Of a stretch of 64,000 nucleotides of DNA, positions 1 to 64,000 are shown in pieces. The notes under the pieces were generated by a model. It worked only from the letters and a program-made list of their open reading frames with translations. It searched no databases and had not been told where the DNA came from. The position numbers and the translations under genes were made by a program. The stretch is taken from NCBI GenBank assembly GCA_947084965.1, contig CAMTUG010000001.1, positions 147,914 to 211,913 of the forward strand, in the 5' to 3' direction. Position 1 is the stretch's first letter. Each line of letters starts with the position of its first letter. This DNA is from an uncultured Parcubacteria group bacterium (lineage in GTDB: Bacteria; Patescibacteriota; Patescibacteriia; UBA9934; CAMTUG01).

Positions 1-3
1 TGG

Positions 4-966
4 TTGGGAAGATGCTATAATCTCAACATGGAAGAGCAAAACCCCTCCATTCTCGGAAAAGAAGAGAAGGAATTTACCAAGATGTATACTCGCGGTCAGC
101 GCTGGATCACTCTGCGTCCTATTTTGCGTCGGGTGGGGATCGGCTGTTTGATCGCCTTTGATGTGCTGACAATCCTTTTTTATGCCTGGTCCTACGTTGA
201 TTATGGAATCATCGATTATTTTAAAGAGCGGGCGATGATCGGCTCGATCGCTGAGGGCACAGACGATCTGCGGGCGGTGAGCGTTGCTCGCGCGGCGACA
301 GCGTTGCAGGTGAGCTCGGTGGATATTTTTTCTCTCGGAGATGGGCGGGTAGATTTTCTCGCCTATCTCGCCAATCCAAATGAGGATTGGTACGTTCAGT
401 TTACGTACAGTTTCACCTACGGCAGTGCGACGACGGACACACGCGTCGGGTTTCTTCTGCCAGGGGAATCGAGAAAACCGATCACGGAGTTAGCGGTGGA
501 TGTGGAAACGATCCCGAGCCGAGCCACGCTCACGATCGGGGATTTGGAATGGGTGCGCCTTAATCATCACGCCATCACGGATTACACCGCCTGGCAAACG
601 GATCGTCTGCGATTTACGTACACGGATGTGACGTATGATCGTGCGGTGCCGATCGATACGACAACAGTCGGTCGATCCACGTTCAACATCAAGAATACTT
701 CTCCATACGGCTACTACGACGCTCGGTTTCACCTCATCCTTTTGCGCAATGAAAAGCCGGTCGGGGTCACTCGTTTCTCGCTCGCGAATTTTGAGCCGGG
801 GGAGTCGCGGACACTGTCGATCAGTTGGTTTGGGGAAGCACCCCAAGCGAACGAAACGTTGATCGTTCCTGACATTGATATTTTTGATCCTGCAAGCTAC
901 ATGCCGATCCGGGGAGAGACACAGCCCGATGTGCGGGAACGAATACCAACCGGAAGGAGGAGGTAA
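4..966 (+). CDS. hypothetical membrane-anchored protein, possibly 5'-truncated at the window edge
   Basis: Long ORF with one N-terminal hydrophobic helix (GIGCLIAFDVLTILFYAWSYV). No recognisable catalytic motif. Confidence 0.45.
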   Translation: MGRCYNLNMEEQNPSILGKEEKEFTKMYTRGQRWITLRPILRRVGIGCLIAFDVLTILFYAWSYVDYGIIDYFKERAMIGSIAEGTDDLRAVSVARAATALQVSSVDIFSLGDGRVDFLAYLANPNEDWYVQFTYSFTYGSATTDTRVGFLLPGESRKPITELAVDVETIPSRATLTIGDLEWVRLNHHAITDYTAWQTDRLRFTYTDVTYDRAVPIDTTTVGRSTFNIKNTSPYGYYDARFHLILLRNEKPVGVTRFSLANFEPGESRTLSISWFGEAPQANETLIVPDIDIFDPASYMPIRGETQPDVRERIPTGRRR

Positions 967-975
967 CGTCATTTT

Positions 976-2076
976 ATGAAGCGCCTCCTTTTTCTACTTT
1001 CGCGATTAGACTGGTTGCTTTTTGGGGCTGCCATGGTGTTGATCGCTTTTGGGCTCGCGGCGATCTATTCCGTTGCGCTTTCGATCGAGTCTACAGACTT
1101 CGGAAATGTAGAAAAGCAATTGGTGGCGATCGCGATCGGACTTTCAGTGGTCGTGTTTCTTTCCGCCAGCAATTACAAACTGTTGCGCAGCTGGACCTTG
1201 GTTATTTATTTTGGAGGAGTTCTGTTGCTGGTCGGCGTCCTTTTTTTTGGCTCCACGATCCGTGGAACAACCGGGTGGTTTGATTTTGGATTGTTCTCCT
1301 TCCAGCCAGTGGAATTCATGAAGATCGCTCTGGTGCTGACCCTCGCAAAGTATTTTAGTGAAAAGGCCCGACGGCAATTTGGCTGGAGGGAGTTGCTGGC
1401 GAGTGGAGTTCTGACAGCGATTCCTGTCGCCCTCACCATGCTTCAACCGGATCTCGGATCTGCACTGATGCTTATCGGTATCTGGTCCGTGCTGATTTTT
1501 TTTGCTGGTCTGAAGTGGCGGCAGGCGCTGCTTGTCGGTCTGCTTGCGTTGCTCTTCGGACTCTTCTCCTGGTTTGTCTTGTTTGATACGTATCAACACG
1601 AACGTATCCTGACCTTTATCGACCCCTCTCGTGATCCGCTCGGCCGTGGCTATAATGTGACACAGGCGATTATTGCGGTGGGGAGCGGGGAGTGGTTCGG
1701 ACGCGGGCTAGGGTTTGGTTCGCAAAGTCAGTTGAAGTTTTTGCCGGAGTCGCAGACGGATTTTATCTTCGCGGTTATCGCGGAGGAATTAGGATTCGTC
1801 GGCGTGCTTTTTATTCTTGGGGCGTTCGCTCTGTTATTTACTCGGCTCTTTCGACTCATCCGTTTCTCACGCGAGGATTATACGACCTACCTTCTTCTCG
1901 GAGTAATCGCCATTATTTTCTTACAGGTCCTCGTGAATATCGGCATGAACCTCGGATTATTGCCAGTGACGGGTATTGGCTTGCCGCTCGTCAGCTACGG
2001 CGGTTCCTCGATCATCATGGCGCTTGCGCTGATCGGAATCGCGGAAAGCGTGGCCGTGCGCACAAGCTCTTCGTGA
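976..2076 (+). CDS. SEDS-family cell-cycle protein (FtsW/RodA/SpoVE)
   Basis: 10-TM profile and typical SEDS motifs (GxxxWFxxG, LPESQTDFIFAVIAEELGFVG, GLLPVTGIGLPLVSYGGSS). Confidence 0.85.
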   Translation: MKRLLFLLSRLDWLLFGAAMVLIAFGLAAIYSVALSIESTDFGNVEKQLVAIAIGLSVVVFLSASNYKLLRSWTLVIYFGGVLLLVGVLFFGSTIRGTTGWFDFGLFSFQPVEFMKIALVLTLAKYFSEKARRQFGWRELLASGVLTAIPVALTMLQPDLGSALMLIGIWSVLIFFAGLKWRQALLVGLLALLFGLFSWFVLFDTYQHERILTFIDPSRDPLGRGYNVTQAIIAVGSGEWFGRGLGFGSQSQLKFLPESQTDFIFAVIAEELGFVGVLFILGAFALLFTRLFRLIRFSREDYTTYLLLGVIAIIFLQVLVNIGMNLGLLPVTGIGLPLVSYGGSSIIMALALIGIAESVAVRTSSS

Positions 2077-2102
2077 TGAAAGCGGTATAAGGAGTAAACA
2101 GA

Positions 2103-2133
2103 AAGCGGAGACACGAGCGTCTCTGTTTTCCAC
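2103..2133 (+). terminator. intrinsic terminator after the SEDS gene
   Basis: GC hairpin GGAGACACGAGCGTCTC followed by TGTTTTCC. Confidence 0.5.
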
Positions 2134-2169
2134 TTACCACTTACCAATTTCCCTGTATACTAAATTCAT

Positions 2170-2499
2170 ATGTCCTTCCAGCTTAACCCAGACAGTCAAC
2201 GCATCGTTTCCTACTGCCCTCTGTGCGAAACAGAGTTTAATCCGATGGAAGCACGCGTCCTCGACGAAAATGCCGAGGCGTCGTTAGTGCACGTACGCTG
2301 CAAGGAATGCCGCAACGCGATGCTGACCTTGGTGCAGATGACCAAGGCCGGGGTGAGTTCTGTCGGCCTTGTGACCGACCTTTCCTATGAAGACGTGGTT
2401 AAGTTTAAGGAAGAGGGGACTATTTCGATTGATGATGTCATGATGGCCCATCAAGGGCTTCAAAATGGCGATATTTTGACAGATTTAAAGGGGAACTAG
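2170..2499 (+). CDS. small hypothetical protein with N-terminal zinc-ribbon (CPLC...CKEC)
   Basis: CxxC-x24-CxxC at the N-terminus. Preceded by the CCACTTACCACTTACCAATT motif. Confidence 0.5.
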   Translation: MSFQLNPDSQRIVSYCPLCETEFNPMEARVLDENAEASLVHVRCKECRNAMLTLVQMTKAGVSSVGLVTDLSYEDVVKFKEEGTISIDDVMMAHQGLQNGDILTDLKGN

Positions 2500-2573
2500 C
2501 CTTTGCTCTTGACGCATTCTGCGTTTTTTTGTTTAATACAGCCACTTTCAAGGAGGAAGAATCAGAAATTATT

Positions 2574-3263
2574 ATGCAAACGTTGACCCTTAACGCCGAG
2601 GCCCGAACGATTCGTGGCCGCAAAAACTACGCGCTTCGTGAAAATCTCCAGATCCCGGCTGTGGTCTACGGTCCGGATATGGCTTCGACGATGATTACCG
2701 TCGGAAACACGGACTTTGCTCGCACCTTGCGTTCCGCTGGGGAATCGACTCTTATTGATCTGGTCGTTGCCGGTGCCGCACCGGTCAAAGTGCTGATCGG
2801 CGAAGTGCAGCGCGATCCGATTCGTCATGACATTACCCACATCGATTTCCGTCAGGTGAACATGAATAAGCCGATCGACGCCAAGATTGCGCTGAACTTC
2901 ATCGGAGAATCGGCAGCGGTCAAGGCGCTTGGTGGTACGTTGGTCAAGGCGTTGGAAGACTTGGAAGTGCGCTGTTTGCCAGGTAAGCTTGTGCACTCGA
3001 TCGACATCGACCTCTCGAAATTGGCGACCTTTGAAGACAACATCGCTGTGCGTGACCTGGTCATTCCAGAAGGGATGGAAGTGTTGACCGATGCCGACGT
3101 GACTGTTGCCTTGGTCGAAGCTCCACGTTCAGAAGAAGAGATGGCCGCTCTCGATGCCGCTGTCGACACCAGTGTTGATAAGGTGGAAGTCGTTGAGAAG
3201 AAGGGCAAGGAAGAAACTGCCGCCGAAGGCGAAGCCCCAGCCGCCGCACCAGAAGCCAAGTAA
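2574..3263 (+). CDS. rplY: 50S ribosomal protein L25 / general stress protein Ctc
   Basis: MQTLTLNAEARTIRGRKNYALRENLQIPAVVYG... is a typical L25/Ctc N-domain. AAGGAGGAAG RBS upstream, acidic C-terminal tail. The start sits at an internal Met of the 2529 ORF. Confidence 0.85.
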   Translation: MQTLTLNAEARTIRGRKNYALRENLQIPAVVYGPDMASTMITVGNTDFARTLRSAGESTLIDLVVAGAAPVKVLIGEVQRDPIRHDITHIDFRQVNMNKPIDAKIALNFIGESAAVKALGGTLVKALEDLEVRCLPGKLVHSIDIDLSKLATFEDNIAVRDLVIPEGMEVLTDADVTVALVEAPRSEEEMAALDAAVDTSVDKVEVVEKKGKEETAAEGEAPAAAPEAK

Positions 3264-3267
3264 AAAA

Positions 3268-4332
3268 ATGCTAAAGCTTTTAGAAAAAAAGAAGGAGCTA
3301 ACCGTGGGCGTCGCTATCGCGGCGCTCACTTTGGTTGTGATTTCGGTTTGGAACTTGTGGTCTGCTGGGTATGTTGGACAACCAGCAGTGGACGTCGTAC
3401 CGCCCGTGGCAACGTGTGCCTATCGCCATCCGTTGACCGGCGCCTGTTTGGAGCGTGATCCATACGACGGCGCCTTGCCGCCGGTTTACGCCGTGATGGT
3501 CGAAAACTCCCGCGACGCCTGGCCACAAGCCGGTTTGCTCGAATCCTTTTTGGTGTTTGAAGTGCCGACCGAAGCGAACATTCCGCGCCTTCTCGCTTTT
3601 TATCACGGGATCGATGCTTCTGTTGATCGGATCGGTCCGGTGCGCTCCGCTCGTCCTTATTTTATTGATTTGGCGACCCCGTTCCAGTCGCTCTACGCCC
3701 ACGTCGGCGGATCACCCGCGGCCGTTGCGGATTTAAAAACGACGACCGACGTTTTGAATCTTGACGAGATGGCTAACCAATATCAGTTCTGGCGCGATTC
3801 ATCCCGGGCGATGCCGCACAATGTATACACAGCGACCGATCTCTTGGCCCAAGGGCTCACCAAACGCTATCCGGAAAAGACGGAATGGAGCTATCCAACA
3901 TACACGTTTAAAGATGATGCTCCGAGCGGGTTGGCTCAGGATGTGATCGTGGAGTTTGGTGCTCCATCGTATCAGGTAACATGGAGGTATGAGGCCGAGC
4001 GCAATCAGTATCTGCGTTGGCACAACAGCTCAGAACACACAACCGAAGACGGCCACACGATCGCCGCCAATAACGTTGTCGTCATGTCGGCAGAGATCGC
4101 TGTGCTTGATAACGTCGGGCGATTGGATATTGAAACGGTGGGCGAAGGGGAGGCGCGGGTGATGCAGGATGGAAGGATTATTCAATCCACATGGAAGCGC
4201 GCGTCTGTTGATGAGCTTGTACGTTTCTACGATGAATCGGGCGCGGAGATCGCCTTGAATGGCGGCGCGACTTGGATCGAAATTGTCCCAACGCTTGACG
4301 ATCATTTTTTTGAAATCGTTGAAGCAGAATAA
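3268..4332 (+). CDS. DUF3048 (YerB-like) secreted/lipoprotein-type protein
   Basis: N-terminal TM/signal segment. Domain pattern ...YAVMVENSRDAWPQAGL...VFEVPTEANIPRLLAFYHG... resembles the DUF3048 N/C domains. Confidence 0.6.
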   Translation: MLKLLEKKKELTVGVAIAALTLVVISVWNLWSAGYVGQPAVDVVPPVATCAYRHPLTGACLERDPYDGALPPVYAVMVENSRDAWPQAGLLESFLVFEVPTEANIPRLLAFYHGIDASVDRIGPVRSARPYFIDLATPFQSLYAHVGGSPAAVADLKTTTDVLNLDEMANQYQFWRDSSRAMPHNVYTATDLLAQGLTKRYPEKTEWSYPTYTFKDDAPSGLAQDVIVEFGAPSYQVTWRYEAERNQYLRWHNSSEHTTEDGHTIAANNVVVMSAEIAVLDNVGRLDIETVGEGEARVMQDGRIIQSTWKRASVDELVRFYDESGAEIALNGGATWIEIVPTLDDHFFEIVEAE

Positions 4333-4343
4333 TATTTGCTGAA

Positions 4344-4380
4344 ATGGCGAAGCCGGTCGCGAAGTGTTCGCGGCCGGCTT
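4344..4380. terminator. bidirectional GC hairpin, left border of the first high-GC islet
   Basis: GAAGCCGGTCGCG-aagtgtt-CGCGGCCGGCTTTCGG. Confidence 0.45.
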
Positions 4381-4403
4381 TCGGTAGATGTGGAGAGTGT
4401 TGA

Positions 4404-5015
4404 TCAGGTCGTGGCGGGTTCCTCCTTGAGAGGAAGGGGAAGCCAGTCGAACGACAGCCAGCACTCACGATGGGTGCAGACTTCCGGTGGACGGCTCGAG
4501 CTGATCCCAGAGGGGTGCCCATTCCGACAGACCACGATCTGGGTCCCAGGGATCAGCCAGGACAACCCTTCGGTCGTGGCGAAGTGCAGGCGGACGATCC
4601 CGTCTCGCACCGGCTCGACCATGGCGACGATCTTGCCGCTGAGTCGGATGTCGCCCTCGAGGGCGAACCAGGTCGGCACGGCTTCGGCTGAGGGGCGGGG
4701 TTTGCCTGGCTTGAGCTTGCGCCAGCGCAGTCCACCGAGCGATGGGGCGTTGGCGATCTCGATTCCGTGATCGGTGTGCCCGAACCCGAGGCTGATCGTG
4801 AGGGCGAAGCGGAGCGGGACCCCCACACCCTGGAACATCAGGTATCGCCTCGGGCCGTGCGGCAGGGTGGCCCCCTTCGGGATGAAGGGGGAGTCGGTTG
4901 GGGCGACGAGGAGGACAGCGGGAATCGGTGAGGGCATCAAGATCTCCGGGAGATATGTGGTGAATCCACGGTTGATGATGTACCGCAGAGTGTGTGCAGA
5001 GTCAAGCGGAGTCAT
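4404..5015 (-). CDS. hypothetical protein encoded in high-GC islet 1
   Basis: 203-aa ORF with GC-rich codon usage (R/P/G-rich), unlike the flanking genes. Weak FGHTDHG motif that I cannot assign to a family. Confidence 0.4.
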   Translation of the reverse strand: MTPLDSAHTLRYIINRGFTTYLPEILMPSPIPAVLLVAPTDSPFIPKGATLPHGPRRYLMFQGVGVPLRFALTISLGFGHTDHGIEIANAPSLGGLRWRKLKPGKPRPSAEAVPTWFALEGDIRLSGKIVAMVEPVRDGIVRLHFATTEGLSWLIPGTQIVVCRNGHPSGISSSRPPEVCTHRECWLSFDWLPLPLKEEPATT

Positions 5016-5034
5016 TTGAACCGCGGAGTCAGGA

Positions 5035-5095
5035 TCACGTCACGACATGAATGGCCAGGAATCTATGTCGTGGCGGGATTCTGCGAAGCGGTGAG
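5035..5095. repeat. palindromic repeat, family C, copy 1
   Basis: CACGTCACGACAT-N16-ATGTCGTGGCGGGATTCTGC. A near-identical copy in inverted orientation lies at 56788-56850. Confidence 0.6.
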
Positions 5096-5104
5096 AAGGG
5101 CGAC

Positions 5105-5974
5105 TTAGATTTTAGCCACAACGATCCGGGCGCGATTGGTGAGGTCGTTCAATACGCGCACATCAGCGTTTGGAAAATAGTGTTTGACGACCGACGGGGC
5201 GCCCATCCGTTGATCAGGATCAATTTCAAAAATGACAGCGAGTTGGGCGGGGAAGTCGTTGCGACGCGTTTGGAGGGAGCGGAAGAGATCGTTGTAAAGC
5301 TCGAGGCCGTCAACGCCCCCGTCTAACGCGAGGCGCGGTTCATAATCGTGGACATCTGGTTGTGAGAGCGTCCATTGACGTGTGGATAAGTAGGGCAAGT
5401 TGGCGACGAGGATCACGCGTTCGAGCGGCTTGGTCTGTGTTGGATCGATCGGATCGATCAAGGATCCTGAAACAAACGTTATCCGATCATCGACGTTATT
5501 GATGACGGCGTTCTGTCGCGCCACCGTCAGTGCTCGATCGCTCACATCCACAGCGATGACCGGTAGTCCACTTTCGGCGGCGAGGGTCACCGCGATCGCT
5601 CCTGAGCCCGTACCGATGTCGATGAACACGGTGTCGCGTCCACCTGCCGCTTCCTGCAAGGCCGCTTCAACAACCTGTTCGGTTTCTGGACGTGGAATGA
5701 GAACGAATGGATTAACGACAAACGGACGGTTGTAAAAATCTTTCCAACCGAGGATGTAGGCGACCGGTTCGTGGCGGCTGCGGCGGTCAATCAATTGCTC
5801 AAAACGTTCGAGCGCCGCTTCACTCAGGGGCTGATCCATGTGGGTAAAGAGGTAGTTTTTTGGTCGATCAAGAACGTAGGCGAGCAAAAGCTGGGCGTCG
5901 AGCATCGGCGCATCGCTGACTCCGTGCTCCTTGAGTTTATTATTCGCCCAGGTGAGCGATTCCATGATCTGCAT
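5105..5974 (-). CDS. prmC: release-factor glutamine N5-methyltransferase PrmC/HemK
   Basis: SAM-binding motif DIGTGSGAIAV and catalytic NLPY motif. Directly downstream of prfA. The start is an internal Met; the ORF is open up to 6091. Confidence 0.85.
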   Translation of the reverse strand: MQIMESLTWANNKLKEHGVSDAPMLDAQLLLAYVLDRPKNYLFTHMDQPLSEAALERFEQLIDRRSRHEPVAYILGWKDFYNRPFVVNPFVLIPRPETEQVVEAALQEAAGGRDTVFIDIGTGSGAIAVTLAAESGLPVIAVDVSDRALTVARQNAVINNVDDRITFVSGSLIDPIDPTQTKPLERVILVANLPYLSTRQWTLSQPDVHDYEPRLALDGGVDGLELYNDLFRSLQTRRNDFPAQLAVIFEIDPDQRMGAPSVVKHYFPNADVRVLNDLTNRARIVVAKI

Positions 5975-6115
5975 AGCCACGTTGCACAGTAAATTTCGAG
6001 ATGGTTTGGATGACATGTGTGCCGAAAACGGTAAAGAGCGAGGAGGAATGTTCGATACATTTCGACGAGATCTGAGCCGTTTGCAGGCCACGTGGCGCCA
6101 AATCCAGCCGAAAGA

Positions 6116-7180
6116 TTACTGTGCGATGGGGCTAAAGCCTTCGCGCTCGGCTTTCTTTAAGTCTGCAATGACGCCCTCGATTTCACCTTCCATAATGCCT
6201 GGAAGGCCGTGATAGTTTTCGTTGATGCGGTGATCGGTTAAACGATCTTGCGGGAAGTTGTAGGTGCGGATCTTTTCTGAACGATCGCCAGTGCCGATTT
6301 GGCTCTTGCGCTCGGCCGATCGCTTGGCAGCTTCGCGGCGGCGTTGCTCATCGAACACACGCGCGCGCATCACGGTCATCGCCTTTTCCTTGTTCTGTTT
6401 TTGGGAACGCTCGTCCTGACACTGGACGGTAATGCCGGTCGGGATGTGGGTCATGCGGATCGCCGAGTAGGTGGTGTTGACGCTCTGTCCGCCGTTGCCC
6501 GAAGCGGTCGTCACTTCGATCTTTAGGTCGGCAGGATTCAATTCAAATTCGGTCTCTTCAATCACTGGCATCGTGGCAACGGTCACGGTTGAAGTGTGTA
6601 CGCGACCAGCTTTTTCCGTTTCTGGCACACGTTGCACGCGATGAACGCCGGATTCAAACTTTAAGTTGCTGTAGACGTTGTTGCCACCAATTTCAAAAAC
6701 AACCTCTTTAAATCCGCCGAGATCATTTTGACTTTGCGAATCTACTTCAATAGTCCAGCCTTTTTTCTCAGCAAACTTGGAATACATCCGAAACAGTTCC
6801 GCGGCAAAGAGCGCCGCTTCGTCACCTCCAGCGCCGGCACGAATTTCCATAATGATGCTCGCCTTGTCGAGTGGATCTGGCGGCACCAGCGCTTCTTCAA
6901 GCTTGGCGGTGAGGGAAGGAAGACCGGCTTTGATCGATGCGATTTCGGCTTCGGCCATCTCTTTCATTTCTGGATCAAGAAGCATCTCTTCGGCGGCGGC
7001 CAAGTTTGCGATCGCTTTTTCGTACTGATCTCCCAATTCAACAATACCGCGCACTTCACTGAAGGCCTGCCCGAGCGTCTTGGCTTTTTTCTGGTCGCGC
7101 AAAACAGCCGGGTCGCTCAGTTGCGTTTCCAGATTTTGCATCTCTTCGCGTTTTGTTTTGATCCCAGCGAGTAGGTCCAT
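6116..7180 (-). CDS. prfA: peptide chain release factor 1
   Basis: GGQ motif ([11 protein letters not shown]) and an RF1-type PxT-region (PET). Full-length class-I release factor architecture. Confidence 0.9.
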
Positions 7181-7246
7181 AAGGTGTTACGATCTTATCA
7201 CATAACAAAAGAACGCCGGCAAATTCCGAGCGTCCCTTTGCTGTCG

Positions 7247-7573
7247 TTACTTTTCGGCTTTTTTGGAAACGCGAACGGATTTCTTTTCTTCCACTTCGGT
7301 TTTCGGCCCGCTCGATTTGCGCTTTTCGGATTTGGCCGCGCGCTTGGTGGCACGGTTGACGACCGCTTCGGCCTTCTTGCCCATGCGTTCGCCGAACTTC
7401 TCGACGCGGCGGGCGGTGTCCAAAATGGTCTGCTTACCCGTGTAGAACGGGTGGCAAGCGGCACACAATTCGACCGAAATCGCCTGTTTGGTCGATCCGG
7501 TTTCATACTTAGCGCCACAAGCACAGCTGATCGTGGCATCCTCGAAATATTGGGGGTGAATCGTTGCTTTCAT
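7247..7573 (-). CDS. rpmE: 50S ribosomal protein L31 (Zn-ribbon type) with Lys-rich C-terminal extension
   Basis: MKATIHPQYFEDATISCACGAKYETGS...ELCAACHPFYTGKQ is canonical L31. Confidence 0.9.
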   Translation of the reverse strand: MKATIHPQYFEDATISCACGAKYETGSTKQAISVELCAACHPFYTGKQTILDTARRVEKFGERMGKKAEAVVNRATKRAAKSEKRKSSGPKTEVEEKKSVRVSKKAEK

Positions 7574-7599
7574 AGATGTGGCGGTATCCTAGCAGAACC

Positions 7600-8060
7600 C
7601 TCTAAAAAGTTCAAGAACCCTACCAGAAGTGGCGGGTTCTCGAGGAAGAAGTGAGGGAGTGTACGTTACGAATCGTATGAACGTTTGAGTAGCGGTGGAC
7701 ACGCGCATCGTTCATTCGGTTCGGGGACCCGACCGTTGGTGATCCGGTTCGTCCGTGCGCCGTGGTGTTTTCGGCGCTCCGTCCCTGTAGGCACTTCCTT
7801 GCGTTGGCGACCCATTCGCCCTCCTGCTCGTCTCGGCACCGTCGCGATTCGGGTGAGACGTCACAGGCAGCCATGCAGGAACGGTGGACTTCACCGTCAA
7901 CGGTTCAGGCCTTTCAACGACCCTCCCCACCGTTTAGGCACCTCCAAGCGGAGGCTCGCAAACGGCGAGGGTTGAGCACAGAGATTAACAAGTTTCTTTC
8001 GTTCCGTCAAGGGCCGGTAGGTTTGCCCCCAAAATTGAACCTGCCGCTGGGGAAATAGAC
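7600..8060 (-). ncRNA. GC-rich structured non-coding RNA candidate of about 450 nt (RNase P RNA-like?), ending in a hairpin+U-tract terminator just upstream of rpmE
   Basis: No plausible ORF in any frame (translations are R/P-rich junk). G+C is visibly higher than in neighbouring genes. On the minus strand it ends in the stem-loop GAGAACCC-N13-GGGUUCU followed by AACUUUUUAG. Minus-strand stretches weakly resemble bacterial RNase P conserved regions (GUGAAGUCCACCGUUCC; AAGGAAGUGCCUACAGGGA vs consensus AAAGUGCCACAGAAA), but no P4 pairing could be confirmed by eye. Confidence 0.35.
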
Positions 8061-8084
8061 GAAACGAGCTTCTTTGTTTAGAGT

Positions 8085-9113
8085 GTGATCCATATGGGAA
8101 CCCCTGTTGAACTCTTTAATTACGATCTGCCAGAATCGATGATCGCGCAGAAGTCCGTTGAGCCGCGGGATCACTCGCGGTTGATGGTTTTAGATCGGGA
8201 GAGCGGCACGATCGAACATCGAACGTTTTTTGAGATCGTCGATCTGCTTCGTGCTGGCGATGTGTTGGTCTTCAATAATACGAAGGTGTTTAAAGCGCGT
8301 TTAATCGGAGTGACAGACGTTTCGCCACAGGCGAATAAGTCTGTTATTGAACTCTTCTTGCTTCGTGAACGCGAAGGGAAGTGGGAAGCGATGGCGCGGC
8401 CGGGGAAGAAGCTTTCTGTTGGGGATGTGATTGATGTGGGGATCAAAGGGAAGATTACAGAGAAGAAGGAAGACGGAACGGTGATGATTGATTTTGGGAT
8501 GAGTCCTTCTGAAGTCCTTGCGTTTTGTGATGCCCATGGCGAAGTGCCGATTCCGCCATATGTGGTGAAATCAGAGCAGGCGACGGGGAATTATCAGACG
8601 GTATATGCCCGCGAGGTTGGAGCTGTGGCGGCGCCAACGGCAGGATTCCATTTCACCGAGCGTTTGCTCGATGCGCTCCGTGTCAAAGGGGTGCAGATAG
8701 AGTTTATAACGTTACATGTCGGGATCGGGACGTTTCGTCCGGTCAAAACAGCGACGCTCGAAGAGCATGTGATGCACGCTGAGTTTGTGCAGATCGATGC
8801 ACAGACGTCGGAGAGGATTCTGCTTGCGAAAAAAGAAGGGCGTCGGGTTATTGCGGTTGGCACAACAGTTGTGCGCGCACTCGAAGCGACGGGGGGCGAG
8901 CCGACGATGGGAGACGTCAACATTTTTATTATGCCGGGATACACGTTCAAAGTTATCGACGGGTTGATTACCAACTTTCATCTTCCAAAGTCAACGCTCT
9001 TGGCGCTCGTTTCTGCGTTTGCGGGAAGAGATCATGTGATGGCGGCGTACGAAGTTGCTAAAAAAGAAGGGTATCGATTTTATTCTTTTGGGGACGCGAT
9101 GTTTATCGCCTAA
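8085..9113 (+). CDS. queA: S-adenosylmethionine:tRNA ribosyltransferase-isomerase
   Basis: Full-length QueA-like sequence: N-term ELFNYDLPESMIAQ, C-term ...TNFHLPKSTLLALVSAF...GYRFYSFGDAMFI. Confidence 0.85.
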   Translation: MIHMGTPVELFNYDLPESMIAQKSVEPRDHSRLMVLDRESGTIEHRTFFEIVDLLRAGDVLVFNNTKVFKARLIGVTDVSPQANKSVIELFLLREREGKWEAMARPGKKLSVGDVIDVGIKGKITEKKEDGTVMIDFGMSPSEVLAFCDAHGEVPIPPYVVKSEQATGNYQTVYAREVGAVAAPTAGFHFTERLLDALRVKGVQIEFITLHVGIGTFRPVKTATLEEHVMHAEFVQIDAQTSERILLAKKEGRRVIAVGTTVVRALEATGGEPTMGDVNIFIMPGYTFKVIDGLITNFHLPKSTLLALVSAFAGRDHVMAAYEVAKKEGYRFYSFGDAMFIA

Positions 9114-9168
9114 ATAGCGAACGGACCGGCTCGAGTGGCGAGCAGGTCCGTTTGGCGCGAGGTTCCCC

Positions 9169-9558
9169 CTAGTGGCGGGAACGAAGGTGTCGGTTGAGGC
9201 GGCTGATCCAGAGCGCGTCCGGCATCGTCTGTCGGCCGACGTAGAGGAGGGCCGAGCACTGGGTGTCCGTCAGCAGGTTCTGGACGAGGCCGCGCTGGAT
9301 CAGGCGGTGGATGCGTTCGTAGTCCTCGGGGACTTCGGGGTGCTTGATGTAGTACATCGCCACCCGGAAGACCAGATCTGCATCAGACCCGAAGTTGAAG
9401 TCGTAGCGCTCGTCGATCACCACCTGGTAGGCGGCGGCGAAGAGGCGCTGCTGCAGGAGGAACCGGACGACTTCGGCGGGGTCGAGATCGACCGCCGGTT
9501 CCGGGGCGCGGGCGTGGAACGTCTCGCGCAGGTGAGGATGCGTAGCGGGGGATGCCAT
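9169..9558 (-). CDS. hypothetical protein (high-GC islet 2, downstream gene)
   Basis: 129-aa ORF with GC-rich codon usage. No recognisable motif. Confidence 0.4.
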   Translation of the reverse strand: MASPATHPHLRETFHARAPEPAVDLDPAEVVRFLLQQRLFAAAYQVVIDERYDFNFGSDADLVFRVAMYYIKHPEVPEDYERIHRLIQRGLVQNLLTDTQCSALLYVGRQTMPDALWISRLNRHLRSRH

Positions 9559-9730
9559 GGCGGGACCTCTTGGTGGGACGGGAATGGGCCGTGGGAATGG
9601 CCCGGAGGATCGGCTTGGGGCCGACGGGTGTATTAAGACATCAGTTTTAGTGCTTTGTCAAGCGGAAACCCGGGATGCTGCGTGCACCCCGGGTCCTGCG
9701 GCGACCCGAGTGGCGGGTCGCGCATCGAAG

Positions 9731-10084
9731 CTACTTGTTGGCGTCGGCACCGAAGAGGTCGTCATCGATCGCCGTGTTCTTGATCCCGGCGTGGCCGAGG
9801 TCGCCACGGAGGCCGGCGTCCGTCTGGGACAGCAGCTCCAGATCGACGCCGCGGCGGACGAGGGCGACGATTCGGGAGCGGTGATGCCCGGCGTTCTCCT
9901 CGATCAGCGCGCGGATGGCGGCCGTCAGCTCCTCCTTGTCCGGCCTGTACTTGGGGCGCAGACAGCAGTCGGCGGCGGCGGTCAGGCGCTTCTTCCCGAG
10001 GAGGCGCAGGACCTCGCTCGGCGGGGCGCCATTCTGGGGGTTCTGCTTGCGCTGGGGGCGGGGGGACGAGTTGCCGTTGGGCAT
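9731..10084 (-). CDS. hypothetical protein (high-GC islet 2, upstream gene)
   Basis: 117-aa ORF with a basic, low-complexity N-terminus. GC-rich. Confidence 0.4.
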   Translation of the reverse strand: MPNGNSSPRPQRKQNPQNGAPPSEVLRLLGKKRLTAAADCCLRPKYRPDKEELTAAIRALIEENAGHHRSRIVALVRRGVDLELLSQTDAGLRGDLGHAGIKNTAIDDDLFGADANK

Positions 10085-10298
10085 CGATTGACCTCATGTC
10101 TGGGAAGTCGTGGCATCTGTCGGAAGACACTTCCTTCAGGCACACCAACGACCCCGAGAGGGTAGGTCGTCTTGACGAAAAAGTCAATAATCTTTATACT
10201 TCCGCCATAAATCACACAGGTGTGACTAACGGTTTTGGGGCCTGCCCTGGCGTCTGCCAGGGTCCCAATCCCACACACCAACGAAAAAGGAAACTATT

Positions 10299-11135
10299 AT
10301 GTCGACCCTTCCTTCCATGGAAGAATTGCTCGCCGCTGGCGTGCACTTCGGCCACCAGTCCTCGCGCTGGCATCCAAAGATGAAACCGTTCATCTACGGG
10401 GTGCGTGGCGGCGTCCATATTACCAATCTGGACGAAACGGTTCGTCTTCTGCCTCAGGCCCTCGATTTCCTTTCGGGAATCGCTGCTCGTGGTGGAAATA
10501 TTTTGTTTGTCGGTACCAAGCCGCAAGCACGTGAGCTCGTCAAAGCCGCTGCGGAATCCTGCGGCATGCCGTACGTGCACAACCGTTGGCTCGGCGGCAC
10601 GATGACCAATTTTGCCGAGATCAAGCGTTTGATCAAAAAGTTCGTTGACTTGAAAGATAAGCAGGCCAAAGGCGAACTCGCTAAGTACACCAAACAGGAA
10701 CAGGTCTGGTTTGCCCGCGATATCGAAGACATGGATCGCAAAGTCGGTGGCATTCAAGCGATGACGCAGACGCCGGATGCGATCGTGATCATCGACATCA
10801 AAGCAGAAAAAACTGCGCTGATGGAAGCAAAGCAGAAGAACGTGCCGGTGGTGGCGATCGTTGACACCAACGTCAACCCAGATCAGATCGACTATCCGAT
10901 CCCAGGCAACGACGATGGGATCAAATCGATCGGCATGATGCTTACTTTGATGGCCGAAGCGGTCAACGAAGGGAAAGCCAACGCGGTCAAGATCGCGGCA
11001 GCGGCCAAGGCAGCCAAGGAGGAAGAGGCTGATACCAAAGTCAAAGCCGAAGCGGTCGCAGCCGTGGAAGAGTTAGATGAAAAAATTGCGGAGGAACTCG
11101 CTACCAAAAAGATGGAAGAGAAGGTCTCCGCCTAG
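10299..11135 (+). CDS. rpsB: 30S ribosomal protein S2
   Basis: LLAAGVHFGHQSSRWHPKM...VGTKPQA... is the canonical S2 sequence. An A/E/K-rich C-terminal tail is present. Confidence 0.95.
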   Translation: MSTLPSMEELLAAGVHFGHQSSRWHPKMKPFIYGVRGGVHITNLDETVRLLPQALDFLSGIAARGGNILFVGTKPQARELVKAAAESCGMPYVHNRWLGGTMTNFAEIKRLIKKFVDLKDKQAKGELAKYTKQEQVWFARDIEDMDRKVGGIQAMTQTPDAIVIIDIKAEKTALMEAKQKNVPVVAIVDTNVNPDQIDYPIPGNDDGIKSIGMMLTLMAEAVNEGKANAVKIAAAAKAAKEEEADTKVKAEAVAAVEELDEKIAEELATKKMEEKVSA

Positions 11136-11136
11136 G

Positions 11137-11245
11137 TAAATCCGAAATTATAAATCCGAAATCCGAAACAAAATCGAAACGGAAAGAGAAAAACTTTTTC
11201 TCACTCTGATTTTCTCTTTGTTTCGGATTTCCACATTCGAATTTT
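11137..11245. repeat. AT-rich long palindromic repeat, family A, copy 1
   Basis: Left arm AAATCCGAAATCCGAAACAAAATCGAAACGGAAAGAGAAAA; right arm TTTTCTCTTTGTTTCGGATTTCCACATTCGAATTT. Lies between rpsB and tsf. Confidence 0.7.
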
Positions 11246-11252
11246 AATCAGT

Positions 11253-11849
11253 ATGGCAGAGATTACAGCCGCTGCCGTTGCGCAGCTTCGTGAGATGACT
11301 GGTGCCGGAATGATGGACGCCAAAAAAGCGCTCGTCGAGGCGGAAGGGGATTTGGAAAAAGCTGCGGACGCCTTGCGCAAGAGTGGGGTGATCAAAGCGG
11401 GGAAGAAGGCGGAACGCGAAACCAAAGAAGGACGCGTTCACAGCTACATTCACAGCAACGGTAAAGTCGGCGTTCTCGTCGAAGTGTTGTGTGAAACGGA
11501 TTTCGTGGCGCGCAACGAAGCGTTCATCGAACTCTGCAACGACGTCGCCATGCACATCGCCGCTGCCGATCCGTTGTATCTCATCCGCGATCAGGTTCCA
11601 GCCAACGTCGTAGAAAAGGAACGCGAAATGGCTCTGGCGGAGATGGAAGGACAGATGAAACCGCAAGAGATCATGGACAAGATTGTGGAAGGAAAATTGA
11701 GCAAGTATTTCGCCGATGTCGTATTGATGGAGCAGGTCTTCGTTAAAGACGATACCAAGTCGGTCGAAGAGTACGTCAAAGGAAAGATCACCACCCTCGG
11801 TGAAAACATCCAGATCCGACGCTTCGCCCGTTTTCTGCTCGGAGCGTAA
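11253..11849 (+). CDS. tsf: elongation factor Ts (short form)
   Basis: ITAAAVAQLREMTGAGMMDAKKALVEAEGDLEKA and TDFVARNEAF motifs. Classical rpsB-tsf pairing. Confidence 0.95.
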   Translation: MAEITAAAVAQLREMTGAGMMDAKKALVEAEGDLEKAADALRKSGVIKAGKKAERETKEGRVHSYIHSNGKVGVLVEVLCETDFVARNEAFIELCNDVAMHIAAADPLYLIRDQVPANVVEKEREMALAEMEGQMKPQEIMDKIVEGKLSKYFADVVLMEQVFVKDDTKSVEEYVKGKITTLGENIQIRRFARFLLGA

Positions 11850-11865
11850 TTCACCGGTTAACAAG

Positions 11866-11890
11866 AGCCGCCTTTACGGGCGGCTTTTGT
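11866..11890 (+). terminator. intrinsic terminator after tsf
   Basis: GCCGCCTTTACGGGCGGC + TTTTGTG. Confidence 0.6.
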
Positions 11891-11902
11891 GTTATAATTT
11901 TA

Positions 11903-11930
11903 ACGTTGCGGGGCGCAGTGGCCCCGCCTA
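11903..11930 (+). repeat. GC-hairpin repeat, family B, copy 1
   Basis: GCGGGGCGCAGTGGCCCCGCCTATC. The gap ATG follows 14 nt downstream. Confidence 0.65.
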
Positions 11931-11942
11931 TCACATTCTCCT

Positions 11943-12947
11943 ATGCTTCGAGTTGCTATTAATGGGTTCGGACGGATCGGACGGAACGTATTTAAAGTTG
12001 GTTACGGCCGCAAAGGGGTTCAGTTTGTGGCGGTTAATGATTTAACGGAGCCGAAAATTTTGGCCCACCTGCTGAAATATGATTCGACGTTCCGCACCTG
12101 GAAGCACGAAGTAACGTACGATGATCACAATTTGTACATCGACGGCAAAAAACTCCCAGTTGTTGCTGAAATGGAGCCCGCCAAGCTTCCCTGGGGAAGA
12201 TATAAGGTAGACGTGGTGATTGAATCGACCGGTCGATTTACCGATGCAAAATCTGCTGGCGCGCATTTGGACGCGGGCGCCAAGAATGTGGTGATTTCCG
12301 CACCGGCCAAAGAAGTGCCGATGTATTTAATGGGCGTCAATCACAGCAAGCGAAAATCCTCGGAGAAGATCGTTAGTAATGCGTCCTGCACAACCAATTC
12401 AATCGCCCCGGTTGCTGAAATTGTCAACGAACTTTTTGGCATCAAGAAAGCGATGATGACGACAATTCATTCGGTGACGGCCGAACAAAATATCGTTGAT
12501 GGTTTGCCGCCGAAGTTGCATCCAGACATGCGTCGCGCCCGCTCGGCCCTGGTCAACATGGTGCCGACCTCGACCGGCGCGGCCAAGGCGACGATTGAAG
12601 CGATCCCTGAATTGAAAAATAAATTCGATGGGATCGCGGTGCGTGTGCCAACCATTGACGTTTCCCTCTCGGATTTTACATTCTTACTCAAGAAAAAAAC
12701 GACAGCAGAAGAGATCAACAAGGCCTTTGTCAAAGCCGCGGCCCAACCGCGCTGGAAAGGAATCCTTGGTGTGACCGACGAACCGCTGGTGTCAACTGAT
12801 TTTATCGGGAGTACATTTTCGAGCGTCGTCGATTTGCAGATGACCCGTGTCGTGGACGGTGACTTAGTAAAAGTTCTCGCCTGGTACGACAACGAATGGG
12901 GCTACAGTGTCCACCTGATGGACATGGCCGAACATATTGGAAAATAG
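11943..12947 (+). CDS. gap: glyceraldehyde-3-phosphate dehydrogenase
   Basis: INGFGRIGR NAD-binding motif and SCTTNS active-site Cys. Full length. Confidence 0.95.
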   Translation: MLRVAINGFGRIGRNVFKVGYGRKGVQFVAVNDLTEPKILAHLLKYDSTFRTWKHEVTYDDHNLYIDGKKLPVVAEMEPAKLPWGRYKVDVVIESTGRFTDAKSAGAHLDAGAKNVVISAPAKEVPMYLMGVNHSKRKSSEKIVSNASCTTNSIAPVAEIVNELFGIKKAMMTTIHSVTAEQNIVDGLPPKLHPDMRRARSALVNMVPTSTGAAKATIEAIPELKNKFDGIAVRVPTIDVSLSDFTFLLKKKTTAEEINKAFVKAAAQPRWKGILGVTDEPLVSTDFIGSTFSSVVDLQMTRVVDGDLVKVLAWYDNEWGYSVHLMDMAEHIGK

Positions 12948-14214
12948 ATCTGTGGCTCGCAAGATCGTCATTCTCGGTGCGGGGTTTGGGGGGCTGAAGA
13001 CGGCGCTCGATCTTGAGAAATTTTGTACGGGCCTCGGGGAGTGTGAAATTACTCTCGTTGATCGTCGCAGTGAACATCTGTATACGCCGCTTTTGTACGA
13101 AGTGGCGAGTGGATTTTTGTCCAAGCCAAATCATCTCTGTCGCGGGGCACTGCGACAAGGGGTCTGCGTCAGCTATGATGCGTATAAGACGATTTTGCGT
13201 TCGAAATGGGTGAAGTTTAAACACGGGGAAGTTGTTGGGCTCGATACGCCTGCGCAAGAAGTCCATCTCGGCGGGGGAGAACGCCTTTCGTATGATGTTC
13301 TCCTCGTCGCCCTCGGTTCCGAAGTTGCCTATTATGGTATCGCAGGATTGAAGGAGTATGGGTTTCCACTTAAAAACGTGCGCGACGCACTCAACGTGCG
13401 TGAACGGATCTTTCGACTCTTAGAACGGTATCGGACAGGGGTCGATCCATTTTTTTCGATCGTTGTTGGTGGCGGTGGTGCGACCGGCGTCGAATTCGCG
13501 GCTGAGATCGCTCATCATTTTAGGGAACTTGAACAGCAGAAGTTTTTGAAGAAGGGCGGATGGTCGGTGACCCTCGTTGATCAAGCCACAGATGTACTGA
13601 TGGCGTTTCCGAAGGCGTTGCGATCGTGCGCCCAGGCGCGATTGGAGTCGTTGGGGATTCGCGTGCTGTTGAATACGGTTGTGAAGGAAGTAACGGCTGA
13701 TGCGGTCATGGTTGAAACGGAGGGCAAGAAGATGCGGCTTGAAGCCGACGTCACCGTTTGGTGTGGAGGGATCAAACCTTCGTCCACGCTTGAGTCCCTC
13801 GGATTGCCGCTCGGACCAAAAGGGCACCTGATCGTTGATGAAACGTTGCGGGTGTCAGGGTCGACGAATATTTTTGCGATAGGGGACAATGCCCAAATAA
13901 AAGCAGGCGAAGGATTTGTTCCCGCTCTCGCTCAGGCGGCATTTACAGAAGCAGGCCACGTGGCGAAAAATATCTCTCTTCATCTACAAGAAAAGGAACT
14001 TCTCCCTTGGGTTCCACCAACAAGCTGGTGGTCGATCGTTCCCTTGGGGGGAAAGTACGCCGCGGCGCAGATCGGACCGTTCAAGATGATGGGAACGACG
14101 GCATACGTACTGCGTAAATTGGCAGACTTGCGATATTGGCTGATGATTCTGCCTGTCGTTGATGCATTCCGTGTCTGGTTCTCCGGAGCGAGTACGTACA
14201 TCAAAAACGATTAA
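12937..14214 (+). CDS. ndh: type II NADH:quinone oxidoreductase-like FAD/NAD(P) pyridine nucleotide-disulfide oxidoreductase
   Basis: Two Rossmann motifs (IVILGAGFGG; VVGGGGATGVE) and FAIGD motif. The actual start is probably the GTG at about 12952. Confidence 0.7.
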   Translation: MENRSVARKIVILGAGFGGLKTALDLEKFCTGLGECEITLVDRRSEHLYTPLLYEVASGFLSKPNHLCRGALRQGVCVSYDAYKTILRSKWVKFKHGEVVGLDTPAQEVHLGGGERLSYDVLLVALGSEVAYYGIAGLKEYGFPLKNVRDALNVRERIFRLLERYRTGVDPFFSIVVGGGGATGVEFAAEIAHHFRELEQQKFLKKGGWSVTLVDQATDVLMAFPKALRSCAQARLESLGIRVLLNTVVKEVTADAVMVETEGKKMRLEADVTVWCGGIKPSSTLESLGLPLGPKGHLIVDETLRVSGSTNIFAIGDNAQIKAGEGFVPALAQAAFTEAGHVAKNISLHLQEKELLPWVPPTSWWSIVPLGGKYAAAQIGPFKMMGTTAYVLRKLADLRYWLMILPVVDAFRVWFSGASTYIKND

Positions 14215-14223
14215 TGCGTTGTT

Positions 14224-15348
14224 ATGAAATTGCGCCGGATCCAATCCGTCAAACGTCTGGAGGGCAAGCGTGTTTTGGTTCGGGTGGATTTGAATGTGCC
14301 AATTGAAAAGGGAAAGGTGATTGACGGGCCTCATGGGCGGATCGCGCAGGCCGCGGCGGGAATCCAACTCCTGAGAAAAAAAGGGGCCCGTGTGATCGTC
14401 ATGACCCACCTCGGTCGCCCGAAATCTTCCAGGGACAGATCCGTTCGTCTCGCTCCGGTCGCGGCGCGACTTTCGGAATTGCTCGACGCTCCGGTTTTGT
14501 ACAACGGTTCACTCGTTGGTGAAAAGGCGGAAGCGTTGATCGCTCGATTGAAAAATGGCGGAGTGGCGCTCCTTGAAAATCTTCGTTATGACAAACGCGA
14601 GGAGGAGAATGATGCGGAATTTGCACATGAACTGGCTGCGCTCGCCGACCTCTACGTCAACGATGCCTTCGGGGTCTGTCATCGCGCTCATAGTTCAGTT
14701 GCGGCGATCACCAAAGAGCTCCCGAGTTATATGGGGCCGCTTCTGGAACGCGAGATCGCTGTTCTGGCGAACGTCATGGCCAAACCGAAGCGACCATTTG
14801 TGCTGTTGCTAGGCGGGGCGAAGATGGAGACGAAGATTGGTCTGATCCAGCAGTTGGGGCGAAAAGCGAACGTGATCTGTATTGGCGGCGCGCTGGCCCA
14901 TACCTTTCTGGTGACCAAAGGGGAGAAGATCGGTACGTCGCTGTACGAAAAGGATCAGGTCAAGGTTGCCAAGGAGCTGCTAACGCGATTTGGAAAGAAG
15001 ATTGTGCTTCCCGTTGATTTTGTGTGGAAGGATAAGGCGATTCAAGATTGTGGTCCGCGCACGATGCGTAATTTTTTACGTGAATTACAAAAGGCCAAGA
15101 CGATCGTCTGGAACGGTCCGCTCGGGCGGTGCGAAGTCAAACCGTTTTGTGAAGGGACGCATCTGGCGGCCCGAGCGATCGCGGCGATGAAGGCAGAAAC
15201 GATCGTTGGCGGGGGCGACACCGTCCCGATCCTCGAATCCCTTGGCGTGGCCGATCGTTTTACGCATGTTTCGACCGGTGGAGGAGCAATGCTCGCTTTT
15301 CTTTCCGGGGAGAAGCTCCCGGCGATCGAGGCCCTTATGGTAAAATAA
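14224..15348 (+). CDS. pgk: phosphoglycerate kinase
   Basis: RVDLNVP N-terminal motif and GGGA(M/S) C-terminal motif. Full length. Confidence 0.95.
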   Translation: MKLRRIQSVKRLEGKRVLVRVDLNVPIEKGKVIDGPHGRIAQAAAGIQLLRKKGARVIVMTHLGRPKSSRDRSVRLAPVAARLSELLDAPVLYNGSLVGEKAEALIARLKNGGVALLENLRYDKREEENDAEFAHELAALADLYVNDAFGVCHRAHSSVAAITKELPSYMGPLLEREIAVLANVMAKPKRPFVLLLGGAKMETKIGLIQQLGRKANVICIGGALAHTFLVTKGEKIGTSLYEKDQVKVAKELLTRFGKKIVLPVDFVWKDKAIQDCGPRTMRNFLRELQKAKTIVWNGPLGRCEVKPFCEGTHLAARAIAAMKAETIVGGGDTVPILESLGVADRFTHVSTGGGAMLAFLSGEKLPAIEALMVK

Positions 15349-15354
15349 CGTTCT

Positions 15355-16620
15355 ATGAAGCACACCATTGAACACATTCACGCTCACGAGATGTTGGATT
15401 CGCGTGGAAATCCAACGATCAAAGTTTCCATTTTGTTGAAAGACGGAACGGTCGGTAGTGCTTCGGTTCCATCGGGGGCGTCGACCGGCATTCATGAAGC
15501 GCTTGAATTGCGGGATGAGAACCCCAAACGGTATCGGGGCAAAGGGGTGCTAAAGGCGGTGCGCAATGTGAATGAACGGATCGCTCCGATTATTCGCGGG
15601 AAAAATGTTTTCGAACAACGTTCGATCGATGACTTGATGCGTTTGCTCGATGGAACAGAAAATAAACACAAACTCGGAGCGAATGCGATCCTCGGGGTTT
15701 CGCTTGCCTGCGCGCATGCCGGCGCTAAGGCCAAGAAGATGCCACTCTATCAATATATTCGCGCCGTGTACGATCTTCATTATACGAATGATCGATACAC
15801 GCTTCCGTACCCAACGATGAACATCATGAACGGTGGGGTCCACGCTGGGTGGGCGATCGATCTGCAGGAATGCATGATCATCCCACAGCAAAAGCAATTT
15901 AAAGAACGATTGCGTTGTGGGAGTGAAGTGTTTCACGCTCTCGGTGGCTTGTTAAAGAAAAAAGGTTTTTCCACACTGGTTGGCGATGAGGGTGGGTATG
16001 CGGCGAAGTTAAAATCAAATGAAGAGGCGTTGAAGATGATCATGCAGGCGATCACAACGGCCGGATATAAACCTGGACGCGACGTGAAGCTCGGCATGGA
16101 CCCGGCCTCCAGCGAGTTTTATAACGAGAAAACAGATCGTTATGTAATGAAGGCGGATAAAAAAGTTTTGACCGCTGAAGGGATGATCAAGATGTATCAA
16201 GGGTGGGCCAAGAAGTATCCGCTCGTCATGATCGAGGATGGATTAGCACAAGACGATTGGGAGAACTGGATCAAACTCACTAAGGTGATGGGAAAAATGA
16301 CAACGCTCGTTGGGGACGATCTCTTTGTGACCAACGTCGAACGGTTGCAGAAAGGGATCGAGATGCATGTTGGAAATGCGCTTCTAGTTAAAGTTAATCA
16401 GATCGGTACGTTGACTGAAGCGATCGACGCGATCCTCTTGGCGCAAGCGCACGGCTACAAAATTAACGTTTCGCATCGTTCTGGAGAAACAGAAGATACA
16501 ACGATCGCGGATCTCGCCGTGGCGGTCAACGCCGAACATATCAAAACAGGTTCGCTTTCGCGTTCGGAACGGTTAGCCAAATACAATCGTCTGCTTGAAA
16601 TCGAAGAAGAACTTGCCTGA
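15355..16620 (+). CDS. eno: enolase
   Basis: EMLDSRGNPT, SGASTG and SHRSGETED motifs. Confidence 0.95.
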   Translation: MKHTIEHIHAHEMLDSRGNPTIKVSILLKDGTVGSASVPSGASTGIHEALELRDENPKRYRGKGVLKAVRNVNERIAPIIRGKNVFEQRSIDDLMRLLDGTENKHKLGANAILGVSLACAHAGAKAKKMPLYQYIRAVYDLHYTNDRYTLPYPTMNIMNGGVHAGWAIDLQECMIIPQQKQFKERLRCGSEVFHALGGLLKKKGFSTLVGDEGGYAAKLKSNEEALKMIMQAITTAGYKPGRDVKLGMDPASSEFYNEKTDRYVMKADKKVLTAEGMIKMYQGWAKKYPLVMIEDGLAQDDWENWIKLTKVMGKMTTLVGDDLFVTNVERLQKGIEMHVGNALLVKVNQIGTLTEAIDAILLAQAHGYKINVSHRSGETEDTTIADLAVAVNAEHIKTGSLSRSERLAKYNRLLEIEEELA

Positions 16621-16701
16621 TTTGATTGAAGAAAAGTCTTCGCAAAGAGTGCGCGGAACAAGGTAGACGGGGATGGCACGAGCCGATACAATACCTCCAC
16701 T

Positions 16702-18267
16702 ATGGTGAAACCAGCAGTACTCATGGTGTTGGACGGTTGGGGCGTGGCCCCTGAAGGGGAAGGGAACGCCATTGTGACCGCCAACACCCCTGTTTTTGAT
16801 GATATTATCAAACGTTATCCGACGATGACCCTTCGCTCTTCAGGCGAAGAGGTCGGTTTGTCTTGGGGGGAGATGGGCAACTCCGAAGTTGGTCACTTGG
16901 CGATCGGAGCCGGGCGCGTCTATTATCAGATGCTTCCGCGCATTGATCGCGACATCGTGACCGGTGATTTTTTTGCAAATCCCGCATTGACTAAGGCGAT
17001 GACCGTTGGAAAAGAGAAAGCCCTGCATCTTGTCGGGCTTCTTTCACCTGGGCATGTACATGCTATGGACAGCCATTGTCATGCGCTGCTGAAGATGGCG
17101 GCAGATGCCGGAGTGAAGAACGTTTTTTTACACGTTATTTTAGACGGCCGCGATACGCTTTATAACGCTGGTCACGATTTTGTCACCACGTTGCAAACGA
17201 AGATGGCCGAAGTGGGGGTGGGAAAGATCGCCACGGTCGTCGGCCGTTTTTATGCGATGGATCGCGACAACCGTTGGGATCGCACCGGGAAGACGTACAA
17301 CATGATGGTCAAAGGCGAAGGTGAGGCAACGACAGAGGACGTCCTTGCTTCGATCAAGGCGTCGTACGCCAAAGAGGTGTATGACGAGCAGTTTCCGCCG
17401 ACCGTGGTGCTCGAAGGAGGCAAGCCGGTGGCTACAGTCAACGCGGGCGATGCGGTGATCTTCTTTAACTTCCGTCCTGATCGTGCCCGTCAATTGACCC
17501 GCGCGTTTGTCTTGCCTGACTTTGATAAGTTTTCTCGTCAGGCCGTTGAAAATCTCACGTTCGTGACCATGGCGGAATACGAAGCCGGACTCCCGGTTGA
17601 TGTTGCTTACCCACCGCAGAAGATCGTCAACACATTGGCCGAAGTGATCTCTCGACATGGGCTCAAACAGTTGCATATCGCTGAAACAGAAAAGTACGCC
17701 CACGTCACATTTTTTATGAACGGAACGCGCGAAGAGCCCTTTCCTGGGGAGGATCGCGTGATCATCCCGTCGCCGCGCGTTGCCAGTTACGACGAGGTGC
17801 CAGAGATGTCGGCCTATGCTCTAACAGATCGCGTCGTCAAAGAGGTTAAAGCTGGGACGTATGATCTGATCGTCCTGAATTTTGCCAACGGCGATATGGT
17901 CGGCCACACTGGCAATCTTCCGGCAACGGTGAAAGCCTGCGAAGCAGTAGACGAGTGCGTTGGCAACATTGTTTCGGCCACGCTGGAAGCGGGCGGGGTC
18001 GTCTTCGTCACTGCGGACCATGGGAATGCGGAGGAGGTTAAAAATCTGCAGACCGGGGACATGGACAAGGAGCATTCCACAAATCCGGTGCCCTTTTATG
18101 TGATCGGTGCTCAGTTCGAAGGGCAAGCTTCCCCTTCCGGAGAAGTTCCTGGCGGGGATCTTTCGCTGATGCCCCCGGTCGGGATGTTAGCCGACGTCGC
18201 CCCAACGATCCTTTCCGTTTTGGGGATTCCTCAGCCGGAAGAGATGACGGGTACACCCCTTATATGA
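16702..18267 (+). CDS. gpmI: 2,3-bisphosphoglycerate-independent phosphoglycerate mutase
   Basis: VLMVLDGWG N-terminus, TADHGNAE and other iPGM motifs. 521 aa. Confidence 0.9.
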   Translation: MVKPAVLMVLDGWGVAPEGEGNAIVTANTPVFDDIIKRYPTMTLRSSGEEVGLSWGEMGNSEVGHLAIGAGRVYYQMLPRIDRDIVTGDFFANPALTKAMTVGKEKALHLVGLLSPGHVHAMDSHCHALLKMAADAGVKNVFLHVILDGRDTLYNAGHDFVTTLQTKMAEVGVGKIATVVGRFYAMDRDNRWDRTGKTYNMMVKGEGEATTEDVLASIKASYAKEVYDEQFPPTVVLEGGKPVATVNAGDAVIFFNFRPDRARQLTRAFVLPDFDKFSRQAVENLTFVTMAEYEAGLPVDVAYPPQKIVNTLAEVISRHGLKQLHIAETEKYAHVTFFMNGTREEPFPGEDRVIIPSPRVASYDEVPEMSAYALTDRVVKEVKAGTYDLIVLNFANGDMVGHTGNLPATVKACEAVDECVGNIVSATLEAGGVVFVTADHGNAEEVKNLQTGDMDKEHSTNPVPFYVIGAQFEGQASPSGEVPGGDLSLMPPVGMLADVAPTILSVLGIPQPEEMTGTPLI

Positions 18268-18381
18268 AATACGAAATACGAAATCCGAAACAATTTATAA
18301 TGGTGAAAAGAGAAAACGGTTTTCAGATTCTGATTTTTCTCTTGTTTTGTATTTCGATATTCGAATTTCGAGTTTTGCCGT
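18268..18381. repeat. AT-rich long palindromic repeat, family A, copy 2
   Basis: AAATACGAAATACGAAATCCGAAACAATTT ... TTTTGTATTTCGATATTCGAATTTCGAG. Lies between gpmI and the PAP2 gene. Confidence 0.7.
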
Positions 18382-18888
18382 ATGTTAAAACTTGATTACA
18401 CCATCTCGTCTTGGCTTGACCAGCTGACCGACATGTCCCCATTTTGGGGCGATGTGGCGACGTTTTGCGCCCGTTACTTAGTGTTTGTGTTTGGTATCCT
18501 GGCCGTGTATGGACATCTGCAGTCATCACATCCGCAAGCACTGGTGTTGATGGTGGCTTCGTTGGCCCTCGGGTATGCAGTGACGATCGGGATCGCGTTT
18601 ACGGTGCGTCGTAAGAGGCCGTACGAATATCTGGGGGACATGAAGCATATGCGTCTGCCGGTTTACACCCCATCGTTTCCTTCGGGGCACGCCACGCTTG
18701 CTTTTGCCATCGCTGGGAGCTTTATCGGATCATACAGCGGAATCATTTTACCGATCGTCCTGATCATCGCCACGGTCATCGCCGTTTCCCGGGTGATCGT
18801 CGGGGTACATTATGTCAGTGATATTCTGGCCGGCGCGGTCATCGGCCTTGCCGCGAACTGGTTTATCGGCACACACATTATTTTATGA
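18382..18888 (+). CDS. PAP2-family membrane phosphatase (undecaprenyl-diphosphatase-like)
   Basis: PAP2 signature motifs KRPYEY...PSGH...SRVIVGVHYVSD. Confidence 0.8.
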   Translation: MLKLDYTISSWLDQLTDMSPFWGDVATFCARYLVFVFGILAVYGHLQSSHPQALVLMVASLALGYAVTIGIAFTVRRKRPYEYLGDMKHMRLPVYTPSFPSGHATLAFAIAGSFIGSYSGIILPIVLIIATVIAVSRVIVGVHYVSDILAGAVIGLAANWFIGTHIIL

Positions 18889-19982
18889 AAGCGATTATTT
18901 TAGCCGGCGGTTCAGGAACCCGGCTCTGGCCGCTGTCGCGTGAGCGCCAACCAAAGCAATTACAATCTGTTCTTGGGGGGAAGTCGCTTTTGCAGAATAC
19001 GTACGAGCGACTCCTGCGTTTGTTTACGCCGGGGGATATCTTGATTGCCACCGGCCGAGGAGACGCCAAGACGGTGCAGATGCAGCTGCCGAAAGTTCCT
19101 CCCAAGCAGTTGTTCGTCGAACCGGAGCGCAAAGGGACGGCGGCAGCGATCGGGTATGCCGTGGCCGCGATCGCTAAACATGATCCGGAGGAAACGTTCG
19201 TGGTCATTAATTCCGACGCCCACATCGTGGAGGTCGAAGAATATCTCGCCTGCATCTCCATGGCCGATGAGCTGGCCCGGTTGAAGCACGGCTCGGTCGT
19301 TTTGATCGGCGTCCGTCCGACCTACCCAGAAACGGGGTATGGCTATATTCATCTCGGTTCCGCTGCGGCCTGGGTCGGACCGACGGATAACCAGCGTTTG
19401 GCTCATTCCGTGGATAAATTTGTTGAAAAACCGAATGCCGATCTCGCCGCCGAGTACGTGCTTTCCGGCGAGTACTTGTGGAATCCGACGTTGATTGTGG
19501 CTCAAGCGGGGACGTTCTTAAGGCGGTACGAAGAGCACGCTCCAGAGATCTATCAGCAGCTGATGCGCATTCAAGCAGCGATCGGCAAGACCGGGGAAAA
19601 ACTGGCGATCGCCGACGCTTTTGAAAAAATACCGGAGGACTCAATTGACAAGGCGATCTTAGAAAAGGGCGGGAAGATGCTCGTCGTGCCGGGTAATTTT
19701 GGCTGGTCAGACATCGGTTCTTGGCGGGCGGTGTATGATGTACAAAGTGCGCTTGAAGAGAGCGAACAGAAGAACGTCGTGCGCGGTAACGTGGTGTGTG
19801 TGGAAGGATCTGGTAATCTGTTGTGTACGACAGAAAAGAAATTGCTCGCCGTTCACGGTGTGCATAACCTCGTTGTCATCGACACCGAAGATGCTCTCCT
19901 TGTTTGTTCGCGCGAAGATGCGCAAGGGGTCAAGCGGATCGTGAACGAGTTAAAGTCACGGGGAATGCAAAAGTTTTTATGA
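18885..19982 (+). CDS. mannose-1-phosphate guanylyltransferase-like nucleotidyltransferase
   Basis: N-terminal AIILAGGSGTRLWPLSRERQPKQ motif. Long GMPP/ManC-like C-domain. Confidence 0.8.
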   Translation: MKAIILAGGSGTRLWPLSRERQPKQLQSVLGGKSLLQNTYERLLRLFTPGDILIATGRGDAKTVQMQLPKVPPKQLFVEPERKGTAAAIGYAVAAIAKHDPEETFVVINSDAHIVEVEEYLACISMADELARLKHGSVVLIGVRPTYPETGYGYIHLGSAAAWVGPTDNQRLAHSVDKFVEKPNADLAAEYVLSGEYLWNPTLIVAQAGTFLRRYEEHAPEIYQQLMRIQAAIGKTGEKLAIADAFEKIPEDSIDKAILEKGGKMLVVPGNFGWSDIGSWRAVYDVQSALEESEQKNVVRGNVVCVEGSGNLLCTTEKKLLAVHGVHNLVVIDTEDALLVCSREDAQGVKRIVNELKSRGMQKFL

Positions 19983-21007
19983 AGATGGTGCTTTGGCTGA
20001 TCGCGTTCCTGACCGTCGCTGTGTTTGCCGGGGTAGCTGTTCTTGGTTGGGCAGTGTATGAAACGGCGTTGCGCGCCCCGTCTGCAGATGCGGCTGCGCT
20101 CGCGTTTGAAATCGCTCCGGGCGAAGGGGTCAATCAGATTAGCGTCGATCTCTACGAGCAGAATTTGATCAGCAGCAAGTTTTTGTTTGAAACGTACGTC
20201 TGGGCGATCCGTTCCGAAGGGAAGATTCAGGCCGGGGTGCACGCGTTAAAACCGGGGATGAATCTGATTACCTTAACTTCTGCCTTGACCGGCGCTGCTT
20301 CAGCCGCCGAGGTGGTCGTGACCATTCCGGAAGGATACACCTTGAAGCAGATCGGCGAGGTGCTGCAGGAAAAGCTCGGCATAGATCCGATCGAATGGGC
20401 GCGAGTAACCGGCGTTGATTCACCGATCGCTCACGCCGTTGATGTGACAAGGGACAAGCCGGATGGTGTAGACCTCGAGGGGTATCTCTTCCCAGATACG
20501 TATCACTTCACCAAAGACGATACCGCTGAAGCGATCGCTCTTGAGATGATCCAGACGCTCAAACGCCGCCTGCTGGAGAACGAAATCAATGCCTATCTCG
20601 GCGACGGTGATCTGTATAACTTTCACGAACTGTTAACACTCGCTTCGATCATCGAACGTGAAGTGATGACCGATGCCGATCGGGCACAGGTGTCGGATAT
20701 CTTTCATAAGCGGCTTGAAATCGGCATGGCCCTGCAGGCAGATTCGACCGTTAACTATGTGACCGGCGGTAAAGATCCGTCGATTTCGTACGACGACACG
20801 GAACTCGACTCGCCGTATAACACGTACAAATATGCTGGTTTGCCTCCTGGGCCGATCAGTAATCCGGGCATCGCATCCATTATGGCGGCGATCCATCCAG
20901 AATCAAACGACTACTGGTTTTTCTTGACGACTCCAGACGACGGCACGGTCATCTATGCAACAACGTATGCCGAACATCTGGCCAACAAGCAGAAGTATCT
21001 TCGTTAG
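19979..21007 (+). CDS. mltG: endolytic murein transglycosylase MltG (YceG family)
   Basis: N-terminal TM. YceG motifs LASIIEREV...LQADSTVNYV...PYNTYKYAGLPPGPISNPG. The start overlaps the manC stop. Confidence 0.85.
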   Translation: MKMVLWLIAFLTVAVFAGVAVLGWAVYETALRAPSADAAALAFEIAPGEGVNQISVDLYEQNLISSKFLFETYVWAIRSEGKIQAGVHALKPGMNLITLTSALTGAASAAEVVVTIPEGYTLKQIGEVLQEKLGIDPIEWARVTGVDSPIAHAVDVTRDKPDGVDLEGYLFPDTYHFTKDDTAEAIALEMIQTLKRRLLENEINAYLGDGDLYNFHELLTLASIIEREVMTDADRAQVSDIFHKRLEIGMALQADSTVNYVTGGKDPSISYDDTELDSPYNTYKYAGLPPGPISNPGIASIMAAIHPESNDYWFFLTTPDDGTVIYATTYAEHLANKQKYLR

Positions 21008-22673
21008 CCTGATTTTACTCTTCGCTCCGCTGCAGCTGGTGCAAGCGGAAGCTTTTACCTTTGATCGATTTACGAGCGATATCACGATCAACGCCGACGG
21101 TTCGTTTGATGTCATCGAAACGATCGAGGTCAACTTCGCCGAAGAGCGCCACGGGATCTATCGGGCGATCCCGACACGCTATACGGTCGACGAGGCGACC
21201 GATCGGTTGATCGGGGTGTCAGAAGTCAGTGTGACAGACGCCCTTGGCAATGACGTTGAGGCCTTGATTACTGACGACGGTTGGCTCAATATCCGCATCG
21301 GCTCGCCGGACGTGACCGTGATCGGCGCCCAGACGTACGTCATCAGCTACCAGGTCGATGGTGCATTATTGCGATTTGATACGTTTGATGAATTGTATTG
21401 GAACGTTACCGGCAGTGAGTGGGATGCACCGCCAACGCAGGTCACCGCCCGGATCCATCTTCCTGATGCCTTGGCTGTGGCGGGGGCAGAGCTCATGCCC
21501 TATTGTTATACCGGATCGTACGCATCAACGGCTTCGGATTGCTTGATCGATCTGCAGCCCCAGCTGATCACCATGACCACAGAGAACAACTTTTTGACCG
21601 TTGCGCTCGGATGGCCGCAAGGAACGATCGGGTACCAAGAGCCAGAGTTTGTTGCTCCTGTTGTGAGTGAGTCGTTGTATGGTGGGCGCACGACAGGGCA
21701 GATGTTATGGGTTTTTGCGACGAGTTTAATCGTCCCGATCATCACCTTTATGTACGTGCTTCGTTATTGGCGACGGCACGGGAAGGATCCAAAAGGGCGC
21801 GGGACGATCGTACCCGAATATGATCCACCAAAAGGGATCAAGCCTTCTGAGCTTGGGATCGTTTTTGATAATAGTTTGTCGCCGAGCGAAATGAGCGCGG
21901 CGATCGTGGATTTGGCGGTGCGCGGGCATCTGTTGATTAAAGAAGTGACCGTTGAGCGTTTTGGTCCAGACAAGCAGACGTACGAATTAGAAAAGCGCAC
22001 CAGCGATGACCCGCTGCGCGACTGGGAGAAGTTGTTACTTGAGGCGATCTTTGTGGGAGAAGAGACCACCGTTTCAGAAAGTACGCTCGTTTCGCGATTG
22101 CCCGAAAAGCGATCGGCGATCGAAGATGCGTTGTATGAAACCGTCGTCAAGGACGGATATTATCTGAAGAATCCAAAACAGGTGCGGATAGCATGGATCG
22201 TGATCGGCGGGATTCTGATTTTTATCGGTGGCGGCATCCTTCCGATTATCGGAGCTTCACTTTTTCCAACGGGGATCATTCTGATCGTCTTCGGATGGTT
22301 AATGCCGAAGCGTACGGAGCTCGGGGTGAAAACGATGGAACAGGCTAAGGGGTTCAAGATGTTTTTGGAGACAGCAGAAAAGTATCGTCTCGAGTGGCAG
22401 GAGAAAGAAGGGATTTTTGAGAAGTTCCTGCCGTTCGCCATGGTTTTCGGGGTTTCACAAAAGTGGGCCAAGGCGTTTGCTACGATCCATGCGACACAAT
22501 CGACCCCGGCGTGGTACGTTGGCACCCACGCGTTCAGTCCTGTGCTTTTCGCCGACTCGATGGAGAGCATCAACAAGTCGTTTGCGACGGCGATGGCCCC
22601 GATGTCATCTGGTTCTGGTGGTGGCGGGTCCTCCGGCGGAGGGTTCGGTGGGGGTGGGGGAGGATCCTGGTAA
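20955..22673 (+). CDS. DUF2207-like membrane protein with Gly-rich C-terminus
   Basis: Signal peptide, extracytoplasmic domain, TM helices around a cytoplasmic loop, and a C-terminal GGGGSSGGGFGGGGGGSW tail typical of DUF2207. Confidence 0.6.
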   Translation: MQQRMPNIWPTSRSIFVSLILLFAPLQLVQAEAFTFDRFTSDITINADGSFDVIETIEVNFAEERHGIYRAIPTRYTVDEATDRLIGVSEVSVTDALGNDVEALITDDGWLNIRIGSPDVTVIGAQTYVISYQVDGALLRFDTFDELYWNVTGSEWDAPPTQVTARIHLPDALAVAGAELMPYCYTGSYASTASDCLIDLQPQLITMTTENNFLTVALGWPQGTIGYQEPEFVAPVVSESLYGGRTTGQMLWVFATSLIVPIITFMYVLRYWRRHGKDPKGRGTIVPEYDPPKGIKPSELGIVFDNSLSPSEMSAAIVDLAVRGHLLIKEVTVERFGPDKQTYELEKRTSDDPLRDWEKLLLEAIFVGEETTVSESTLVSRLPEKRSAIEDALYETVVKDGYYLKNPKQVRIAWIVIGGILIFIGGGILPIIGASLFPTGIILIVFGWLMPKRTELGVKTMEQAKGFKMFLETAEKYRLEWQEKEGIFEKFLPFAMVFGVSQKWAKAFATIHATQSTPAWYVGTHAFSPVLFADSMESINKSFATAMAPMSSGSGGGGSSGGGFGGGGGGSW

Positions 22674-22683
22674 AAATCACTTT

Positions 22684-23346
22684 ATGCGTACGCTTATTCT
22701 GACGTCAGACGGACTGTCCCCAGAAATCGCCAAAGAACTTTTCTCCTTGCTAGGTAAAAAACCGGAAGAAGTTAAGCTCGGCTTTGTTGCAAACGCAATC
22801 GATCCAGATATCCAAAAACCAGAATCAGCTGTGTACCTTCTTCAGGAACGCGCGTCGTTCGAAGTGATTGGGATTCAAGATGTGATCGATGTGGATCTGC
22901 GCATTAAGGAAGATTTGGCAAAACTGGATGACTGCGACGTGGTTTATGTTGGTGGAGGGAATACGTTTTATCTTTTGAAGTTGATGCGCGACAGTGGGTT
23001 TGATAAGAAAATCAAAGAGCTGCTTTCGAACGACAAGATGTACGTCGGGGTCAGCGCCGGATCGATCGTGATGGGCACGAGCATTGAAACGGCAGGAGTT
23101 GGGCCGGCTGCGGATGCGAACGACGTAAAGTTGGAGGATCCACGTGGATTGCGTCACGTTCCGTTCATGGTCGCACCGCATCTGACGGCAGCCGAAAAGA
23201 TTTATTACGACCAGTTTGCGCGCACCCGCCAGCTGCGTCCGATCGTCGGGATCGAAGACGGGATGGCGATCATTTGCGAAGGGGATCGCTACCGCATCGT
23301 CGGTCCGGGAAAAGTACTCACCTGGCACAGCAAGTTATTCCGTTAG
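22684..23346 (+). CDS. S51-family peptidase (dipeptidase E-like)
   Basis: MRTLILTSDG... start and VGVSAGSIV nucleophile motif. Internal Met start of the 22417 ORF. Confidence 0.75.
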   Translation: MRTLILTSDGLSPEIAKELFSLLGKKPEEVKLGFVANAIDPDIQKPESAVYLLQERASFEVIGIQDVIDVDLRIKEDLAKLDDCDVVYVGGGNTFYLLKLMRDSGFDKKIKELLSNDKMYVGVSAGSIVMGTSIETAGVGPAADANDVKLEDPRGLRHVPFMVAPHLTAAEKIYYDQFARTRQLRPIVGIEDGMAIICEGDRYRIVGPGKVLTWHSKLFR

Positions 23347-23347
23347 T

Positions 23348-23617
23348 ATGCGACACGAAAAGAAAGTTTGGCCGGAATATTTTCAACGCATTGTCGATGG
23401 TACGAAGCGTTACGAATTACGGTTGGCGGACTGGGACTGCAACTCGGGCGACGAACTTGTCCTGAAAGAGTGGGATCCGCATACGAAGCAGTACACCGGA
23501 CGCGAGCTCGTCAAGTCGGTCACCTACGTCATGCGCACCAAAGATCCTGCTCATGAGAAGTTCTGGCCCAAAGATGAGATTGAAAAGCACGGGTTCCAGA
23601 TTATATCGTTTGAATAG
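23348..23617 (+). CDS. DUF3850/ASCH-like small protein
   Basis: MRHEKKVWPEYFQRIVDGTKRYELRLADWDCNSGDELVLKEWDP matches the DUF3850 pattern. Confidence 0.65.
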   Translation: MRHEKKVWPEYFQRIVDGTKRYELRLADWDCNSGDELVLKEWDPHTKQYTGRELVKSVTYVMRTKDPAHEKFWPKDEIEKHGFQIISFE

Positions 23618-23762
23618 GTGTTAGGAATCGATGGCACGATTATCTGTCGATAACCCCGGTGAAGTTTTGTTTTTTACTACTTGTTGTCAGAAAAAGTTAA
23701 CAACAGGGAGGATTGACGCGGGGTACTTTTTGAGGTAGCGTGGGAGGACGGTAACATTTTTT

Positions 23763-24194
23763 ATGAATCACATCTCGGAGGAAAAGTTTGTGGCAAGCAT
23801 GCAGGGGGTAGAAAACCGCTTTCAGCAGATGGATAACCGTTTTGAGCAAATCGATAATCGCTTTCAGCTGGTGGATAACCGTTTTCAACAGGTGGACAAA
23901 CGATTCGAACAAATCGATAACCGTTTTCAACAGGTGGATAATCGTTTACAGCAGGTTGATAAGCGTTTTGAGCAGGTTGATAAGCGTTTAGACACGCTCG
24001 AGTTTCAGGTAAAGGGATTGAGAGACGATATTCGACAGGTTGAGGATAAGATGGACGTTAAGTTCGATACGATCATCAACATGCTCGATCGAGACACCCG
24101 ATGGAAAACGGACACCGAAGCTGAGGTTGCTGCGGCCCATGCGAGAATCGATCGTGTCGAAGTGCAACTTGCGCTCAAGCCAACGACGCCATAA
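23763..24194 (+). CDS. heptad-repeat coiled-coil protein (8x [I/V]D[N/K]RF[E/Q]Q)
   Basis: 21-bp tandem DNA repeats at about 23818-23985 encode MDNRFEQ IDNRFQL VDNRFQQ VDKRFEQ ... Confidence 0.55.
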   Translation: MNHISEEKFVASMQGVENRFQQMDNRFEQIDNRFQLVDNRFQQVDKRFEQIDNRFQQVDNRLQQVDKRFEQVDKRLDTLEFQVKGLRDDIRQVEDKMDVKFDTIINMLDRDTRWKTDTEAEVAAAHARIDRVEVQLALKPTTP

Positions 24195-24261
24195 GGATGC
24201 CTGGGTTACGAGGTTTTTGGCGGGGTCAGTGACCCTGCTTTGTGTTATAATCATCGGGCAT

Positions 24262-26388
24262 ATGAAGGAATTTATGCTCTCGGGCGGAGCTCCGGACGTG
24301 CCCAAGATTGATTACCAAAACGAGCTAAACGCAGAGCAGCTCGAAGTGGTGTTGAACGGCGATGGGCCGTGTTTGGTATTGGCCGGAGCGGGTTCGGGGA
24401 AGACACGGACGATCACGTATCGCGTGGCCTATTTGCTCGAGCAAGGGGTGCGACCAGATGAGATTCTGCTTTTGACCTTCACCAACAAGGCGGCCAAAGA
24501 GATGATGGAGCGCATCACCCACTTGCTCGGGTCGGTGCCGTACGGACTGTGGGGCGGGACGTTCCATTCGATCGGGAACCGCATTTTGCGTCAGTATGCC
24601 AACGTCATCGGCTACCAATCGAACTTCACGATCATGGATCACGATGATTCTGTGGATCTGGTGAAGATCGTCATTAAGGATTTAAAGATTGATACCAAGG
24701 AGAAGCGTTTTCCTTCGGCCGCCGTCGTACACGCGATTATTTCGTATAGTCGCAACGCCAAGATGTCGATCGAAGAAACGGTCGAGACGAAGTACTCTCA
24801 ATTTGTTGATGACAGTTCGACGATCGCGCGGATCGCGGCGCAGTATGAATCGCGCAAGCGCACCGGGAACACGATGGACTTTGATGACTTGTTGTTGCTC
24901 CTCGCTGATCTTTTAGCCACAAATCCACAAGTAAAAAATGCGCTTGCGACACGATTCCGCTATGTGTTGGTGGATGAGTATCAGGATACGAACGTGATTC
25001 AGGCGCGGCTAGTCAATGATCTCTCGAGTGTGCATCGCAATCTGCTCGTGGTCGGCGACGACGCTCAGTCGATCTATTCCTTCCGGGCGGCAGAGATCAG
25101 AAATATTTTAGGATTTCCGAACGCCCACTCGGGGGCCAAGACGTTCCGTCTGGAGACAAACTATCGTTCCACGCCAGAAATTTTGTCCCTGGCCAACTCG
25201 ATCATCGAACAGAACACGGACCAGTTTTCTAAAGAGTTGATCGCGGTGCGTGACGCATTTGAAAAACCAAACTTGATTCCAACGTCAGACACGCGCCAAG
25301 AGGCGCAGTACATTAGCGAGCAGATCGTCCAGATGATCGATAAGGGGATGCCGCTTTCTGAAATTGCCGTCTTGTTCCGCGCCGCGCATCACTCGCAAGC
25401 ATTAGAAATGGAGCTGTCGCGCCGCAACATTCCGTACGAGTTCCGCGGTGGGATGAAGTTTTTTGAACGCGCGCATATCAAGGACGTGGTTTCTTACATT
25501 CGTTTGATCGCTAACCCCAAAGACGGGATGGCTTGGATCCGTGTGCTGTCGCATCAGGTTGGAATTGGGGCGGTGACCGCGACCAAGATTATGGAGGTGA
25601 TGCAGAATTTTGAATCGATCGCTCAGGCGCTCGAAGCGGATTCAACGGGGTTCGTGCCAGGGCGCAGTTCGTCTGGCTGGCGATCCCTGACATCCGTCCT
25701 CAACTCGATGCACAAAACGGATCGCCAGCCGTCGTCGTTGATTCGCATTGTCGCTACCTCTGCCTATCAAGATTACTTGAACGCCGAGTATCCAAATGCG
25801 GCGGAGCGGTTGGAAGATATCGAACAGTTCGCCATTTTTTCAGAGCAATATTCTGACCTGTCGCAATTCTTGGAAGAAGTTTCACTTAAAGACGACTACG
25901 GCGCGGTGCAAGAAGAGGGTGGATACAAAGAAGAGCGGATGATTCTGTCGACGATTCATCAGGCTAAGGGACTTGAGTGGAACGCGGTTTTTGTGATGAA
26001 CTTGACCGACGGAGCCTTCCCGCATCCTCGGGCACTCAGTGAAGCGGGAGGGATCGAGGAAGAACGTCGCTTGTTCTATGTCGCCACCACGCGCGCGCGC
26101 AAGCATCTCTTTCTCACGTATCCAATTACCAGCGGGTATGAAACAATGGAGGTGCGCCAGCCGTCAATGTTCCTCGACGAGTTACCAAAAGGGTTGCTTG
26201 AGGAGGTGCGCGTCAAACGTCCGGCCGCGTCCTATCTTTCTTCACCTCGCGATTTGGGATCAAAAAGTCGTTGGGGGGAGAGTAGTGATGAGGAGTATGA
26301 CGAACCGACGATCGTTCTTGATGGGATGGGGGAGGTAAAGAAGGCTCCGCCGCGGACCGGGTTTTTGCGTTCTATCGATGAATTATGA
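24262..26388 (+). CDS. UvrD/PcrA-family ATP-dependent DNA helicase
   Basis: Walker A (AGAGSGKTRTI), DEYQDTN, and SF1 motifs through TIHQAKGLEW / YVATTRAR. Confidence 0.9.
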   Translation: MKEFMLSGGAPDVPKIDYQNELNAEQLEVVLNGDGPCLVLAGAGSGKTRTITYRVAYLLEQGVRPDEILLLTFTNKAAKEMMERITHLLGSVPYGLWGGTFHSIGNRILRQYANVIGYQSNFTIMDHDDSVDLVKIVIKDLKIDTKEKRFPSAAVVHAIISYSRNAKMSIEETVETKYSQFVDDSSTIARIAAQYESRKRTGNTMDFDDLLLLLADLLATNPQVKNALATRFRYVLVDEYQDTNVIQARLVNDLSSVHRNLLVVGDDAQSIYSFRAAEIRNILGFPNAHSGAKTFRLETNYRSTPEILSLANSIIEQNTDQFSKELIAVRDAFEKPNLIPTSDTRQEAQYISEQIVQMIDKGMPLSEIAVLFRAAHHSQALEMELSRRNIPYEFRGGMKFFERAHIKDVVSYIRLIANPKDGMAWIRVLSHQVGIGAVTATKIMEVMQNFESIAQALEADSTGFVPGRSSSGWRSLTSVLNSMHKTDRQPSSLIRIVATSAYQDYLNAEYPNAAERLEDIEQFAIFSEQYSDLSQFLEEVSLKDDYGAVQEEGGYKEERMILSTIHQAKGLEWNAVFVMNLTDGAFPHPRALSEAGGIEEERRLFYVATTRARKHLFLTYPITSGYETMEVRQPSMFLDELPKGLLEEVRVKRPAASYLSSPRDLGSKSRWGESSDEEYDEPTIVLDGMGEVKKAPPRTGFLRSIDEL

Positions 26389-26939
26389 ATCCACACTACA
26401 AGCGCTATCGCGGGGGCGGGGGGAGTCATCACGCTTCAAAGTCATGGCTCGGACTCGGGGTATTAGTGCTCGGGGTGTTTCTCACGTTTGGCGGGATCGT
26501 TTGGTTTCGTAAATCAGCTGATCAGTTGGAGATCGGTGGAGAGGATGATTCGACATCAACGACTGGGATAGAAGTTCGGGATGAGACGGCACCGACGCGC
26601 CGTTCGCGCGAAGAGGTGCTGTTAACCGATACTGCCGGAGGATCGCAGACGATCGTTAGCCGGGAAATCGAAGATCGCGTTTTTCGCTTGGCGATCGTCT
26701 CGCATTTGAGCGATCCGCCCGTGGGGCAATTCTACGAAGGGTGGTTGTTACGCGAAGATCCATTTGATTTTTTCTCGGCTGGTGCGATGGTCAAAAATGC
26801 GGACGGCACCTACGCTCTGGTGTGGGAAGGTCCGCGCGGAAAAGATTTCGCTGATTTCACGAACATCATCATTACCCGAGAATTACCGGACGGAGATTCA
26901 GCGCCGTCTTCGGTGCATGTGCTCGAAGGGTCTTTTTAA
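26385..26939 (+). CDS. hypothetical single-pass membrane protein (anti-sigma-K RskA-like C-domain?)
   Basis: TM at residues 20-40. C-domain ...DPPVGQFYEGWLL...DGTYALVWEG resembles RskA C-terminal domains; weak. Confidence 0.4.
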   Translation: MNPHYKRYRGGGGSHHASKSWLGLGVLVLGVFLTFGGIVWFRKSADQLEIGGEDDSTSTTGIEVRDETAPTRRSREEVLLTDTAGGSQTIVSREIEDRVFRLAIVSHLSDPPVGQFYEGWLLREDPFDFFSAGAMVKNADGTYALVWEGPRGKDFADFTNIIITRELPDGDSAPSSVHVLEGSF

Positions 26940-26942
26940 TCT

Positions 26943-28259
26943 ATGGAGTCGGTCCGTGCCCAACATCTCGAACGCAACTGGGACAAGAACGACGCCCAGT
27001 ATTTCGTTACGTTTTTAGCCGATCGGTTTTATCCGTTGAACGAACGATTCGCACGGGCATTTGAAAAACGTTTCGGCGGGGTGTGGAAACCGATCTATAT
27101 TCTGTCTGGCATGCCAAATGAACTTTTTCGCCCCGAGAACTTTTTGATCGTCAATCGTCAACATCATCCGGGAACGGTCTGTCTGCAAGATTACGAAGAT
27201 CAGAATGTCGAGTTTTCAACTTCGCCAAAGGTGAAGAAGATGCTGAAGACGCTTCTTAAAAAGCAAGGCCGTTTGTTTATCGTTCCGTTCACCGCGTCGC
27301 ATCTGACGATCAAGATGTCCGGCCTCACCGTGATCGCTCCACGAGCAGACTTGGCCAAGAAGTACGACAACAAGATCGAGCATATAAAACTTTTCGAGCG
27401 CCTCGGTGTGGCAACACATCGCTATGCCATTTTCAAAAACGCCGATGATCTGCGTCGCCACGCACCTCATTTGCCAGCGTGTTATCTGTCTGCTCCGTTC
27501 ACGAGCGGTGGGGCAGAGGCCGGGTTTGTTTATGGGCCGGCTGACGTTGAGAAGTTTCTTACCTCACTACGCGAAGTGAATGCCAAAGGGGCGATCCTCG
27601 CCACGCGGATCGTTAAAGATATCATCCTTGCTCCGAACGTCAATGCGATTGTGCTTGGCAAAGATAAGGTCGAGGTGATTGCTGTCGCTGATCAGGTGCT
27701 CCACGGCAACGCCTACCTCGGCAACATCTATCCGAGCAAAGCGAGTAAAGCGATGCGTGCGAAGATGATCGAAGCGACCAAGATCGTCGGACGTTATCTT
27801 TCGCGCCTCGGCTATCGTGGATTATTTGGTATTGATTTTTTGATCGATCGCAAGGGAGGAATGTACGCCACGGATTTGAATCCGCGCCGACAAGGTGGGT
27901 ATTTCTGCAACGTGCTTATGTCGAAGAAAGTTGATTTAGTTGATCTTGAAGTTGCTGTGGCACTGGGCGAGAAGATTCCTGCAATTACAATGAAGGACTT
28001 TCAGTGTGCGTTTGCTTGGGGGCATTCAAAGATTAAACCGCACGGAAAGGCGCGGAAGATCAGAAAAGTTTTAAAGAATGGCGACGCCGAGGATCCGTTT
28101 CATGAAGTGGGGGCGGAGTTTTCAGCGATCTTTTATGAGAAGGATTCTGTGATGGAGTCGGGGAGTGCTGGGTATTATGTGGTGAGTGGGAAGTCGCGTT
28201 CGACTGTTGCAAAGAAAACGGAATTGGAACCAGAGAGGATTTTGAAACGGGTTTTTTAA
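26943..28259 (+). CDS. ATP-grasp superfamily enzyme of unknown specificity
   Basis: C-terminal ATP-grasp motifs (GLFGIDFLIDRKGGMYATDLNPRRQG). No recognisable substrate or precursor-peptide gene nearby. Confidence 0.55.
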   Translation: MESVRAQHLERNWDKNDAQYFVTFLADRFYPLNERFARAFEKRFGGVWKPIYILSGMPNELFRPENFLIVNRQHHPGTVCLQDYEDQNVEFSTSPKVKKMLKTLLKKQGRLFIVPFTASHLTIKMSGLTVIAPRADLAKKYDNKIEHIKLFERLGVATHRYAIFKNADDLRRHAPHLPACYLSAPFTSGGAEAGFVYGPADVEKFLTSLREVNAKGAILATRIVKDIILAPNVNAIVLGKDKVEVIAVADQVLHGNAYLGNIYPSKASKAMRAKMIEATKIVGRYLSRLGYRGLFGIDFLIDRKGGMYATDLNPRRQGGYFCNVLMSKKVDLVDLEVAVALGEKIPAITMKDFQCAFAWGHSKIKPHGKARKIRKVLKNGDAEDPFHEVGAEFSAIFYEKDSVMESGSAGYYVVSGKSRSTVAKKTELEPERILKRVF

Positions 28260-28361
28260 TCATCGCCGAGAGGTTGGGGTACTTAAAAACATCTTTTACA
28301 ACTCGTTTGAATACATAATGTCGTCAAACGAAGTGTAAATGTACTTTTTGAGACACCCAAC

Positions 28362-29588
28362 CTACAACTCGTGATCGTAATGCCAGCCGCTGGAACGCGT
28401 TTTGAACTCGACTCCTAAGAGAGAGGCGCGTGTCCACGACCCTGATCCATACCGGGACTGAATTTTATCCAAGGCAGAAGTTGCGCTGAGCAATCTCTGT
28501 TCTTTTTTAAACAATGATCGCGCTTCAGCACCAGTGCAAAGCTGGCTGGCGGTGATGCCGATCAGGCGCACAGGGTGATCGAGATCGTTTTTGATTAAAC
28601 TCCAACCGATCTCGGCCAGTTTGGCGCCGTCGGACGTTGGTTCAGCAAAGCGATGCTCGCGGCCAAATCCGCCCAAGTCGCCGAAGCGTACGTAGGCAGA
28701 AACAGAACGAGCGACAAGTCCGTCTCGGCGCAATCGCCAAGCGACTTTGTCGGCGAGTGCCAGCAGTTGCCGCTTAATATCGCGCGGGTCATCTAAATCA
28801 CGCGGCATCGTATACGAATGACCAACAGATTTCGGTGCTGCCTCGCTACTGGCAACAGGGGAGTCGTCGCGACCAAAGGCCGCCTCATGTAACCACCAGC
28901 CCCAACTTTTAAACTCTTGTACCAGGAGCTCGCGCGGATAGCGGCGCAATTGTTCAACAGTAAAAATGCCCAGATCGGCCAGATGCTCCTGTGTGCGCCG
29001 GCCGATTCCGGAGATATCCTCAAGTTCGCAAGATCCAACAAAGTCGAGCACCGCTTCTGGCCGCACAACGGTTAGGCCGTTTGGTTTGTGGGAGCCAGCA
29101 GCGAGTTTAGCGATTAACTTATTCGGCCCGATGCCAACCGACGCCGTAATTCGTTCACCGCACTCTTCTGCCAATCGCGCACGAATCGTCTGGGCCAGCA
29201 TCATTGCTCCAAAGTAGTCACGTGCGGCGTGGGTGACATCAAGATAGCTTTCGTCTACGCTCGCTGGCTCAACCTGGTCCGTATAGTCGCGATAAATCGC
29301 ATTGAACCGAGCGGTAATCTCGGAATACTTTTCTGGATCTCCCGGAATAATAATCAAAGAAGGACAGATGCGTCGTGCTTCCCAGGTCGACATTGCTGTT
29401 TTCACTCCAAGCCGTTTGGCTTCAACAGATGCTGTAGCCACGATCGTGCGTTGGGCCTGATCCGCTCGTGAAGGATCAAAACTCTTGCCACTGACCCCAA
29501 TCGGCTTGCCACGCAAAAACGGATTCGCTTGCTGTTCAACGCTCGCGAAGTACGAGTTCATGTCGATGTGCATGATGATGCGATCCAT
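28362..29588 (-). CDS. dinB: DNA polymerase IV (Y-family)
   Basis: IMHIDMNSYFASVE, SVDESYLDV and other UmuC/DinB motifs. Confidence 0.9.
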   Translation of the reverse strand: MDRIIMHIDMNSYFASVEQQANPFLRGKPIGVSGKSFDPSRADQAQRTIVATASVEAKRLGVKTAMSTWEARRICPSLIIIPGDPEKYSEITARFNAIYRDYTDQVEPASVDESYLDVTHAARDYFGAMMLAQTIRARLAEECGERITASVGIGPNKLIAKLAAGSHKPNGLTVVRPEAVLDFVGSCELEDISGIGRRTQEHLADLGIFTVEQLRRYPRELLVQEFKSWGWWLHEAAFGRDDSPVASSEAAPKSVGHSYTMPRDLDDPRDIKRQLLALADKVAWRLRRDGLVARSVSAYVRFGDLGGFGREHRFAEPTSDGAKLAEIGWSLIKNDLDHPVRLIGITASQLCTGAEARSLFKKEQRLLSATSALDKIQSRYGSGSWTRASLLGVEFKTRSSGWHYDHEL

Positions 29589-29716
29589 AAGGGAGTGGAT
29601 AGTGATATCGACGGAGGAGGTTCGAGCTGACGAGTTCTCTTTTCGCGCGCAGCCCTTATCCTTTCTTCGGGGTCGAGCACGAAAAGAGTGTCAGCGAGAC
29701 CGAGTACGGCGATATC

Positions 29717-29965
29717 TTATCCATCACAATACATTTCGGTTAATCGCCACTCGAGCAATTCTGGATCCAGTTTTAACTTAAACGCGTTGGCATCATCAGA
29801 GACAGAGAAGTAGAATAAACGCTTCGTCCCTTCGCGGCCAGGGTGCACCAGGTTCACATGCTTAATGTCATACATCTGGTTTTGCCAACGCATCTTCAGC
29901 GGCCGCACGCGGTTTTTGGTGAACGTGACGATCACGTCCACCGGGTCGTTCAAAAACGTGTGCAT
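29717..29965 (-). CDS. hypothetical small protein in the lexA-dinB operon
   Basis: 82-aa ORF co-oriented between lexA and dinB, ending 129 nt upstream of the dinB start. No known motif. Confidence 0.45.
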   Translation of the reverse strand: MHTFLNDPVDVIVTFTKNRVRPLKMRWQNQMYDIKHVNLVHPGREGTKRLFYFSVSDDANAFKLKLDPELLEWRLTEMYCDG

Positions 29966-29966
29966 A

Positions 29967-30158
29967 TTAAATGTGCGCTAAGATCCCGCGGACGATCTGC
30001 TTAAACTTGCGGCGGCTGGTGTGTACCCGCAGCATCTTGCGCGCATGTTGAATCCGGCGCAGGGACTTGGTTGGCATGAACGAAACGGTCGAACCGTAGT
30101 AGCGAAGAATGGCTTCAGACATAGAGTTTTGTATAGGCGGGGCCACTGCGCCCCGCAT
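29967..30158 (-). CDS. hypothetical small basic protein in the lexA-dinB operon (true start probably the internal Met at 30122)
   Basis: 51-63 aa, Arg/Lys-rich. The first 12 codons of the long form overlap the family-B hairpin repeat. Confidence 0.35.
   Translation of the reverse strand: MRGAVAPPIQNSMSEAILRYYGSTVSFMPTKSLRRIQHARKMLRVHTSRRKFKQIVRGILAHI
30126..30152 (-). repeat. GC-hairpin repeat, family B, copy 2 (inverted orientation)
   Basis: Minus-strand reading GCGGGGCGCAGTGGCCCCGCCTATAC, downstream of lexA. Confidence 0.65.
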
Positions 30159-30210
30159 GAGTTAACAAATTTAATCAACCGTACATGGGCGTACCTTTGC
30201 CTCCGTTGAA

Positions 30211-30837
30211 TTATGCCGTCGCAAATTTACGAATCACTCCGCGTACAATTCCTTGGATGTTGATGTCACCGTTCACGATAATCGGCTGCATGGTCGAGTT
30301 AGCTGGTTGCAGACGAATGTGGGTTGATTCACGGTAGAAGCGTTTGAGTGTGGCGTAAGCGTTGTCGAGGAGCGCCACGACGATGTCTCCGTTCTTTGGT
30401 GAAGGGTTGCGTTCGATGATCACGTAGTCGCCGTCGAAAATTCCATCTTCGATCATCGAGCGCCCTTTGACTTTGAGCACATACGAGTTGGTCTGATCGA
30501 TCACAAAGTCGCTCGGCACCGCTATCGCTTCACGCTGTTCGACCGCTTCGATCGGTTCACCGGCGGTGATCAGCCCCGAGAGCGGGAGCATGATCGCCAA
30601 TGGGTGTGATTCCACGCGGTTCATCGGGTGCGACAGGCTGAGCGACCGCGCTTCGCCTTCTTCGCTCCCGGTCAGGAACCCTTTGTCGATCAGCGCCTGG
30701 ACGTGCTGGTGCACGGTGGCAGGGGAGGAGAGCTCGAACGCGTCGGCGATTTCGCGGTACGTCGGCGCATACCCGTTCTCTTCGATCTGGTTCCTGATGA
30801 ACTCCAGGATCTCGGATTGTTTCTTTGTCAGCGCCAT
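30211..30837 (-). CDS. lexA: LexA repressor (S24 peptidase)
   Basis: N-terminal wHTH (LTKKQSEILEFI...YREIAD). Cleavage-site and Ser/Lys dyad motifs (VKGRSMIEDGIFDGD...; KRF). Confidence 0.9.
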   Translation of the reverse strand: MALTKKQSEILEFIRNQIEENGYAPTYREIADAFELSSPATVHQHVQALIDKGFLTGSEEGEARSLSLSHPMNRVESHPLAIMLPLSGLITAGEPIEAVEQREAIAVPSDFVIDQTNSYVLKVKGRSMIEDGIFDGDYVIIERNPSPKNGDIVVALLDNAYATLKRFYRESTHIRLQPANSTMQPIIVNGDINIQGIVRGVIRKFATA

Positions 30838-30849
30838 AAGTTATGTGAT

Positions 30850-30906
30850 TCGCCCGTTCGGCTTATGTTCGTACTATAGACCGAACAAAAACCGAACGCA
30901 AGCGAT
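30850..30906. promoter_or_regulatory. candidate SOS operator: two GTTC-N7-GTTC direct repeats in inverted arrangement upstream of lexA
   Basis: Plus strand GTTCGGCTTATGTTCG-tactatagac-CGAACAAAAACCGAAC. In lexA sense this reads GTTCGGTTTTTGTTCG. It sits about 30-80 nt upstream of the lexA ATG and overlaps a TATAGT -10-like hexamer. Confidence 0.4.
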
Positions 30907-30962
30907 AGGGTGGGGATAAGTTTCAAAGTGGTACTATTACAGACATGTTTAGTTAGTTAAGT

Positions 30963-32213
30963 TTGTCTGTGTCGTATTCGGATGTTTTAAAAAAGTTTCT
31001 CTGGATGCTGTTTGCCTGGGTTTTTGGGCTTACGATTTTTGGTATCACTTTTGCCATAACAGAGATTCCTCAGCCCTGGCTTATGATAGTTGTGGCAGGG
31101 GTTGTTATCCTTGTTGCAGCACAGTTGATGTATTCAACAATAAGTGATCTTGAGAGTAAATTTAAAAAGGAAATTTCCGCGATTGAAGGTGGGGCAAACT
31201 CAATAATCATCGCGGCAGAAAAGTTCAAAGTTAGTGCTGAAGAAGATGCGGCGCTTTGGAAGAAAACACTTTTGGAACGAAGTAGTGGCTTCCCAAGTCT
31301 TGTTGACTTGATTGGGGAGTATGAAAAGCTTCGTGATCAGAAAGATGAATACTATTTAAATAGAAAGTCTCATCCGGCGCATCGGGCTGCAGACTTAGTT
31401 GCGGAGCATTCGAGATTAAGACGCGAGGCGGAACGTAAGAGACGTCAGATTCAGGCGATCATCGAATATTATGAAAGTATCGCTCCGTTTCTTCTTGATT
31501 TTAAGGAACAGGAGTTTGGCGACCTTGATGCAGAGAACACATTGGCTGACTATACGCCAGAAGAGCAGCAAGATCCGGTAACGCAATATTTGGTTAAGGA
31601 CGAGTACAGAAGTCTTTCTTCTACCGAGAGAAATCAGCGTGCGCTCGATAGGTTCTGGTCACGACCAAAGTCAAATTGGATGATTGGTCGTTTGTACGAA
31701 CGATATGTTGGATACTTATTTGAAGCTGATGGCTATGATGTCGAATACTACGGTATTTTTAAGGGGTATGAGGATCTTGGTCGGGATTTGATTTGTAGGA
31801 AAGGGAAACAGGTCGTGATTGTACAGTGCAAGAACTGGTCGAAGTTTAAAACTGTTTTCGAGAATCACATCTTTCAGTTTTTCGGGACCGTATTTTATTT
31901 CCGTGACCAGAACCGCGATAGAGATGTATCCGCGGCATTTTATTGCACAACATCCGTTTCAGACTTTGCTCGCAGATTTGCATCTGAGCTGGGCGTCAAG
32001 CTTTTTGAGAACCACGTTTTCGATCGGTCCTACCCATGTATAAAATGTAATATCTCGTCAGGTGGTGAAAAGATTTACCATCTTCCATTTGATCAACAGT
32101 ATGACAATGTTAAGATCGAGGTCCATAAAGGCGAGTTTTATTGCAAGACTGTACAAGAAGCCGAAAAAGCCGGATTCAGAAGGGCTTTTCGGTGGGCAGG
32201 TTTGAAACAGTAG
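30963..32213 (+). CDS. membrane-anchored coiled-coil protein with C-terminal Mrr-cat (PD-(D/E)xK restriction-endonuclease-like) domain
   Basis: Two N-terminal TM helices and a long charged helical region, then RLYERYVGYLFEADGYDVEYYG...DLGRDLICRKGKQVVIVQCKNW typical of the Mrr catalytic fold. Cys-containing C-terminal tail. TTG start. Confidence 0.65.
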   Translation: MSVSYSDVLKKFLWMLFAWVFGLTIFGITFAITEIPQPWLMIVVAGVVILVAAQLMYSTISDLESKFKKEISAIEGGANSIIIAAEKFKVSAEEDAALWKKTLLERSSGFPSLVDLIGEYEKLRDQKDEYYLNRKSHPAHRAADLVAEHSRLRREAERKRRQIQAIIEYYESIAPFLLDFKEQEFGDLDAENTLADYTPEEQQDPVTQYLVKDEYRSLSSTERNQRALDRFWSRPKSNWMIGRLYERYVGYLFEADGYDVEYYGIFKGYEDLGRDLICRKGKQVVIVQCKNWSKFKTVFENHIFQFFGTVFYFRDQNRDRDVSAAFYCTTSVSDFARRFASELGVKLFENHVFDRSYPCIKCNISSGGEKIYHLPFDQQYDNVKIEVHKGEFYCKTVQEAEKAGFRRAFRWAGLKQ

Positions 32214-32265
32214 GCGGTTCCTTGGGTGCTCAGTCAAGTGTTAATCGGTGGTAGAATATAAGCCT

Positions 32266-32619
32266 ATGAGTGACATCAAAAAGCTCCAGGATGAGGTCGT
32301 GGCCTTTCGGGATGCGCGCGACTGGAAGCAGTTTCACAAGCCGAAGGATTGTGCAATTTCGTTGACGCTTGAGGCGGCGGAAGTTGCCGAACTCTTTCAG
32401 TGGAAAAACGATGAAGAGATTGATGCCTATCGTCCAGGCGGCGCAAAGCACGACGACATTAGTGATGAACTCGCGGACGTGATGTACTGGGTGCTTTTGC
32501 TTGCCAATGACTTCGGTGTCGACTTAGATGAAGCTTGGAGTCGCAAGATGGCGAAGAATGATGCGAAGTATCCGGTCGATAAAGCGAAGGGATCGCATAA
32601 AAAATATACTGAACTCTAG
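32266..32619 (+). CDS. MazG-like all-alpha NTP pyrophosphohydrolase
   Basis: EAAEVAELF...DELADVMYWVLLLANDFGVDLDEAWSRKMAKNDAKYP are MazG/NTP-PPase EExxE and D-E motifs. Its stop lies 3 nt before the DUF2075 start. Confidence 0.7.
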   Translation: MSDIKKLQDEVVAFRDARDWKQFHKPKDCAISLTLEAAEVAELFQWKNDEEIDAYRPGGAKHDDISDELADVMYWVLLLANDFGVDLDEAWSRKMAKNDAKYPVDKAKGSHKKYTEL

Positions 32620-32622
32620 TTT

Positions 32623-34476
32623 GTGTTTGTTTATCGACATACTGTCGCGGGGTTCCGCGAAGACGTTGAAAAGAATCAGATCGGCGACATCGTTCAATCG
32701 TATTACGAGAATACGACCGGCCGTCGAGTTTCGCCAAACGAGAAACGTTCATGGAGCAATTCGCTTCAGTTTATGGAGCGTATTGTTCGACGATCGAACG
32801 TTGCTCCGTCGTGCGGTATTTTGATTGAATATGTGATTCCATCAACATCCAATCGGATCGACTTTTTTATTTCCGGGCATGATGACGCAGGTAATAAGAA
32901 CTTTGTCATTATTGAATTGAAACAATGGGAGACAGCGGAGGCAACTGAAAAGGAGGATATTGTTTCAACTTTTCTCGGCGGTAGTGTGCGCGAGACGACA
33001 CATCCGTCGTACCAAGCACTTTCCTACAAACTTTTTCTCGAGGACTATAACGAAAACATTGATTCAAAAAATCTCATACCGCATTCCTGCGCCTATTTGC
33101 ACAACTTTGCTGAACGCAGTCCCGAACCGCTCACTTTGGGAATTTATGCCGATACGGTGAAAGAGTCACCGATTTACTTCCGTGATGACTACGAAAAACT
33201 GGAACAGTTTTTGAAGAAGTATGTTGGCCAGGGCAACGGCGAAGAGATCTTGTACGAAGTTGAATACGGCCGTATTCGTCCGAGCAAGAAGTTGATTGAT
33301 TACGTCTCGAGCATGCTCGAGGGGAATCAGGAGTTTATCTTGCTCGACGAACAAAAGATTGCCTACGAAACGGCGATGTTTGTAGCGAGGCAAGAAGAAA
33401 AGTCCGTTGTCATTATTTCCGGTGGACCTGGCACAGGGAAGTCCGTTGTCTCCGTTAATCTTCTCGGTGGGTTGTTACGAGATGAAATGAACGCCGTCTT
33501 TGTTGCTCCGAACGCTTCGTTTCGCGATGCAATGGTGCACAAGCTCGCGAGGAAGATGAAAAAGACGCGGCTCAAGTCGTTGTTTAAAGGATCCTCGGTG
33601 TTTGTTGATGCAGAGCCGAACACGTTTGGTGCGATCATTATTGACGAAGCTCACCGTTTGAAGAACGAAAAGGCGTACATGTATCAAGGTGAGAATCAGG
33701 TTGAGGACATTGTCCGTGCAGCCAAGACGAGCATTTTCTTCGTTGATGATAATCAAGTGATTCGTCCGGATGATATCGGCTGTGAAGACGAGATTCGACG
33801 CGTCGCTAAGGCGGAAGGAGCTAGGGTTTACGAAGTCGAGTTGAAAGCTCAATTCCGTTGCGCTGGTGCGGAGGGGTATTTGAACTGGTTGGACAACACA
33901 CTGCACATCCAAGAAACGGCGAACTTCGACGGTTGGGAGCAACAGGGGTTTGAGTTTAAAGTTTTCGATGATCCAAATGCGCTTGCTAACGCAATCAAGG
34001 CAAAGCAAGTGGAAGGGAAAAGCGCGCGGCTTGTCGCGGGTTACGCTTGGGAATGGACGAGCGGCAAAGAGGGGAATATGGACGCGCAGCACAACGATGT
34101 CACAATCCCCGAATATGACTTCTCAATGCCGTGGAACTCGCGAAAGATCGGTACGACCTGGGCGATCGATCCAGGCGGCGTCCACCAGATCGGCTGCGTT
34201 CACACCTCTCAGGGCCTGGAGTTCGACTACATTGGTGTGATCGTCGGGAAGGATTTGCAGTTTGATCCTGCCACGGGCGAGTTTTACACCGATTGGTCGG
34301 AGTACAAGGATCACAACGGTAAGAAAGGACTAAAAAAGGATCCAGAAAAGTTGAACCGCCTTGTGCGCAATATCTACAAGATTTTGATGACACGCGGGCA
34401 GAAGGGATGTTACGTTTATTTCGTCGACAAGAATGTCGAAGATTACTTTAAGAAGAGGTTGGGACCACAAAAATAA
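32623..34476 (+). CDS. DUF2075-type (Schlafen-like) P-loop NTPase with N-terminal PD-(D/E)xK nuclease-like region
   Basis: N-terminal SWSNSLQFM... and IDFFISGHDDAGNKNFVIIELKQWE (D-E-K). Walker A ISGGPGTGKSV, Walker B IIIDEAH. C-terminal helicase-like region to ...CYVYFVD. GTG start coupled to the MazG-like gene. Confidence 0.65.
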   Translation: MFVYRHTVAGFREDVEKNQIGDIVQSYYENTTGRRVSPNEKRSWSNSLQFMERIVRRSNVAPSCGILIEYVIPSTSNRIDFFISGHDDAGNKNFVIIELKQWETAEATEKEDIVSTFLGGSVRETTHPSYQALSYKLFLEDYNENIDSKNLIPHSCAYLHNFAERSPEPLTLGIYADTVKESPIYFRDDYEKLEQFLKKYVGQGNGEEILYEVEYGRIRPSKKLIDYVSSMLEGNQEFILLDEQKIAYETAMFVARQEEKSVVIISGGPGTGKSVVSVNLLGGLLRDEMNAVFVAPNASFRDAMVHKLARKMKKTRLKSLFKGSSVFVDAEPNTFGAIIIDEAHRLKNEKAYMYQGENQVEDIVRAAKTSIFFVDDNQVIRPDDIGCEDEIRRVAKAEGARVYEVELKAQFRCAGAEGYLNWLDNTLHIQETANFDGWEQQGFEFKVFDDPNALANAIKAKQVEGKSARLVAGYAWEWTSGKEGNMDAQHNDVTIPEYDFSMPWNSRKIGTTWAIDPGGVHQIGCVHTSQGLEFDYIGVIVGKDLQFDPATGEFYTDWSEYKDHNGKKGLKKDPEKLNRLVRNIYKILMTRGQKGCYVYFVDKNVEDYFKKRLGPQK

Positions 34477-34515
34477 AACAGCCATCCTCCTTTGGCTGCT
34501 CTATCCGGTACCCGG

Positions 34516-34719
34516 TTAATCGGTGTTGCACTCACGTACGCAGTAGTAACAGCCGTTGACCTGGCTGTAGTACACTTGTGCGGCGTGGACAGCAGCTCGA
34601 CAGTTGGTGAAGTCGCCCAGGTATTTCGCATTTTCCCCATTTGGGAAGAAGGAACAGCCCAGGGTGTGGACCTCGTGATCCCCGTTTGCCTGCGCGTTTG
34701 TATTGACGTAGTAACGCAT
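34516..34719 (-). CDS. small Cys-rich (metal-binding?) protein, second gene of the unknown two-gene operon
   Basis: 67 aa, MRYYVNTNAQANGDHEVH..C..C..CYYCVREC. Five Cys with a C-terminal CxxCxxxC. 21 nt downstream of the 331-aa ORF. Confidence 0.5.
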   Translation of the reverse strand: MRYYVNTNAQANGDHEVHTLGCSFFPNGENAKYLGDFTNCRAAVHAAQVYYSQVNGCYYCVRECNTD

Positions 34720-34740
34720 AGTTTTTCGTGAGATTTTGAA

Positions 34741-35736
34741 TTAGCCGACCTTTGTTTTATGAAGCCGTTGTTTAACTGCTTTTGATAGCTTTGTCTTCCA
34801 GCCGTGGACATGCACGACACGATCGAAGTCGCGTTGTGCTAGGGCGAGCAACTGAAGACGGCTCAGTTTACTTAGATCCTCCCAATTGCATCCCATGATG
34901 TACGCAGCATTTCCATATTCCACATTCTCGAAGACTACTAGGTCGTCAGCATATTGCGCGCCGAAATAGCGACGGAATCCGTCCGTTCCAGCGATGTATT
35001 GCTTTGGATCGAGCGTACTTAGGAAACCGTAACGATCCTCAACGTTTTTTCTGAGTTCAGGGGAGACGACTCGACGTGTGCCGATGATTTTTTCGATATT
35101 GCTCTCGCGTTCTCCTGGCGGCAGGATTTGCCACGTGATCGCCACGGTTTTCAAGTAGTCCTCTCTGCTCGCGCTTGCCAGAAACACATCAACGTGTCCG
35201 ACGTTTTCCTGAATGATTCCAAGATTATAAAGTAGGTCTGCCTCTAAGTTGGACTTTTCGTATTCGAGCACCTCCTCGGATCGGAAGTTGATCGTGACAC
35301 GACCGTCTGGATTTTGATCAAGCACATCAATACGGATTGCGAGCTGTTTTGCTGGGAAATATTCACGTTCGTAAACATCGCGATCCCATTCGACTGTGTG
35401 TGAGCCGTTGCTCCAGTCACCGAAGTTCGGAGCCTCGAACGAATAGTGTTTCTGAGTCATAGGTAGGTCCTTGCGAACGCGCTCTCGTCCGTTAAGGTTT
35501 GTGTCTGACCAGCGGCCCATGTTGGCCGGGGGAATTACAGATTCTGGAGCAACGACACGACCGTCTTTTACCTCGATGTTCAGATGTGCGTAGCGTCCAG
35601 CGGCGATCGAAGCGATGGTGGTTTTAATGGTTGTACCGACGACGAAGCCTGTTTTCATGGTCGCAACCTTGGTGTGGATCCGTTTCGGGACTTTTAGGAA
35701 GCTTCGTGGCTTCCAGGGTATTTCTCGATATGACAT
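34741..35736 (-). CDS. unknown 331-aa protein (possible C-terminal Rx6H HEPN-like motif), first gene of a two-gene operon divergent from the XRE/ImmA pair
   Basis: No family recognised by eye. C-terminal ...LAQRDFDRVVHVHGW contains an R-x6-H spacing. AT-rich codon usage like the rest of the island. Confidence 0.5.
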   Translation of the reverse strand: MSYREIPWKPRSFLKVPKRIHTKVATMKTGFVVGTTIKTTIASIAAGRYAHLNIEVKDGRVVAPESVIPPANMGRWSDTNLNGRERVRKDLPMTQKHYSFEAPNFGDWSNGSHTVEWDRDVYEREYFPAKQLAIRIDVLDQNPDGRVTINFRSEEVLEYEKSNLEADLLYNLGIIQENVGHVDVFLASASREDYLKTVAITWQILPPGERESNIEKIIGTRRVVSPELRKNVEDRYGFLSTLDPKQYIAGTDGFRRYFGAQYADDLVVFENVEYGNAAYIMGCNWEDLSKLSRLQLLALAQRDFDRVVHVHGWKTKLSKAVKQRLHKTKVG

Positions 35737-35878
35737 AATGGGCTCGGGACTTTTGGAATTAGAGTAGCGCTGTCGGACCGCCCCAGTGGTTCGTTTCAGT
35801 GTGTTGATGCCAGTTTATCAGTACGGCAAATATCTTGTCAAATCGAACCGAAACCGGTATGCTATCAAAGCAATAAAT

Positions 35879-36208
35879 ATGGAAAATGAAAATGTCACGA
35901 TCGGGTCCAGAATTCGAGCCGAACGAAAACGACTCGGAATATCTCAGCTGCGGCTCGCTAAAGACGTCGGCTTTGAGTCGGCAACAGCGATCTCGTTGAT
36001 CGAAAGCGGGGTGAGAAGCGTTGCTGCAGAGAAGCTTGGCCTTATTGCAAGGGCCCTGAAAGTTGACATCAAGCAGTTGCTAGGACAGAGGCCTGATCAG
36101 GTGGATGTCATCGTCGCACTTAGGGCCGACAAGGAGCTTGGTTCGGCCGAGAAGAATTACATTCTCAATTTTATCCAAAATGCAAAACATCAACACAGAA
36201 AAGGATGA
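35879..36208 (+). CDS. XRE-family helix-turn-helix regulator
   Basis: IGSRIRAERKRLGISQLRLAKDVGFESATAISLIESG is a canonical HTH_3. Internal Met start of the 35786 ORF. Confidence 0.75.
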   Translation: MENENVTIGSRIRAERKRLGISQLRLAKDVGFESATAISLIESGVRSVAAEKLGLIARALKVDIKQLLGQRPDQVDVIVALRADKELGSAEKNYILNFIQNAKHQHRKG

Positions 36209-36689
36209 GCTGGACTTGGGGCCGCGAAAGAACTTTGCCTTGGCGATGGCTCGTAAGCTGTTGAAGTGTGCGGAGATCACGGCCGCTCCTGTTTCATTAC
36301 ATCGTGTAGTTGAGTATGCTAGGAGGGACAGAAACCTCACTATTATTTTGGAGAAGATCCCGGGTCGTATCTCAGGGATCATGGTCAAGGTTCGCGACCT
36401 CGACGAAGTCTCCACCTTTATCGGTATTAACACGGAAGAACCGTGGCACAGGCAGCGTTATACACTCGGTCATGAATTGGGTCATGTGTTTATGGAACAT
36501 TCCGGATGCACGGGCGATGATTCATACGAAGAACGTGAAGCCCAGATATTTGCAGCGGAACTTCTTATGCCAACGGCGTTCATCAAACAGGACTTAAAGG
36601 CCCTGCGTAACATCCCGGCGCTTGCTAGGCTATACTGCGTAAGTGAGCATGCGCTTAGTATTAAGCTTAAAGATTGCAGACTGATTTAG
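36180..36689 (+). CDS. ImmA/IrrE-family zinc metallopeptidase (DUF955)
   Basis: HEXXH motif (TLGHELGHVFMEH) with downstream E (EEREAQIFAAELLMP). Overlaps the XRE gene end. Confidence 0.75.
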   Translation: MQNINTEKDELDLGPRKNFALAMARKLLKCAEITAAPVSLHRVVEYARRDRNLTIILEKIPGRISGIMVKVRDLDEVSTFIGINTEEPWHRQRYTLGHELGHVFMEHSGCTGDDSYEEREAQIFAAELLMPTAFIKQDLKALRNIPALARLYCVSEHALSIKLKDCRLI

Positions 36690-36753
36690 CTGGCAGTTAA
36701 ATCAATCTAATTTCAGCTGCTAAGGATCAACGAGAGGCGGAAAGATCTGTAGT

Positions 36754-37482
36754 ATGAATCAACAATCCACCCTCCAACGCATCATCCGCCTCAAGCAGCT
36801 CTTCGCTGACCGCAAGATCCCGACGCTTTCGAGCCATGAAGTGAATCCGGGGTTGGAGAAAGGGTCGAGGGAGAATTATTTATACTTCACTCTGCCTCCG
36901 TGTTTGAATTTTCAGCGACAGTCGCCGGCGATGTGGAAGTCGGCGCTCGCGACGTGGGAGGATCCGGAGACGAATTATTTGTTTTTTCCTGAGCGCGTGG
37001 CAACGACAGACATCGAGAAAGTGCGGGTGGATTTGCGCAAACACAAACTTTCGTTGCAACCGAATAAGCACACGGAGATTTGGACCAAGATCTGTCAGGT
37101 GTTGCACGAGAAGTTTTCTGATGACCCACGGGAGATCTTGCGGAGAGGGGAGATGGATGCGGGAAAGGTTTTGGATCTGATTCAAGTTGAGCACAAGGAG
37201 CGCTTTCCGTATTTGCGTGGGCCAAAGATGGCTAACTATTGGTTGTACATTTTGTCGCAATACACGGACGTGCAGTTTTCGAATATGGCCTGCATCTCGA
37301 TCATTCCTGATACGCACGTGGCGCAGTGCTCGGTGAAGCTCGGGCTCACGAAGGATGGGGCGGGACCGGAAGAGATCGCTGAGGCGTGGGTGAAGGTGCT
37401 GGCGGGGTCGGGAATTGATCCTGTCACGATGCATCCGGTTTTATGGAACTGGAGTCGCAACGATTTCCAACCGGAGGTTTAG
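36754..37482 (+). CDS. conserved hypothetical protein
   Basis: 242-aa ORF. Its TAG stop is embedded in the family-B hairpin repeat. Confidence 0.45.
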   Translation: MNQQSTLQRIIRLKQLFADRKIPTLSSHEVNPGLEKGSRENYLYFTLPPCLNFQRQSPAMWKSALATWEDPETNYLFFPERVATTDIEKVRVDLRKHKLSLQPNKHTEIWTKICQVLHEKFSDDPREILRRGEMDAGKVLDLIQVEHKERFPYLRGPKMANYWLYILSQYTDVQFSNMACISIIPDTHVAQCSVKLGLTKDGAGPEEIAEAWVKVLAGSGIDPVTMHPVLWNWSRNDFQPEV

Positions 37483-37508
37483 GCGGGGCACAGTGGCCCC
37501 GCCTATCT
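37481..37508 (+). repeat. GC-hairpin repeat, family B, copy 3
   Basis: TAGGCGGGGCACAGTGGCCCCGCCTATC. Confidence 0.65.
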
Positions 37509-37526
37509 GTTATAATTGCCAGCACT

Positions 37527-37964
37527 ATGGCCACTTGGTTTCGTTTGGTTACAAGACGCGTGGTGCGGAGGCGGGTGCGACGGGGGCTGAAAGGCACGCG
37601 GGCGGAGTTTTTGGCACTCAAGGAACAGGCGAGGGTCTTGGTGCACGAACGCATCAAGCATTTCTGCACGATCTATCCGTTCGTCTGTAATCGTGTCAGC
37701 ATTCGCAATCAAGGGTCGCGCTGGGGGAGCTGTTCCAAAAAGGGGAATCTGAATTTTCATTATCGCATCGCCCTTCTGCCAGAACACTTACGCGATTACG
37801 TGATCGTGCACGAGTTGTGCCACTTGGGGGAGTTTAATCATTCGCGCAACTTTTGGGATCTGGTCGCTCGCGCGGTGCCCAATCACAGAGTGTTGCGATC
37901 AGAATTACGTCAGCACGCGATCGACTTCAAAAAACAGTATGTCATGGAACAAACTGCCGGCTGA
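37527..37964 (+). CDS. DUF45/YgjP-family HExxH metal-dependent hydrolase
   Basis: ...RWGSCSKKGNLNFHYRIALLPEHLRDYVIVHELCHLGEFNHSRNFWDLV matches the DUF45 core. Confidence 0.7.
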   Translation: MATWFRLVTRRVVRRRVRRGLKGTRAEFLALKEQARVLVHERIKHFCTIYPFVCNRVSIRNQGSRWGSCSKKGNLNFHYRIALLPEHLRDYVIVHELCHLGEFNHSRNFWDLVARAVPNHRVLRSELRQHAIDFKKQYVMEQTAG

Positions 37965-38205
37965 CTTTAAAGACAAACCGCGACTCACGCGTTGGTGGAT
38001 CAACATCAAGGTGTTGTTGCATCTGAAAGCGGTGAAGACCGAATGTTGCGAAACGTTTCGCAAAGGGTTCACGCCTGATGGGGAACAGTTCGTGGCCTGC
38101 GCGGGATGCCCGACGCGCTATGACAAAAATTCAGAAAGTCCGTGCTATCGCTACTTAGCGCGTTGGGCCAAGGAGCGTGCGCCAAAAAAGAAAAACGGGG
38201 CATAA
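37939..38205 (+). CDS. small Cys-rich hypothetical protein
   Basis: 88 aa with CCETF...CAGCP...C. Followed by a strong terminator. Confidence 0.35.
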   Translation: MSWNKLPADFKDKPRLTRWWINIKVLLHLKAVKTECCETFRKGFTPDGEQFVACAGCPTRYDKNSESPCYRYLARWAKERAPKKKNGA

Positions 38206-38222
38206 CCGCCCCGCTTTTTTCT
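38188..38222. terminator. bidirectional intrinsic terminator
   Basis: AAAAAAGAAAAACGGGGCATAACCGCCCCGCTTTTTTCTTT. Confidence 0.7.
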
Positions 38223-38227
38223 TTCGA

Positions 38228-38773
38228 TTACTTTGTTTCCGTTCCTTCGGTTGGATATGCTTTGACCGGCACCGCGACTTCGGCGCTCCAGTAGTTTTTG
38301 CCGAGCACGACCGCATGAGCGCGCAGGTAAATGATCTGACCTACAAGGTCGTCACCTGCTTTGATGTTGTCTTCAAAGTCCGCTGGGACAGCGAACGATC
38401 CTTTTTTATACGCTTCTGTTGAATGGGCATAGCCAGCCGTTGTGCCATCAACCTCGGTTCCAAAATCTCCTGGATGCGAGGTGGTGTCCCACCAGATCGC
38501 GGTCGAGGTTAAGATCGTTGCTTCGGAGGCGACGTTCCAATCCACGCCGAAGATCGTTCCGGCAACGATCGATTTTGGCGCGCCGGTCAGGGTGACGGTG
38601 AGCGGTACATCGACCGCGCCCGGAGTCGGCTGTTCTTGCTTTGTCTCGTCGCTCGGAGCGGTCGCCTGCTTCTGCGTAATAAACAAAATCCCGGCCACGA
38701 CGATAATCACGAGCGACAGCCACACCCAGCCTGGCGTCCCGCCTTTTTTGCCCTCCTGCTTTGTTTCGTCCAT
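38228..38773 (-). CDS. hypothetical membrane-anchored extracytoplasmic protein
   Basis: N-terminal TM (WVWLSLVIIVVAGILFI), then a Thr/Ala-rich domain. Confidence 0.5.
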   Translation of the reverse strand: MDETKQEGKKGGTPGWVWLSLVIIVVAGILFITQKQATAPSDETKQEQPTPGAVDVPLTVTLTGAPKSIVAGTIFGVDWNVASEATILTSTAIWWDTTSHPGDFGTEVDGTTAGYAHSTEAYKKGSFAVPADFEDNIKAGDDLVGQIIYLRAHAVVLGKNYWSAEVAVPVKAYPTEGTETK

Positions 38774-38815
38774 AAAATAAGGTCTTTATTGATTAGTCGG
38801 CCCCTCCATGATAGC

Positions 38816-39844
38816 ATGACGCACCAGCCTATGAAAGTCGTTCAAGCGTTTACCGAAGGCCATCCGGACAAAGTCTGCGACCAGATCGCGGACGCGATTG
38901 TCGATGAATATTTGCGTCGTGATCCTGCTTGTAGCGTCGACCTGTCGGTCATGGGCGCGCATGGGATGCTGACGATCGGCGGCACGGTGTCGTCGGATGC
39001 GGATTTTGACTGCGCCGAGTTAGCCAAACGCGTCTACCGCGAAATCGGCTACAGCGATGATATTGAACCGTTTGTAAATGTAGACGTGCGTCCCAAGCGC
39101 GACAACAAACACGGCAGTGACGGGACGATTTTTGTGAACGGCTATGCTACGCGCGAAACGCGTGAGTTTTTGCCACAGCCGGTGGTGTTGGTGAATACGT
39201 TAGCGCGACGAATTGATGAGATGCGCAAAAGCGTGCCGGGGTTTTCGTGGATTCGCCCAGACGGCAAAGTGCAGTTGATGATGGACGGCGCGATCATCAA
39301 AGGGGTGACGGTCTTGTTGCAACACGAAGAATCGATGGATCACTCTACCTTGCAGCAGATGATGCTCGAGAAGGTGATTAAGTTAACGCTCGGTCCGGTC
39401 GATCATGCCTTTGTGAGTGTCAATCCGATCGGCTGTTTTTGCGAAGGTGGGTTGGGGCACGACACGGGAGCCAGCAATCGCAAAGTCGATGCCGATACCT
39501 ACGGCGGATTAATTCCGTTCGGGAGCGGCGGGTTGAGTGGGAAAGATCCTGGTCGCACCGAACGCGCCGCCGCCTACATGGCGCGCTATGTAGCCAAGAC
39601 GTTGGTGAAAGAAGGGGTGGCGGACAATGTGCTCGTGAAGCTGGCGTATTCGCTCGGCCGTGCCGAACCGGTAGTTGTTGAAGCGCGTACCGGCGATGGA
39701 CGCGACGTCACCGAACTGATCAAATCGCGTTTTGATTTTCGTACCGAAGCGATCGTCGAGCGCTTGGACTTGCGCCGTCCGATCTATCGCGCAACGGCGA
39801 CCTACGGACATTTTGGGAAAGAAGGGTTGCCCTGGGAGGAATAA
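38816..39844 (+). CDS. metK: S-adenosylmethionine synthetase
   Basis: GHPDKVCDQIADAI, GAHGMLTIGG and GGGAFSGKD-like (FGSGGLSGKDPGRTERAAAYMARYVAKTLV) motifs. Confidence 0.85.
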   Translation: MTHQPMKVVQAFTEGHPDKVCDQIADAIVDEYLRRDPACSVDLSVMGAHGMLTIGGTVSSDADFDCAELAKRVYREIGYSDDIEPFVNVDVRPKRDNKHGSDGTIFVNGYATRETREFLPQPVVLVNTLARRIDEMRKSVPGFSWIRPDGKVQLMMDGAIIKGVTVLLQHEESMDHSTLQQMMLEKVIKLTLGPVDHAFVSVNPIGCFCEGGLGHDTGASNRKVDADTYGGLIPFGSGGLSGKDPGRTERAAAYMARYVAKTLVKEGVADNVLVKLAYSLGRAEPVVVEARTGDGRDVTELIKSRFDFRTEAIVERLDLRRPIYRATATYGHFGKEGLPWEE

Positions 39845-39931
39845 TGTTGAAAAGCGAGCGCGGTCGGACCAGTTTGGCCGACCGCGTGTTCGTTGTGCCG
39901 CTTGCCCGACGGAGCCCTGGCGAAGGCCGGT

Positions 39932-40909
39932 CTAGGGCGACGGCGTGAGGGGTGGAAGTGCGTAGCGGGCGAGCCAGCGCTCAGTCTTGAAGCAGTGGAC
40001 GCTGGCTGCGGTAAGGTCAGGGGCGACCTCGAAGCGGATCTGGTACTGCGATCCCCGCGGCGACCGCTGCTGGTAAGCGAACATCGACACGAGGTCGAGG
40101 ATGGCGAGCACCTCGTCGGCGGTCGGGTTCGTGAGCGAGATCATCCCGAGGTGGTCAGTGCCTTCGGGGAGGTTGCACCCCAGGTGCTCCGGCGCGACGA
40201 TCGGCGTGCTACCTCCGGCGCCGATGATCGCTTCGCGGACGGACTGCGCCATCCAGTGGAGGAGGCCGGTCCGGTGCTTGCGCTCCGCCTGGATCGTCTT
40301 CGAACGATCGATCACGCTGACCGGATTGATCGCTTCGTCGGGGGTCCAGGCACGGACGAAGGGGCACTCGGCGAAGCAGAGGGCGATCGCGCCGTGGCGG
40401 TGTTCGCCCATCCGTCCGAGGCGCGTGCCGATCACCTGGAGCTTCATCTCGAGGATCCCAGGGCCGCGATGCCGCTGCTCCGTGGGGTCGCTTTCCGGGT
40501 TCAGCCAGTAGACGATGTGTGTCCAGAACAGGTCACGCGTGTCGTTCGGTTCGAGGGTGAACTTGCTGGCCCAGGCGCAGTAGTCGGCGTAGCGCTCGAG
40601 GATCGTGACCGCGTGCTTCATGGCGATCCCGCGGGCCTTGCCGGCCGCGAGCCAGGTGTTGTTGATCTGGCGGACCAGGCTCTTGATGACCGACCCTCGC
40701 GTGCTCGTCTGGTTCAGGATGCCCTGGGCGTCGTACTCGGCGGCGACCCGGCGGGCCGTTTCGAGCATCTGCCGTTCGGTCGGCGAGAGGTAGAACCAGT
40801 CACGGCAGAGCCGCTCTTCGACGTCGAGGCGGTGCAGCCAGTGGCGGTCGAGCTCCCAGGGGAGCGGGAGGTGGTTGGGGTGGATCGGAGGGGCGGTCAG
40901 ATCGTTCAT
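39932..40909 (-). CDS. hypothetical protein (high-GC islet 3)
   Basis: 325-aa ORF with GC-rich codon usage. No recognisable motif. Confidence 0.4.
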   Translation of the reverse strand: MNDLTAPPIHPNHLPLPWELDRHWLHRLDVEERLCRDWFYLSPTERQMLETARRVAAEYDAQGILNQTSTRGSVIKSLVRQINNTWLAAGKARGIAMKHAVTILERYADYCAWASKFTLEPNDTRDLFWTHIVYWLNPESDPTEQRHRGPGILEMKLQVIGTRLGRMGEHRHGAIALCFAECPFVRAWTPDEAINPVSVIDRSKTIQAERKHRTGLLHWMAQSVREAIIGAGGSTPIVAPEHLGCNLPEGTDHLGMISLTNPTADEVLAILDLVSMFAYQQRSPRGSQYQIRFEVAPDLTAASVHCFKTERWLARYALPPLTPSP

Positions 40910-41064
40910 CGTTGACTCCGCACGGTTACCACCGTGAGGCGAAGGGTGAAACCCCTTGAATCACATGCGACCCGCATGCTCACTCGGTACTCACCGAGCT
41001 AGATCAAGGACAGGTGGCGCCTGCGCTTTTGGATTATCAATAAAATCCGCCCGCGTCAAGTGTT

Positions 41065-41796
41065 GTGTTATACTTCTTGCGATATATGAAAGGAACACTC
41101 GGGCTTGTAACGGTGATCATGATTTTTGCAGGAACGTTGTTTGTGATCGTCACAGAACATCCAGAAGGGCGTCGTGTGACGAGCGAAGACGGTCGCGTGA
41201 CACTCGAAGGCGAACTTACTCCCGAGGCACAGATCTCGATCGAGAGCGCTCCGCACGGAGTCGGACCGTGGACCGCAGTGATTGCTGGGGAGTACCAAGC
41301 GTTCCCTTCGGATTTTGTTTTGACCACGCCTCTCACCGTCAGCTTCACCTATGCAACCGAAGATCTCGGCGGGGCAGATCCTCGTGCACTGCGTGTCGGT
41401 TTTTATGATGAGGAGTTTGGCATGTGGCGGACGGTGCCGACAGCGATTGCGGATAATGCTGCCTCTGCGCTGATCTACAATTTTGACGCGCTGTTCGCCC
41501 TTTTACTGATGGATGCTGTTGCTGTACCAAATTTTGAAGTCGAGATCGCCGAGCTTCTTTCCGCTGCTCCGGATGAAGCCGTAGGATATGAACTCGTTGT
41601 GGCGTACGCTCAAGTGCCGGGGGATTTTGTGATCCTTGAAGGTACGACCCAAAGTGGTGGATGCGGTGGGCGGTATCGTATCGGAGAATCAACGACGATG
41701 ACGTCGATCGGGGACAAATTTGGTGACGGACTTGAGTATCAGATTATGGTGATTTGGCAGTTGGGCGAAGGGTGCGGAAGAGCGATGATTCAATAA
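41065..41796 (+). CDS. hypothetical membrane-anchored protein
   Basis: N-terminal TM (LGLVTVIMIFAGTLFVIV) plus an extracytoplasmic domain. Confidence 0.5.
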   Translation: MLYFLRYMKGTLGLVTVIMIFAGTLFVIVTEHPEGRRVTSEDGRVTLEGELTPEAQISIESAPHGVGPWTAVIAGEYQAFPSDFVLTTPLTVSFTYATEDLGGADPRALRVGFYDEEFGMWRTVPTAIADNAASALIYNFDALFALLLMDAVAVPNFEVEIAELLSAAPDEAVGYELVVAYAQVPGDFVILEGTTQSGGCGGRYRIGESTTMTSIGDKFGDGLEYQIMVIWQLGEGCGRAMIQ

Positions 41797-41928
41797 ATAC
41801 GAAAATCGAAATTCGAAACAAATTCGAAATGAAAATAGGAAAACGTTAAACCTGTTTCAACATTTCCGATTTTCTATTCTGAGTTGTTTCGAATTTCGAC
41901 TTTCGGATTTTGTATTTATAGAAACAAC
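41797..41928. repeat. AT-rich long palindromic repeat, family A, copy 3
   Basis: AAATACGAAAATCGAAATTCGAAACAAATTCGAAATG ... GAGTTGTTTCGAATTTCGACTTTCGGATTTTGTATTT. Lies between convergent genes. Confidence 0.7.
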
Positions 41929-41932
41929 CGGC

Positions 41933-43099
41933 CTAGCGGGAGGCACGGTCGTTTTTGAGTTCGGCGTTGAGCCGAGCGTAGACGATGAGAGCGATGAGTC
42001 CACCGACGAGGGCCAGGCCCGAAGTGATCAGGAACGGTTGTGGCGCCGTGGCCACGAAGCTCGCACCAACGAATCGTCCGAGGGAAGCGGCGGTGAACCC
42101 CATGGCGAGCGCGGAGCCTTGCAGACCCGGCGTCAGCTTGCTTTGCAGAGCGCCGATGAAGGCGTCGCCAAGGAAGCCGAGGTAGGTCACGAGGACGAGG
42201 ATGGCGAAGATCGCTCCGAGGCTGTGCGCGATGATCGGCAGGAGAAAGACGCCGGCCGAAGCGGCAAGCGCGAAGGTGGTCGCCAGCCCTTCGTTTTTCA
42301 TCTCCATCCGCCGCGAACGGAAGATCACGCTGCCAAAGGTGGCGAGTAAGGTTGCCAGAGCGAGAAGCAATCCGCTCGTTTTGTCTGCGAGTGTGGCGAG
42401 TTGGAGGACCGCTTGCAGGTAGAACCCCAAGAACGAGGCGGCGGTGAAGAATGAGATCCCGAGCGAGAGGAGCAGGGTCGCGGTGATTCTGGGTCCAGAC
42501 GGCGGGGCAAGTTCGTAGTGAGCGATCGGCATCCGTCGGATGATGACGATGAGCGCACCGATGATCACGGCAAGAAGGACGGTGAAGGTGTTGATGCCGA
42601 ACTTCTCGACGATTGCGGTTGGCAGCACCAGCCCCATCACTGAACCGACCAGTCCGTAGCCGATCACCCCGGCGATCCCTTTGGCTCGCTCTTCGGATGT
42701 TGTGTGGTAAGCCATGCCGGCGAGGCAGACGACGACGCCCCCGCCGCCGATCCCGAGGAGGAAGCGGTGGATGATCCATCCGGCGAATCCGCCGAAGAAG
42801 AGTGGGGGGATCGCGAGCAGAAGGAAGATTCCGCCAACGGTCAGGAGTCGCCGTTCGTGAACGCGATCGGCGAGGTAACCGAAGATCGGTACGGACAGGA
42901 ACTGAGCGAGGGCAAAGGCGCCGACGATCAGGCCGACCTCAGCTTCCGACAGTCCCTCGGTTCCGAGGAGGAACGGAGTCAATGCGAAGATCGCCTGGCT
43001 GAGCGCCGTGACGACAAAGGTGTAGTTGCGAACAGCAGCGAGGTATCGCTGACCTTCAGGGGTGTTTGTGTTGTCTTTGAAGAAGCGCATGTTTTCCAC
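41933..43099 (-). CDS. MFS-family transporter
   Basis: 12 predicted TM segments. MFS signature G-x-L-x-D-R-x-G-R-R-like (GYLADRVHERRLL). Confidence 0.75.
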   Translation of the reverse strand: MENMRFFKDNTNTPEGQRYLAAVRNYTFVVTALSQAIFALTPFLLGTEGLSEAEVGLIVGAFALAQFLSVPIFGYLADRVHERRLLTVGGIFLLLAIPPLFFGGFAGWIIHRFLLGIGGGGVVVCLAGMAYHTTSEERAKGIAGVIGYGLVGSVMGLVLPTAIVEKFGINTFTVLLAVIIGALIVIIRRMPIAHYELAPPSGPRITATLLLSLGISFFTAASFLGFYLQAVLQLATLADKTSGLLLALATLLATFGSVIFRSRRMEMKNEGLATTFALAASAGVFLLPIIAHSLGAIFAILVLVTYLGFLGDAFIGALQSKLTPGLQGSALAMGFTAASLGRFVGASFVATAPQPFLITSGLALVGGLIALIVYARLNAELKNDRASR

Positions 43100-43284
43100 C
43101 TCAATAGCCTATTTGATCAGTAAGTTTGAGGCAGGTCAATCATAAGGGATGTCAGACGATTCTGACAGGGGAGCGGATTTTGGCGGGTTGGATTAGGGCG
43201 AACGCTGTCAGAACTCCCTGACTCTCCTGTGGACAACTCTTCTGTGTTATACTGTCAGCAGATTTAATTTTCTTTCGAGGAGGT

Positions 43285-43530
43285 ATGGAACCTATCCAGA
43301 AAAAAACAAAGGCTAAGGCCAAAACGCGAACGAAGAAGATGACCCCGGTCGTCATTAAGAGTTCGGGGATCTGTAAAACGTGCTCGGCCCTCCCCGTCGG
43401 GAGTATGGAGTTGACCTCGCTCCTTCTCGTTCTTATCTTCTCGCTCGTTTCGGTCCTGTTCACATCGATCTTAGCGCTCGACGCCCAACAGGAAAAGATC
43501 GTCGCCCTCGAAGCGCAAGTTCAACAGTAA
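43285..43530 (+). CDS. small hypothetical membrane protein
   Basis: Lys-rich N-terminus then one TM. Directly upstream of the PPIase gene. Confidence 0.35.
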   Translation: MEPIQKKTKAKAKTRTKKMTPVVIKSSGICKTCSALPVGSMELTSLLLVLIFSLVSVLFTSILALDAQQEKIVALEAQVQQ

Positions 43531-43539
43531 TTCTTTCGT

Positions 43540-44148
43540 ATGAAGCGGATGCTTATTGTCCCCATGTTCGCGTTGTTATTGATCGGTGCGGGATGTAAGG
43601 GGGATTCATTCATTGAACCGAGTGCTGAGCCGACCGAAATTCAACCGTCGGCAGAAGAATCTATGACAGAACCAAAACCAGGCGAGTTCCCGGGCGTGAT
43701 CGCGGAAGCCGAACGTTTGAACAAGCAGGTCCGGATGATGACGGATAAAGGCGAGATCGTCTTTGAGTTGTACGGCGACACCGCGCCAAAAGCGGTCAGT
43801 AACTTTATTACCCTCACCAACAACGGGTACTTCAACGGCCTGACGTTCCACCGTCGCGTCGAAGGGTTTGTGATTCAGGGTGGGGATCCGGATGGTAATG
43901 GTACTGGCGGCCCGGGCTACACCTTTGAAGACGAATTAAGCGACAACTACACCTACGAACGTGGCGTGGTAGCGATGGCCAATCGGGGTCCAGACACCAA
44001 CGGTTCGCAATTCTTCATCATGCTTGCGGATTACCCATTGCCAAAGTCCTACACGATTTTCGGTCGGGTGACGTCCGGGCTCGAAGCGGTTGATGCGATT
44101 CAGGTTGGTGATAAGATGACGACCGTAGCGATCGAAGCGAAACCGTAA
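43540..44148 (+). CDS. cyclophilin-type peptidyl-prolyl cis-trans isomerase, lipoprotein
   Basis: Lipobox LIGAGC. GDTAPKAVSNF...FHRRVEGFVIQGGDP...GSQFFI cyclophilin motifs. Confidence 0.85.
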   Translation: MKRMLIVPMFALLLIGAGCKGDSFIEPSAEPTEIQPSAEESMTEPKPGEFPGVIAEAERLNKQVRMMTDKGEIVFELYGDTAPKAVSNFITLTNNGYFNGLTFHRRVEGFVIQGGDPDGNGTGGPGYTFEDELSDNYTYERGVVAMANRGPDTNGSQFFIMLADYPLPKSYTIFGRVTSGLEAVDAIQVGDKMTTVAIEAKP

Positions 44149-44372
44149 CGGGATTCACTGAAGAGATCGGAGCGGGGCCGTTGTGCTCCGCTCCTTGATT
44201 TTGTTGTTCGCAGAAGTGTTGGGTGTCTCAAAAATACAAGTTTCAAACTTTTTGAGCACTAAATGTAGTCAAAAAGTTGTTGAAGACACTTTTTTGACGC
44301 ACCCCGAGAGAGTGACGACTTGGAGAAACGTCGACGCCGGCCTCGAGTAGGAGGCCGGCGGAGCGCGGTAGT

Positions 44373-44810
44373 TCACTTGAAGAGAAAGAACAGGCTGAGG
44401 ACGATCACGATCGTTCCGATGGCGGCGAGGACCCACACCTCGGAAGACCAGGACCGGTAGTGGAGGATGTTGTCGCGAATCTTCTGCCAGTCGAAGGAGC
44501 CGCTGAGGAGCGCCGCGGCGCTCCAGGTCGGCTGGCGCGGCTCCTCCAGGCTTTCGCGATTGAGGACCTTGGTCGCCACCTCGACGGCGTTGAATCGCCT
44601 GTTGCAGTAGGCGATCATCTGCCCCCTCCCGTCGAAGTGGAAGTACTCGATGAGGCGGGGCGAGATGATGATGATCAGCTTCGCGCCGTTGATCTGCGGG
44701 ACGTAGAACCCGCCGGTCGCGCGCGGGTCGGTCGTGTTGATGGGGGCTGGGGAGAGGATGAGGAACGTGCCCTCACCCTGGTCGGTGATGATCAATTCGA
44801 TGTCAGCCAT
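44373..44810 (-). CDS. hypothetical protein with C-terminal TM (high-GC islet 4)
   Basis: 145-aa ORF with GC-rich codon usage and a C-terminal hydrophobic segment. Confidence 0.4.
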   Translation of the reverse strand: MADIELIITDQGEGTFLILSPAPINTTDPRATGGFYVPQINGAKLIIIISPRLIEYFHFDGRGQMIAYCNRRFNAVEVATKVLNRESLEEPRQPTWSAAALLSGSFDWQKIRDNILHYRSWSSEVWVLAAIGTIVIVLSLFFLFK

Positions 44811-44883
44811 GGGGCCTTCCTGGGTGGTCGAGAAGAATAGCGACCTAAAGAAAATAAGTCAACCCTATGCTATAATTGACCGT

Positions 44884-46278
44884 ATGCCGAAGGCTTTGAC
44901 AGAGAAAACGTTTTATCGGTTTTTGAAATGCCCGACCTGGGTCTATTTTGATGCCCACCAAACACAAAAGTCCCATGATGCTTTGCTTTCGCGGTTGATG
45001 GACGATGGATTGTTACCCGAGGTGGAACGCGAGATGTTGCGCGATCGCGGGTTTGCCGAAGTGGATTCAGAAGAGCAAGACGATGCTTTTAGTCGCACCA
45101 TGCAACTGATGAAAGCGGGGGAACAGACAATTTTGCACGGAGTCTTGATCCACGGCCACGCGGTTGGGCATCCTGATGTACTCGAACGCGTCGAAGGACG
45201 GTCAAAGTTTGGGAACTATTATTATATCGCCTGCGACATCAAACGGAATCGTCATCTGCAAGACGTCTATAAATTTCAAGGGGCGTTTTACGCAGAACTA
45301 TTGGAACGCATCCAGGGGGTGAAACCAAACCAGGGCTATGTCATGACACCGGACGGCGATGTGCAAAGTTATGTTCTGGCGCCGTTCGAAGCGGAATATC
45401 ACTTGACGCTGAACGCGATAGAACAGATTTTGGCTGGACAGAAGCCCCCGCACTTTGTCACAAGCGGGTGCAAGCAGTCTCCATGGTTTTCGGAATGTAA
45501 AAATACGTCGCTTATCTGTGATGATCTGTCGCTCATCAATCGTATTTGGCGCACAGAAGTCGAAGCGTTGCAGAATGCAGGTGTACAATCGGTTGGAGCG
45601 CTGGCTGCCAGCGATCCAGATATGCTTGCTGGTAAAACGGGTCTGACCCGTGATCGTCTGCATCATTTACGACTCCAAGCCACAGCGCTCGTAGAAAAGC
45701 GCACCATCGTTACAGAATCGATCCCGTTTCCATCATCAAACATCGAGTTATATTTTGACGTTGAAAGCGACCCGGTCCGCGACCTTGAATTTCTATTTGG
45801 CGTGTTGGTTGTTGATCATGGTAAGGAAACGTACCACTCGTTCGTCGCTGACACGCCAGACGAAGAAGGCAAAGCGTGGCTTGATTTCATCGCCTTTCTC
45901 GCGCAGTATCCGGACGCTCCGATCTACCATTTTGGCTGGTACGAAATCGAAGTGATGAAACGGATGGGAACGAAGTATGGAAATCTCGACGTCGCCGAAC
46001 GAATAATCGAACGACAGATGAAAGATCTGCTCATCACGATTCGTGACGCGGTCATCTTTCCGTTGCACTTCTATTCGCTCAAAGACATCGCCAAGCTTCT
46101 AGGGTTCAACTGGCGCAATGCCGATGCATCAGGAATCAACGCCGTGATGTGGTACGAGGAATACTTGACCAATCGCCGCAAAAAATCAAAACTTCAAGAT
46201 ATTATCGATTATAATGAAGACGACTGCCGCGCCACCTACGTCGTAAAAAAATGGTGCGCGGAAAAATCTGGAGTATGA
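44884..46278 (+). CDS. TM0106-family RecB-like nuclease (PD-(D/E)xK/Cas4-like N-domain + RNase-H-like C-domain)
   Basis: N-terminal FLKCPTWVYF...GHPDVL...YYYIACDIK (Cas4/RecB-like D-E-K). C-terminal IELYFDVESDP...YHFGWYE exonuclease-like fold. Internal Met start of the 44734 ORF. Confidence 0.6.
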   Translation: MPKALTEKTFYRFLKCPTWVYFDAHQTQKSHDALLSRLMDDGLLPEVEREMLRDRGFAEVDSEEQDDAFSRTMQLMKAGEQTILHGVLIHGHAVGHPDVLERVEGRSKFGNYYYIACDIKRNRHLQDVYKFQGAFYAELLERIQGVKPNQGYVMTPDGDVQSYVLAPFEAEYHLTLNAIEQILAGQKPPHFVTSGCKQSPWFSECKNTSLICDDLSLINRIWRTEVEALQNAGVQSVGALAASDPDMLAGKTGLTRDRLHHLRLQATALVEKRTIVTESIPFPSSNIELYFDVESDPVRDLEFLFGVLVVDHGKETYHSFVADTPDEEGKAWLDFIAFLAQYPDAPIYHFGWYEIEVMKRMGTKYGNLDVAERIIERQMKDLLITIRDAVIFPLHFYSLKDIAKLLGFNWRNADASGINAVMWYEEYLTNRRKKSKLQDIIDYNEDDCRATYVVKKWCAEKSGV

Positions 46279-47111
46279 AAAAGTTCGTGATTATTCTCGC
46301 GTTTGTCCTTCTTGCGGGCGGTGTTTACGCCAATCGCGGGACGATCTCTGATTGGTTTACCGAAGCGCAAAAACCGAACGTGCCGGAAGTGGCGTTTGAA
46401 GATGTTGCTGAAACAGAAGAGGAAGGGGGCGTAGACGTTCCGGTGGTCGTGGAGACGGACGAAGAACCCCTTGTCGACGAGCCTGTGGTTGAACCAGTGC
46501 CGGAGGAAGAGCCAGAAGCAGAACCGGTTGCATCAGCGCTTCCGGCGGAATTTAATCTTGCCGTGCCCTTTACTTCGCAAGCGCCGCATAGCAACTGGGC
46601 AGAACCGTACAACGAAGCGTGCGAAGAGGCGTCGGCGTTGATGGCTGCCTACTACTTGATGGGCAAACCGTCCGGGAAGATCGATCCGAGTGTTGCTGAC
46701 GCGGAACTGTTAAAGATCGTTGAGTTTGAAAATCAACTTTTTGGATTTTATAAAGATACGACCGCCGAAGAAACGGCGCTGCTGATTGAATCGTTCTATC
46801 ATCTCTCTACGGAGCTCTTAGAAAATCCGACCATCGAACAGATCAAATCCGCGTTGAACGACGGCTATCCAGTGATCGTTCCGGCCGCGGGCCGCCAGCT
46901 TGGGAATCCAAACTTTACGGGTGCGGGGCCGCTCTACCATATGTTTGTACTCAAGGGGTATACTGAAAATGGCTTCATCACCAACGATCCGGGCACTCGC
47001 CTCGGAGCGGACTATTTTTACACCTACGAGACGGTGATGTCCGCGATGCATGATTGGAACGGGGGAGAAGTAGAGACCGGGGCCAAAGTCGTGATTATTG
47101 TGAAGCCGTAA
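46275..47111 (+). CDS. secreted C39-like peptidase domain protein with acidic Pro/Glu-rich linker
   Basis: Signal peptide, PE-rich spacer, then LAVPFTSQAPHSNWAEPYNEACEEASALMAAYY (C39_2-like catalytic Cys region). Confidence 0.6.
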   Translation: MKKFVIILAFVLLAGGVYANRGTISDWFTEAQKPNVPEVAFEDVAETEEEGGVDVPVVVETDEEPLVDEPVVEPVPEEEPEAEPVASALPAEFNLAVPFTSQAPHSNWAEPYNEACEEASALMAAYYLMGKPSGKIDPSVADAELLKIVEFENQLFGFYKDTTAEETALLIESFYHLSTELLENPTIEQIKSALNDGYPVIVPAAGRQLGNPNFTGAGPLYHMFVLKGYTENGFITNDPGTRLGADYFYTYETVMSAMHDWNGGEVETGAKVVIIVKP

Positions 47112-47113
47112 GT

Positions 47114-47575
47114 ATGATGGAAAATCTTTTGCTCGGTTCCGCGATCGGGGCGATCGCCGGCGTGGTGCTCGCTATTCCTGGAGTTATTTTGGAATCTGCA
47201 CGCCGTACCAAGAATTTGCCGTTGATTATCGATGTGAAAGAAGTGTGGGGTAAAAAGCTAACGGACAACGAAGTTTTTCTCGTTTCGCTTTTGATTCATC
47301 TGATTTTTTCAACGCTCGCGGGGACGATCTACGTCCTGTTTGCAGAAAGTGGCTGGTTGTTTATCACCAATGCTCCTTACGCTCTGCACTCCATCGAGAT
47401 TTTTGCCGTTTTTGCCTGGGCGGTAACGGGTGCCCTGCTGTATCCGCTCCTTGGCTTTGGTTTTTTTGGCCGCCGTGAAGGTCATCACATCTGGTTTGAA
47501 ATGCTCGTCACTCAATTACTTCTCGGCCTTCTCTTCTGGCTCGCGATTCGTTATTATCAGCCGTTTTTCTTCTAG
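47114..47575 (+). CDS. hypothetical 4-5 TM membrane protein
   Basis: Hydrophobic profile only. Confidence 0.45.
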   Translation: MMENLLLGSAIGAIAGVVLAIPGVILESARRTKNLPLIIDVKEVWGKKLTDNEVFLVSLLIHLIFSTLAGTIYVLFAESGWLFITNAPYALHSIEIFAVFAWAVTGALLYPLLGFGFFGRREGHHIWFEMLVTQLLLGLLFWLAIRYYQPFFF

Positions 47576-47577
47576 AT

Positions 47578-48798
47578 ATGGAAGAAGCGGCATTGTCGGT
47601 CGGACAATTTATTCAGATCATCAACGAAACGCTCCGCCAAACGTTTGCCGGGCCTTTTGTGATTGAGGGGGAGATTTCAGGCTACACGGTGAAGGACGGG
47701 AAGTGGATTATTTTTAGTTTGAAAGATGAGGCTGAAGCGAATACGAAGTTGAAATGTTTCGCCACGGTCTACAAAGTGAGTGGAAGTTTTGAAGATGGGA
47801 TGCGGGTGCGGGTGTCGGGGATGCCAAGCGTAAAGCAGTGGAGTGATTTTCAGCTTGATGTGCAGCAGATGGAACCGGTGGGGGAGGGGGCGCTCAAACG
47901 GGCCTATGATCTGCTCAAGAAAAAACTTGAAGCAGAAGGATTGTTTTCAATCGCGCGCAAGAGAGAGATTCCAAAGTTTCCAGAACGCATCGGATTAATC
48001 ACCTCGAGTGACGCCGCTGCGTACGGAGACTTTTTGCGTATCTTGAATAATCGTTGGGGCGGAGTAACCGTTTTGCACGCCAACGTGCGGGTGCAAGGGA
48101 AAGAAGCGGTCGGCGAAATTTTGCAGGCGTTTCAAGCCTTTGGGTCTTTGTCGAAGAACGAACGACCTGATGTGATCGTTTTGACGCGCGGTGGTGGATC
48201 GCTTGAGGACTTGCACTCCTTTAATGATGAGCAGGTCGCCCGGGCGGTGTACGGCTCCTCGATCCCGGTTGTCTGCGGCGTTGGTCATGAGCGCGATGAA
48301 TCGCTCTGTGATTTTGTTGCTGATGTGCGCGCTTCAACGCCGAGTAATGCGGCGGAGCGTGTGGTACCGGATCGCCGCGATGTTTCGTACGCTCTGAACA
48401 TGATGATCGAACGGATGGGGGACCGCCTGCACCGCACGATCGATGACCGCAAGAACGTGATCGATTCCGCCATGCGATCGATCACCCACGTGATGGAGCG
48501 ACAGAAGGCGAGTGTGGATCATATCGTCCAGCGACTGCTCTTGCGCACCGGAGGATGGACAGCCCAGATTCGTCAGTCGGTTGAAGCATCGGAGCGCCTG
48601 CTCAAGAACGTGGATCCGACACGTGTCCTCTCTCGTGGCTATTCCATTGTGAAGATCGGCGAGAAAGTCATCAAAGATGCGAGCGAGCTTGAGGCTGGGG
48701 CTATGATTGAGGTAACATTGGGGCGCGGAGGATTTGAGGCGGAAATAGGGAAAATCCGAAATCCGAACTTCGAAACAAATTCGAATCGGAAATCGTAA
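47578..48798 (+). CDS. xseA: exodeoxyribonuclease VII large subunit
   Basis: OB-fold N-terminus (FVIEGEISGY...), catalytic region (GLITSSDAAAYGDF, RGGGSLEDL) and coiled C-terminus. The last about 18 codons are encoded by a family-A repeat. Confidence 0.85.
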   Translation: MEEAALSVGQFIQIINETLRQTFAGPFVIEGEISGYTVKDGKWIIFSLKDEAEANTKLKCFATVYKVSGSFEDGMRVRVSGMPSVKQWSDFQLDVQQMEPVGEGALKRAYDLLKKKLEAEGLFSIARKREIPKFPERIGLITSSDAAAYGDFLRILNNRWGGVTVLHANVRVQGKEAVGEILQAFQAFGSLSKNERPDVIVLTRGGGSLEDLHSFNDEQVARAVYGSSIPVVCGVGHERDESLCDFVADVRASTPSNAAERVVPDRRDVSYALNMMIERMGDRLHRTIDDRKNVIDSAMRSITHVMERQKASVDHIVQRLLLRTGGWTAQIRQSVEASERLLKNVDPTRVLSRGYSIVKIGEKVIKDASELEAGAMIEVTLGRGGFEAEIGKIRNPNFETNSNRKS

Positions 48799-48875
48799 GT
48801 TTGAAAATGCTTTCCCCCCTTTCCTATTTTCCGATTGTTTCGGATTTCGATATTCGAGTTTCGTATTTATAATCA
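48745..48875. repeat. AT-rich long palindromic repeat, family A, copy 4 (overlaps the xseA 3' end)
   Basis: GAAAATCCGAAATCCGAACTTCGAAACAAATTCGAATCGGAAATCG ... TTTTCCGATTGTTTCGGATTTCGATATTCGAGTTTCGTATTT. Confidence 0.7.
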
Positions 48876-48878
48876 TCT

Positions 48879-49079
48879 ATGCCAAAAAAGGAAATCAATT
48901 TTGCCAAAGCGTTCGAGGAGTTGGAGGCGATCACCGAATGGTTTGAGCAGGACGGCGCCGATCTTGATGAAGGTTTGAAAAAGTTCGAACGCGGTCTCGA
49001 GCTGGCCAAACTGTGCAAAGAAAAGTTAGCAGAAGTGGAGAATCAGGTCGAGATGATCAAAAAGAAATTTGTTGAATAG
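48879..49079 (+). CDS. xseB: exodeoxyribonuclease VII small subunit
   Basis: FEELEAITEWFEQDGADLDEGLKKFERGLELAKLCKEKL is typical XseB. Confidence 0.85.
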   Translation: MPKKEINFAKAFEELEAITEWFEQDGADLDEGLKKFERGLELAKLCKEKLAEVENQVEMIKKKFVE

Positions 49080-49761
49080 TATGGCGATCTTTGTTTTGTC
49101 TGTTGGGGGGTCGACGGTCGTTCCGGGCGGCGTGCCGAACGTGAAGTTTTTGCGCGAACTCCGTACGCTGCTGTTGCGCGGAGTGAAAGTCGGGCATCAG
49201 TTTGTGATTGTCACCGGCGGCGGAGGAACGTGTCGAACGTACCAAGATGCCCTAAAGCAGCTTGGTGGTTCGCGTGATGACCTTGATTGGATCGGGATTC
49301 ACACGACGCGATTTAATGCTCAACTGTTACGATTGGCTTTGGGTAAAGCGGCAGCCAAAGAGATCACGATCGCGCCGACCGATCTGCCCCAAAAGCCCAA
49401 GGATAAAATCATGATCAGTGGTGGATGGAAGCCGGGGAACTCAACCGACACCAAGGCGGTTCAGCTCGCCAAGCGCGTTGGAGCCAAACTCGTCATCAAT
49501 ATCAGCAACGTCGACTATCTTTACACCAAAGATCCGCGTAAGTTCAAAGACGCAGAGGTGATCGAAGAGACGACCTGGAAAGCGTACCGCAAAATGATCG
49601 GTACCAAGTGGACGCCAGGGATGAATATTCCATTTGACCCGATCGCCTCCAAGCTCGCAGATCAATCCAAGATCGATGTCTTGCTTCTCGGCCCTGACAC
49701 TAAAAATCTCGAACGCGCCTTAACCGGCAACGCATTCAAAGGCACTGTGATCCACAAATAA
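49069..49761 (+). CDS. pyrH: uridylate (UMP) kinase, short archaeal-like form
   Basis: Amino-acid-kinase fold: VLSVGGS..., VIVTGGGGTCRTY, MISGGWKPGNSTD. Confidence 0.8.
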   Translation: MLNSMAIFVLSVGGSTVVPGGVPNVKFLRELRTLLLRGVKVGHQFVIVTGGGGTCRTYQDALKQLGGSRDDLDWIGIHTTRFNAQLLRLALGKAAAKEITIAPTDLPQKPKDKIMISGGWKPGNSTDTKAVQLAKRVGAKLVINISNVDYLYTKDPRKFKDAEVIEETTWKAYRKMIGTKWTPGMNIPFDPIASKLADQSKIDVLLLGPDTKNLERALTGNAFKGTVIHK

Positions 49762-49769
49762 GATAGGCG

Positions 49770-49797
49770 AGGCCTAGTGGCCCCGCCTATCTCTATC
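49770..49797 (+). repeat. GC-hairpin repeat, family B, copy 4
   Basis: TAGGCGAGGCCTAGTGGCCCCGCCTATC, immediately after the pyrH stop. Confidence 0.65.
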
Positions 49798-49837
49798 TCC
49801 TCTTTTTTCCTCTCAACCTCTCTCCTCTAACCATCTT

Positions 49838-50239
49838 TTACTTCAACGTGACGGTGGCACCAGCGGCTTCGAGCTTGGCCTTCAATTCGTCGGCTTCGGC
49901 TTTCTTGGCACCTGGTTTGACGACTTTCGGTGCGCCATCGACGATGTCTTTGGCTTCCTTCAATCCGAGGCCGGTGACTTCGCGCACGACTTTGATCACA
50001 TTGATCTTCTGTTCGCCAGCGGAGGTCAATTCGACATCAAACGAATCCTTCACTTCCGCTTCGGCGGCGCCACCAGCGGCTGGGGCGGCCATCATCATGG
50101 CAGGAGCGGCGGCGCTCACACCAAATTTGTCTTCGAGCACTTTGACCAATTCGGCGAGGTCAAGGACGCTCATCTTTTCGATTTCGGACACGAGTGCCTG
50201 GAACTTGGCTGGCACTTCAACCTTGTTTTCTTCTGACAT
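49838..50239 (-). CDS. rplL: 50S ribosomal protein L7/L12
   Basis: Ala-rich hinge and C-terminal ...[19 protein letters not shown]...AGATVTLK. Confidence 0.95.
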
Positions 50240-50248
50240 AGTTTTAAG

Positions 50249-50776
50249 TTAAGCGGGTTTCTTATCTTTGACCGCGTTCAGGACGTTCACGAGGCCGCGC
50301 AAGTTACCAGCAAGTACGTTGACGAAGCCGGAGATCGGCGCATTGAGTGTTCCAACCAACTGACCAAGCAATTCCTGTTTGCCTGGGAGTTTGGAAAGGG
50401 ACGTAACCATGGACGCTTCGATTCCCTTGTTCTCGAGGATACCGCCGACGAACGACATCGTCTCGCGGCCCTTTACGAACTTGGCCATCATTTTGGCTGG
50501 ACCCACTTCGTCTTCGTAACCGACGACGGTGAGCACCGAACCTTCCATGTGGCGGAGATCGATCCCTTCGAGGCCAGCCGATTTGGCGGCCAAGTCGAGA
50601 AGCGTCTTTTTGGCGATGAACACTTCCATACCGCCTTTCTTGGCTTCGGCACGGAGGGCGTTGGCATCATCCATGGTGTACCCGCTGATCTTGGTAAAGA
50701 CCGCGGACTTCATGCGCCCAAACTTGTCGGCGATCTCTTGAACGATCGCTTCCTTTTGATCCCTTGATTTGGGCAT
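50249..50776 (-). CDS. rplJ: 50S ribosomal protein L10
   Basis: MPKSRDQKEAIVQEIADKF... L10 N-domain. rplJ-rplL order. Confidence 0.9.
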   Translation of the reverse strand: MPKSRDQKEAIVQEIADKFGRMKSAVFTKISGYTMDDANALRAEAKKGGMEVFIAKKTLLDLAAKSAGLEGIDLRHMEGSVLTVVGYEDEVGPAKMMAKFVKGRETMSFVGGILENKGIEASMVTSLSKLPGKQELLGQLVGTLNAPISGFVNVLAGNLRGLVNVLNAVKDKKPA

Positions 50777-50995
50777 AGGTTTGTTGTGGTTTCTTGGCGT
50801 TAGAGCCGAGAAACAAAAATACGACCTTTATTAAAGCCGTAGGGCCGAGATTTAGAAAACCTCGAACGATACGCCTCGGCAGGACTTACCTGGGCTTTTG
50901 GCCCAAAACCTGCTGTCTACAGCTTCTGACCGGAGTATACGGGGGTTTCTTTAAAAGGTCAATATATAAACCCAAACCCCGCCCTTGCGGACGGG
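50777..50995 (-). promoter_or_regulatory. possible L10/L12 autoregulatory leader (5' UTR of rplJ)
   Basis: About 220-nt untranslated stretch between the tRNA and the rplJ start with several stem-loops. Assigned by position only. Confidence 0.25.
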
Positions 50996-51027
50996 GCTAG
51001 ATGGTCCCGGAAGCGAGTTTTGACTCG

Positions 51028-51103
51028 TGGTGGACCGGACGGGAATCGAACCCGTAATTCCAGGTGTCAAGCCAGGCGGAGTTACCCTTACTCCCACCGG
51101 CCC
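51028..51103 (-). tRNA. tRNA with CCA encoded; anticodon loop CUUGACA (apparent anticodon UGA, Ser) on a class-I scaffold; identity uncertain
   Basis: Minus-strand read GGGCCGG-UG-GGAG-UAAGGGUAA-CUCC-G-CCUGG-CUUGACA-CCUGG-AAUU-ACGGG-UUCGAUU-CCCGU-CCGGUCC-A-CCA. Acceptor, D and T arms are canonical (GTTCGATTCC T-loop). The anticodon stem has a central U.U mismatch and position 37 is C. Confidence 0.6.
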
Positions 51104-51132
51104 ACGGCTTCCGGGACGAAAACAGAAAGGCC

Positions 51133-51172
51133 CCCGAGATCATCGTGTGATGATTCTCGAGGGCCACTTCCG
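51133..51172 (-). terminator. intrinsic terminator after the 714-aa membrane-protein gene
   Basis: Minus-strand GAGAAUCAUCACACGAUGAUCUCGGGGGCC followed by UUUCUGUUUUCG. Confidence 0.5.
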
Positions 51173-51272
51173 TGACACCTAGAGCTAAGGTTCATCGATA
51201 AACCCCCGCCTGGTTAGGATTATTTCATCACATTTCGACGATTTTGTCAACCGTGCTTTTGTGGATATTACC

Positions 51273-53417
51273 CTAGAATCCGAAGCGCGAAATCGTGTTG
51301 TTGGAGAGAACGGTGATCGTTTTGCCGATCTCATCGACGATCATACTCTTTGCCCCCTTGAACGCATCGTTTTGATATTGAGCGATGAGTGTTCCTTTGT
51401 CTTTGTTCAACAAAACCACGCGTCCCTCAACAGGATCAAGAATGTAGAGCGTCGTTGATGTTTCGTTCGTCCATAGTTCTGTTGCTCGCAAGAGCGGCGG
51501 ATCGACCTGTGTTGCTTTCCAATCTGTTTCTTTGCCTGAGAGGAATCGCACGATCGTGCCGTCCGCTTTCAACACCCAGATGTAGCCGTCGATGGCGATT
51601 GCTGTGCCATCCGTCAGAGTCGAGACGCCGCTCACGACCCATGCTGAACCGCCGTCGAATCCGCTGGCGGTTGACTGGTGTCTGTAAATCTGGCCTGTGG
51701 CAGGAGAGAGGATGTACATCTTGCCGGCGTAGTAGGCGAGATCAAGCCCTTCGCGGCTGACCGAGAGCGGGGTGACCTGACCACTTTCCGGGATGTAGCG
51801 TGAGAGTCCGTCGTCGAGCCAGTAGACCGCATTGTCGCTTGTGGTCGTTGCCTTTGGTGCACCGACTTCGCCTTTGGTCACCGAAACTTCCGCGATGGAT
51901 TTGTCTGTCGTATTTACAGCGAAGATGCTGCCGGTGTCGCTCACGGCGTACGTCGTACCATTAAAGTTCACCAGAGCGTTGAGCGCTGTTTCACTCGTGA
52001 CGATCGTTTCGGGCGAGACGACGGTCAGGTGGCGAAGCTCGTTGCGAGACGCTGCGATCTTTTCTTTGAGTGCGATTGTGGTTGAGGCTCGATCTTCATC
52101 ATCACCTGTAGGTAGTCCCTCGACCAATCCCATCGCCTCTGCGAGCAGTGATGCGGCCTGTTCTTCGTTGCCGTAAATCAAACTGGCCTCAGCGTTTTCA
52201 ATCTTTTTTTCAATCGCTTCCACAGATTGATTGAACGCTTCGCGTTCGGCCGCGTGCGTTTGCTGTTTGTTCATGAGGACAAGTCCACTGACGAGCACAA
52301 AGGCCACTCCGACAATACCGAGGAGGATATACTTACTCGTTTTTGGCAGGGAATTGAATTTGCTGATCACGGCCCGGGCCGCAAGATCAAATCGTTTGCC
52401 CAAACGGCTGACGGTAGAGAAGGATTTTCTTGGCTCGGTGACAATCCGTTTCGTAATCAAGAAGAGAGCGACGGCCAGGCCGACGACAATCTTTCCCGCG
52501 ATCGTAATGACGACAACGATCATCCGCCAGAGGAATCGCACCAGCCGCCTGAGCATCTTGCGTCGCATCTCTGCTCCGCGAGAAGGGAAGAGAAATCGCC
52601 AGACTTTCATCAGAATGCCGCGCACTTCTGGCTTTTGTTCAGAAAGAAATTTGTCTGTCTTTGAAGTGGTTCTGTCTAACTGTTCGAGTGATGCTTCCGC
52701 CGTCGCACTGCTGACTTGGAGCGGTTCATCAATACGTTCGGCTTTGAGGACGACGGTGGCGAAGGTGGTACTTTGTGGGAGGTATTGGCGAATTTTTGAA
52801 ACGGCGCTGTTCGGAGGCAAGGTTGTGAGCACGTCGTTTAACGTTCCTGGCGCAATGTCATGTCGTGAAAGGCGGGCTCCTAAATACAAAACATCACCAG
52901 AGCGTAATTCGCCATCGAGGACGGTCAAGAACGGCTTTTTCCAACTTGGCATCTCCTCTTCAACGCGCATTCCGCGGCCTAAGTCATACACCTCGTAGCG
53001 TTCCTTTTCACTTTTGTGCAAAAACTGAGCGGCGAGCGAACCGAACCCACTGACGATGACTAGCTGTTCGTCCGCAATACCGATGACTGACGAGGTGTCG
53101 TTGATGGAAAGAGAGAACGTTCCTTCTTCAAAGGCCCGTCCAATATCTTCATTGAGCGCTTGCAGAAGCTGTTCAAAGCGGTGGGTCAAATTCGTCGTTG
53201 CTTCGACCGTATCAGCCAGACGCTCCAGGTGGGTGTGGATGATCGACTCGACCGCCTCGAATGATTCTTTGCTCCCATGGGCCGAAAGGACGCCGAATAC
53301 AAACCCATGGATAGGCTCGACCGTCATCAGGAACGACTGCGCATGGAGGCTCGCTTCGCCCGATTCTTCCGCATATTGGGCCGCTTTCAGGATGTGGATG
53401 GATTTTTCGTCTTTCAT
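51273..53417 (-). CDS. large hypothetical membrane protein: cytoplasmic N-domain, 2-3 TM, extracytoplasmic repeat-rich C-domain
   Basis: 714-aa ORF. TM helices around residues 300-390. The C-terminal region has repeated T/S/G/V beta-strand-like motifs. Confidence 0.55.
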   Translation of the reverse strand: MKDEKSIHILKAAQYAEESGEASLHAQSFLMTVEPIHGFVFGVLSAHGSKESFEAVESIIHTHLERLADTVEATTNLTHRFEQLLQALNEDIGRAFEEGTFSLSINDTSSVIGIADEQLVIVSGFGSLAAQFLHKSEKERYEVYDLGRGMRVEEEMPSWKKPFLTVLDGELRSGDVLYLGARLSRHDIAPGTLNDVLTTLPPNSAVSKIRQYLPQSTTFATVVLKAERIDEPLQVSSATAEASLEQLDRTTSKTDKFLSEQKPEVRGILMKVWRFLFPSRGAEMRRKMLRRLVRFLWRMIVVVITIAGKIVVGLAVALFLITKRIVTEPRKSFSTVSRLGKRFDLAARAVISKFNSLPKTSKYILLGIVGVAFVLVSGLVLMNKQQTHAAEREAFNQSVEAIEKKIENAEASLIYGNEEQAASLLAEAMGLVEGLPTGDDEDRASTTIALKEKIAASRNELRHLTVVSPETIVTSETALNALVNFNGTTYAVSDTGSIFAVNTTDKSIAEVSVTKGEVGAPKATTTSDNAVYWLDDGLSRYIPESGQVTPLSVSREGLDLAYYAGKMYILSPATGQIYRHQSTASGFDGGSAWVVSGVSTLTDGTAIAIDGYIWVLKADGTIVRFLSGKETDWKATQVDPPLLRATELWTNETSTTLYILDPVEGRVVLLNKDKGTLIAQYQNDAFKGAKSMIVDEIGKTITVLSNNTISRFGF

Positions 53418-53505
53418 ACAACAAGTCTAGCATTGACCCCCTGATTCCTATTCCTGTACATTATACGGCATGGGGGAGTAAGGGCAATACCTGATTGAAT
53501 ACTAT

Positions 53506-54132
53506 ATGGCGTCAGACCCCACAAAAAAAGCAAAAGGCGGGTTCCGGGTTGAACACCTCTTTGGTTCGCAGACGCGCGCACGTTTGCTTGCGATCTTTGT
53601 TCAATCTCCGGACCAGCCATTTTTTGTTCGCGAGTTGACTCGTCGTATCGATGCTCAGCTCAATTCCGTGCGTCGCGAGCTGATAAACTTGGTTGCATTA
53701 GGAATTATCCGTGAAGTCGTTGAGGAAGCGGAGAATAAAAAAGACAAGAAAAAGTTTTACGTTGCGGACCAAGATTTTCTGCTGTTTGGAGATTTACGTT
53801 CGCTGATGAAGAAGATTCAGCTGTTGATGAAGAAAAATCTTGTTCAAGAGATCGACACCAAGGCCAAAGTCGATCTGCTCATCCTCACCGGTCGTTTTGT
53901 CGATAACAACGAAGCGCCGGTCGATCTCCTGGTCGTAGGCGACATGAAGGAAGAAGAGATGCAAAAGATGTTGCAAACATTTGAAAAGGAATTCGGATTA
54001 GAGGTAAACTTTACCATCATGACCCGCGAAGAGTACGGATACCGTAAGCAGGTGTCCGATCGGTTCCTCTACGGAATCTTAAATGCGGAGCACATGACGA
54101 TGATCGACCGTATCTCGGTCAAAGCCAAATAA
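53506..54132 (+). CDS. hypothetical winged-helix DNA-binding protein
   Basis: N-terminal wHTH-like segment (ARLLAIFVQSPDQPFFVRELTRRIDAQLNSVRRELINLVALGII). Confidence 0.4.
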   Translation: MASDPTKKAKGGFRVEHLFGSQTRARLLAIFVQSPDQPFFVRELTRRIDAQLNSVRRELINLVALGIIREVVEEAENKKDKKKFYVADQDFLLFGDLRSLMKKIQLLMKKNLVQEIDTKAKVDLLILTGRFVDNNEAPVDLLVVGDMKEEEMQKMLQTFEKEFGLEVNFTIMTREEYGYRKQVSDRFLYGILNAEHMTMIDRISVKAK

Positions 54133-54134
54133 CT

Positions 54135-54530
54135 ATGCGCCTGCTGATCCGTGCTCAAGATATTGCCTGGACCACGATCGGCCTCTCGGAACATGGGCGC
54201 GTCAAGGTGTCGGGACGTGTGGATTCAAGGCCGGAGACGATCTTAAACGCCGTACTCGACTTTCTCCGCCGAGAAAAAACAGATCTGCAAGCGATCGATT
54301 CGATCGGGATCGTGCGTGGGGTCGGGTCGTTCACGTCGCTCCGAAATTCGCTCACCTTCGTAAATACGGTACAATACGTTCGTGACCTGCCGATCGCTGG
54401 TGTTGTCGCCGGTTTGACCGAAGCGGATCGAACGGTCCTCGGCCGTCTCGCTCGCGCTCGCGCGACAAAGAAAACGCTCCAGCCATCGTATGGGCGGAAA
54501 GCGATGATCACTAAATCTAAGAGAAAGTAG
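54135..54530 (+). CDS. TsaB/YeaZ-like (inactive Kae1 paralogue) fragment protein
   Basis: GIVRGVGSFTSLRNSLTFVNTV resembles the TsaB GxGSFTGxRIG region. Short (131 aa). Confidence 0.4.
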   Translation: MRLLIRAQDIAWTTIGLSEHGRVKVSGRVDSRPETILNAVLDFLRREKTDLQAIDSIGIVRGVGSFTSLRNSLTFVNTVQYVRDLPIAGVVAGLTEADRTVLGRLARARATKKTLQPSYGRKAMITKSKRK

Positions 54531-54605
54531 TAAGCGGTAAGTAGTAAGCAGAGAAACAAGTGTCTCCACTTACCACGTACCAATTACTCATAACCAAAAA
54601 GACCT

Positions 54606-55286
54606 ATGCCCGACGCCCTCTTTATCGTCCAGTCCGCGTTCGCCGATATGTGGAGTTCCCTCATTACGTTCCTGCCGCGCTTCGTCGGAGCGCTCGTCGT
54701 CTTCCTGATCGGCGTGATTATCGCCGGGCTTTTGAAGCGCCTGGTGATGCGCCTGTCGGACATGTTGAAGCTCGACATGATCGCCGAAAAGCTCGAGGTC
54801 AAGCAGTCGTTCCAGAAAGCGGGGATGAAGTTGCATGTCGCCGCCCTTCTCGGGTGGATCGTCAAATGGTTCTTCGTCATCGTCTTCTTGATCGCCGCCA
54901 CCGACATCCTCGGTTGGGGAGAAGTCACCAGCTTCTTGAAGGACGTGGTGATGTACTTGCCAAACGTGATCATCGCCGTGATCATCCTGTTGGTCGGGGT
55001 GCTCGTTGCCAATTTTACCCGCAACGTGGTCAAGTCTGCGGTTGAAGCGGCCCACCTCACGAGCGGTGATTTCCTGTCTGGACTCAGCCGCTGGTCGATC
55101 CTTGTCTTCTCCTTCATGGCCGCCTTGGTCCAGTTGGGAATCGCCGAAGGATTAATCCAAACGCTGTTCACAGGGTTCATCGCCATGCTGGCGATCGCTG
55201 GTGGATTAGCCTTCGGTTTGGGGGGCAAGGAACAGGCCGCGAAGTTCCTCGGTAAATTGAAGCGCGATATCTCGTCTGAAGAATAA
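54606..55286 (+). CDS. hypothetical membrane protein with repeated TM-helix units
   Basis: Four or five TM segments. Preceded by the CCACTTACCACGTACCAATT motif. Confidence 0.5.
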   Translation: MPDALFIVQSAFADMWSSLITFLPRFVGALVVFLIGVIIAGLLKRLVMRLSDMLKLDMIAEKLEVKQSFQKAGMKLHVAALLGWIVKWFFVIVFLIAATDILGWGEVTSFLKDVVMYLPNVIIAVIILLVGVLVANFTRNVVKSAVEAAHLTSGDFLSGLSRWSILVFSFMAALVQLGIAEGLIQTLFTGFIAMLAIAGGLAFGLGGKEQAAKFLGKLKRDISSEE

Positions 55287-55291
55287 TTGAT

Positions 55292-56770
55292 GTGCGGACA
55301 CAGTACGGAGAACACCGATTTCTCGAGGTGGTCCCAGGCGCTCTCGTCTGGGCCACCTTTGTGTTAGCGATCGTTCTTTCCTTTGTAGCCCCGATCCCGG
55401 TGATCATTTTTATTATCGTCTTTGATCTGTACTGGCTTTTTCGAGTGATCTATTTCGTGACCTACCTGATCGCTTCGTACCGTCGATATAAAAAGGAGAT
55501 TCTGGTCGATTGGTTTGCGGAGCTTCAGAAAATCCCTAACTGGCAGAGGATTCATCATGTCGTGTTTTTGCCAACGTACAAAGAAGGATATGAGATTTTA
55601 AAGGCGGCCGTTGTATCTCTGGTGAAATCGACGTATCCGAGCGATCGGATGATCGTCGTTTTGGCCGGGGAAGAACGCGATCGCGACGCGTTTGAAAAGA
55701 TGGCTAAACGTTTGGGGGAGGAATACGGTAAAGCCTTCGCCAAGTTTTTGATCACGGTACACCCAAAAAATTTGCCAGACGAAATTCCTGGGAAAGGATC
55801 GAACTTGGCGTATGCGGCCTCTCAGGTGAAGCCATTGATTGAAGAGATGCAGATCCCTGTGGAGGATGTGGTCGTAAGCGCTTTTGATGTCGATACGATC
55901 GCTCATCCACACTATTTCGCGCGGCTGACCCAAATCTATCTGACCACGCCAGATCCGACCCGATCGTCGTATCAACCACTGACCACGTTCAGCAACAATA
56001 TTTGGAATGCGACCGCTCCGGTGCGTGTCGCTTCGTTTGGAACGACCTTTTGGCTCTTAACCGAACTGGCGCGTCCGGAACGGAGCTGGACCTTTTCTTC
56101 ACACAGCATGTCTTGGAAGATGCTGCTCGACGTTGGATTTTGGGAGAAGAATATGGTGAGTGAAGATTCTCGTATCTTCTTGCAAGGATTGCTGCATTAT
56201 CACGGCGATTATCGGGTTACCCCGATCTATCTTCCTGTGTCCATGGACGCGGTCACCGGGTCGACCTACGTCGAGTCGCTCAAGGCGTTGTACAAACAAC
56301 AGCGTCGCTGGGCTTGGGGGGTTGAACACTTTCCGTACATGGTGCCGCGATTGTTGGCGGACAGATTGATGCCGATGCGTACAAAAATAAAGTACATCTG
56401 GAATCACATGGAAGGGATGTATACCTGGGGCACAGCGCCAATTCTGATCTTCATTCTCGGCTATCTACCGTTGTGGGTTTCGCGCGAAGCATCTTCTGTG
56501 CTTGTCGCTTCCACGCCGTTCACCCTTGAGTGGATCATGCGTTTGGCGATGGTCGGTGTGTTTGTTTCCGGGATCCTCGGCATGCTGATGCTCCCTGATC
56601 GCCCGAAGCACGTCAAACCCTACACCTGGGTGGTGATGCTTCTCCAGTGGGCATTGATGCCGTTTACCTTTATTTTATTCGGTGCTTTTCCTGCGATCGA
56701 CGCGCAGACGCGTTTGATGCTCGGTCGCTATCTTGGGTTCAACGTGACCAAGAAGAACGCGCGCAAGTAA
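55292..56770 (+). CDS. processive family-2 glycosyltransferase, integral membrane
   Basis: D,D,D and QQRRW (QxxRW) motifs. N- and C-terminal TM bundles. Confidence 0.8.
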   Translation: MRTQYGEHRFLEVVPGALVWATFVLAIVLSFVAPIPVIIFIIVFDLYWLFRVIYFVTYLIASYRRYKKEILVDWFAELQKIPNWQRIHHVVFLPTYKEGYEILKAAVVSLVKSTYPSDRMIVVLAGEERDRDAFEKMAKRLGEEYGKAFAKFLITVHPKNLPDEIPGKGSNLAYAASQVKPLIEEMQIPVEDVVVSAFDVDTIAHPHYFARLTQIYLTTPDPTRSSYQPLTTFSNNIWNATAPVRVASFGTTFWLLTELARPERSWTFSSHSMSWKMLLDVGFWEKNMVSEDSRIFLQGLLHYHGDYRVTPIYLPVSMDAVTGSTYVESLKALYKQQRRWAWGVEHFPYMVPRLLADRLMPMRTKIKYIWNHMEGMYTWGTAPILIFILGYLPLWVSREASSVLVASTPFTLEWIMRLAMVGVFVSGILGMLMLPDRPKHVKPYTWVVMLLQWALMPFTFILFGAFPAIDAQTRLMLGRYLGFNVTKKNARK

Positions 56771-56787
56771 ACTTGACCTCCTCACCG

Positions 56788-56850
56788 CTACGCAGAATCC
56801 CGTCACGACATAGATTCTTGGTCATTAATGTCGTGACGGGATTCCGCTCC
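56788..56850. repeat. palindromic repeat, family C, copy 2 (inverted relative to copy 1)
   Basis: GCAGAATCCCGTCACGACAT-agattcttggtcatta-ATGTCGTGACGGGATTCCGC. The loop is the reverse complement of the 5035 copy's loop. Confidence 0.6.
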
Positions 56851-56934
56851 GCGGTTCGGAGGGCACAAGTTAGCCCCAACGCGGAGCAGACTTCGACCAG
56901 CGACATTAAATGACTAAAAAGATGTCGCGGGTCG

Positions 56935-58983
56935 ATGTCTGCGGAGCGACGGGGCCCTCTAGTGAACAAAGGGAATTTCAGCTATAATTCGGGCATGTCT
57001 CACACTGCTGATTTTTTGCACCAGCACTCGGATCCTGTCCATAAACCCACTGGACGGCCGGTTTGGCCGTTTGTCTTGATGGGGGTACTCGGCCTCGTCG
57101 TTCTGTACCTGATCGTTGCCGCCCTCGGAGCGGGACGGGTGCTTGCTGCCTCGCTTGATGCCAAGGACGAAATTCGTTCTGCTCAAGAATCAGCCGCTGC
57201 GCTCGAATTTGAGGCGTCGCGTACGGCACTTGATCGAGCCAGGGATGATATTGATCGCGCTCAAGGTGGACTCATCTGGTTGCAGCCGTTGACGCTCCTT
57301 CCGTTTCTCGGCGATCAAGTTTCTGCGGTTGAACAAGTTTTGTCTGCAAGTGAGGAATTGATCCCCGCACTCACTGATGCGATTGCTATTGCCGAAGAGG
57401 TGGTGAGCGTTGTTGATCGTGCTCGCGAAATCGGAACGATCGACGTGGACGCAGAGGTGAGTTATCTAACGATGCCGGCTGATCTGCGCCGTGACCTGCT
57501 CAAAAAATTGCATCAATCCCTTCCCGAGTTTGAACGCATTCGCGCCCGGATCGCCATTGCCGAACAAGACGTCCTCGCTCTGAACGAATTGCATCTCGTC
57601 GGGCCGATCGCTGAAGCGATTGAGCCGTTTCGGATTCTCCTTCCTGAACTTGCCCAGACGATGGATCTACTGATCCCCGTTTCAGCCTTGCTTCCGGAGT
57701 TAGCTGGCACAGAAGATCCGTCGCGCTTCCTGCTCCTCTTTCAAAACAACGCTGAGTTGCGCCCGGGGGGTGGGTTTATTGGGACGATCGGTGAGTTGAC
57801 GATGAACAATGGATTGATTCAAACACTCACTTCGGAAGACGTTTATAATATTGATGGATTGGTCGAGGGGCGGGTCACGACCGCTGCACCTCCGCCATTC
57901 CCAAAATATCTCGGCGTGAATAATTGGTATTTGCGGGATGCCAACTGGTCGCCGGATTTTGCTGTTTCAGCAAGAAAGACGATCGAGTTGTACGACGCAG
58001 AGCGTGCCCTCATTGATCAGCCCGCTACGACGTATGACGGTGTGATCGGTTTTACTCCGACGTATGCTTCCGCGCTCCTTAAAATCGTCGGGCCGATTAC
58101 GATTGAAGATCAGACGTTCACCGCCGAAAACATCATCGACACCCTTGAGTATCAGGTCGAGCTCGGATTTTTAGAGTCCGGGTTGCCCCGTTCGCAACGC
58201 AAAGATGTTGTTGGTCATCTCATGGCCGAAGTCGTGGCACGTCTTCTGTCGATGCCGCTCTCAAATTGGCCGACGCTGATCGAAGCGACGCTCACGGCGC
58301 AGAGCGAAAAACAGCTCCTTGTGATGATGATCGATTCCGAATCCCAAGCGATTGTCGAAAAGGCGGGATGGGGTGGAACGCTGCATCCGAACGAGCTCGA
58401 TACGCTGTTGGTCGTCGATGCCAACCTGGCGAGTTTGAAAACGGATCCGGTCGTGGATCGTCAGATCAGCTACCGTGTTCGTCAGAACGACGAAGGTCGT
58501 CTGGTGGCGAATGTGGAGATCACCTACACCCACACCGGCAATTTTGATTGGAAGACGACCCGTTACCGAACGTACACGCGTGTTTACGTTCCGCTTGGGA
58601 GTGAATTGATTCGCACCCAAGGATTGCTCGCTAATGACAAACTAAAGAATCCGTCACTGGCCGCTGGTACCCCGGACGTCTTTACTGATCTTGGCTACAC
58701 GGTTTTTGCCGGGTTTACTTCGATCGAACCGGGGGAAATTGGGACGATCTCTTTCAGCTACTATCTGCCGGATAAGATCGCTGAGATGGTCACTTCGGGT
58801 CGATATGGATTGGACATTATTAAACAGCCAGGAGCGGCCAATCATGATTTGACGGTCGATGTTGATTTTGGTACACCGATTGTCTTCGCCTCGCCCGCAG
58901 AAGATGTTTCGCAATACGGCGACACACGGTATCTCTTGAACACTATTTTAGATCACAATAAGGGGGTTGTGGTAAGATTCTGA
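56935..58983 (+). CDS. DUF4012 domain protein (cell-envelope associated)
   Basis: N-terminal TM. Hallmark LLLFQNNAELRPGGGFIGTIGEL. Confidence 0.7.
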   Translation: MSAERRGPLVNKGNFSYNSGMSHTADFLHQHSDPVHKPTGRPVWPFVLMGVLGLVVLYLIVAALGAGRVLAASLDAKDEIRSAQESAAALEFEASRTALDRARDDIDRAQGGLIWLQPLTLLPFLGDQVSAVEQVLSASEELIPALTDAIAIAEEVVSVVDRAREIGTIDVDAEVSYLTMPADLRRDLLKKLHQSLPEFERIRARIAIAEQDVLALNELHLVGPIAEAIEPFRILLPELAQTMDLLIPVSALLPELAGTEDPSRFLLLFQNNAELRPGGGFIGTIGELTMNNGLIQTLTSEDVYNIDGLVEGRVTTAAPPPFPKYLGVNNWYLRDANWSPDFAVSARKTIELYDAERALIDQPATTYDGVIGFTPTYASALLKIVGPITIEDQTFTAENIIDTLEYQVELGFLESGLPRSQRKDVVGHLMAEVVARLLSMPLSNWPTLIEATLTAQSEKQLLVMMIDSESQAIVEKAGWGGTLHPNELDTLLVVDANLASLKTDPVVDRQISYRVRQNDEGRLVANVEITYTHTGNFDWKTTRYRTYTRVYVPLGSELIRTQGLLANDKLKNPSLAAGTPDVFTDLGYTVFAGFTSIEPGEIGTISFSYYLPDKIAEMVTSGRYGLDIIKQPGAANHDLTVDVDFGTPIVFASPAEDVSQYGDTRYLLNTILDHNKGVVVRF

Positions 58984-58988
58984 CCCTT

Positions 58989-59993
58989 ATGTTCTCCAAA
59001 AAAATCGCCATCGACCTCGGAACCACGACCGTGCTGGTGTACATGCCCAAGCGCGGTATTATTATCCATGAACCGTCGGTCGTGGCTATTTCAACGATCG
59101 ATAAAAAAGTGTTGGCCGTAGGGAAAGAAGCCAAAGACATGCTCGGTCGCACTCCAGACACGATCGTGGCCAAGCGGCCGCTCAAAGACGGGGTGATTGC
59201 TGACTACAAAACAACCGAAGCGATGCTCCGTTATTTTATTAACAAAGCGCTCGGGGGGATCCGCTTGTTCCGTCCAGAAGTGATGGTCGCTGTTCCTGGC
59301 GGGATCACCTCGACCGAGCGCCGTGCAGTGATCGATGCTGCAGTTTCGGCTGGAGCCAAAGCGGCCTACATCATCAAAGAACCGATCGTCGCCGCGATCG
59401 GCGCTAACATTCCGATCGGCTCACCGAGCGGACATATGGTGATCGACATTGGTGGTGGGACGGCCGAGATGGCGGTGCTTTCGCTCGGGGGGATCGTCTC
59501 TTCTGCTTCCGTGCGCATCGGCGGGGTCAAAATTGACGCCGCGATTCAGGAATTCATTCGCCGCAAGTATGGGTTGGCGATTGGCGAGCGCACTAGCGAA
59601 GAGATTAAGATCAAAATTGGTTCAGCGATGTACCTGCCCGAAAAGATGACGCTTGAAATCAAAGGCCGCGACATGATTAGCGGTTTGCCAAAGTTTTTAG
59701 AAGTCACAAGTGACGATGTGACCGAAGCGATTCAAAACGAACTTGAGGGGATTATTGCGACGGTGAAAGAAGTGTTGCACAAAACGCCGCCGGAACTGTC
59801 TGCGGACGTGATGGACAAGGGGATCGTGCTGACCGGGGGATCATCACAGCTGCGTAATTTGGATCAGCTGATCGCCGAAGCGACCGGCGTGCCGACCTAC
59901 GTCGCGGATGAACCGCAGATGTGCGTGGCTAAGGGAACGGGGATCGCGCTCGAAAATTTGGAAGCGTACAAGCGAAGTGTATTTAGCTCTTAA
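58989..59993 (+). CDS. mreB: rod-shape determining actin homologue MreB
   Basis: IAIDLGTTTVLVY...EPSVVA... DGVIAD... GGGTAE are actin-fold phosphate/adenosine motifs. Confidence 0.9.
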   Translation: MFSKKIAIDLGTTTVLVYMPKRGIIIHEPSVVAISTIDKKVLAVGKEAKDMLGRTPDTIVAKRPLKDGVIADYKTTEAMLRYFINKALGGIRLFRPEVMVAVPGGITSTERRAVIDAAVSAGAKAAYIIKEPIVAAIGANIPIGSPSGHMVIDIGGGTAEMAVLSLGGIVSSASVRIGGVKIDAAIQEFIRRKYGLAIGERTSEEIKIKIGSAMYLPEKMTLEIKGRDMISGLPKFLEVTSDDVTEAIQNELEGIIATVKEVLHKTPPELSADVMDKGIVLTGGSSQLRNLDQLIAEATGVPTYVADEPQMCVAKGTGIALENLEAYKRSVFSS

Positions 59994-60112
59994 ATTCGAA
60001 ATACGAAATTCGAAATTCGAAATAAACTCGAATCGAAAATGGGAAGTTTGAAAATTTTCACTCCTTCCTCTTTTCCGATTGTTTCGGATCTCGGATTTCG
60101 AATTTCGTATTT
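59994..60112. repeat. AT-rich long palindromic repeat, family A, copy 5
   Basis: TAAATTCGAAATACGAAATTCGAAATTCGAAATAAACTCGAATCGAAAATGGGAAGTTTGAAAA ... TTTTCCGATTGTTTCGGATCTCGGATTTCGAATTTCGTATTTAT. Confidence 0.75.
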
Positions 60113-61156
60113 ATGACCACCTTTGGTATAGAAGTCAATCCTGCATCCCGCGAGCAGAAGACGGGGACCGAGTGGTACACCGTTAAGCTGGTCGAAGCGA
60201 TGCAAAAGCAGGTGCGTCCTGGCGACGAGGTACGGTTGTATTCGCGTGAGAATTTGAAATGGCCGTTCAAGCGATTATGGACTCAGCTTCGGTTGAGTTG
60301 GGAAATGCTCCGTCGTCCACCGGATGTGTTGTTCGTGCCGGCCCACGCCGTGCCGCGTGTGCATCCGAAAAAAACGGTGACGACCGTTCATGACCTAGGG
60401 TTTAAACGGTTTCCTCATTTGTATGAATCAAAGGCGCGTCGCTATTTAGAAGCGACGACCAAGTTTGCGGTAAAGAAGTGTGCAAGAATTATCACACCGT
60501 CGGAGTTTACAAAGCACGAGTTGGTCGAGTTGTATCACGCCGATCCGGACAAGATTGTCGTCACTCCGCTCGCCCCGATCATGTCTCCGCTTACCACTAA
60601 CCAATTACCACTTTCCCATACCTTTCTGACAATGTCGCGCATCGAGTCAAAAAAGAATATCGCCGCACTTATCCGCGCCTTTGAGATTTTTAAGGAGCGC
60701 CGTGGGGTAGGGGATCCGTTCGAGTTGTATCTTGCCGGCAAACCAGGATTTGGCTACGGCGCGATCAAACAGTTGATCGATCGTTCACCAGCACGGGCGT
60801 CGATTAAGGAACTCGGTTTTGTGACCGATGAACAGGCCCGCAATCTTTTTGCGAGTGCCTATGCCTATGTCTATCCTTCTTGGTACGAGGGATTTGGAAT
60901 CAGCGCCGTCGACGCCATGCAATTTGGGACGCCGATCATCGCCAGCAACATTCCAGCGCTGCACGAAGCCGCGGGCGAAGCAGCGGTGTATTTTGATCCC
61001 AACTCACCGCAAGAACTCGCTCGGCACATGTCCGAGCTGGCAGATAATCCAACGCTGCGCAATGAACTTGCACAAAAGTCTCTTGTCCAAGTCGCCCAGT
61101 TTTCTTGGGAAAAAACAGCAGAGCAGACGTGGGGAGTTTTACGTTCGTTGACTTAA
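60113..61156 (+). CDS. family-1 (GT4) glycosyltransferase
   Basis: C-terminal ...YPSWYEGFGISAVDAMQFGTPIIAS... is the EX7E GT4 signature. Confidence 0.8.
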   Translation: MTTFGIEVNPASREQKTGTEWYTVKLVEAMQKQVRPGDEVRLYSRENLKWPFKRLWTQLRLSWEMLRRPPDVLFVPAHAVPRVHPKKTVTTVHDLGFKRFPHLYESKARRYLEATTKFAVKKCARIITPSEFTKHELVELYHADPDKIVVTPLAPIMSPLTTNQLPLSHTFLTMSRIESKKNIAALIRAFEIFKERRGVGDPFELYLAGKPGFGYGAIKQLIDRSPARASIKELGFVTDEQARNLFASAYAYVYPSWYEGFGISAVDAMQFGTPIIASNIPALHEAAGEAAVYFDPNSPQELARHMSELADNPTLRNELAQKSLVQVAQFSWEKTAEQTWGVLRSLT

Positions 61157-61295
61157 ATTCGAAATACGAAATCCGAAATACGAAACAAATTCGAACTGGA
61201 AAAGGGAAGTTTGCAAACGTTCTCCCGTTTCCTTTTTCCGATTGTTTCGTATTTCGATATTCGGATTTCGTATTTTCCTGCTATACTAAACCTAT
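61157..61295. repeat. AT-rich long palindromic repeat, family A, copy 6
   Basis: TAAATTCGAAATACGAAATCCGAAATACGAAACAAATTCGAACTGGAAAAGGGAAGTTTGCAAA ... TTTTTCCGATTGTTTCGTATTTCGATATTCGGATTTCGTATTTTCC. Confidence 0.75.
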
Positions 61296-62066
61296 ATGGA
61301 TCAACTGACACGCGAACTGACGCATCTCGGTCTCAGTGAAAAAGAGGCGGCGGTGTATGTGGCGGCATTGCAACTCGGGCCGTCGCCGGTGCAAGAGATT
61401 TCTAAGCACGCCAAAGTCAATCGGGCGACGACCTATGTGATGATCGAAACGTTGATTCTGCGTGGACTGATTTCGAGCACGCAAAAAGACAAGAAGCGCA
61501 TCTTCATCGCCGAAGCGCCAGACCGTTTGCTCGCCATCATGCGTCTGCAAAAAAAGGAGCTGGAGGAAAAAGAATCCGAGTTGGCAAAAGTCCTTCCGAA
61601 GCTCAACGCCCTGTTTAATCGATCAGGAGAAAAGCCGGAGGTGCGCTATTTGGAAGGCCGCGAAGGGCTAGAGATGTTGCGTCGTCATTTTGAGGAATTG
61701 CAGGGCGAAACGGTGCAGATCATCGGGTATGACGCGTTTACAAAAGTGATGGAGCACGAAACGACGCATAAGCATCGTCAAGTGTTAAAAAAGAAACGTG
61801 CCCCGATTCGAGCGATTTTGGTCAGTACTCGGAGCCGTGCGGATTTGGATCCGCAGTTTCAAGAAACGCTCGGTGAGGTCTTTGAGTACCGCGTCGTTCA
61901 TCCAAAAGATTTTCCGTTCAAAGTTGAAGGGGAGGTGACGATTCGCGCGGACAAAATTCATATGTTCACCTACGCGGTTACGCCGCTGGCGGTAGAAATT
62001 CGCTCATCGGTGTTGGCAGATGCTTTGCGCGGAATGTTCGAACTTGCTTGGAAGGCCGCTAAATAA
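61296..62066 (+). CDS. TrmB-family transcriptional regulator
   Basis: N-terminal LGLSEKEAAVYVAALQLGPSPVQEISKHAKVNRATTYVMIETL wHTH plus a TrmB-like C-domain. Confidence 0.7.
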   Translation: MDQLTRELTHLGLSEKEAAVYVAALQLGPSPVQEISKHAKVNRATTYVMIETLILRGLISSTQKDKKRIFIAEAPDRLLAIMRLQKKELEEKESELAKVLPKLNALFNRSGEKPEVRYLEGREGLEMLRRHFEELQGETVQIIGYDAFTKVMEHETTHKHRQVLKKKRAPIRAILVSTRSRADLDPQFQETLGEVFEYRVVHPKDFPFKVEGEVTIRADKIHMFTYAVTPLAVEIRSSVLADALRGMFELAWKAAK

Positions 62067-62890
62067 CTTCGAAGGCCCCACCGAGTGAGGTGAGGCCTGT
62101 GGTCGCGGACGCGGTCGTGCGTCGTCAGTGCTCGAGGACCCCCTCGCCCGTTTCTGGTCCTTGCCAGATCTGCCACCCTGGCATCCGTTTGCGCACGATC
62201 GGCCGTGCGACGTCCTTTTTCCCGTAGCCGGGAAAGGATTGTGGAGACGAATCGGGAGCGGCGGCTCCGTTGTCTCCGAAGCGGATGCGCGGGGTGGGGA
62301 TTCGGGGCGGACTGGCGGCGAGCATGACGACCTCTTAATGGCCACTTCAGACAGGAACTGTGGCCTCACCATGGGTCGAGATGACCCAATGGGACCTGAC
62401 AAGGTAGCAAGGAATTTCGGCCGTGTCAAGCTTTCGTGACAGGAAAAGTGAAAAATTAAAGGATATAAAGGAGAAAAAATGCAATCGTGTTTGGAGATAT
62501 TGACAATCTCCCTTTAATCGTGATAGCTTCATCGGTCCCGCAAGGGGCACCGCGTTTGGCCTTAAATCCAAACGTTGGGGAGCTCAAGGCCCGCCGCAAG
62601 GCGGGTTTTGTGTTGAAAAGCAAAAGCCTCTGCTGGGGAGAACAGAGGTTTTTGCATTCTCAGAGACAACGAAGTGGTCTTCGTTCTCTCATTCGAGCCG
62701 CCGTTTGAAGTGATCAGTGGTACCGGCTTCTGAAGCCGGTACCAGGACTGGATGTTTATGATTTTTCCTCCACACAACGCGCGAGTACTTGTTACCGGCT
62801 CCGGGAGCCGGTAACGGGTGATTCGTGCATTCTGTGGAGGAGGGGACGAGCCGTAGTGCCCGTCCCGCTCCAACGTGGGTGTGGTCTTGT

Positions 62891-63955
62891 TCAGTTCACG
62901 AGGGCCTCCTCGACTTTCGACGCCGAGATGGACACCTTGGTCATCCACTCGGCACCGAGCTTCGCCTTCAGCACCGCCTTGAGGTCCGCCACCGTCGTCG
63001 GCTTGATGAGGCCGAAGTTGACGATGCCGAGCTCCTCGAGGAGGGTCACGACCTTGCGGACCTTGCGGCCGGAGTCGAGCTTGCTCCAGGGGAACATGAT
63101 CGTCTGCGCCTTGGGGGCCTCGACGACCACTTCGGGGGTCGGGGGTTCGACGATCGGCTCCGGCGCGATCTCCTCGGCCTCGGTCTGCACCTCCTCGGTG
63201 ATGGCCTCGACCTCGTCGGTCGGGGCCGGGTTGGGGTTGATCTCCGGCTCGGGCGCCGGCGCCTGCTCCGCGGCCGGCGGGGCGTCGGTGGCCTCGTTCG
63301 CCGCGGCCGGGGCGTTGTTCTCGACGGTCGGGGCCGCGACCTTCTGGTCGTAGTACCCGGCAGCCTTGCGGATGCCGTGGCACTCCTGGCAGAAGATCGG
63401 CTTGCTCTTGTCGAGCTTGTTTTTCGACGCCGCCAGCCCCCCGCAGTCGCTGCAGTGGTAGTGGAAGTGCTGCTTGCGATCGTAGGTGCAGCACTTGCGG
63501 TAGTCCTGCGTCGGCGGGATCATCTGCTCGAACGACCACGGGACCGGCGCGGGGATCTTCTTCACCGTGCGCACGTACTCGCACTTCGCCCACTCCGCCT
63601 CGAGCTCGGCCATTCGCTCCTGCCGGGCCTCCTCGTAGTCGTCCTCGTAGTCCTCCAGCTCCTCCACGGTGTACTGGTGGACCTCACCGCCGTCGAACCC
63701 CTGCCACGGGTCCTCGTCCGCCTCGAGCACGATCGTGATCGTCGTGCGGTCGAAGTCCTCGCTGTCGTCGTCCCACTTCGACTGCACGTAGGTGATGGAC
63801 TCGATCTCGTCCACCTCGTCCTCCGTGCTCGGCTCGCGGTTCACGGCGTCGCGGATCCGCAGGCCGCCGAGGGTGTTGTCCATGTCCGCCGGGTCGAGGT
63901 TGTGGGCCTCGAGGTAGGCGATCATGGCCTGGGACAGCTTGGGGCGGCGGGCCAC
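62891..63955 (-). CDS. hypothetical acidic protein with Cys/His cluster (high-GC islet 5); may continue beyond the window
   Basis: Long GC-rich ORF. D/E-rich N-half, CCTYDRKQHFHYHCSDCGG...CQECHG metal-binding-like cluster, A/P/E-rich linker. Confidence 0.45.
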   Translation of the reverse strand: MARRPKLSQAMIAYLEAHNLDPADMDNTLGGLRIRDAVNREPSTEDEVDEIESITYVQSKWDDDSEDFDRTTITIVLEADEDPWQGFDGGEVHQYTVEELEDYEDDYEEARQERMAELEAEWAKCEYVRTVKKIPAPVPWSFEQMIPPTQDYRKCCTYDRKQHFHYHCSDCGGLAASKNKLDKSKPIFCQECHGIRKAAGYYDQKVAAPTVENNAPAAANEATDAPPAAEQAPAPEPEINPNPAPTDEVEAITEEVQTEAEEIAPEPIVEPPTPEVVVEAPKAQTIMFPWSKLDSGRKVRKVVTLLEELGIVNFGLIKPTTVADLKAVLKAKLGAEWMTKVSISASKVEEALVN

Positions 63956-64000
63956 GCCCTTCCAGTAGTGGGCGCGGTTGCCGCCCGGGGTCTTCTCGGC

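Follow-up and report, generated by a model that had tools for sequence, protein, structure and literature searches.

GC-rich islets in the window

The window analysed here, a 64-kb stretch of DNA, comes from an Uhrbacteria-like CPR bacterium; the nearest named relatives of its backbone are Ca. Uhrbacteria and Patescibacteria. Its GC content is 53.0% (standard deviation 0.057 over 200-bp windows), and GC reaches 0.62 or more at 4351-5000, 9101-10150, 39751-41000, 41951-43000 (an MFS transporter gene), 44351-44800, 62051-62400 and 62801-64000. Minor GC-rich segments lie at 6301-6500, 7701-7950 and 30501-30800. The five GC-rich islets described in an earlier note are recovered in the 200-bp windows, and all of the ORFs named there exist. 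The features are as follows:

4348-4383, minus strand: GC hairpin directly 3' of the 203-aa ORF (MFE -22.2 kcal/mol, z -5.4 against shuffles)
4404-5015, minus strand: 203-aa ORF of islet 1 (GC3 0.80)
5030-5106: 73-nt palindromic repeat ('family-C palindrome') between the start of the 203-aa ORF and the prmC stop
9120-9152, minus strand: GC hairpin lying between the stop codons of queA and the 129-aa ORF (MFE -21.5 kcal/mol, z -4.1)
9169-9558, minus strand: 129-aa ORF of islet 2 (GC3 0.87)
9559-9730, minus strand: spacer within islet 2 (GC 0.65, against 0.47 in ordinary intergenic DNA)
9731-10084, minus strand: 117-aa ORF of islet 2 (GC3 0.93)
39855-39892, minus strand: GC hairpin lying between the stop codons of metK and the 325-aa ORF (MFE -23.8 kcal/mol, z -4.4)
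39932-40909, minus strand: 325-aa ORF of islet 3 (GC3 0.90)
41933-43099, minus strand: MFS transporter gene (GC3 0.77; Pfam MFS_1, score 83 bits, cut-off 33.4)
44335-44360, minus strand: GC hairpin 3' of the 145-aa ORF (MFE -25.1 kcal/mol, z -4.0)
44373-44810, minus strand: 145-aa ORF of islet 4 (GC3 0.92)
54606-55286, plus strand: 226-aa gene with mechanosensitive-channel TM helices (Pfam PF05552, E 4e-21; GC3 0.80)
62067-62890: GC-elevated non-coding stretch from trmB to the 450-aa gene (GC 0.57, several hairpins)
62891-63955, minus strand: 354-aa ORF of islet 5 (GC3 0.97)
62891-64000, minus strand: islet 5 gene, encoding the C-terminal 354 residues (370 with the open stretch to the window end) of a 450-aa protein

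Across 47 backbone genes GC3 averages 0.598 (standard deviation 0.052, maximum 0.72). The six islet ORFs, all on the minus strand, have GC3 of 0.80-0.97 (z 3.9-7.2 against the backbone), which bears out the third-position bias described earlier, and their GC2 of 0.38-0.52 gives a periodicity of the coding type. Shine-Dalgarno (SD) sites lie 6-8 nt 5' of the start in all but the 203-aa ORF, and the GC hairpins reported at the islets hold up, five of the six 3' hairpins being far more stable than shuffles (z -3.6 to -5.4). Since, in addition, homologues were found for all five ORFs searched and the AF2 model of one protein reaches pLDDT 91 from a 28-sequence alignment, the islet genes are real; the islets are genuine, separately transcribed units of one or two genes. 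The long plus-strand ORFs across the islets are antisense shadows, with GC1 of 0.8-0.9 in four of five; the one over islet 1 lacks coding periodicity.

Non-coding DNA adjoining the islets has a GC content of 0.57, compared with 0.47 in other intergenic DNA, and the excess, which extends to spacers and UTR-like parts, ends abruptly at the borders of each islet transcription unit. The MFS gene and the 7600-8060 region are GC-elevated, as the earlier note had it, the latter (7574-8084) without coding periodicity. The last islet, given there as about 62100-64000, holds its gene only from 62891; the GC-rich 62051-62400 lacks coding periodicity (none over 62004-62429), and an Rfam search of 62067-62890 returned nothing below E 0.3.

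Abrupt borders, and a Logan contig (L081) that stops inside islet 2 at 9753, could be read as assembly chimerism, which the earlier note had offered as an alternative, or as GC-rich non-coding RNA genes misread as ORFs. Against both stand the strong three-base periodicity, conserved protein families (one with a confident predicted fold) and the lack of an Rfam family match. Two Logan contigs from run ERR3478686, covering 6248-9753 and 61247-64000, are 100% identical to the window over backbone-islet junctions, and junctions of the same genes are found again in three other samples and sequencing runs. Chimerism is thereby refuted for islets 2, 4 and 5, and for the islets as a whole we regard this explanation as having a negligible chance of being right.

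Genes of the islets

The islet proteins had been said to belong to no recognisable family. This stands for Pfam, NCBIfam, PHROGs and PADLOC; an exhaustive HMMER search of five of the six ORFs against 1.84 billion representative proteins, however, returned a few distant homologues for each. All named homologues are from Patescibacteria, and on this evidence the genes are shown to be restricted to that clade (Patescibacteria/CPR). Searches of the islet genes against PHROG, PADLOC, IMG/VR, INPHARED and PLSDB gave no phage, plasmid or defence match.

The 203-aa ORF of islet 1, in frame with GC3 of 0.78-0.95 over 4955-4476, is the weakest of the six: no clear SD site is seen on reading the sequence before it, its protein has no match in Pfam, PHROG, PADLOC, NCBIfam or PDB sequences, and the exhaustive search covered the other five. 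The family-C palindrome does flank this islet as described, but its second copy, at 56770-56865, has no islet beside it, and the repeat is therefore not linked to the islets. Carriage by repeat elements is further disfavoured by the lack of direct or inverted repeats longer than 10 nt flanking the islets and of any recombinase gene seen beside them (some flanks profile-scanned, others named by eye or by synteny with a relative's locus, L099).

Islet 2 holds two genes that are weak paralogues. The 129-aa protein (gene A; SD AGAGG, 7 nt 5' of ATG) is small and soluble, without a hydrophobic segment; it is identical to P0002, and a homologue, P0032, is 32-35% identical. The 117-aa gene (gene B; SD GAGG, 7 nt 5' of ATG) is divergent from rpsB and has homologues P0034 and P0036, 32-40% identical depending on the alignment. 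In the spacer between them, the 117-aa gene is followed by a hairpin (9697-9724) whose fold does not differ significantly from shuffles (z -0.45), and the 129-aa gene is preceded by a promoter-like TTGACA; this terminator-then-TTGACA arrangement recurs at the ends of two relatives' contigs, L095 and L097.

The 325-aa ORF of islet 3 (SD GGAG, 6 nt 5' of ATG) belongs to a family with 27 representative homologues, 20-37% identical within the alignment. The named ones are from Ca. Kerfeldbacteria or the Patescibacteria group; among named homologues the family is restricted to Patescibacteria. The AF2 model built from the 28-sequence family alignment (pLDDT 91, pTM 0.84) predicts an alpha+beta fold; Foldseek against PDB and BFVD gave no match for it (best TM about 0.2), and a profile search of PDB with the family was empty.

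In islet 4, the 145-aa ORF has an SD-like GGAAGG before its ATG and a promoter-like site at 44862-44834. Its product is a predicted tail-anchored membrane protein, with a C-terminal hydrophobic helix (residues 122-145) that is common to the orthologue P0019.

The islet 5 ORF, described as 354 aa or longer, is indeed longer: it encodes the C-terminal portion of a protein of 450 aa, whose gene runs about 243 nt beyond the window end. The protein is identical to P0001, encoded on a 476,519-bp NCBI contig. A Logan contig (L082), 100% identical over 61247-64000, extends 760 nt more and carries an 85-aa membrane ORF with GC3 0.83 in that extension. In the AF2 model (mean pLDDT 60) the 450-aa protein is modular, with a predicted long helix at 23-83, a four-Cys zinc ribbon at about 260-295, acidic and P/E/A-rich disordered linkers and a three-helix domain at 380-450; this C-terminal domain is common to P0018, P0026 and P0027 (39-48% identity). 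In the stretch downstream, the hairpin at 62839-62871 has a z of -3.6.

Conserved slots with variable occupancy

Islet slots in the window lie between queA and rpsB, metK and a 243-aa gene, the 243-aa gene and a PPIase gene, and the PPIase gene and a RecB-like nuclease gene; a further one is bordered by trmB. Islets 2 and 4 occupy the same slot in the same orientation in relatives, where the flanking proteins are 66-79% identical to those of the window and the islet proteins 32-39%, and the islet genes are GC3-rich there too. For islet 2, P0032 adjoins queA in L097 (that queA 79% identical to the window's; GC3 0.84 against 0.59 in queA), and P0034 (36% identical) is divergent from rpsB (77% identical) and tsf in L095, with GC3 0.87 against 0.71-0.78 in the flank; positional orthology here means one flank on each of two short contigs. 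For islet 4, the L096 locus has P0019 (34% identical) flanked by a PPIase gene and a RecB-like nuclease gene whose identities to those of the window are 66-71% and 69%; GC3 is 0.81 in the islet gene and 0.52-0.56 in the flanks.

Islets 3 and 4 are missing at the syntenic loci L099, from an equally distant relative, and L001: the gap from metK to the next gene is 42 nt in L099, and the islet 4 slot there is empty (62 nt). The slot of the window's MFS gene is also filled by an MFS gene in L099, in the same orientation; the L099 gene is only 26% identical, where the backbone is mostly 52-84% identical, and its GC3 is 0.82 against about 0.68 in the L099 backbone. This looks more like replacement than vertical divergence. 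Slots are thus conserved and occupancy is variable, a slot in similarly distant relatives holding a highly divergent allele, nothing, or a gene that shares little more than its superfamily. Single GC3-rich genes are also found in other CPR loci (L059, L001 and L089). The best reading of the islet genes is that they are very fast-evolving, hypervariable accessory genes in conserved slots.

The earlier note had proposed horizontally acquired cargo. Accessory behaviour is confirmed by this presence/absence pattern, and members of the 325-aa family are found in unrelated neighbourhoods in other Patescibacteria, so lateral movement is plausible for that gene at least, a point that counts against the hypervariable-allele reading. 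Recent high-GC import is not supported: in relatives at about equal distances, orthologues of the islet 2 and 4 genes and an MFS gene are found, GC3-rich, in the matching slots, and the silent sites of these lineages have diverged nearly to saturation.

High GC3 as a maintained, synonymous trait

The plus-strand 226-aa gene at 54606-55286 belongs to the same compositional class, which therefore extends beyond the six minus-strand ORFs that the earlier note had singled out; its GC1 and GC2 are low, so its overall GC is not conspicuous, and it lies outside the islets as first described. The orthologue in L099 is 72% identical in protein and has GC3 0.84, while four-fold sites of the pair are saturated (39% identical, 37% expected). 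In core genes these sites are 31-45% identical, compared with 27-35% expected, with L10 and L7/L12 higher. Because the 226-aa gene holds 0.80 and 0.84 despite saturated silent sites, high GC3 is a maintained, gene-specific trait, and over 24 orthologue pairs GC3 is correlated (r = 0.65, p = 6e-4); maintenance across lineages is shown. Fast evolution alone is insufficient for high GC3, since the 243-aa gene evolves fast (37.5% identity) yet has an ordinary GC3 of 0.53.

Pooled islet genes have GC1 0.645, GC2 0.431 and GC3 0.925; in reference genes with GC3 above 0.9, GC1 is 0.72 and GC2 0.47. Arg, Pro and Ala are enriched as claimed, but only modestly (A 10.3 vs 9.1%, R 7.1 vs 5.8%, P 6.9 vs 4.6%), and amino-acid usage, with Lys at 4% and Ile at 6%, remains that of a mid-GC genome. 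Synonymous positions account for almost the entire G+C excess, and C- and G-ending codons are near saturation. Translational optimisation was rejected as its source: translation genes favour GAA, GGT, CGT, CCA and TTG, and the islets deplete all five.

These data bear directly on a recent Actinobacteria-like donor, possibly acting through the palindromic repeats. Some CPR bacteria live on Actinobacteria, and GC3 of 0.87-0.97 with C-ending codons resembles high-GC bacteria. The named homologues are nevertheless all from Patescibacteria, relatives' orthologues occupy the same slots, the excess is synonymous, the Lys and Ile contents are unlike those of a 70% GC proteome, and CTC is preferred over CTG (0.65 vs 0.31), a preference shared by native host genes. 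With one palindrome copy free of any islet and no flanking repeats found, we consider such a donor very improbable.

Forces behind the high GC

A broader alternative is repeated lateral replacement, with slots refilled from unsampled high-GC Patescibacteria or their plasmids or viruses and the GC imported. It fits the sharp GC borders, which coincide with whole transcription units including their untranslated parts, as well as the occupancy differences among equidistant relatives, the unrelated neighbourhoods of the 325-aa family and the 26%-identical MFS gene. Backbone GC3 in the clade spans about 0.54-0.78, which makes the existence of a richer member conceivable, and the islet dinucleotide signature resembles genes of a roughly 70% GC genome. 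That likeness, however, is fully obtained by synonymous recoding of native proteins: backbone proteins recoded with islet codon usage acquire the islet signature (delta* 36 to the islets, shift r = 0.98). No homologue from a high-GC organism appears among the 1.84 billion representative proteins, and the searches turned up neither an integrase nor att-like repeats, nor any phage or plasmid match. Homologues of the 325-aa gene have GC3 within their neighbours' range in four of five measured loci (0.38 on a 45% GC contig, 0.58-0.70 elsewhere), the fifth, in L098, having 0.74 against 0.58 in its single neighbour. With GC1, GC2 and amino acids mid-GC-like, the GC3 overshoot is the reverse of an ameliorating import, and a vertically inherited, core-like gene holds GC3 of 0.80/0.84. 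We rate lateral replacement as a real but unlikely contender.

Transcript selection would keep these mRNAs rich in G+C, with C enriched on the coding strand, and requires neither transfer nor conversion bias; stability, structure, resistance to an AU-specific RNase or toxin, or Rho-dependent control would be possible reasons. The enrichment runs the length of each transcription unit, through spacers and UTR-like parts, and goes no further; C3 exceeds G3 on the coding strand for genes on either DNA strand; and the trait is heritable across lineages. In work by Raghavan, Kelkar and Ochman (PNAS 2012), E. coli reportedly gained a translation-independent fitness benefit from GC-rich gene versions, which we count in its favour. 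Against it, no reason was found why these genes should be selected over ribosomal-protein or other highly expressed genes (GC3 0.65-0.69), and it leaves the extreme protein divergence and the presence/absence pattern unexplained. As an explanation by itself it seems rather improbable, less probable than lateral replacement.

The reading that we prefer, with about an even chance of being correct, combines hypervariable accessory genes in conserved slots with a persistent local force that favours GC. As to the force, we tentatively favour GC-biased gene conversion, a doubtful choice that is still the likelier part of this reading; most of the remainder goes to transcript selection. Conversion would act on hypervariable alleles swapped among related lineages through homologous recombination. 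The published signature of the process (PMC4450053) consists of a higher GC3, a depletion of optimal codons that end in A or U and a slight GC enrichment of the non-coding DNA alongside. The islets match it qualitatively, the adjoining non-coding DNA being at 0.57 GC compared with 0.47 in other intergenic DNA. Flanking core genes show no GC3 rise beside the islets, which speaks against a diffuse regional process; conversion fits only if mismatches concentrate in the hypervariable alleles. The size of the effect also speaks against it, as gene conversion in bacteria is usually credited with a few points, far below the islet GC3 excess of 27-37 points in five of the six ORFs and 20 in the 203-aa ORF.

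Whichever force is at work, relatives' copies of the same genes are GC3-rich despite full turnover of silent sites, and one ordinary conserved gene behaves alike. The high GC of the islets would thus be a persistent, locus-specific equilibrium and not the un-ameliorated trace of a recent high-GC donor.

Composition and coding capacity of the islets

The window is 53.0% GC overall, and seven segments within it reach 0.62-0.68 GC (4351-5000, 9101-10150, 39751-41000, 41951-43000, 44351-44800, 62051-62400 and 62801-64000). The high-GC islets described in the earlier note are thus present, and every minus-strand ORF that it named exists. The genes concerned are listed below with their GC3, the G+C content at third codon positions (GC1 and GC2 refer to the first and second positions).

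Islet genes and two further genes of the window
4404-5015, minus strand: 203-aa ORF of islet 1, GC3 0.80
9169-9558, minus strand: 129-aa ORF of islet 2, GC3 0.87
9731-10084, minus strand: 117-aa ORF of islet 2, GC3 0.93
39932-40909, minus strand: 325-aa ORF of islet 3, GC3 0.90
44373-44810, minus strand: 145-aa ORF of islet 4, GC3 0.92
62891-63955, minus strand: 354-aa ORF of islet 5, GC3 0.97
41933-43099, minus strand: MFS gene, Pfam PF07690 (MFS_1) over residues 28-346, 83 bits against a cut-off of 33.4
54606-55286, plus strand: 226-aa mechanosensitive-channel-like membrane gene, Pfam PF05552, GC3 0.80 with ordinary total GC

Measured against 47 genes of the backbone, the ordinary genes of the window (GC3 0.598, sd 0.052, maximum 0.72), the islet ORFs lie 3.9-7.2 sd out in GC3. 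Their GC2 is just 0.38-0.52, and they have the three-base periodicity typical of genuine high-GC3 genes. A canonical SD site is found 6-8 nt upstream of the start codon in five of the six islet genes, and 3' hairpins that fold much better than shuffled sequences (z of -3.6 to -5.4) are likewise found in five of six. The long plus-strand ORFs that cross the islets were considered as genes and rejected as antisense shadows, with GC1 of 0.8-0.9 in four of the five and no coding periodicity in the one across islet 1. Structured non-coding RNA was also rejected as the identity of the islets: the Rfam scan of the window returned only tRNA-Ser (51028-51103, the sole tRNA) besides weak matches with E > 0.3, and the islet ORFs are strongly periodic.

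Parts of the earlier description need adjustment. The 354-aa ORF is real but belongs to a 450-aa protein that runs beyond the window end. Coding on the minus strand holds for the islets, but the compositional trait is also present in the plus-strand gene at 54606-55286 (GC3 0.80), and the enrichment of the proteins in Arg, Pro and Ala, although present, is small. The MFS gene does lie in a high-GC segment (41951-43000), and 7600-8060 is GC-elevated as claimed; so is 62051-62400, but both of these are non-coding. The first falls in a 511-nt non-coding gap from rpmE to queA (7574-8084; GC 0.57, with a peak of 0.63 at 7701-7950), in which we found no coding periodicity, no Rfam match and no similarity to collected proteins by blastx; 7640-8060 gives no folding signal (z of -0.5 and -0.7). 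The gap may be a decayed former slot gene, a slot being an intergenic site that holds an islet gene. Structured RNA in 7574-8084 and 62067-62890 found no support, Rfam included, and blastx against all collected proteins was empty.

The host and the question of chimerism

Backbone genes include prmC, prfA, rpmE, queA, rpsB, tsf, metK, lexA, a Y-family polymerase gene, xseAB and rplJL. The closest GTDB species representative is a Patescibacteria MAG (L001), whose MetK is just 52% identical. Relatives of the RecB-like nuclease gene beside islet 4 are numerous, P0041-P0052 among them at 64-72% identity, and those with names belong to Candidatus Uhrbacteria or the Patescibacteria group. RecB-like proteins place the window and two related loci, L096 and L099, at roughly equal distances from one another (69-72% identical), with L001 as the outgroup (48-51%).

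Assembly chimerism, the alternative offered in the earlier note, was not borne out. The window is part of an NCBI contig of 476,519 bp. Two short Logan contigs from run ERR3478686 are 100% identical to it: L081 matches 6248-9753, running from prfA past queA and the entire 129-aa gene and stopping in the 3' portion of the 117-aa gene, and L082 matches 61247-64000 and is 760 nt longer, its extension supplying the N-terminal part of the 450-aa protein together with a membrane ORF of 85 aa. Equivalent types of backbone-to-islet junction recur in three unrelated sequencing runs. We regard an assembly artefact behind the islets as a negligible prospect. The 85-aa ORF (L082:94-351, about 64410-64667, minus strand, past the window end) lies upstream of the 450-aa gene and has a GC3 of 0.83, and islet 5 therefore reaches at least 0.7 kb past the window.

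Slots and their occupancy in relatives

Several islet genes can be followed by position into related loci. For islet 2, the 117-aa homologue P0034 in L095 (SRR22387996) is divergent from rpsB (77% identical) and tsf in the same arrangement as in the window, with GC3 0.87 against 0.71-0.78 in its neighbours. In L097 (SRR22388172) the 129-aa homologue P0032 adjoins queA (79% identical), with GC3 0.84 against 0.59, and a terminator followed by a TTGACA promoter is predicted upstream of it, as in the window. For islet 4, the 145-aa homologue P0019 (34% identical) of L096 (SRR29492100) is flanked by the PPIase gene (66-71%) and the RecB-like gene (69%) and lies on the opposite strand, with GC3 0.81 against 0.52-0.56 in the flanks.

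A 21-kb locus, L099 (SRR8931243), is collinear with the window over 24262-55283, and most of its proteins show 52-84% identity. Only 42 nt separate its metK from the following gene, and its PPIase and RecB-like genes are 62 nt apart, with no gene in either gap; its MFS gene keeps the slot and orientation seen in the window, is just 26% identical and has GC3 0.82. In the outgroup L001, the MFS gene and islets 3 and 4 are missing; upstream of rpsB, this genome of 47% GC has an unrelated 141-aa ORF with GC3 0.92. Both L099 and L001 are therefore without islets 3 and 4, the islet 2 and islet 4 genes hold the same positions in L095, L097 and L096, and islets 1 and 5 had no comparative locus. Homologues of the 325-aa protein are found in unrelated gene contexts, and their GC3 is inside the range of their neighbours in four of the five loci measured (0.38, 0.58, 0.69 and 0.70), the value in L098 being 0.74 against 0.58 for a single neighbour.

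Rodriguez-Valera, Lopez-Perez and colleagues are said to have described replacement-type flexible islands, in which one locus holds divergent content that is exchanged via conserved flanks. The islets are similar in their fixed position and orientation between conserved flanks (both flanks in L096, one each in L095 and L097, and the MFS gene in L099) and in content that is far more divergent than the flanks (26-39% against 66-79% identity, with the MFS gene at 26% and islet genes at 32-39%). They differ in consisting of one or two genes instead of multi-gene clusters, in having no glycosylation or surface-polysaccharide functions and in that some slots are empty. The slots are conserved, their occupancy is variable and their contents are hypervariable; the genes themselves are real and clade-restricted.

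Carriage by repeat elements, proposed in the earlier note, found no support: the palindrome beside islet 1 has a second copy elsewhere without an islet, and the longest repeats flanking islets measure 7-10 nt and fall within coding sequence. No tRNA lies beside any islet, and no mobility genes were recognised among the flanking genes identified. What stands of the acquired-cargo idea is that the genes are accessory and some of them mobile; the Actinobacteria-like donor, the repeat carriage and the chimera alternative are unsupported. The islets resemble integron cassettes in that an imperfect hairpin comes after a single ORF. Unlike the cassettes, they are solitary units without an array, each with its own SD site and promoter-like site, and none of the window's identified genes was recognised as an integron integrase; the islet hairpins resemble the ordinary GC hairpins of the genome, with AGTGG-type loops. 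Such a hairpin, GCGGGGC-(N)CAGTG-GCCCCGC followed by CTAT, is repeated at gene ends:

11902-11931: GC hairpin
30133-30157: GC hairpin
37477-37506: GC hairpin
49761-49790: GC hairpin

Together with the islet loops, these copies suggest a genome-wide terminator style. A second repeat, AT-rich, palindromic and intergenic (about 110-125 nt, with AAATACGAAAT(T/C)CGAAA motifs), sits between convergent or tandem genes and may be a bidirectional terminator or a REP-like element:

11137-11244: AT-rich repeat
18262-18368: AT-rich repeat
41793-41911: AT-rich repeat
48749-48870: AT-rich repeat
59989-60112: AT-rich repeat
61152-61275: AT-rich repeat

Comparison with L099 also brings out other features of the window. 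A low-GC stretch (0.43-0.50) of about 7.3 kb at 30963-38200 is absent from the collinear locus and encodes an Mrr-like restriction endonuclease, a MazG-like protein, a Schlafen-type (DUF2075-like) helicase, an HTH_3 and ImmA/IrrE (M78) pair and a YgjP-like metallopeptidase; it is a classical AT-rich defence island, in contrast with the GC-rich islets. An SOS-type cassette on the minus strand (28362-30837), with lexA (30211-30837), two small ORFs and the Y-family (IMS) polymerase gene (28362-29588), is conserved in L099. Elsewhere, within the ORF at 23763-24194, a 21-nt unit is repeated in tandem at least eight times (23786-24016), giving a heptad-like repeat (about QQVDNRF).

Homologues and the search for a donor

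The islet ORFs matched no family in Pfam, NCBIfam, PHROGs or PADLOC, with weak zinc-ribbon matches only. The claim that they have no recognisable family thus stands for these collections, but distant homologues were found with HMMER for the five proteins submitted. Word-indexed searches returned nothing for the concatenated islet proteins or for the 325-aa protein alone, a blank that reflects the limited reach of the index and not true absence, since the exhaustive HMMER search of 1.84 billion representatives gave distant relatives for all five (the islet proteins other than the 203-aa one). An exact look-up of the 325-aa protein found it absent from the record. There are about 27 homologues of the 325-aa protein (alignment identity 20-37%). 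The 145-aa protein is matched by P0019 (35%), the 129-aa protein by P0032 (34%) and the 117-aa protein by P0034 and P0036 (39-40%); the 450-aa protein is matched over its C-terminal domain by P0018, P0026 and P0027 (39-48%). All named homologues are Candidatus Kerfeldbacteria or Patescibacteria group, and the islet genes represent several uncharacterised families confined, as far as is known, to CPR bacteria.

An E. coli origin was rejected, as megablast gave no match. No donor lineage matching in composition was found, the homologues with names being from Patescibacteria only. This exclusivity goes against the Actinobacteria-like donor put forward in the earlier note, which we consider highly improbable. 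A phage-derived ORFan or prophage remnant was rejected as well: PHROGs gave only matches with E > 0.01, scans of IMG/VR contigs were empty, and neither tblastn against INPHARED nor a BFVD fold search returned anything. A locus scan with a sub-alignment of the 325-aa family recovered just four metagenome loci, none viral, and tblastn against PLSDB plasmids found no match to the islet genes. According to work attributed to Daubin and Ochman in 2004, bacterial ORFans are reportedly fast-evolving, short and lineage-restricted. The islet genes share all of this, being short, fast-evolving and taxonomically restricted; however, typical ORFans are AT-richer than the genome and often phage-derived, whereas the islets are strongly GC3-rich with no phage link.

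Nature of the GC excess

Third positions in the islets are 50-60% C and 30-47% G. ATC, TTC, TAC, AAC, GAC, CAC, AAG and CAG each account for 88-100% of their synonymous family and GAG for 80%, and CTC is used over CTG (0.65 versus 0.31). Amino-acid composition is barely shifted (Lys 4.0%, Ile 6.0%). The pooled islets have GC1/GC2/GC3 of 0.645/0.431/0.925, and reference genes with GC3 above 0.9 have GC1 of 0.72 and GC2 of 0.47. Deviant base composition, as expected of genomic islands, is seen both in GC3 (z of 3.9-7.2) and in the dinucleotide signature (delta* of 181 between islets and backbone; null 34, sd 11), for which the nearest genomes are of about 70% GC. As an independent sign of foreign origin, the signature was rejected. 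When native backbone proteins are recoded with islet codon usage, they come to lie at delta* 156 from the real backbone and 36 from the islets (shift r = 0.98), so the signature is a consequence of synonymous choice. The compositional deviation is thus almost wholly synonymous.

Two further causes can be set aside. Translational optimisation was rejected because the translation genes favour GAA (78%), GGT, CGT, CCA and TTG, which the islets deplete. The same applies to a replication-strand effect: other minus-strand genes are ordinary, a plus-strand gene has the trait, and C exceeds G at third positions of the coding strand on both DNA strands. Non-coding DNA in or beside the islets is 0.57 GC, against 0.47 in other intergenic DNA, and the flanking core genes show no GC3 rise at the ends adjoining islets.

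Maintenance of high GC3 across lineages

The 226-aa gene is conserved like core genes, being 72% identical between the window and L099, with GC3 of 0.80 and 0.84, respectively. Where residues are conserved, four-fold sites of the two copies show 39% identity versus 37% expected from composition; core genes have 31-45% versus 27-35%, with L10 and L7/L12 higher. Because four-fold identity is near expectation, silent sites have turned over since the lineages split. This ancestral gene is GC3-rich in both genomes, and therefore something keeps its GC3 high. Across 24 orthologue pairs GC3 is correlated (r = 0.65, p = 6e-4). For the genes of islets 2 and 4 the same maintenance logic holds, provided that they are positional orthologues.

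In the amelioration model credited to Lawrence and Ochman in 1997, an import reportedly decays toward host composition; the overshoot of GC3 beyond GC1 and GC2 is the opposite of what amelioration predicts for an import. Like classical genomic islands and islets, the present ones are short blocks of deviant composition between housekeeping genes and contain accessory genes, some of them absent from relatives. They differ from classical islands in being GC-richer than the host, in having no integrase, tRNA anchor or flanking repeats, in this overshoot, and in that their orthologues occupy the same slots, still GC3-rich, in relatives at silent saturation.

Beside the slot of islet 3, window 41065-41796 (plus strand) encodes a 243-aa acidic protein with two hydrophobic segments, 37.5% identical to its positional orthologue in L099 and with GC3 0.53; this is a fast-evolving gene without the GC3 trait. 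Single genes with GC3 of 0.86-0.92 in backgrounds of 39-54% GC are also seen in CPR loci other than the window (L059:4379-5275, minus strand; L001:175-600, plus strand; L089:9381-9926 and 11461-12597, minus strand), and several encode secreted or membrane proteins. These genes hint, from a small and non-random sample, that the pattern is widespread in the CPR radiation. In that sample high-GC outlier windows amount to 3.2% in CPR loci versus 0.6% in non-CPR loci.

Candidate mechanisms

We hold with middling confidence that the islets are native, maintained, hypervariable slot genes. Within this native reading, GC-biased gene conversion is slightly ahead of selection on transcripts as the force: acting on hypervariable slot alleles, conversion would drive GC3 upward. 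In recombining bacterial genes its signature is a GC3 excess, depletion of AU-ending optimal codons and slightly GC-richer non-coding DNA nearby (Lassalle et al. 2015, PMC4450053). The islets match this qualitatively, with an excess strongest at GC3, AU-ending optimal codons down, non-optimal GC-ending codons up and adjacent non-coding DNA slightly GC-richer. They depart from it in their sharp borders and in an excess of 20-37 GC3 points, far above the usual magnitude; GC differences commonly ascribed to gene conversion in bacteria are of only a few points. The borders could be reconciled with conversion if mismatches, its substrate, are concentrated in the hypervariable alleles.

Selection on transcripts would fit the unit-sharp borders and the coding-strand asymmetry as well as conversion does, but it offers no reason why these genes are affected, and as a separate account it seems to us improbable. 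Repeated replacement from an unsampled GC-rich pool, which we rate as rather unlikely, would account for the MFS gene and for the wandering 325-aa family, but it has no donor and leaves the 226-aa gene unexplained.

Taken as a pattern, the islets are an unusual variant of flexible genomic islets: GC3-saturated instead of AT-rich, in conserved slots, with a composition kept over long divergence. A literature search found no CPR-specific report of GC3-rich islets. We tentatively suggest, with some doubt, that Uhrbacteria-like CPR genomes may harbour a persistent GC-raising force confined to single transcription units (conversion on hypervariable alleles, or mRNA selection) that drives fast-diverging slot genes to near-saturated GC3.

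The predicted proteins

The AF2 model of the 325-aa protein (pLDDT 91, pTM 0.84) shows a bundle of five helices at the N-terminus and, after it, an alpha/beta domain. It has no Foldseek neighbour in the PDB or BFVD, and PDB sequence and profile searches were empty; as modelled, the family has a confident fold with no known structural relative. Residues conserved in the family are for the most part aromatic or hydrophobic (Y110, W113, G151), with GKGRAVDFK in most members, and the protein is probably not an enzyme. The 145-aa protein is predicted to have a soluble N-terminal domain and a conserved C-terminal membrane anchor. The 129-aa and 117-aa proteins are small, soluble and weakly paralogous (BLASTP E of 2e-4; hhalign E of 8e-4 over 78 columns), and their two-gene arrangement appears conserved. 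The 450-aa protein is predicted to have a long helix in its N-terminal part and then an acidic disordered stretch; a zinc ribbon with four Cys and a P/E/A-rich linker come next, and a three-helix domain forms the C-terminal part. This last domain is conserved, and is duplicated in the homologues P0018 and P0026. The AF2 model of the 450-aa protein has an overall pLDDT of 60, too low for a fold search. Because they are hypervariable, the islet genes are candidates for host-interaction or conflict functions in episymbionts.

Implications

Compositional outliers are routinely put down to recent horizontal transfer or to contamination, and on this basis CPR genomes assembled from metagenomes are often 'cleaned'. 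Here the outliers are part of the genome, recur in the same places in relatives and remain GC3-rich beyond silent saturation, so GC deviation alone would mislead both the inference of transfer and the curation of bins. If biased gene conversion on hypervariable loci is the cause, the slots would offer an unusually strong natural test of a force whose part in the evolution of bacterial genomes is debated. If a persistent GC-raising force is indeed at work in these genomes, compositional islands in CPR bacteria would be native and maintained instead of foreign, the usual rule of AT-rich ORFans and flexible genes would be reversed, and GC deviation would be an unreliable marker of transfer in CPR.

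Follow-up and report, generated by a model that had tools for sequence, protein, structure and literature searches.

Background

Bacterial RNase P RNA is organized around a core of P1-P4 and the conserved regions CR-I to CR-V, with P4 formed by the pairing of CR-I with CR-V. The L31 families of Rfam comprise leaders of ribosomal protein L31 from other phyla. CPR/Patescibacteria are uncultured bacteria with tiny and compact genomes, and to our knowledge no regulatory RNA has been experimentally characterized in CPR/Patescibacteria in general. Literature searches on structured or small RNAs and on RNase P in CPR, Patescibacteria, or Uhrbacteria returned nothing relevant, and no description of a regulatory RNA from Uhrbacteria was found.

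We analyzed a stretch of DNA of 64,000 nucleotides (hereafter, the window) from a member of Candidatus Uhrbacteria (CPR/Patescibacteria), in which the gap between rpmE and queA had been proposed, in a preliminary description, to harbor a structured non-coding RNA (ncRNA) that is encoded on the minus strand and carries its own terminator. This candidate is supported by our analysis, which adds a promoter at the far end and one homologue with compensatory changes. We regard the element as a candidate new ncRNA family with 2-3 demonstrable members.

Results

Genomic context of the rpmE-queA gap

The nearest homologues of the QueA, L31, and RF1 proteins of the window all come from Uhrbacteria/Patescibacteria assemblies, and an identical 3.5-kb contig is present in run ERR3478686. 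At the locus, the minus strand carries prmC-prfA-rpmE in this order, and the plus strand carries, in the divergent direction, queA, a small gene, and rpsB-tsf (Table 1). Between rpmE and queA (7574-8093), 511-520 nt hold no gene, which probably makes this the longest gene-free stretch of the window, as had been noted before; the next is 62067-62560 (~494 nt). The GC-richness previously ascribed to the gap is real and amounts to a moderate excess of ~9 points for the core over the window, with 56.6% GC in 7574-8084, 61.9-62.5% in the core (7674-7985), and 53.0% in the window as a whole. ARAGORN identified only a tRNA-Ser (51028-51103) in the window, and the sole Rfam match at the gathering score was a tRNA outside the gap.

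Table 1. Features of the rpmE-queA locus, with positions counted along the window
Feature	Positions	Strand	Basis
rpmE (ribosomal protein L31, 108 aa, Lys-rich C-terminal tail)	7247-7573	-	ORF; Pfam PF01197 on identical public gene
rpmE promoter	7586-7614	-	Pattern match; conserved in relatives
Intrinsic-terminator-like hairpin, AC, UUUUU	7604-7643	-	Fold energy; cross-lineage pairing
Candidate ncRNA, ~373 nt, ~61% GC	7604-7976	-	Fold z, no coding signal, no Rfam family, L060 homology
Pyrimidine-rich tract CUCCCUCACUUCUUCC	7644-7659	-	MFE
Small hairpin H2, GGUG-AAGUC-CACC	7883-7895	-	Sequence conserved with L060
5' hairpin H1, 18 consensus pairs, GCUU loop	7925-7970	-	RNAalifold, window and L060
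Promoter-like element of the candidate RNA	7982-8010	-	CTTGACG-N17-TAATCT pattern match
Promoter-like element of queA, TAGACG-N17-TAGAGT	8056-8084	+	Read from sequence; inferred
queA (tRNA preQ1(34) S-adenosylmethionine ribosyltransferase-isomerase)	8094-9113	+	ORF; homologues, PF02547

The compact gaps of relatives are accounted for by the core promoters of rpmE and queA together, and the window carries ~430 extra nt (about 7613-8046) between these 2 promoters. The putative -10 box of queA ends 9 nt before the ATG (8094), and the same arrangement (TAGACG-N17-TAGACT, 9 nt, ATG) was identified upstream of queA in a relative, L059; the queA mRNA would be nearly leaderless.

Promoter, extent, and terminator of the candidate RNA

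At the queA-proximal end of the insert and facing rpmE, we identified a promoter-like element that reads CTTGACG-N14-TGT-TAATCT, with a -35 box TTGACG (8010-8005), a 17-nt spacer with a terminal TGT (extended -10), and a -10 box TAATCT (7987-7982). The pattern TTGAY-N15-TGNTANNNT matches exactly at 8010-7982 and occurs 3 times across the two strands of the 64 kb (0.12 expected), and TTG-N17-TGNTANNNT has 4 matches in the window, the rpmE promoter among them. Overall, such local promoter patterns gave 3-4 matches in the window, against 0.1-0.9 expected, and are shared with bona fide promoters at the starts of genes (rpmE and rpsB). Further, CTTGAC-N18-TANNNT has 3 matches against 0.27 expected, namely, the promoter of the candidate RNA, the rpsB promoter, and a position within the other non-coding islet (62067-62560), with the rpsB match being kept in most relatives that have rpsB in the retrieved stretch (e.g., L055, L057, and L059-L063). 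A CTTGAC(A/G) box followed at exactly 17 nt by TAnnnT was identified at the corresponding end, likewise facing rpmE, in the window and in 4 relatives (L060 [GCA_964588955.1], L064, L057, and L061). By sequence pattern, the unit has a promoter of its own.

Counted from the start predicted near 7976 through the U-run, the RNA would measure 373 nt. From 5' to 3', its parts are hairpin H1, a multibranched body, the pyrimidine tract, and the terminator.

The terminator stem (7611-7643) has 14 bp with 1 bulge (-19.9 kcal/mol, z -4.9) and is followed by AC and U5 at 7608-7604. The hairpin and UUUUU that had been reported before the L31 start are present, with the U-run 30 nt, rather than ~25 nt, from the rpmE ATG. 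A simple terminator scan made no call at 7604-7643 because of the bulge. In 4 lineages (the window, L060, L064, and L057), the terminator hairpins have energies of -20 to -24 kcal/mol, and across these sequences 95% of the cells of the outer 10 pairs are paired, compared with 20-65% in slid controls. Three of the 10 outer pairs have changed on both sides among the 4 sequences, a score reached by 15 of 500 shuffles; an example of such a two-sided change is CGAGAACCC/GGGUUCUUG in the window and CAAGGACCC/GGGUCCUUG in L060.

Predicted structure

On the minus strand, 7604-7976 has an MFE of -157.8 kcal/mol (z -4.25 by dinucleotide shuffles), whereas the plus strand of the same interval has a z of -1.32, so that the excess of structure is strand-specific in the window. 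Among 128 arbitrary 373-nt windows of the sequence, the mean z was -0.68 (sd 1.47) and the 1% quantile was -4.0. The structure of the window RNA stands out without being extreme or unique, falling roughly in the top 1-2% of arbitrary windows. The fold z of the units of relatives was -7.68 in L060, which is extreme, -4.26 in L064, -4.92 in L057, and -2.58 in L061, where the unit is truncated; the two strands of the L060 and L057 units give similar scores.

All 18 pairs of H1 are kept between the window and L060 (2 sequences), with 4 pairs changed on both sides and 6 on one side, and L064 has a comparable 18-bp hairpin at the offset of H1. The H2 sequence, GUCCACCGUU, is present in both the window and L060 RNAs at offsets 92 and 95, respectively; its stem is invariant and is therefore uninformative on pairing, either way. 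In the MFE model, the multibranched body is closed by GGGAGG/CUCCCU. The covariation analysis suggested for the region gave 4 compensatory pairs in H1 (2 sequences) and 3 of 10 in the terminator (4 sequences); the body is unalignable.

Immediately 5' of the terminator, 11 pyrimidine-rich nucleotides (7644-7654, UCACUUCUUCC) are predicted to be unpaired, and comparable unpaired tracts occupy the same place in L060 (CACCUUCUCCUUC), L057 (AGCUUCUCCUUC), and L064 (AAUCUCUUUCUC). We searched for duplexes between a 23-nt probe covering most of the tract (7646-7668) and 41 gene starts and identified no outlier as a target, with the best duplex at -17.7 kcal/mol, against -15.9 +/- 2.1 kcal/mol for shuffled probes.

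Distribution and homology among relatives

Uhrbacteria retain the prfA-rpmE<->queA arrangement, but the gap inside it is hypervariable. About ten relatives have gaps of 53-230 nt, including the 2 closest, L055 (QueA 71% identical, gap of 74 nt) and L059 (68%, gap of 122 nt), from which the element is absent; the matches listed from genome and metagenome scans and from a search of 5.8 billion proteins contained no QueA more than 71% identical. In L005, L008, L040, L057, and L065, the gap has taken up protein genes. Gene-free, GC-rich stretches of 300-520 nt were identified in the window, L060, L064, and L061/L062, and also in L057, between the inserted gene and rpmE. Four or five related Uhrbacteria have the same unit architecture at the rpmE-queA site, and L060, L064, and L057 show the same order of parts, with a C/U-rich unpaired tract directly 5' of the terminator. 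The element is present in only some Uhrbacteria and is fast-evolving, and because it is missing from the 2 closest relatives, it is dispensable.

We identified no sequence homologue of the gap with blastn and nhmmer among all retrieved loci and the window, and the RNA bodies of the 5 units scored no better than shuffles in local Smith-Waterman comparisons and were otherwise unalignable. Global alignment of the window with L060 gave a z of 3.2 for the whole body and of 4.75-5.4 for the first 130 nt, the latter being a value that none of 1000 and none of 500 shuffles attained. Judged by alignment, only the L060 RNA is demonstrably homologous, over these first 130 nt. The L064 unit had a global-alignment z of ~2 against both the window and L060. 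For a covariance model of the 5' 130 nt, the best same-strand match outside the training set was the exact 5' end of the L064 unit; its score of 12.6 bits is at noise level (12-15 bits in 1.7 Mb of unrelated DNA), and the position alone is informative. The L064 RNA is, tentatively, a probable homologue. No homology to the window RNA was detectable in L057 and L061, whose units may be analogous or unrelated insertions. Two motif patterns scanned against viral contigs matched at least 120 and 67 stretches; we regard these as chance matches since model R1, run over the 187 retrieved loci, scored none above noise.

We found no sign of a mobile repeat. A MITE or small mobile element was looked for, and the element has no terminal repeats, with the only border repeats being of 10 nt, at chance level, and consisting of promoter parts; no second copy lies within the 64-kb window, and phage and plasmid collections gave no match.

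The same distribution could be explained by a non-functional remnant at an insertion hot spot, that is, a decayed foreign or gene-derived insert of 430 nt with a relic promoter and incidental GC-rich hairpins. The hypervariable gap, with its insertions of protein genes in 5 relatives, the unalignable bodies of the 5 units, and the closest relatives without the element all agree with such a remnant, and the strong z on both strands in L060 and L057 fits DNA palindromes equally. We nevertheless consider this explanation rather unlikely. An exact promoter, a strong terminator with compensatory changes, and a covarying H1 in several lineages are unexpected for decayed DNA, the compactness of CPR genomes also speaks against a remnant, and the excess structure in the window is confined to one strand. 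Further, the gap has no translated similarity to any inserted gene or locus: a pseudogene remnant was rejected as tblastx of the gap against all retrieved loci, inserted genes included, yielded noise only (best E = 3.6e-4, from short HSPs in a high-GC Coriobacteriaceae locus). A high-GC islet without a gene had also been allowed for at the outset. The islet at 62067-62560 is indeed non-coding too, whereas most other GC islets are high-GC3 protein genes; sequence comparison found no relation between the gap element and that islet.

Terminator and rpmE promoter

The rpmE promoter, with a -35 box TTGAAC (7614-7609), a T-rich spacer ending in TGC, and a -10 box TAGGAT (7591-7586), overlaps the 3' arm and U-run of the terminator. 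Its sequence, CCTTGAWC-(A)TTTTT...TGnTAnnnT (with the TGNTANNNT end), is kept in 7 lineages, whether the insert is present or absent. Since this promoter is conserved at the aligned rpmE-proximal ends, the U-run corresponds to its T-rich spacer and the 3' arm to the surroundings of its -35 box. The -35 region and T-rich spacer of rpmE are, by this comparison, older than the insert. The unit ends in a GC-rich hairpin and U-run of the intrinsic-terminator type, in which the U-run doubles as promoter spacer. The efficiency of termination is uncertain because the U-run belongs to the conserved rpmE promoter and is set 2-3 nt off the stem.

This arrangement also bears on whether the unit is a long cis-regulatory leader of rpmE, as had been offered earlier as an alternative, with transcription from the promoter at 8010-7982 and the hairpin and U5 acting as an attenuator (e.g., in L31 autoregulation or zinc sensing). 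The unit and rpmE are encoded on one strand, with the unit directly upstream, its terminator immediately precedes the gene, and L31 leaders exist in other phyla. However, the ancestral rpmE promoter (7586-7614) is kept downstream of the candidate RNA, overlapping its terminator, and is found also in relatives that lack the insert. Because this promoter remains downstream, the candidate RNA is not the rpmE leader, and because it is conserved where there is no insert, rpmE is independent of read-through. The element does not lie within the 5' UTR of rpmE, downstream of the rpmE promoter. In most relatives the gap is too short to accommodate a leader, none of the leader or riboswitch models of Rfam matched at E<=10, an alternative antiterminator pairing was not seen, and the sequence is too variable for a conserved protein-binding site. 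A role as an rpmE leader is hence improbable.

Coding potential

As first described, the gap contains no believable protein: GC1/2/3 is flat, and each ORF has negative codon log-odds whichever frame is scored. For the flanking genes, the scores were +0.27 to +0.47 in frame and clearly negative out of frame. Pfam gave no match to the gap ORFs, and the units of the window and its relatives share no ORF and have no tblastx similarity among them. By codon scores, Pfam, and cross-unit comparison, the unit is non-coding.

A small protein, encoded by an 84-aa ORF (7620-7874, minus strand) or a 98-aa ORF (7762-8058, plus strand), is correspondingly very improbable. Four frames do hold ORFs of 57-98 aa, but these are Arg/Pro-rich, as chance predicts in GC-rich DNA, and show no frame contrast in their codon scores. 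The homologous L060 region has no corresponding ORF, the indels of the alignment are not multiples of 3, and the public gene call on the identical contig has nothing in the gap.

Search for known RNA families

We searched the 4227 families of Rfam 15 against the whole window at the gathering score and against 7400-8250 (851 nt, both strands) at E<=10. In 7400-8250 at E<=10, none of the models for RNase P, tmRNA, 6S, SRP, riboswitches, or L31 leaders matched, and the RNase P models of types A and B (RF00010/RF00011) matched neither the whole window at the gathering score nor the gap at E<=10. The matches obtained at E<=10 were noise (Pseudomon-Rho at 21 bits and a CRISPR-DR15 repeat at 16 bits), with mir-287 a further noise match in the scans of the gap and of 4 relatives' units. 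No RNase P or other relevant match was found in those 4 units at E<=1.

An identity as RNase P RNA, or else tmRNA, had been suggested before and is rejected, being effectively refuted by these scans, although the size (~370 nt) and the GC-rich structure would fit. The 2 strings quoted in its favor, GUGAAGUCCACCGUUCC and AAGGAAGUGCCUACAGGGA, do occur on the minus strand, and there is a likeness between the string GAAGUCCACC and CR-I (GAAAGUCCGGG). However, GAAGUCCACC is the loop and 3' arm of H2 and is not kept in L060, which has GGCACGUCCACC, with AAGUCC becoming CACGUCC. By eye, no downstream complement to AAG(U)CCACC is seen in 7604-7880 as a partner for P4, in line with the earlier failure to establish the P4 pseudoknot. 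Neither a tmRNA tag frame nor a tRNA-like domain had been apparent, and ARAGORN found no tmRNA in the window. Most relatives lack the element at this locus and its sequence is unconserved, the opposite of RNase P RNA. A tempting mis-annotation of the locus as rnpB or ssrA is thereby removed.

Discussion

The reading that we favor, at slightly better than even chances, is that of a separate, lineage-restricted ncRNA gene that was inserted between divergent promoters, reads from the minus strand, and has a promoter and a terminator of its own. Transcription would start near 7976 from a sigma-70-type, extended -10 promoter (8010-7982), proceed in the same sense as rpmE, and stop at the 14-bp hairpin and U5 (7643-7604), yielding an RNA of ~373 nt that is GC-rich and highly base-paired. 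The element would have been wedged between the rpmE and queA promoters, recruiting its terminator from the pre-existing rpmE promoter region and leaving rpmE with its own promoter. Polymerases terminating at 7604-7608 would occupy the -35 box and spacer of rpmE, and initiation at rpmE could be dampened by promoter occlusion. The RNA would be transcribed and stable, and it may act in trans as a regulatory or protein-binding RNA, with the recurrent unpaired pyrimidine tract as its most likely contact surface.

We propose more tentatively, at somewhat less than even chances, that the window RNA is the founding member of a family of structured ncRNAs of ~300-390 nt in a subset of Uhrbacteria, combining the fusion of terminator and rpmE promoter with action in trans. 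In this reading, promoter occlusion could couple synthesis of the RNA to rpmE initiation, and the RNA would work through the unpaired pyrimidine tract or serve as a scaffold that binds protein. Anti-Shine-Dalgarno targeting is doubtful because only 9 of the 38 window genes have any SD-like 4-mer and queA appears nearly leaderless.

If confirmed, the separate ncRNA gene would count among the early candidates for an sRNA family to be documented in CPR bacteria, on evidence drawn from sequence, and in a genome mostly without Shine-Dalgarno sequences and with near-leaderless mRNAs. The recurrence of a promoter-to-terminator ncRNA unit in compact genomes suggests selection. An unusual feature is the fusion of terminator and promoter, in which the rpmE promoter supplies half of the "terminator". 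The unit is a concrete target for metatranscriptome mapping, and even if it were junk, the rpmE-queA gap would still be marked as an insertion hot spot in the clade.

Comparison with known systems

In length, GC-richness, multi-helix structure, and the AAGUCC string, the candidate is similar to RNase P RNA (RF00010/RF00011), but it has no covariance-model match and no P4, and neither its sequence nor its presence is conserved among relatives. L31-* and other r-protein leaders likewise lie upstream of rpmE on the same strand and have a terminator-like 3' hairpin; in contrast to these, the candidate is separated from the coding sequence by the rpmE promoter, matches no model, and is missing from most relatives. 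With raiA, ROOL, OLE, GOLLD, and 6S/Ms1-type RNAs it has in common the signature of a long gene-free region that is GC-richer than its surroundings and has strong predicted structure. It matches none of their models, it does not fold into a single rod around a central bubble, and its family is much narrower, with 2-3 demonstrable members.

Compared with the RsaE/RoxS-type trans sRNAs of Firmicutes, the candidate is 3 to 4 times longer (~370 vs ~100 nt), with no sequence or Rfam relationship to them, and its host is almost without Shine-Dalgarno sequences, with no target found. It shares with these sRNAs the layout of an intergenic, stand-alone, non-coding unit of narrow lineage, with a sigma-70-type promoter and a Rho-independent-type terminator, and its single-stranded pyrimidine tract beside the terminator is comparable to their C/U-rich seed.

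Variation and repeats in the rpmE-queA gap

Across Uhrbacteria, the gap between rpmE and queA is a hot spot for insertions, being occupied by different genes in different lineages (related loci L005/L043/L044, L008, L040, L057, and L065), with the inserted genes encoding products of 195-301 aa, lying in either orientation and carrying no Pfam annotation. Within the candidate RNA of this gap, we identified an internal direct repeat of 26 nt with 73% identity between its 2 copies. Both copies share GGARGUGCCU, which is also present in the 5' hairpin (H1) of L060, a locus whose RNA is homologous to the candidate over the first 130 nt; this could be a recognition motif or a chance occurrence.

Other GC-rich islets

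A second GC-rich islet without genes was found at 62067-62560. Rfam gave no match for it at E<=5, its sequence lacks a coding signal, and it is unrelated in sequence to the 7.6-8.0 kb RNA. Its minus strand, from 62394 to 62060, had a fold z of -5.18 and a 3' end formed by a hairpin of 10 bp and a weak U-run, and the islet is possibly another orphan ncRNA gene. The remaining high-GC islets of the window are protein-coding ORFs with clear frame contrast, and these constitute a gene class of distinct composition, with third-position GC of 0.77-0.97 compared with 0.55-0.66 in housekeeping genes. Every member lies on the same strand, and the only islet ORF scanned against Pfam, 9169-9558, had no match. 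The class was perhaps acquired.

Features of the window
Feature	Position	Strand	Detail
Repeat copies	7783-7808, 7930-7955	-	GCCAACGCAAGGAAGUGCCUACAGGG vs GCCUCCGCUUGGAGGUGCCUAAACGG
Promoter-like element	62401-62430	-	CTTGACA-N17-TACCTT, in second islet
rpsB promoter	10171-10200	+	CTTGACG-N17-TATACT, ~90 nt upstream of rpsB ATG
High-GC3 ORFs	4404-5015, 9169-9558, 9731-10084, 39932-40909, 41933-43099, 44373-44810, 62891-63955	-	GC3 and frame contrast

Promoters, translation starts, and L31

The rpsB promoter pattern was also matched upstream of rpsB in most relatives whose fetched stretch includes this gene, such as L055, L057, and L059-L063, and several of these have an overlapping divergent promoter for a small upstream gene. 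The rpsB 5' UTR of about 90 nt could contain an S2 leader. Across 38 gene starts of the window (e.g., 7573, 8094, and 10299), any SD-like 4-mer was present at only 9, leaving most without a Shine-Dalgarno sequence, and positions -1/-2 of the ATG showed a strong preference for T. For queA, 9 nt separate the end of the -10 box from the ATG in both the window and L059, one of the closest relatives, pointing to mRNAs with little or no leader.

The public gene call for L057 shortens rpmE to 67 aa (1793-1996); the true start is at approximately 2140. The L31 of the window (7247-7573, minus strand) has 108 aa; a C-terminal tail rich in Lys and Glu extends it by about 40 aa beyond the usual protein of about 70 aa.

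Follow-up and report, generated by a model that had tools for sequence, protein, structure and literature searches.

Short hairpin-forming repeats built from CGAANNN heptads in a Patescibacteria genome, with relatives in many phyla and in phages

Several types of short repeated sequences have been described in bacteria. REP, ERIC, Correia and RUP elements are normally bound to a genus or a family and tied to a lineage-specific transposase. ERIC/IRU elements of the Enterobacterales and Vibrio and the Correia elements (CREE/NEMIS) of Neisseria are imperfect palindromes of about 100-150 bp present in many copies. They are intergenic, often operon-internal and co-transcribed, and occur in two orientations, and their folded transcript can affect the fate of the mRNA. 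Each is limited to one order or genus and inserts at TA with duplication, and none is built from heptads. The attC sites of integrons span 57-141 bp at the 3' ends of genes and form imperfect palindromes. It is their folded single strand that is recognised, with the asymmetry of the arms (extrahelical bases) setting the functional strand. REP units measure 20-40 nt, are usually GC-rich and bear a tag, GTAG or CGTC (PMC3733652), and REPs pair in a lineage-specific manner with a single RAYT gene (PMC3116915, PMC2817692). The STRR and TAACTGA repeats consist of intergenic 7-nt tandem units, often just 5' of start codons and within ribosomal-protein operons; they are patchy across phyla, with TAACTGA heptamers in Beggiatoaceae, Cyanobacteria and Bacteroidetes, and have no known transfer mechanism (PMC4679880).

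The element considered here lies in a stretch of 64,000 nucleotides of a Patescibacteria genome, hereafter the window. The earlier note had claimed at least six copies of an AT-rich imperfect palindrome, and six were found where it had placed them, which is the exact number in the 64 kb. The element is non-coding, about 105-140 bp long and has a GC content of 28-37% and inverted arms. The ends given below were refined from the sequence and from R1, a covariance model trained on 22 elements from other organisms and zero window sequences. In the window, R1 matches the six copies alone (70-98 bits, E 2e-12 to 5e-18), and its next match has 12 bits (E = 4). The unit CGAAATNCGAAA, with at most one mismatch, occurs 27 times in the window compared with 4.5 +/- 2.1 times in shuffles, and 26 of these occurrences fall within the six elements. 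Period-7 arrays were called by TRF in all copies, and an inverted-repeat search placed the arm pairs of five of them among the top inverted repeats, the exception being the copy at 48745. In a MAFFT alignment of the six copies the mean column identity was 64% and the arms were conserved. The MITE/REP-like family proposed in the earlier note is thus upheld, as the copies align, share their arm structure and are all recognised by one model. Copies 4-6 are mutually 79-86% identical (86% between copies 6 and 5) and form a young subfamily within the window. The centre attributed to these three is real, except that copy 4 has CGTAAGTTTGAAAA and not GGGAAG. Copies 1 and 5 and part of copy 6 are also present in independent Logan contigs from the same sample (L001 and L125), and the sequence of copy 5 is identical in L001.

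The flanking genes were confirmed by Pfam search. Copy 1 (11137-11245, + strand; R1 70.5 bits on + and 54.4 on -; fold z -4.85) occupies the spacer between rpsB (S2; stop TAG 11133-11135) and tsf (EF-Ts; ATG 11253). Its left arm reads AAATC CGAAATT ATAAATC CGAAATC CGAAACA, and its right arm, as reverse complement, AAATT CGAATGT GGAAATC CGAAACA. Copy 2 (18267-18376, +; 82.8 bits on +, 65.8 on -) bears the CGAATAT signature in its right arm and lies between the iPGM gene (stop TGA 18265-18267, with the element starting at its last A) and a PAP2-family gene (ATG 18382). Copy 3 (41795-41917; fold z -4.98) separates convergent genes. On one side is a hypothetical ORF (41065-41796), its TAA overlapping the element start, and on the other an MFS transporter gene, encoded on the - strand and ending at about 41933. 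The arms of this copy are nearly symmetric, and no polarity was called because R1 scores 90.0 bits on + and 90.4 on -. Copy 4 (48743-48869, +; 78.1 bits on +, 70.2 on -), also with CGAATAT in the right arm, is located between xseA and xseB (ATG 48879). As read earlier, xseA enters the left arm and receives from this copy its last 18 codons and stop, finishing with ...EIGKIRNPNFETNSNRKS and the stop at 48798. Copy 5 (59992-60112, +; 84.2 bits on +, 81.2 on -; fold z -6.07) constitutes the entire spacer between mreB and a GT4 gene: the mreB stop TAA (59991-59993) overlaps its first bases, and its last base is directly followed by the GT4 ATG (60113). Copy 6 (61155-61275, +; 97.6 bits on +, 79.9 on -; fold z -5.80), again with CGAATAT in the right arm, lies between the same GT4 gene, whose stop TAA (61154-61156) overlaps the element start, and the gene of a TrmB-like regulator (ATG 61296).

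The left arm of the window copies comprises three to four CGAANNN heptads, the last being CGAAACA, and is mirrored by the right arm. The layout of the family is a sharp AAATY terminus followed by 3-4 CGAANNN heptads and the anchor CGAAACAAAT; inward of this anchor, looser A-rich heptads continue up to an AAAC...GTTT apex, after which comes the mirror image. The CGAA anchors keep a strict 7-nt spacing, with three variable positions between them. The heptad units are CGAAATC, CGAAATT, CGAAGCA, CGAATAT and CGAAACA, and the order of the distinct heptads is kept across genomes. The consensus begins AAATTCGAAGCA and finishes CGGATTT. The ends are sharp (AAATYCGAA...TTCGRATTT), and conservation drops abruptly beyond AAAT...ATTT.

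The arms belong to two types, A (AAATT-CGAAGCA-CGAAATC-CGAAATY-CGAAACA) and B (AAATC-CGAAATY-CGAATAT-CGAAATY-CGAAACA), and heterotypic A/B pairing predominates over homotypic pairing (28 vs 7; Fisher p = 0.002). The conserved difference between A and B gives rise to conserved internal loops and to a polarity of the element. On the folded single strand these are conserved 3x3 loops, visible in the predicted fold of one element (L031), and alignment columns 18-20/127-129 are unpaired in 20-21 of 22 sequences. On elements outside the training set, R1 scores one strand 10-30 bits higher than the other. The mirrored arms described earlier are therefore common to all copies, but the arms differ, and the element is polar and not a true palindrome. 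Maintained complementarity between the arms of an element was considered and rejected. The arms are independent versions of one grammar: within an element, complementarity between them does not exceed that with arms of other elements, and identical variable triplets in both arms are rarer than in shuffles.

A pattern scan of GTDB returned at least 119 loci. Among the matches listed, all are MAG or SAG records, labelled Planctomycetota, Verrucomicrobiota, Omnitrophota, Desulfobacterota, Acidobacteriota, Patescibacteria and others. The carrier contigs include some of Mb scale with the labels Gemmataceae, Planctomycetia, Doudnabacteria, Holophagae and delta-proteobacteria. The same consensus is found in genomes with labels of more than eight phyla, the labels being those given by the MAG depositors. 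A total of 150 elements were detected by nhmmer in 0.9 Mb of loci; R1 scores reach 142 bits on elements of other organisms, and model matches overall have E values of 1e-12 to 1e-26. A label conflict between two MAGs with the same match coordinates (L047 and L059) was ruled out, their sequences being unrelated. In IMG/VR seven contigs match the pattern, two of which carry terminase, portal, capsid or S49 protease genes; the phage copies are placed directly 3' of the portal gene or 3' of a small ORF after it. The consensus found no match among PLSDB plasmids and INPHARED phages in a BLAST search in distant mode, in which the low-complexity filter may have masked the query. Compared with the first note, cross-phylum spread, the strict CGAA-anchored 7-nt grammar and the conserved arm difference are three additional features. 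In other genomes, different heptad arrays were seen adjoining the element, with CCAGNNN, CGAACAT, CAGAGNN and CGAATGA units.

No Rfam family and no paper in the searchable literature matches the element. With Rfam 15 at the gathering threshold, tRNA-Ser alone was matched in the window, with no family for the element, and at E <= 1 four loci gave only sub-threshold plant miRNA-precursor hairpin models. Searches of full texts for literal element sequences returned primer coincidences only, and keyword searches (heptamer repeats, STRR, Patescibacteria/Planctomycetes repeats) returned analogues only. The element resembles ERIC and Correia in size, copy number, imperfect palindrome, intergenic or operon-internal placement and the use of both orientations; it is set apart from them, going by their descriptions, by the CGAANNN 7-nt grammar, the lack of duplication and the many phyla. 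With REP/REPIN it shares an inverted doublet forming a hairpin of about 100 nt, conserved mismatches, no target duplication, extragenic location and high copy number, and single-strand recognition is plausible. It differs from them in being AT-rich and common to several phyla, in its consensus without GTAG or CGTC tag and in its arms, which are heptad arrays of at least about 35 nt. Tandem 7-nt units in intergenic DNA (TRF period 7 in all window copies) recall STRR. However, STRR and TAACTGA are simple direct arrays of one heptamer, whereas this element has several heptads in fixed order in two inverted, unlike arms and is propagated as a unit of about 125 bp. Its units also differ from the STRR units CCCCAGT, TTGGTCA and CAACAGT and from TAACTGA, and its hosts belong to other phyla. 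Like attC, it is an imperfect palindrome at gene 3' ends with asymmetric arms, but its consensus lacks the RYYYAAC/GTTRRRY cores and its neighbours are housekeeping genes, not cassette arrays beside intI. As in a classical MITE, it is short, non-coding and multi-copy with terminal inverted repeats, but it has no target-site duplication.

The copies were inserted into very short intergenic spacers of this Patescibacteria genome. The rpsB-tsf junction measures 47 bp in one relative (L121) and 21 bp in another (L123), both without element, and the iPGM-PAP2 gap of L121 is 4 bp and likewise empty; the nearest relative has 76% EF-Ts identity, which leaves the exact junctions tentative. Reading frames truncated or extended into the left arm are found in xseA, a phage portal gene and a small phage ORF. 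Insertion made no target duplication. The check for such duplications proposed earlier was carried out on 87 elements, in which flank matches of 1-8 nt were no commoner than with shuffled partners, and no TA preference was seen at their insertion sites. Related copies are found in many phyla and in phages without a shared genomic context; elements from different genomes with unrelated flanks are up to 84-90% identical, including pairs labelled Parcubacteria and Desulfobacterales. The median identity of copies within a genome is 0.74 vs 0.69 between phyla, and this similarity is unlike a recent MITE burst. It could reflect strong constraint on a functional sequence rather than mobility alone. 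In 6 of 78 elements, against 2% expected, the hairpin extended into flanking sequence or the element sat at the midpoint of a larger palindrome, which is not a general pattern. Searches of IMG/VR for empty-site alleles of the phage copies, by exact flanks and by a protein-based locus search, recovered only the same two contigs and distant relatives. Element orientation showed no link with local GC skew, in a weak test on 8-kb pieces.

The cognate transposase that the earlier note suggested looking for was seen neither in the 20 window ORFs scanned nor among the gene families recurring beside the element in 126 loci. Clustering of 840 neighbouring ORFs gave only histidine kinases, ABC ATPases, SDRs, epimerases, ribosomal proteins and similar common families. 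Over about 0.9 Mb of loci, no arm pair encloses a gene. Nor did a RAYT turn up in the scanned part of the 64-kb window and of the up to 8 kb around other copies. The absence of target duplication argues against a classical DDE-type MITE; it is compatible with an IS200/IS605-like single-strand mechanism and does not show it. Taken together, the six copies probably represent one family of small, non-autonomous, hairpin-forming mobile repeats of non-coding DNA in which the whole element propagates. The mobilising activity would act in trans and recognise the asymmetric hairpin, the heptad arrays or both. An enzyme acting on folded single-stranded DNA (HUH/Y1-like or a recombinase) would fit the missing duplications better than a DDE transposase. 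After insertion into an operon, the element would be transcribed, and its insertion may be tolerated because the hairpin joins the upstream stop to the downstream start and contains no terminator. By analogy with ERIC and Correia, it may secondarily affect mRNA processing or stability.

Alternative functions have to be weighed against this mobile-repeat reading. The bidirectional terminator role proposed earlier draws on the palindromic hairpin, whose arms are rich in A on the 5' side and in T on the 3' side, on the placement behind gene 3' ends and on copy 3, which lies between convergent genes. As intrinsic terminators, however, the elements are very improbable. The claim was not borne out by consensus scans of copies 1, 5 and 6, which found no GC-rich stem with a T-run (and no promoter site); the stems are AT-rich with conserved internal loops. 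Nor do the genes flanking about 78 elements (61 tandem, 8 convergent and 9 divergent; background 482/106/109) show convergent enrichment or divergent depletion. Copies also lie inside rpsB-tsf and xseA-xseB in the window, rpsH-rplF in other Patescibacteria and phage head operons, and the operon-internal copies sit in units that must be co-expressed. The view that the copies are unrelated AT-rich hairpins or chance low-complexity matches has AT-richness only in its favour and can practically be dismissed, being refuted by the motif enrichment, by R1 matches limited to the six copies and by the cross-genome heptad order.

A host-selected RNA element would serve as a site for the processing or stability of mRNA (for instance a substrate of RNase III or RNase E/Y) or in translational coupling of neighbouring cistrons, and would owe its conservation to a widely conserved RNA-binding protein reading CGAA(A/U)N heptads. 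Stable predicted hairpins (fold z-scores of -4.9 to -6.1 in four window copies, about -1.5 in two), the position of copies within co-transcribed units, abutting stop and start codons, and the ERIC and Correia precedents speak for this function. So does cross-phylum conservation equal to the within-genome level, as expected under constraint. The A-to-B orientation is co-directional with flanking genes in a ratio of 45:23 (p = 0.01; crude ORF calls), about 2:1, and follows transcription in five of the six window copies; against this, one third of the oriented copies are reversed, and the bias is lost in the low-GC subset with the most reliable ORF calls (21:16). Compensatory covariation is absent in the family: 495 of 500 shuffles have a higher covariation score, and RNAalifold found 0 compensatory pairs. 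The arms of one element are not preferentially complementary, and Rfam offers no match. Such a function appears unlikely as the main explanation and, since it leaves the arrival at new sites unexplained, would be a secondary role only. The RHH protein omega polymerises on the heptads of pSM19035, and the element might similarly be a double-stranded DNA binding array, with operator- or centromere-like sites for a protein polymerising on 7-bp repeats, used by the host for nucleoid organisation or regulation. The strict 7-bp CGAA period with three variable positions, the two distinct conserved arm types and the arms as independent draws from one grammar, not mutual complements, agree with it. We nevertheless consider it decidedly unlikely, as no candidate protein was found and as sites present or absent between relatives, in essential operons and in phages, fit a selfish element better. 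A binding array would still be compatible with mobility; the binding protein could be the transposase itself.

Within the mobile-repeat reading, a more far-reaching proposal, held only tentatively, is that the element belongs to an undescribed class of bacterial mobile DNA: a polar CGAANNN hairpin of about 125 bp, spread across phyla and phages, which inserts with no duplication by a route other than those known for IS elements or MITEs. What it requires may be a host function that is widely conserved or a heptad-reading protein that has so far gone unrecognised. If so, there would be a wider class of heptad hairpins, comprising this element, the CCAGNNN, CGAACAT, CAGAGNN and CGAATGA arrays and perhaps also the cyanobacterial STRR and TAACTGA repeats, which have long lacked an explanation. 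In practice, repeats of this type can disrupt assemblies from short reads, and MAG annotation should mask or model them. Unit order, arm asymmetry and up to 84-90% identity are kept across Patescibacteria, Desulfobacterota, Planctomycetota and other labels, and the element also occurs in phages, which implies either that a tiny parasite is often transferred across phyla or that a 7-nt code is read by a conserved machinery. Each of these cases would provide a handle on gene flow among uncultured groundwater and soil bacteria, on the tolerance of ultra-compact Patescibacteria operons to insertion and on the old question of the origin of heptamer repeats in bacteria.

All six stretches of the window that the earlier note had read as copies of an AT-rich palindrome were found in its sequence and are real; they lie at 11137-11245, 18267-18376, 41795-41917, 48743-48869, 59992-60112 and 61155-61275 (copies 1 to 6). 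The left arm of each copy comprises three or four units of the heptad CGAANNN, mainly CGAAATC, CGAAATT and CGAAATA, with an inner unit CGAAACA that is invariant except in copy 5, where it is CGAAATA. A centre of 48-64 nt leads to the right arm, which is the mirror image, TGTTTCG (NNNTTCG)3-4. A two-unit motif occurs 27 times in the window compared with 4.5 +/- 2.1 times in shuffles, a six-fold excess, and 26 of the 27 occurrences fall inside the six elements. Both the arms and the 7-nt period were picked up independently, by an inverted-repeat search and by TRF. The GC content of the elements is 28-37%, against a window average of about 53%. RNA and DNA folding predict long imperfect hairpins. 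The RNA z-scores lie between -4.9 and -6.1 in four copies and near -1.5 in the other two, and the DNA z-scores of copy 6 are about -6.2 to -6.5.

The element is widely distributed. The gapped pattern CGAAATNCGAAA-N50-80-TTTCGNATTTCG matched at least 119 stretches in the GTDB species representatives, and each of the 119 matches listed comes from a MAG or SAG record. Among the labels of these listed matches are Planctomycetota (Gemmataceae, Tepidisphaeraceae, Phycisphaerae, Brocadiaceae), Verrucomicrobiota/Lentisphaerae, Omnitrophota, Desulfobacterota and "delta proteobacteria", Acidobacteriota, many Patescibacteria classes, Chloroflexi, Nitrospirota and Fibrobacteres. Some of the matches listed are carried by contigs of 0.8-4 Mb, such as CAVYGQ010000001 (949 kb, Doudnabacteria) and CAWIDK010000002 (4.0 Mb, Gemmataceae), so that the labels of these loci can hardly be binning errors. 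The likeness extends well beyond the search pattern to the flanking units CGAAGCA and CGAATAT, the anchor CGAAACAAAT, A-rich inner heptads and an AAAC...GTTT apex. A covariance model (R1), built from 22 elements of other organisms with the window excluded, recovered exactly the six copies in the window (E 2e-12 to 5e-18; next match E = 4) and scored up to 142 bits on other loci, while nhmmer identified 150 elements within about 0.9 Mb of sequence around the loci. In IMG/VR, seven contigs match the gapped pattern. Two unrelated phages carry the element within their head-gene operon, and in both the ORF upstream of it terminates inside the left arm: in L126 this ORF is the portal gene itself, in L127 a small one that follows the portal gene. 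At the rpsH/rplF junction, three Patescibacteria-like genomes differ: one has a full element, one a TACGAAA-type variant and one a half element. The related variant, built from TACGAAA(N) units at an irregular spacing of 8-12 nt, also matches the gapped pattern above, in several MAGs labelled Patescibacteria or Bacteroidetes (L062:3930-4045, in the rpsH/rplF spacer; also loci L030, L078, L082, L087 and L097).

Two arm types recur, A (AAATT-CGAAGCA-CGAAATC-CGAAATY-CGAAACA) and B (AAATC-CGAAATY-CGAATAT-CGAAATY-CGAAACA), and 28 arm pairs are heterotypic against 7 homotypic (Fisher p = 0.002, for elements typed by these very units). Identical variable triplets in corresponding units of an element are rarer than in shuffled pairings (22 vs 30.5, 2 vs 7.1 and 5 vs 9.3). 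The possibility that the arms are copies of each other was rejected on both grounds. In the oriented element alignment A2, 80.6% of the outer-arm cells are paired, and columns 18-20/127-129 and 12-13/134-135 are unpaired in 20-21 and 15-18 of the 22 sequences, respectively. The covariation score of this alignment was lower than that of 495 of 500 shuffles, and RNAalifold detected no compensatory pairs. Elements on which R1 was not trained likewise score 10-30 bits more on one strand than on the other, which makes polarity a feature of the whole family. In the window, R1 scores the + strand higher for copies 1, 2, 4, 5 and 6, and copy 3 is symmetric; the B signature lies on the right in copies 1, 2, 4 and 6, as CGAATAT, but as CGAATGT in copy 1.

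EF-Ts homologues place the host organism within Patescibacteria, near Uhrbacteria, and the window sequence was found again in Logan assemblies of run ERR3478686. Gene order is kept in two relatives, whose EF-Ts is 76% identical. The rpsB/tsf spacer measures 47 bp and 21 bp in these relatives and the iPGM/PAP2 spacer 4 bp in one, all without the element, and no element was detected in 13-20 kb of the two. As judged by this sequence comparison, the window elements are insertions. When elements are aligned on the outermost unit, the terminal AAA is conserved at 83-93%, followed by T and Y, and conservation reaches background level one base beyond the terminal AAATY. The earlier note had raised the question of target-site duplications; none was found, direct repeats of 1-8 nt at the element ends being no commoner than with shuffled partners. 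Neither was a TA signature present at the insertion sites. The hairpin is not continued into the flanks, and 6 of 78 elements lie within another palindrome.

In the window, the elements take up almost the whole of the spacers between genes assigned by Pfam to S2/EF-Ts, iPGM/PAP2, hypothetical/MFS (copy 3, the convergent pair), XseA/XseB, MreB/GT4 and GT4/TrmB-like. The terminal AAAT overlaps the upstream stop codon in copies 2, 3, 5 and 6; xseA, as noted earlier, reads into copy 4, with 18 codons within the arm, and the GT4 ATG directly follows the last base of copy 5. By eye, none of the five genes starting just after elements has a recognisable Shine-Dalgarno sequence before its ATG (11245-11255, 18376-18384, 48869-48881, 60105-60115 and 61275-61298), nor does tsf in the two relatives.

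A terminator role, which the earlier note proposed as bidirectional, is not supported. Consensus scans found no terminator-like or promoter-like site in copies 1, 5 and 6. Flanking genes are arranged much like the background (61 tandem, 8 convergent and 9 divergent vs 482, 106 and 109, by crude ORF calls). The A-to-B direction runs with the flanking genes in 45 cases and against them in 23 (p = 0.01, crude ORF calls); the low-GC subset gives a non-significant 21:16. This 2:1 bias would fit a secondary role at the RNA level, possibly in processing or in coupling adjacent cistrons. No link was detected between element orientation and local GC skew.

Copies 4-6 are 79-86% identical to one another. 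For copies 1-3, identity to the other copies of the window is 63-74%, and to the best match of each in another genome about 73-76%. Over 103 full-length elements, median identity is 0.74 within and 0.69 between genomes (p = 0.0009). Some between-genome pairs with unrelated flanks reach 84-90%, among them Parcubacteria vs Desulfobacterales/Deltaproteobacteria labels and Doudnabacteria vs a delta-proteobacterium. Such weak within-genome clustering and high cross-phylum identity suggest either strong sequence constraint or repeated horizontal introduction.

The comparisons demonstrate one sharply bounded, polar, heptad-built hairpin element, inserted without target duplication into numerous unrelated sites of many lineages and of phages. 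We infer a non-autonomous mobile element, moved in trans by an activity that would recognise its arrays of heptads and its conserved, asymmetric loops. This activity may act on folded single strands rather than as a DDE transposase, a mechanism favoured by the lack of duplication and by the hairpin. No mobilising protein, and no cognate transposase of the kind envisaged earlier, was found in the limited sequence scanned (20 window ORFs, recurrent neighbour families and loci).

The earlier note's reading of the copies as one MITE/REP-like family is supported. In behaviour the element is closest to ERIC/Correia-type and REPIN-type repeats, but it lacks what defines each: there is no TA or other duplication as in the former and no GTAG/CGTC tag as in the latter, and, unlike both, it is not lineage-specific. 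It also lacks the cores of integron attC sites and has no match in Rfam. The 7-nt grammar is reminiscent of cyanobacterial STRR and of TAACTGA repeats, but these are simple direct arrays, unlike the two-armed element. The cross-phylum distribution of these heptamer repeats is likewise unexplained (PMC4679880).

Other features of the window were also recorded. A 21-nt tandem repeat at 23807-23989 (8.7 copies, or a 63-nt super-unit x2.9; GGTGGATAACCGTTTTCAGCA) lies inside ORF 23763-24194; this ORF directly precedes a UvrD-like helicase ORF (24040-26388) and overlaps its start. The period of 7 codons points to a repetitive, coiled-coil-like peptide. GC is lower (0.47-0.48) at 28362-34476, where a Y-family polymerase (IMS), LexA, Mrr-like nuclease-domain and MazG-like proteins and a Schlafen-group-3-type helicase are encoded; this is probably an SOS or defence island. 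A GC-richer inverted repeat with no relation to the heptad family (38-nt arms, 82% complementary, 16-nt loop) lies at 56774-56865, between a GT2-like ORF ending at 56770 and a DUF4012 gene starting at 56935; it could be a genuine terminator or a repeat of another kind.

Elsewhere, inverted arrays of different heptads (ACCAGNN/NNCTGGT, CGAACAT/TGAACAT, CAGAGNN, GCTGAGT, CGAATGA, CACGAAT and GTCAGAN) were observed at loci of other genomes (L010:5110-5400 and 6590-6700; L042:3600-3730; L103:1360-1470; L119:2682-2830; L024:1650-1723; L005:6800-6905; L059:355-520), some of them surrounding a CGAAAT element as if nested. At L042:120-560, a CGAAAT-type element of 190 nt with an expanded centre occupies the middle of a much larger inverted repeat, whose arms measure about 125 nt each (GGTAATTTTTATACTGCTGG...CCAGCAGTATAAAAATTACC); the arrangement represents a composite element or else an insertion within another palindromic repeat. 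The arrays of different heptads suggest that heptad hairpin repeats form a wider class in these uncultured bacteria. No description of the element's sequence was found in the searchable literature, and it is rated as belonging among the miniature palindromic intergenic repeats, as a variant not described there before. There is a real possibility that it forms a class of its own.
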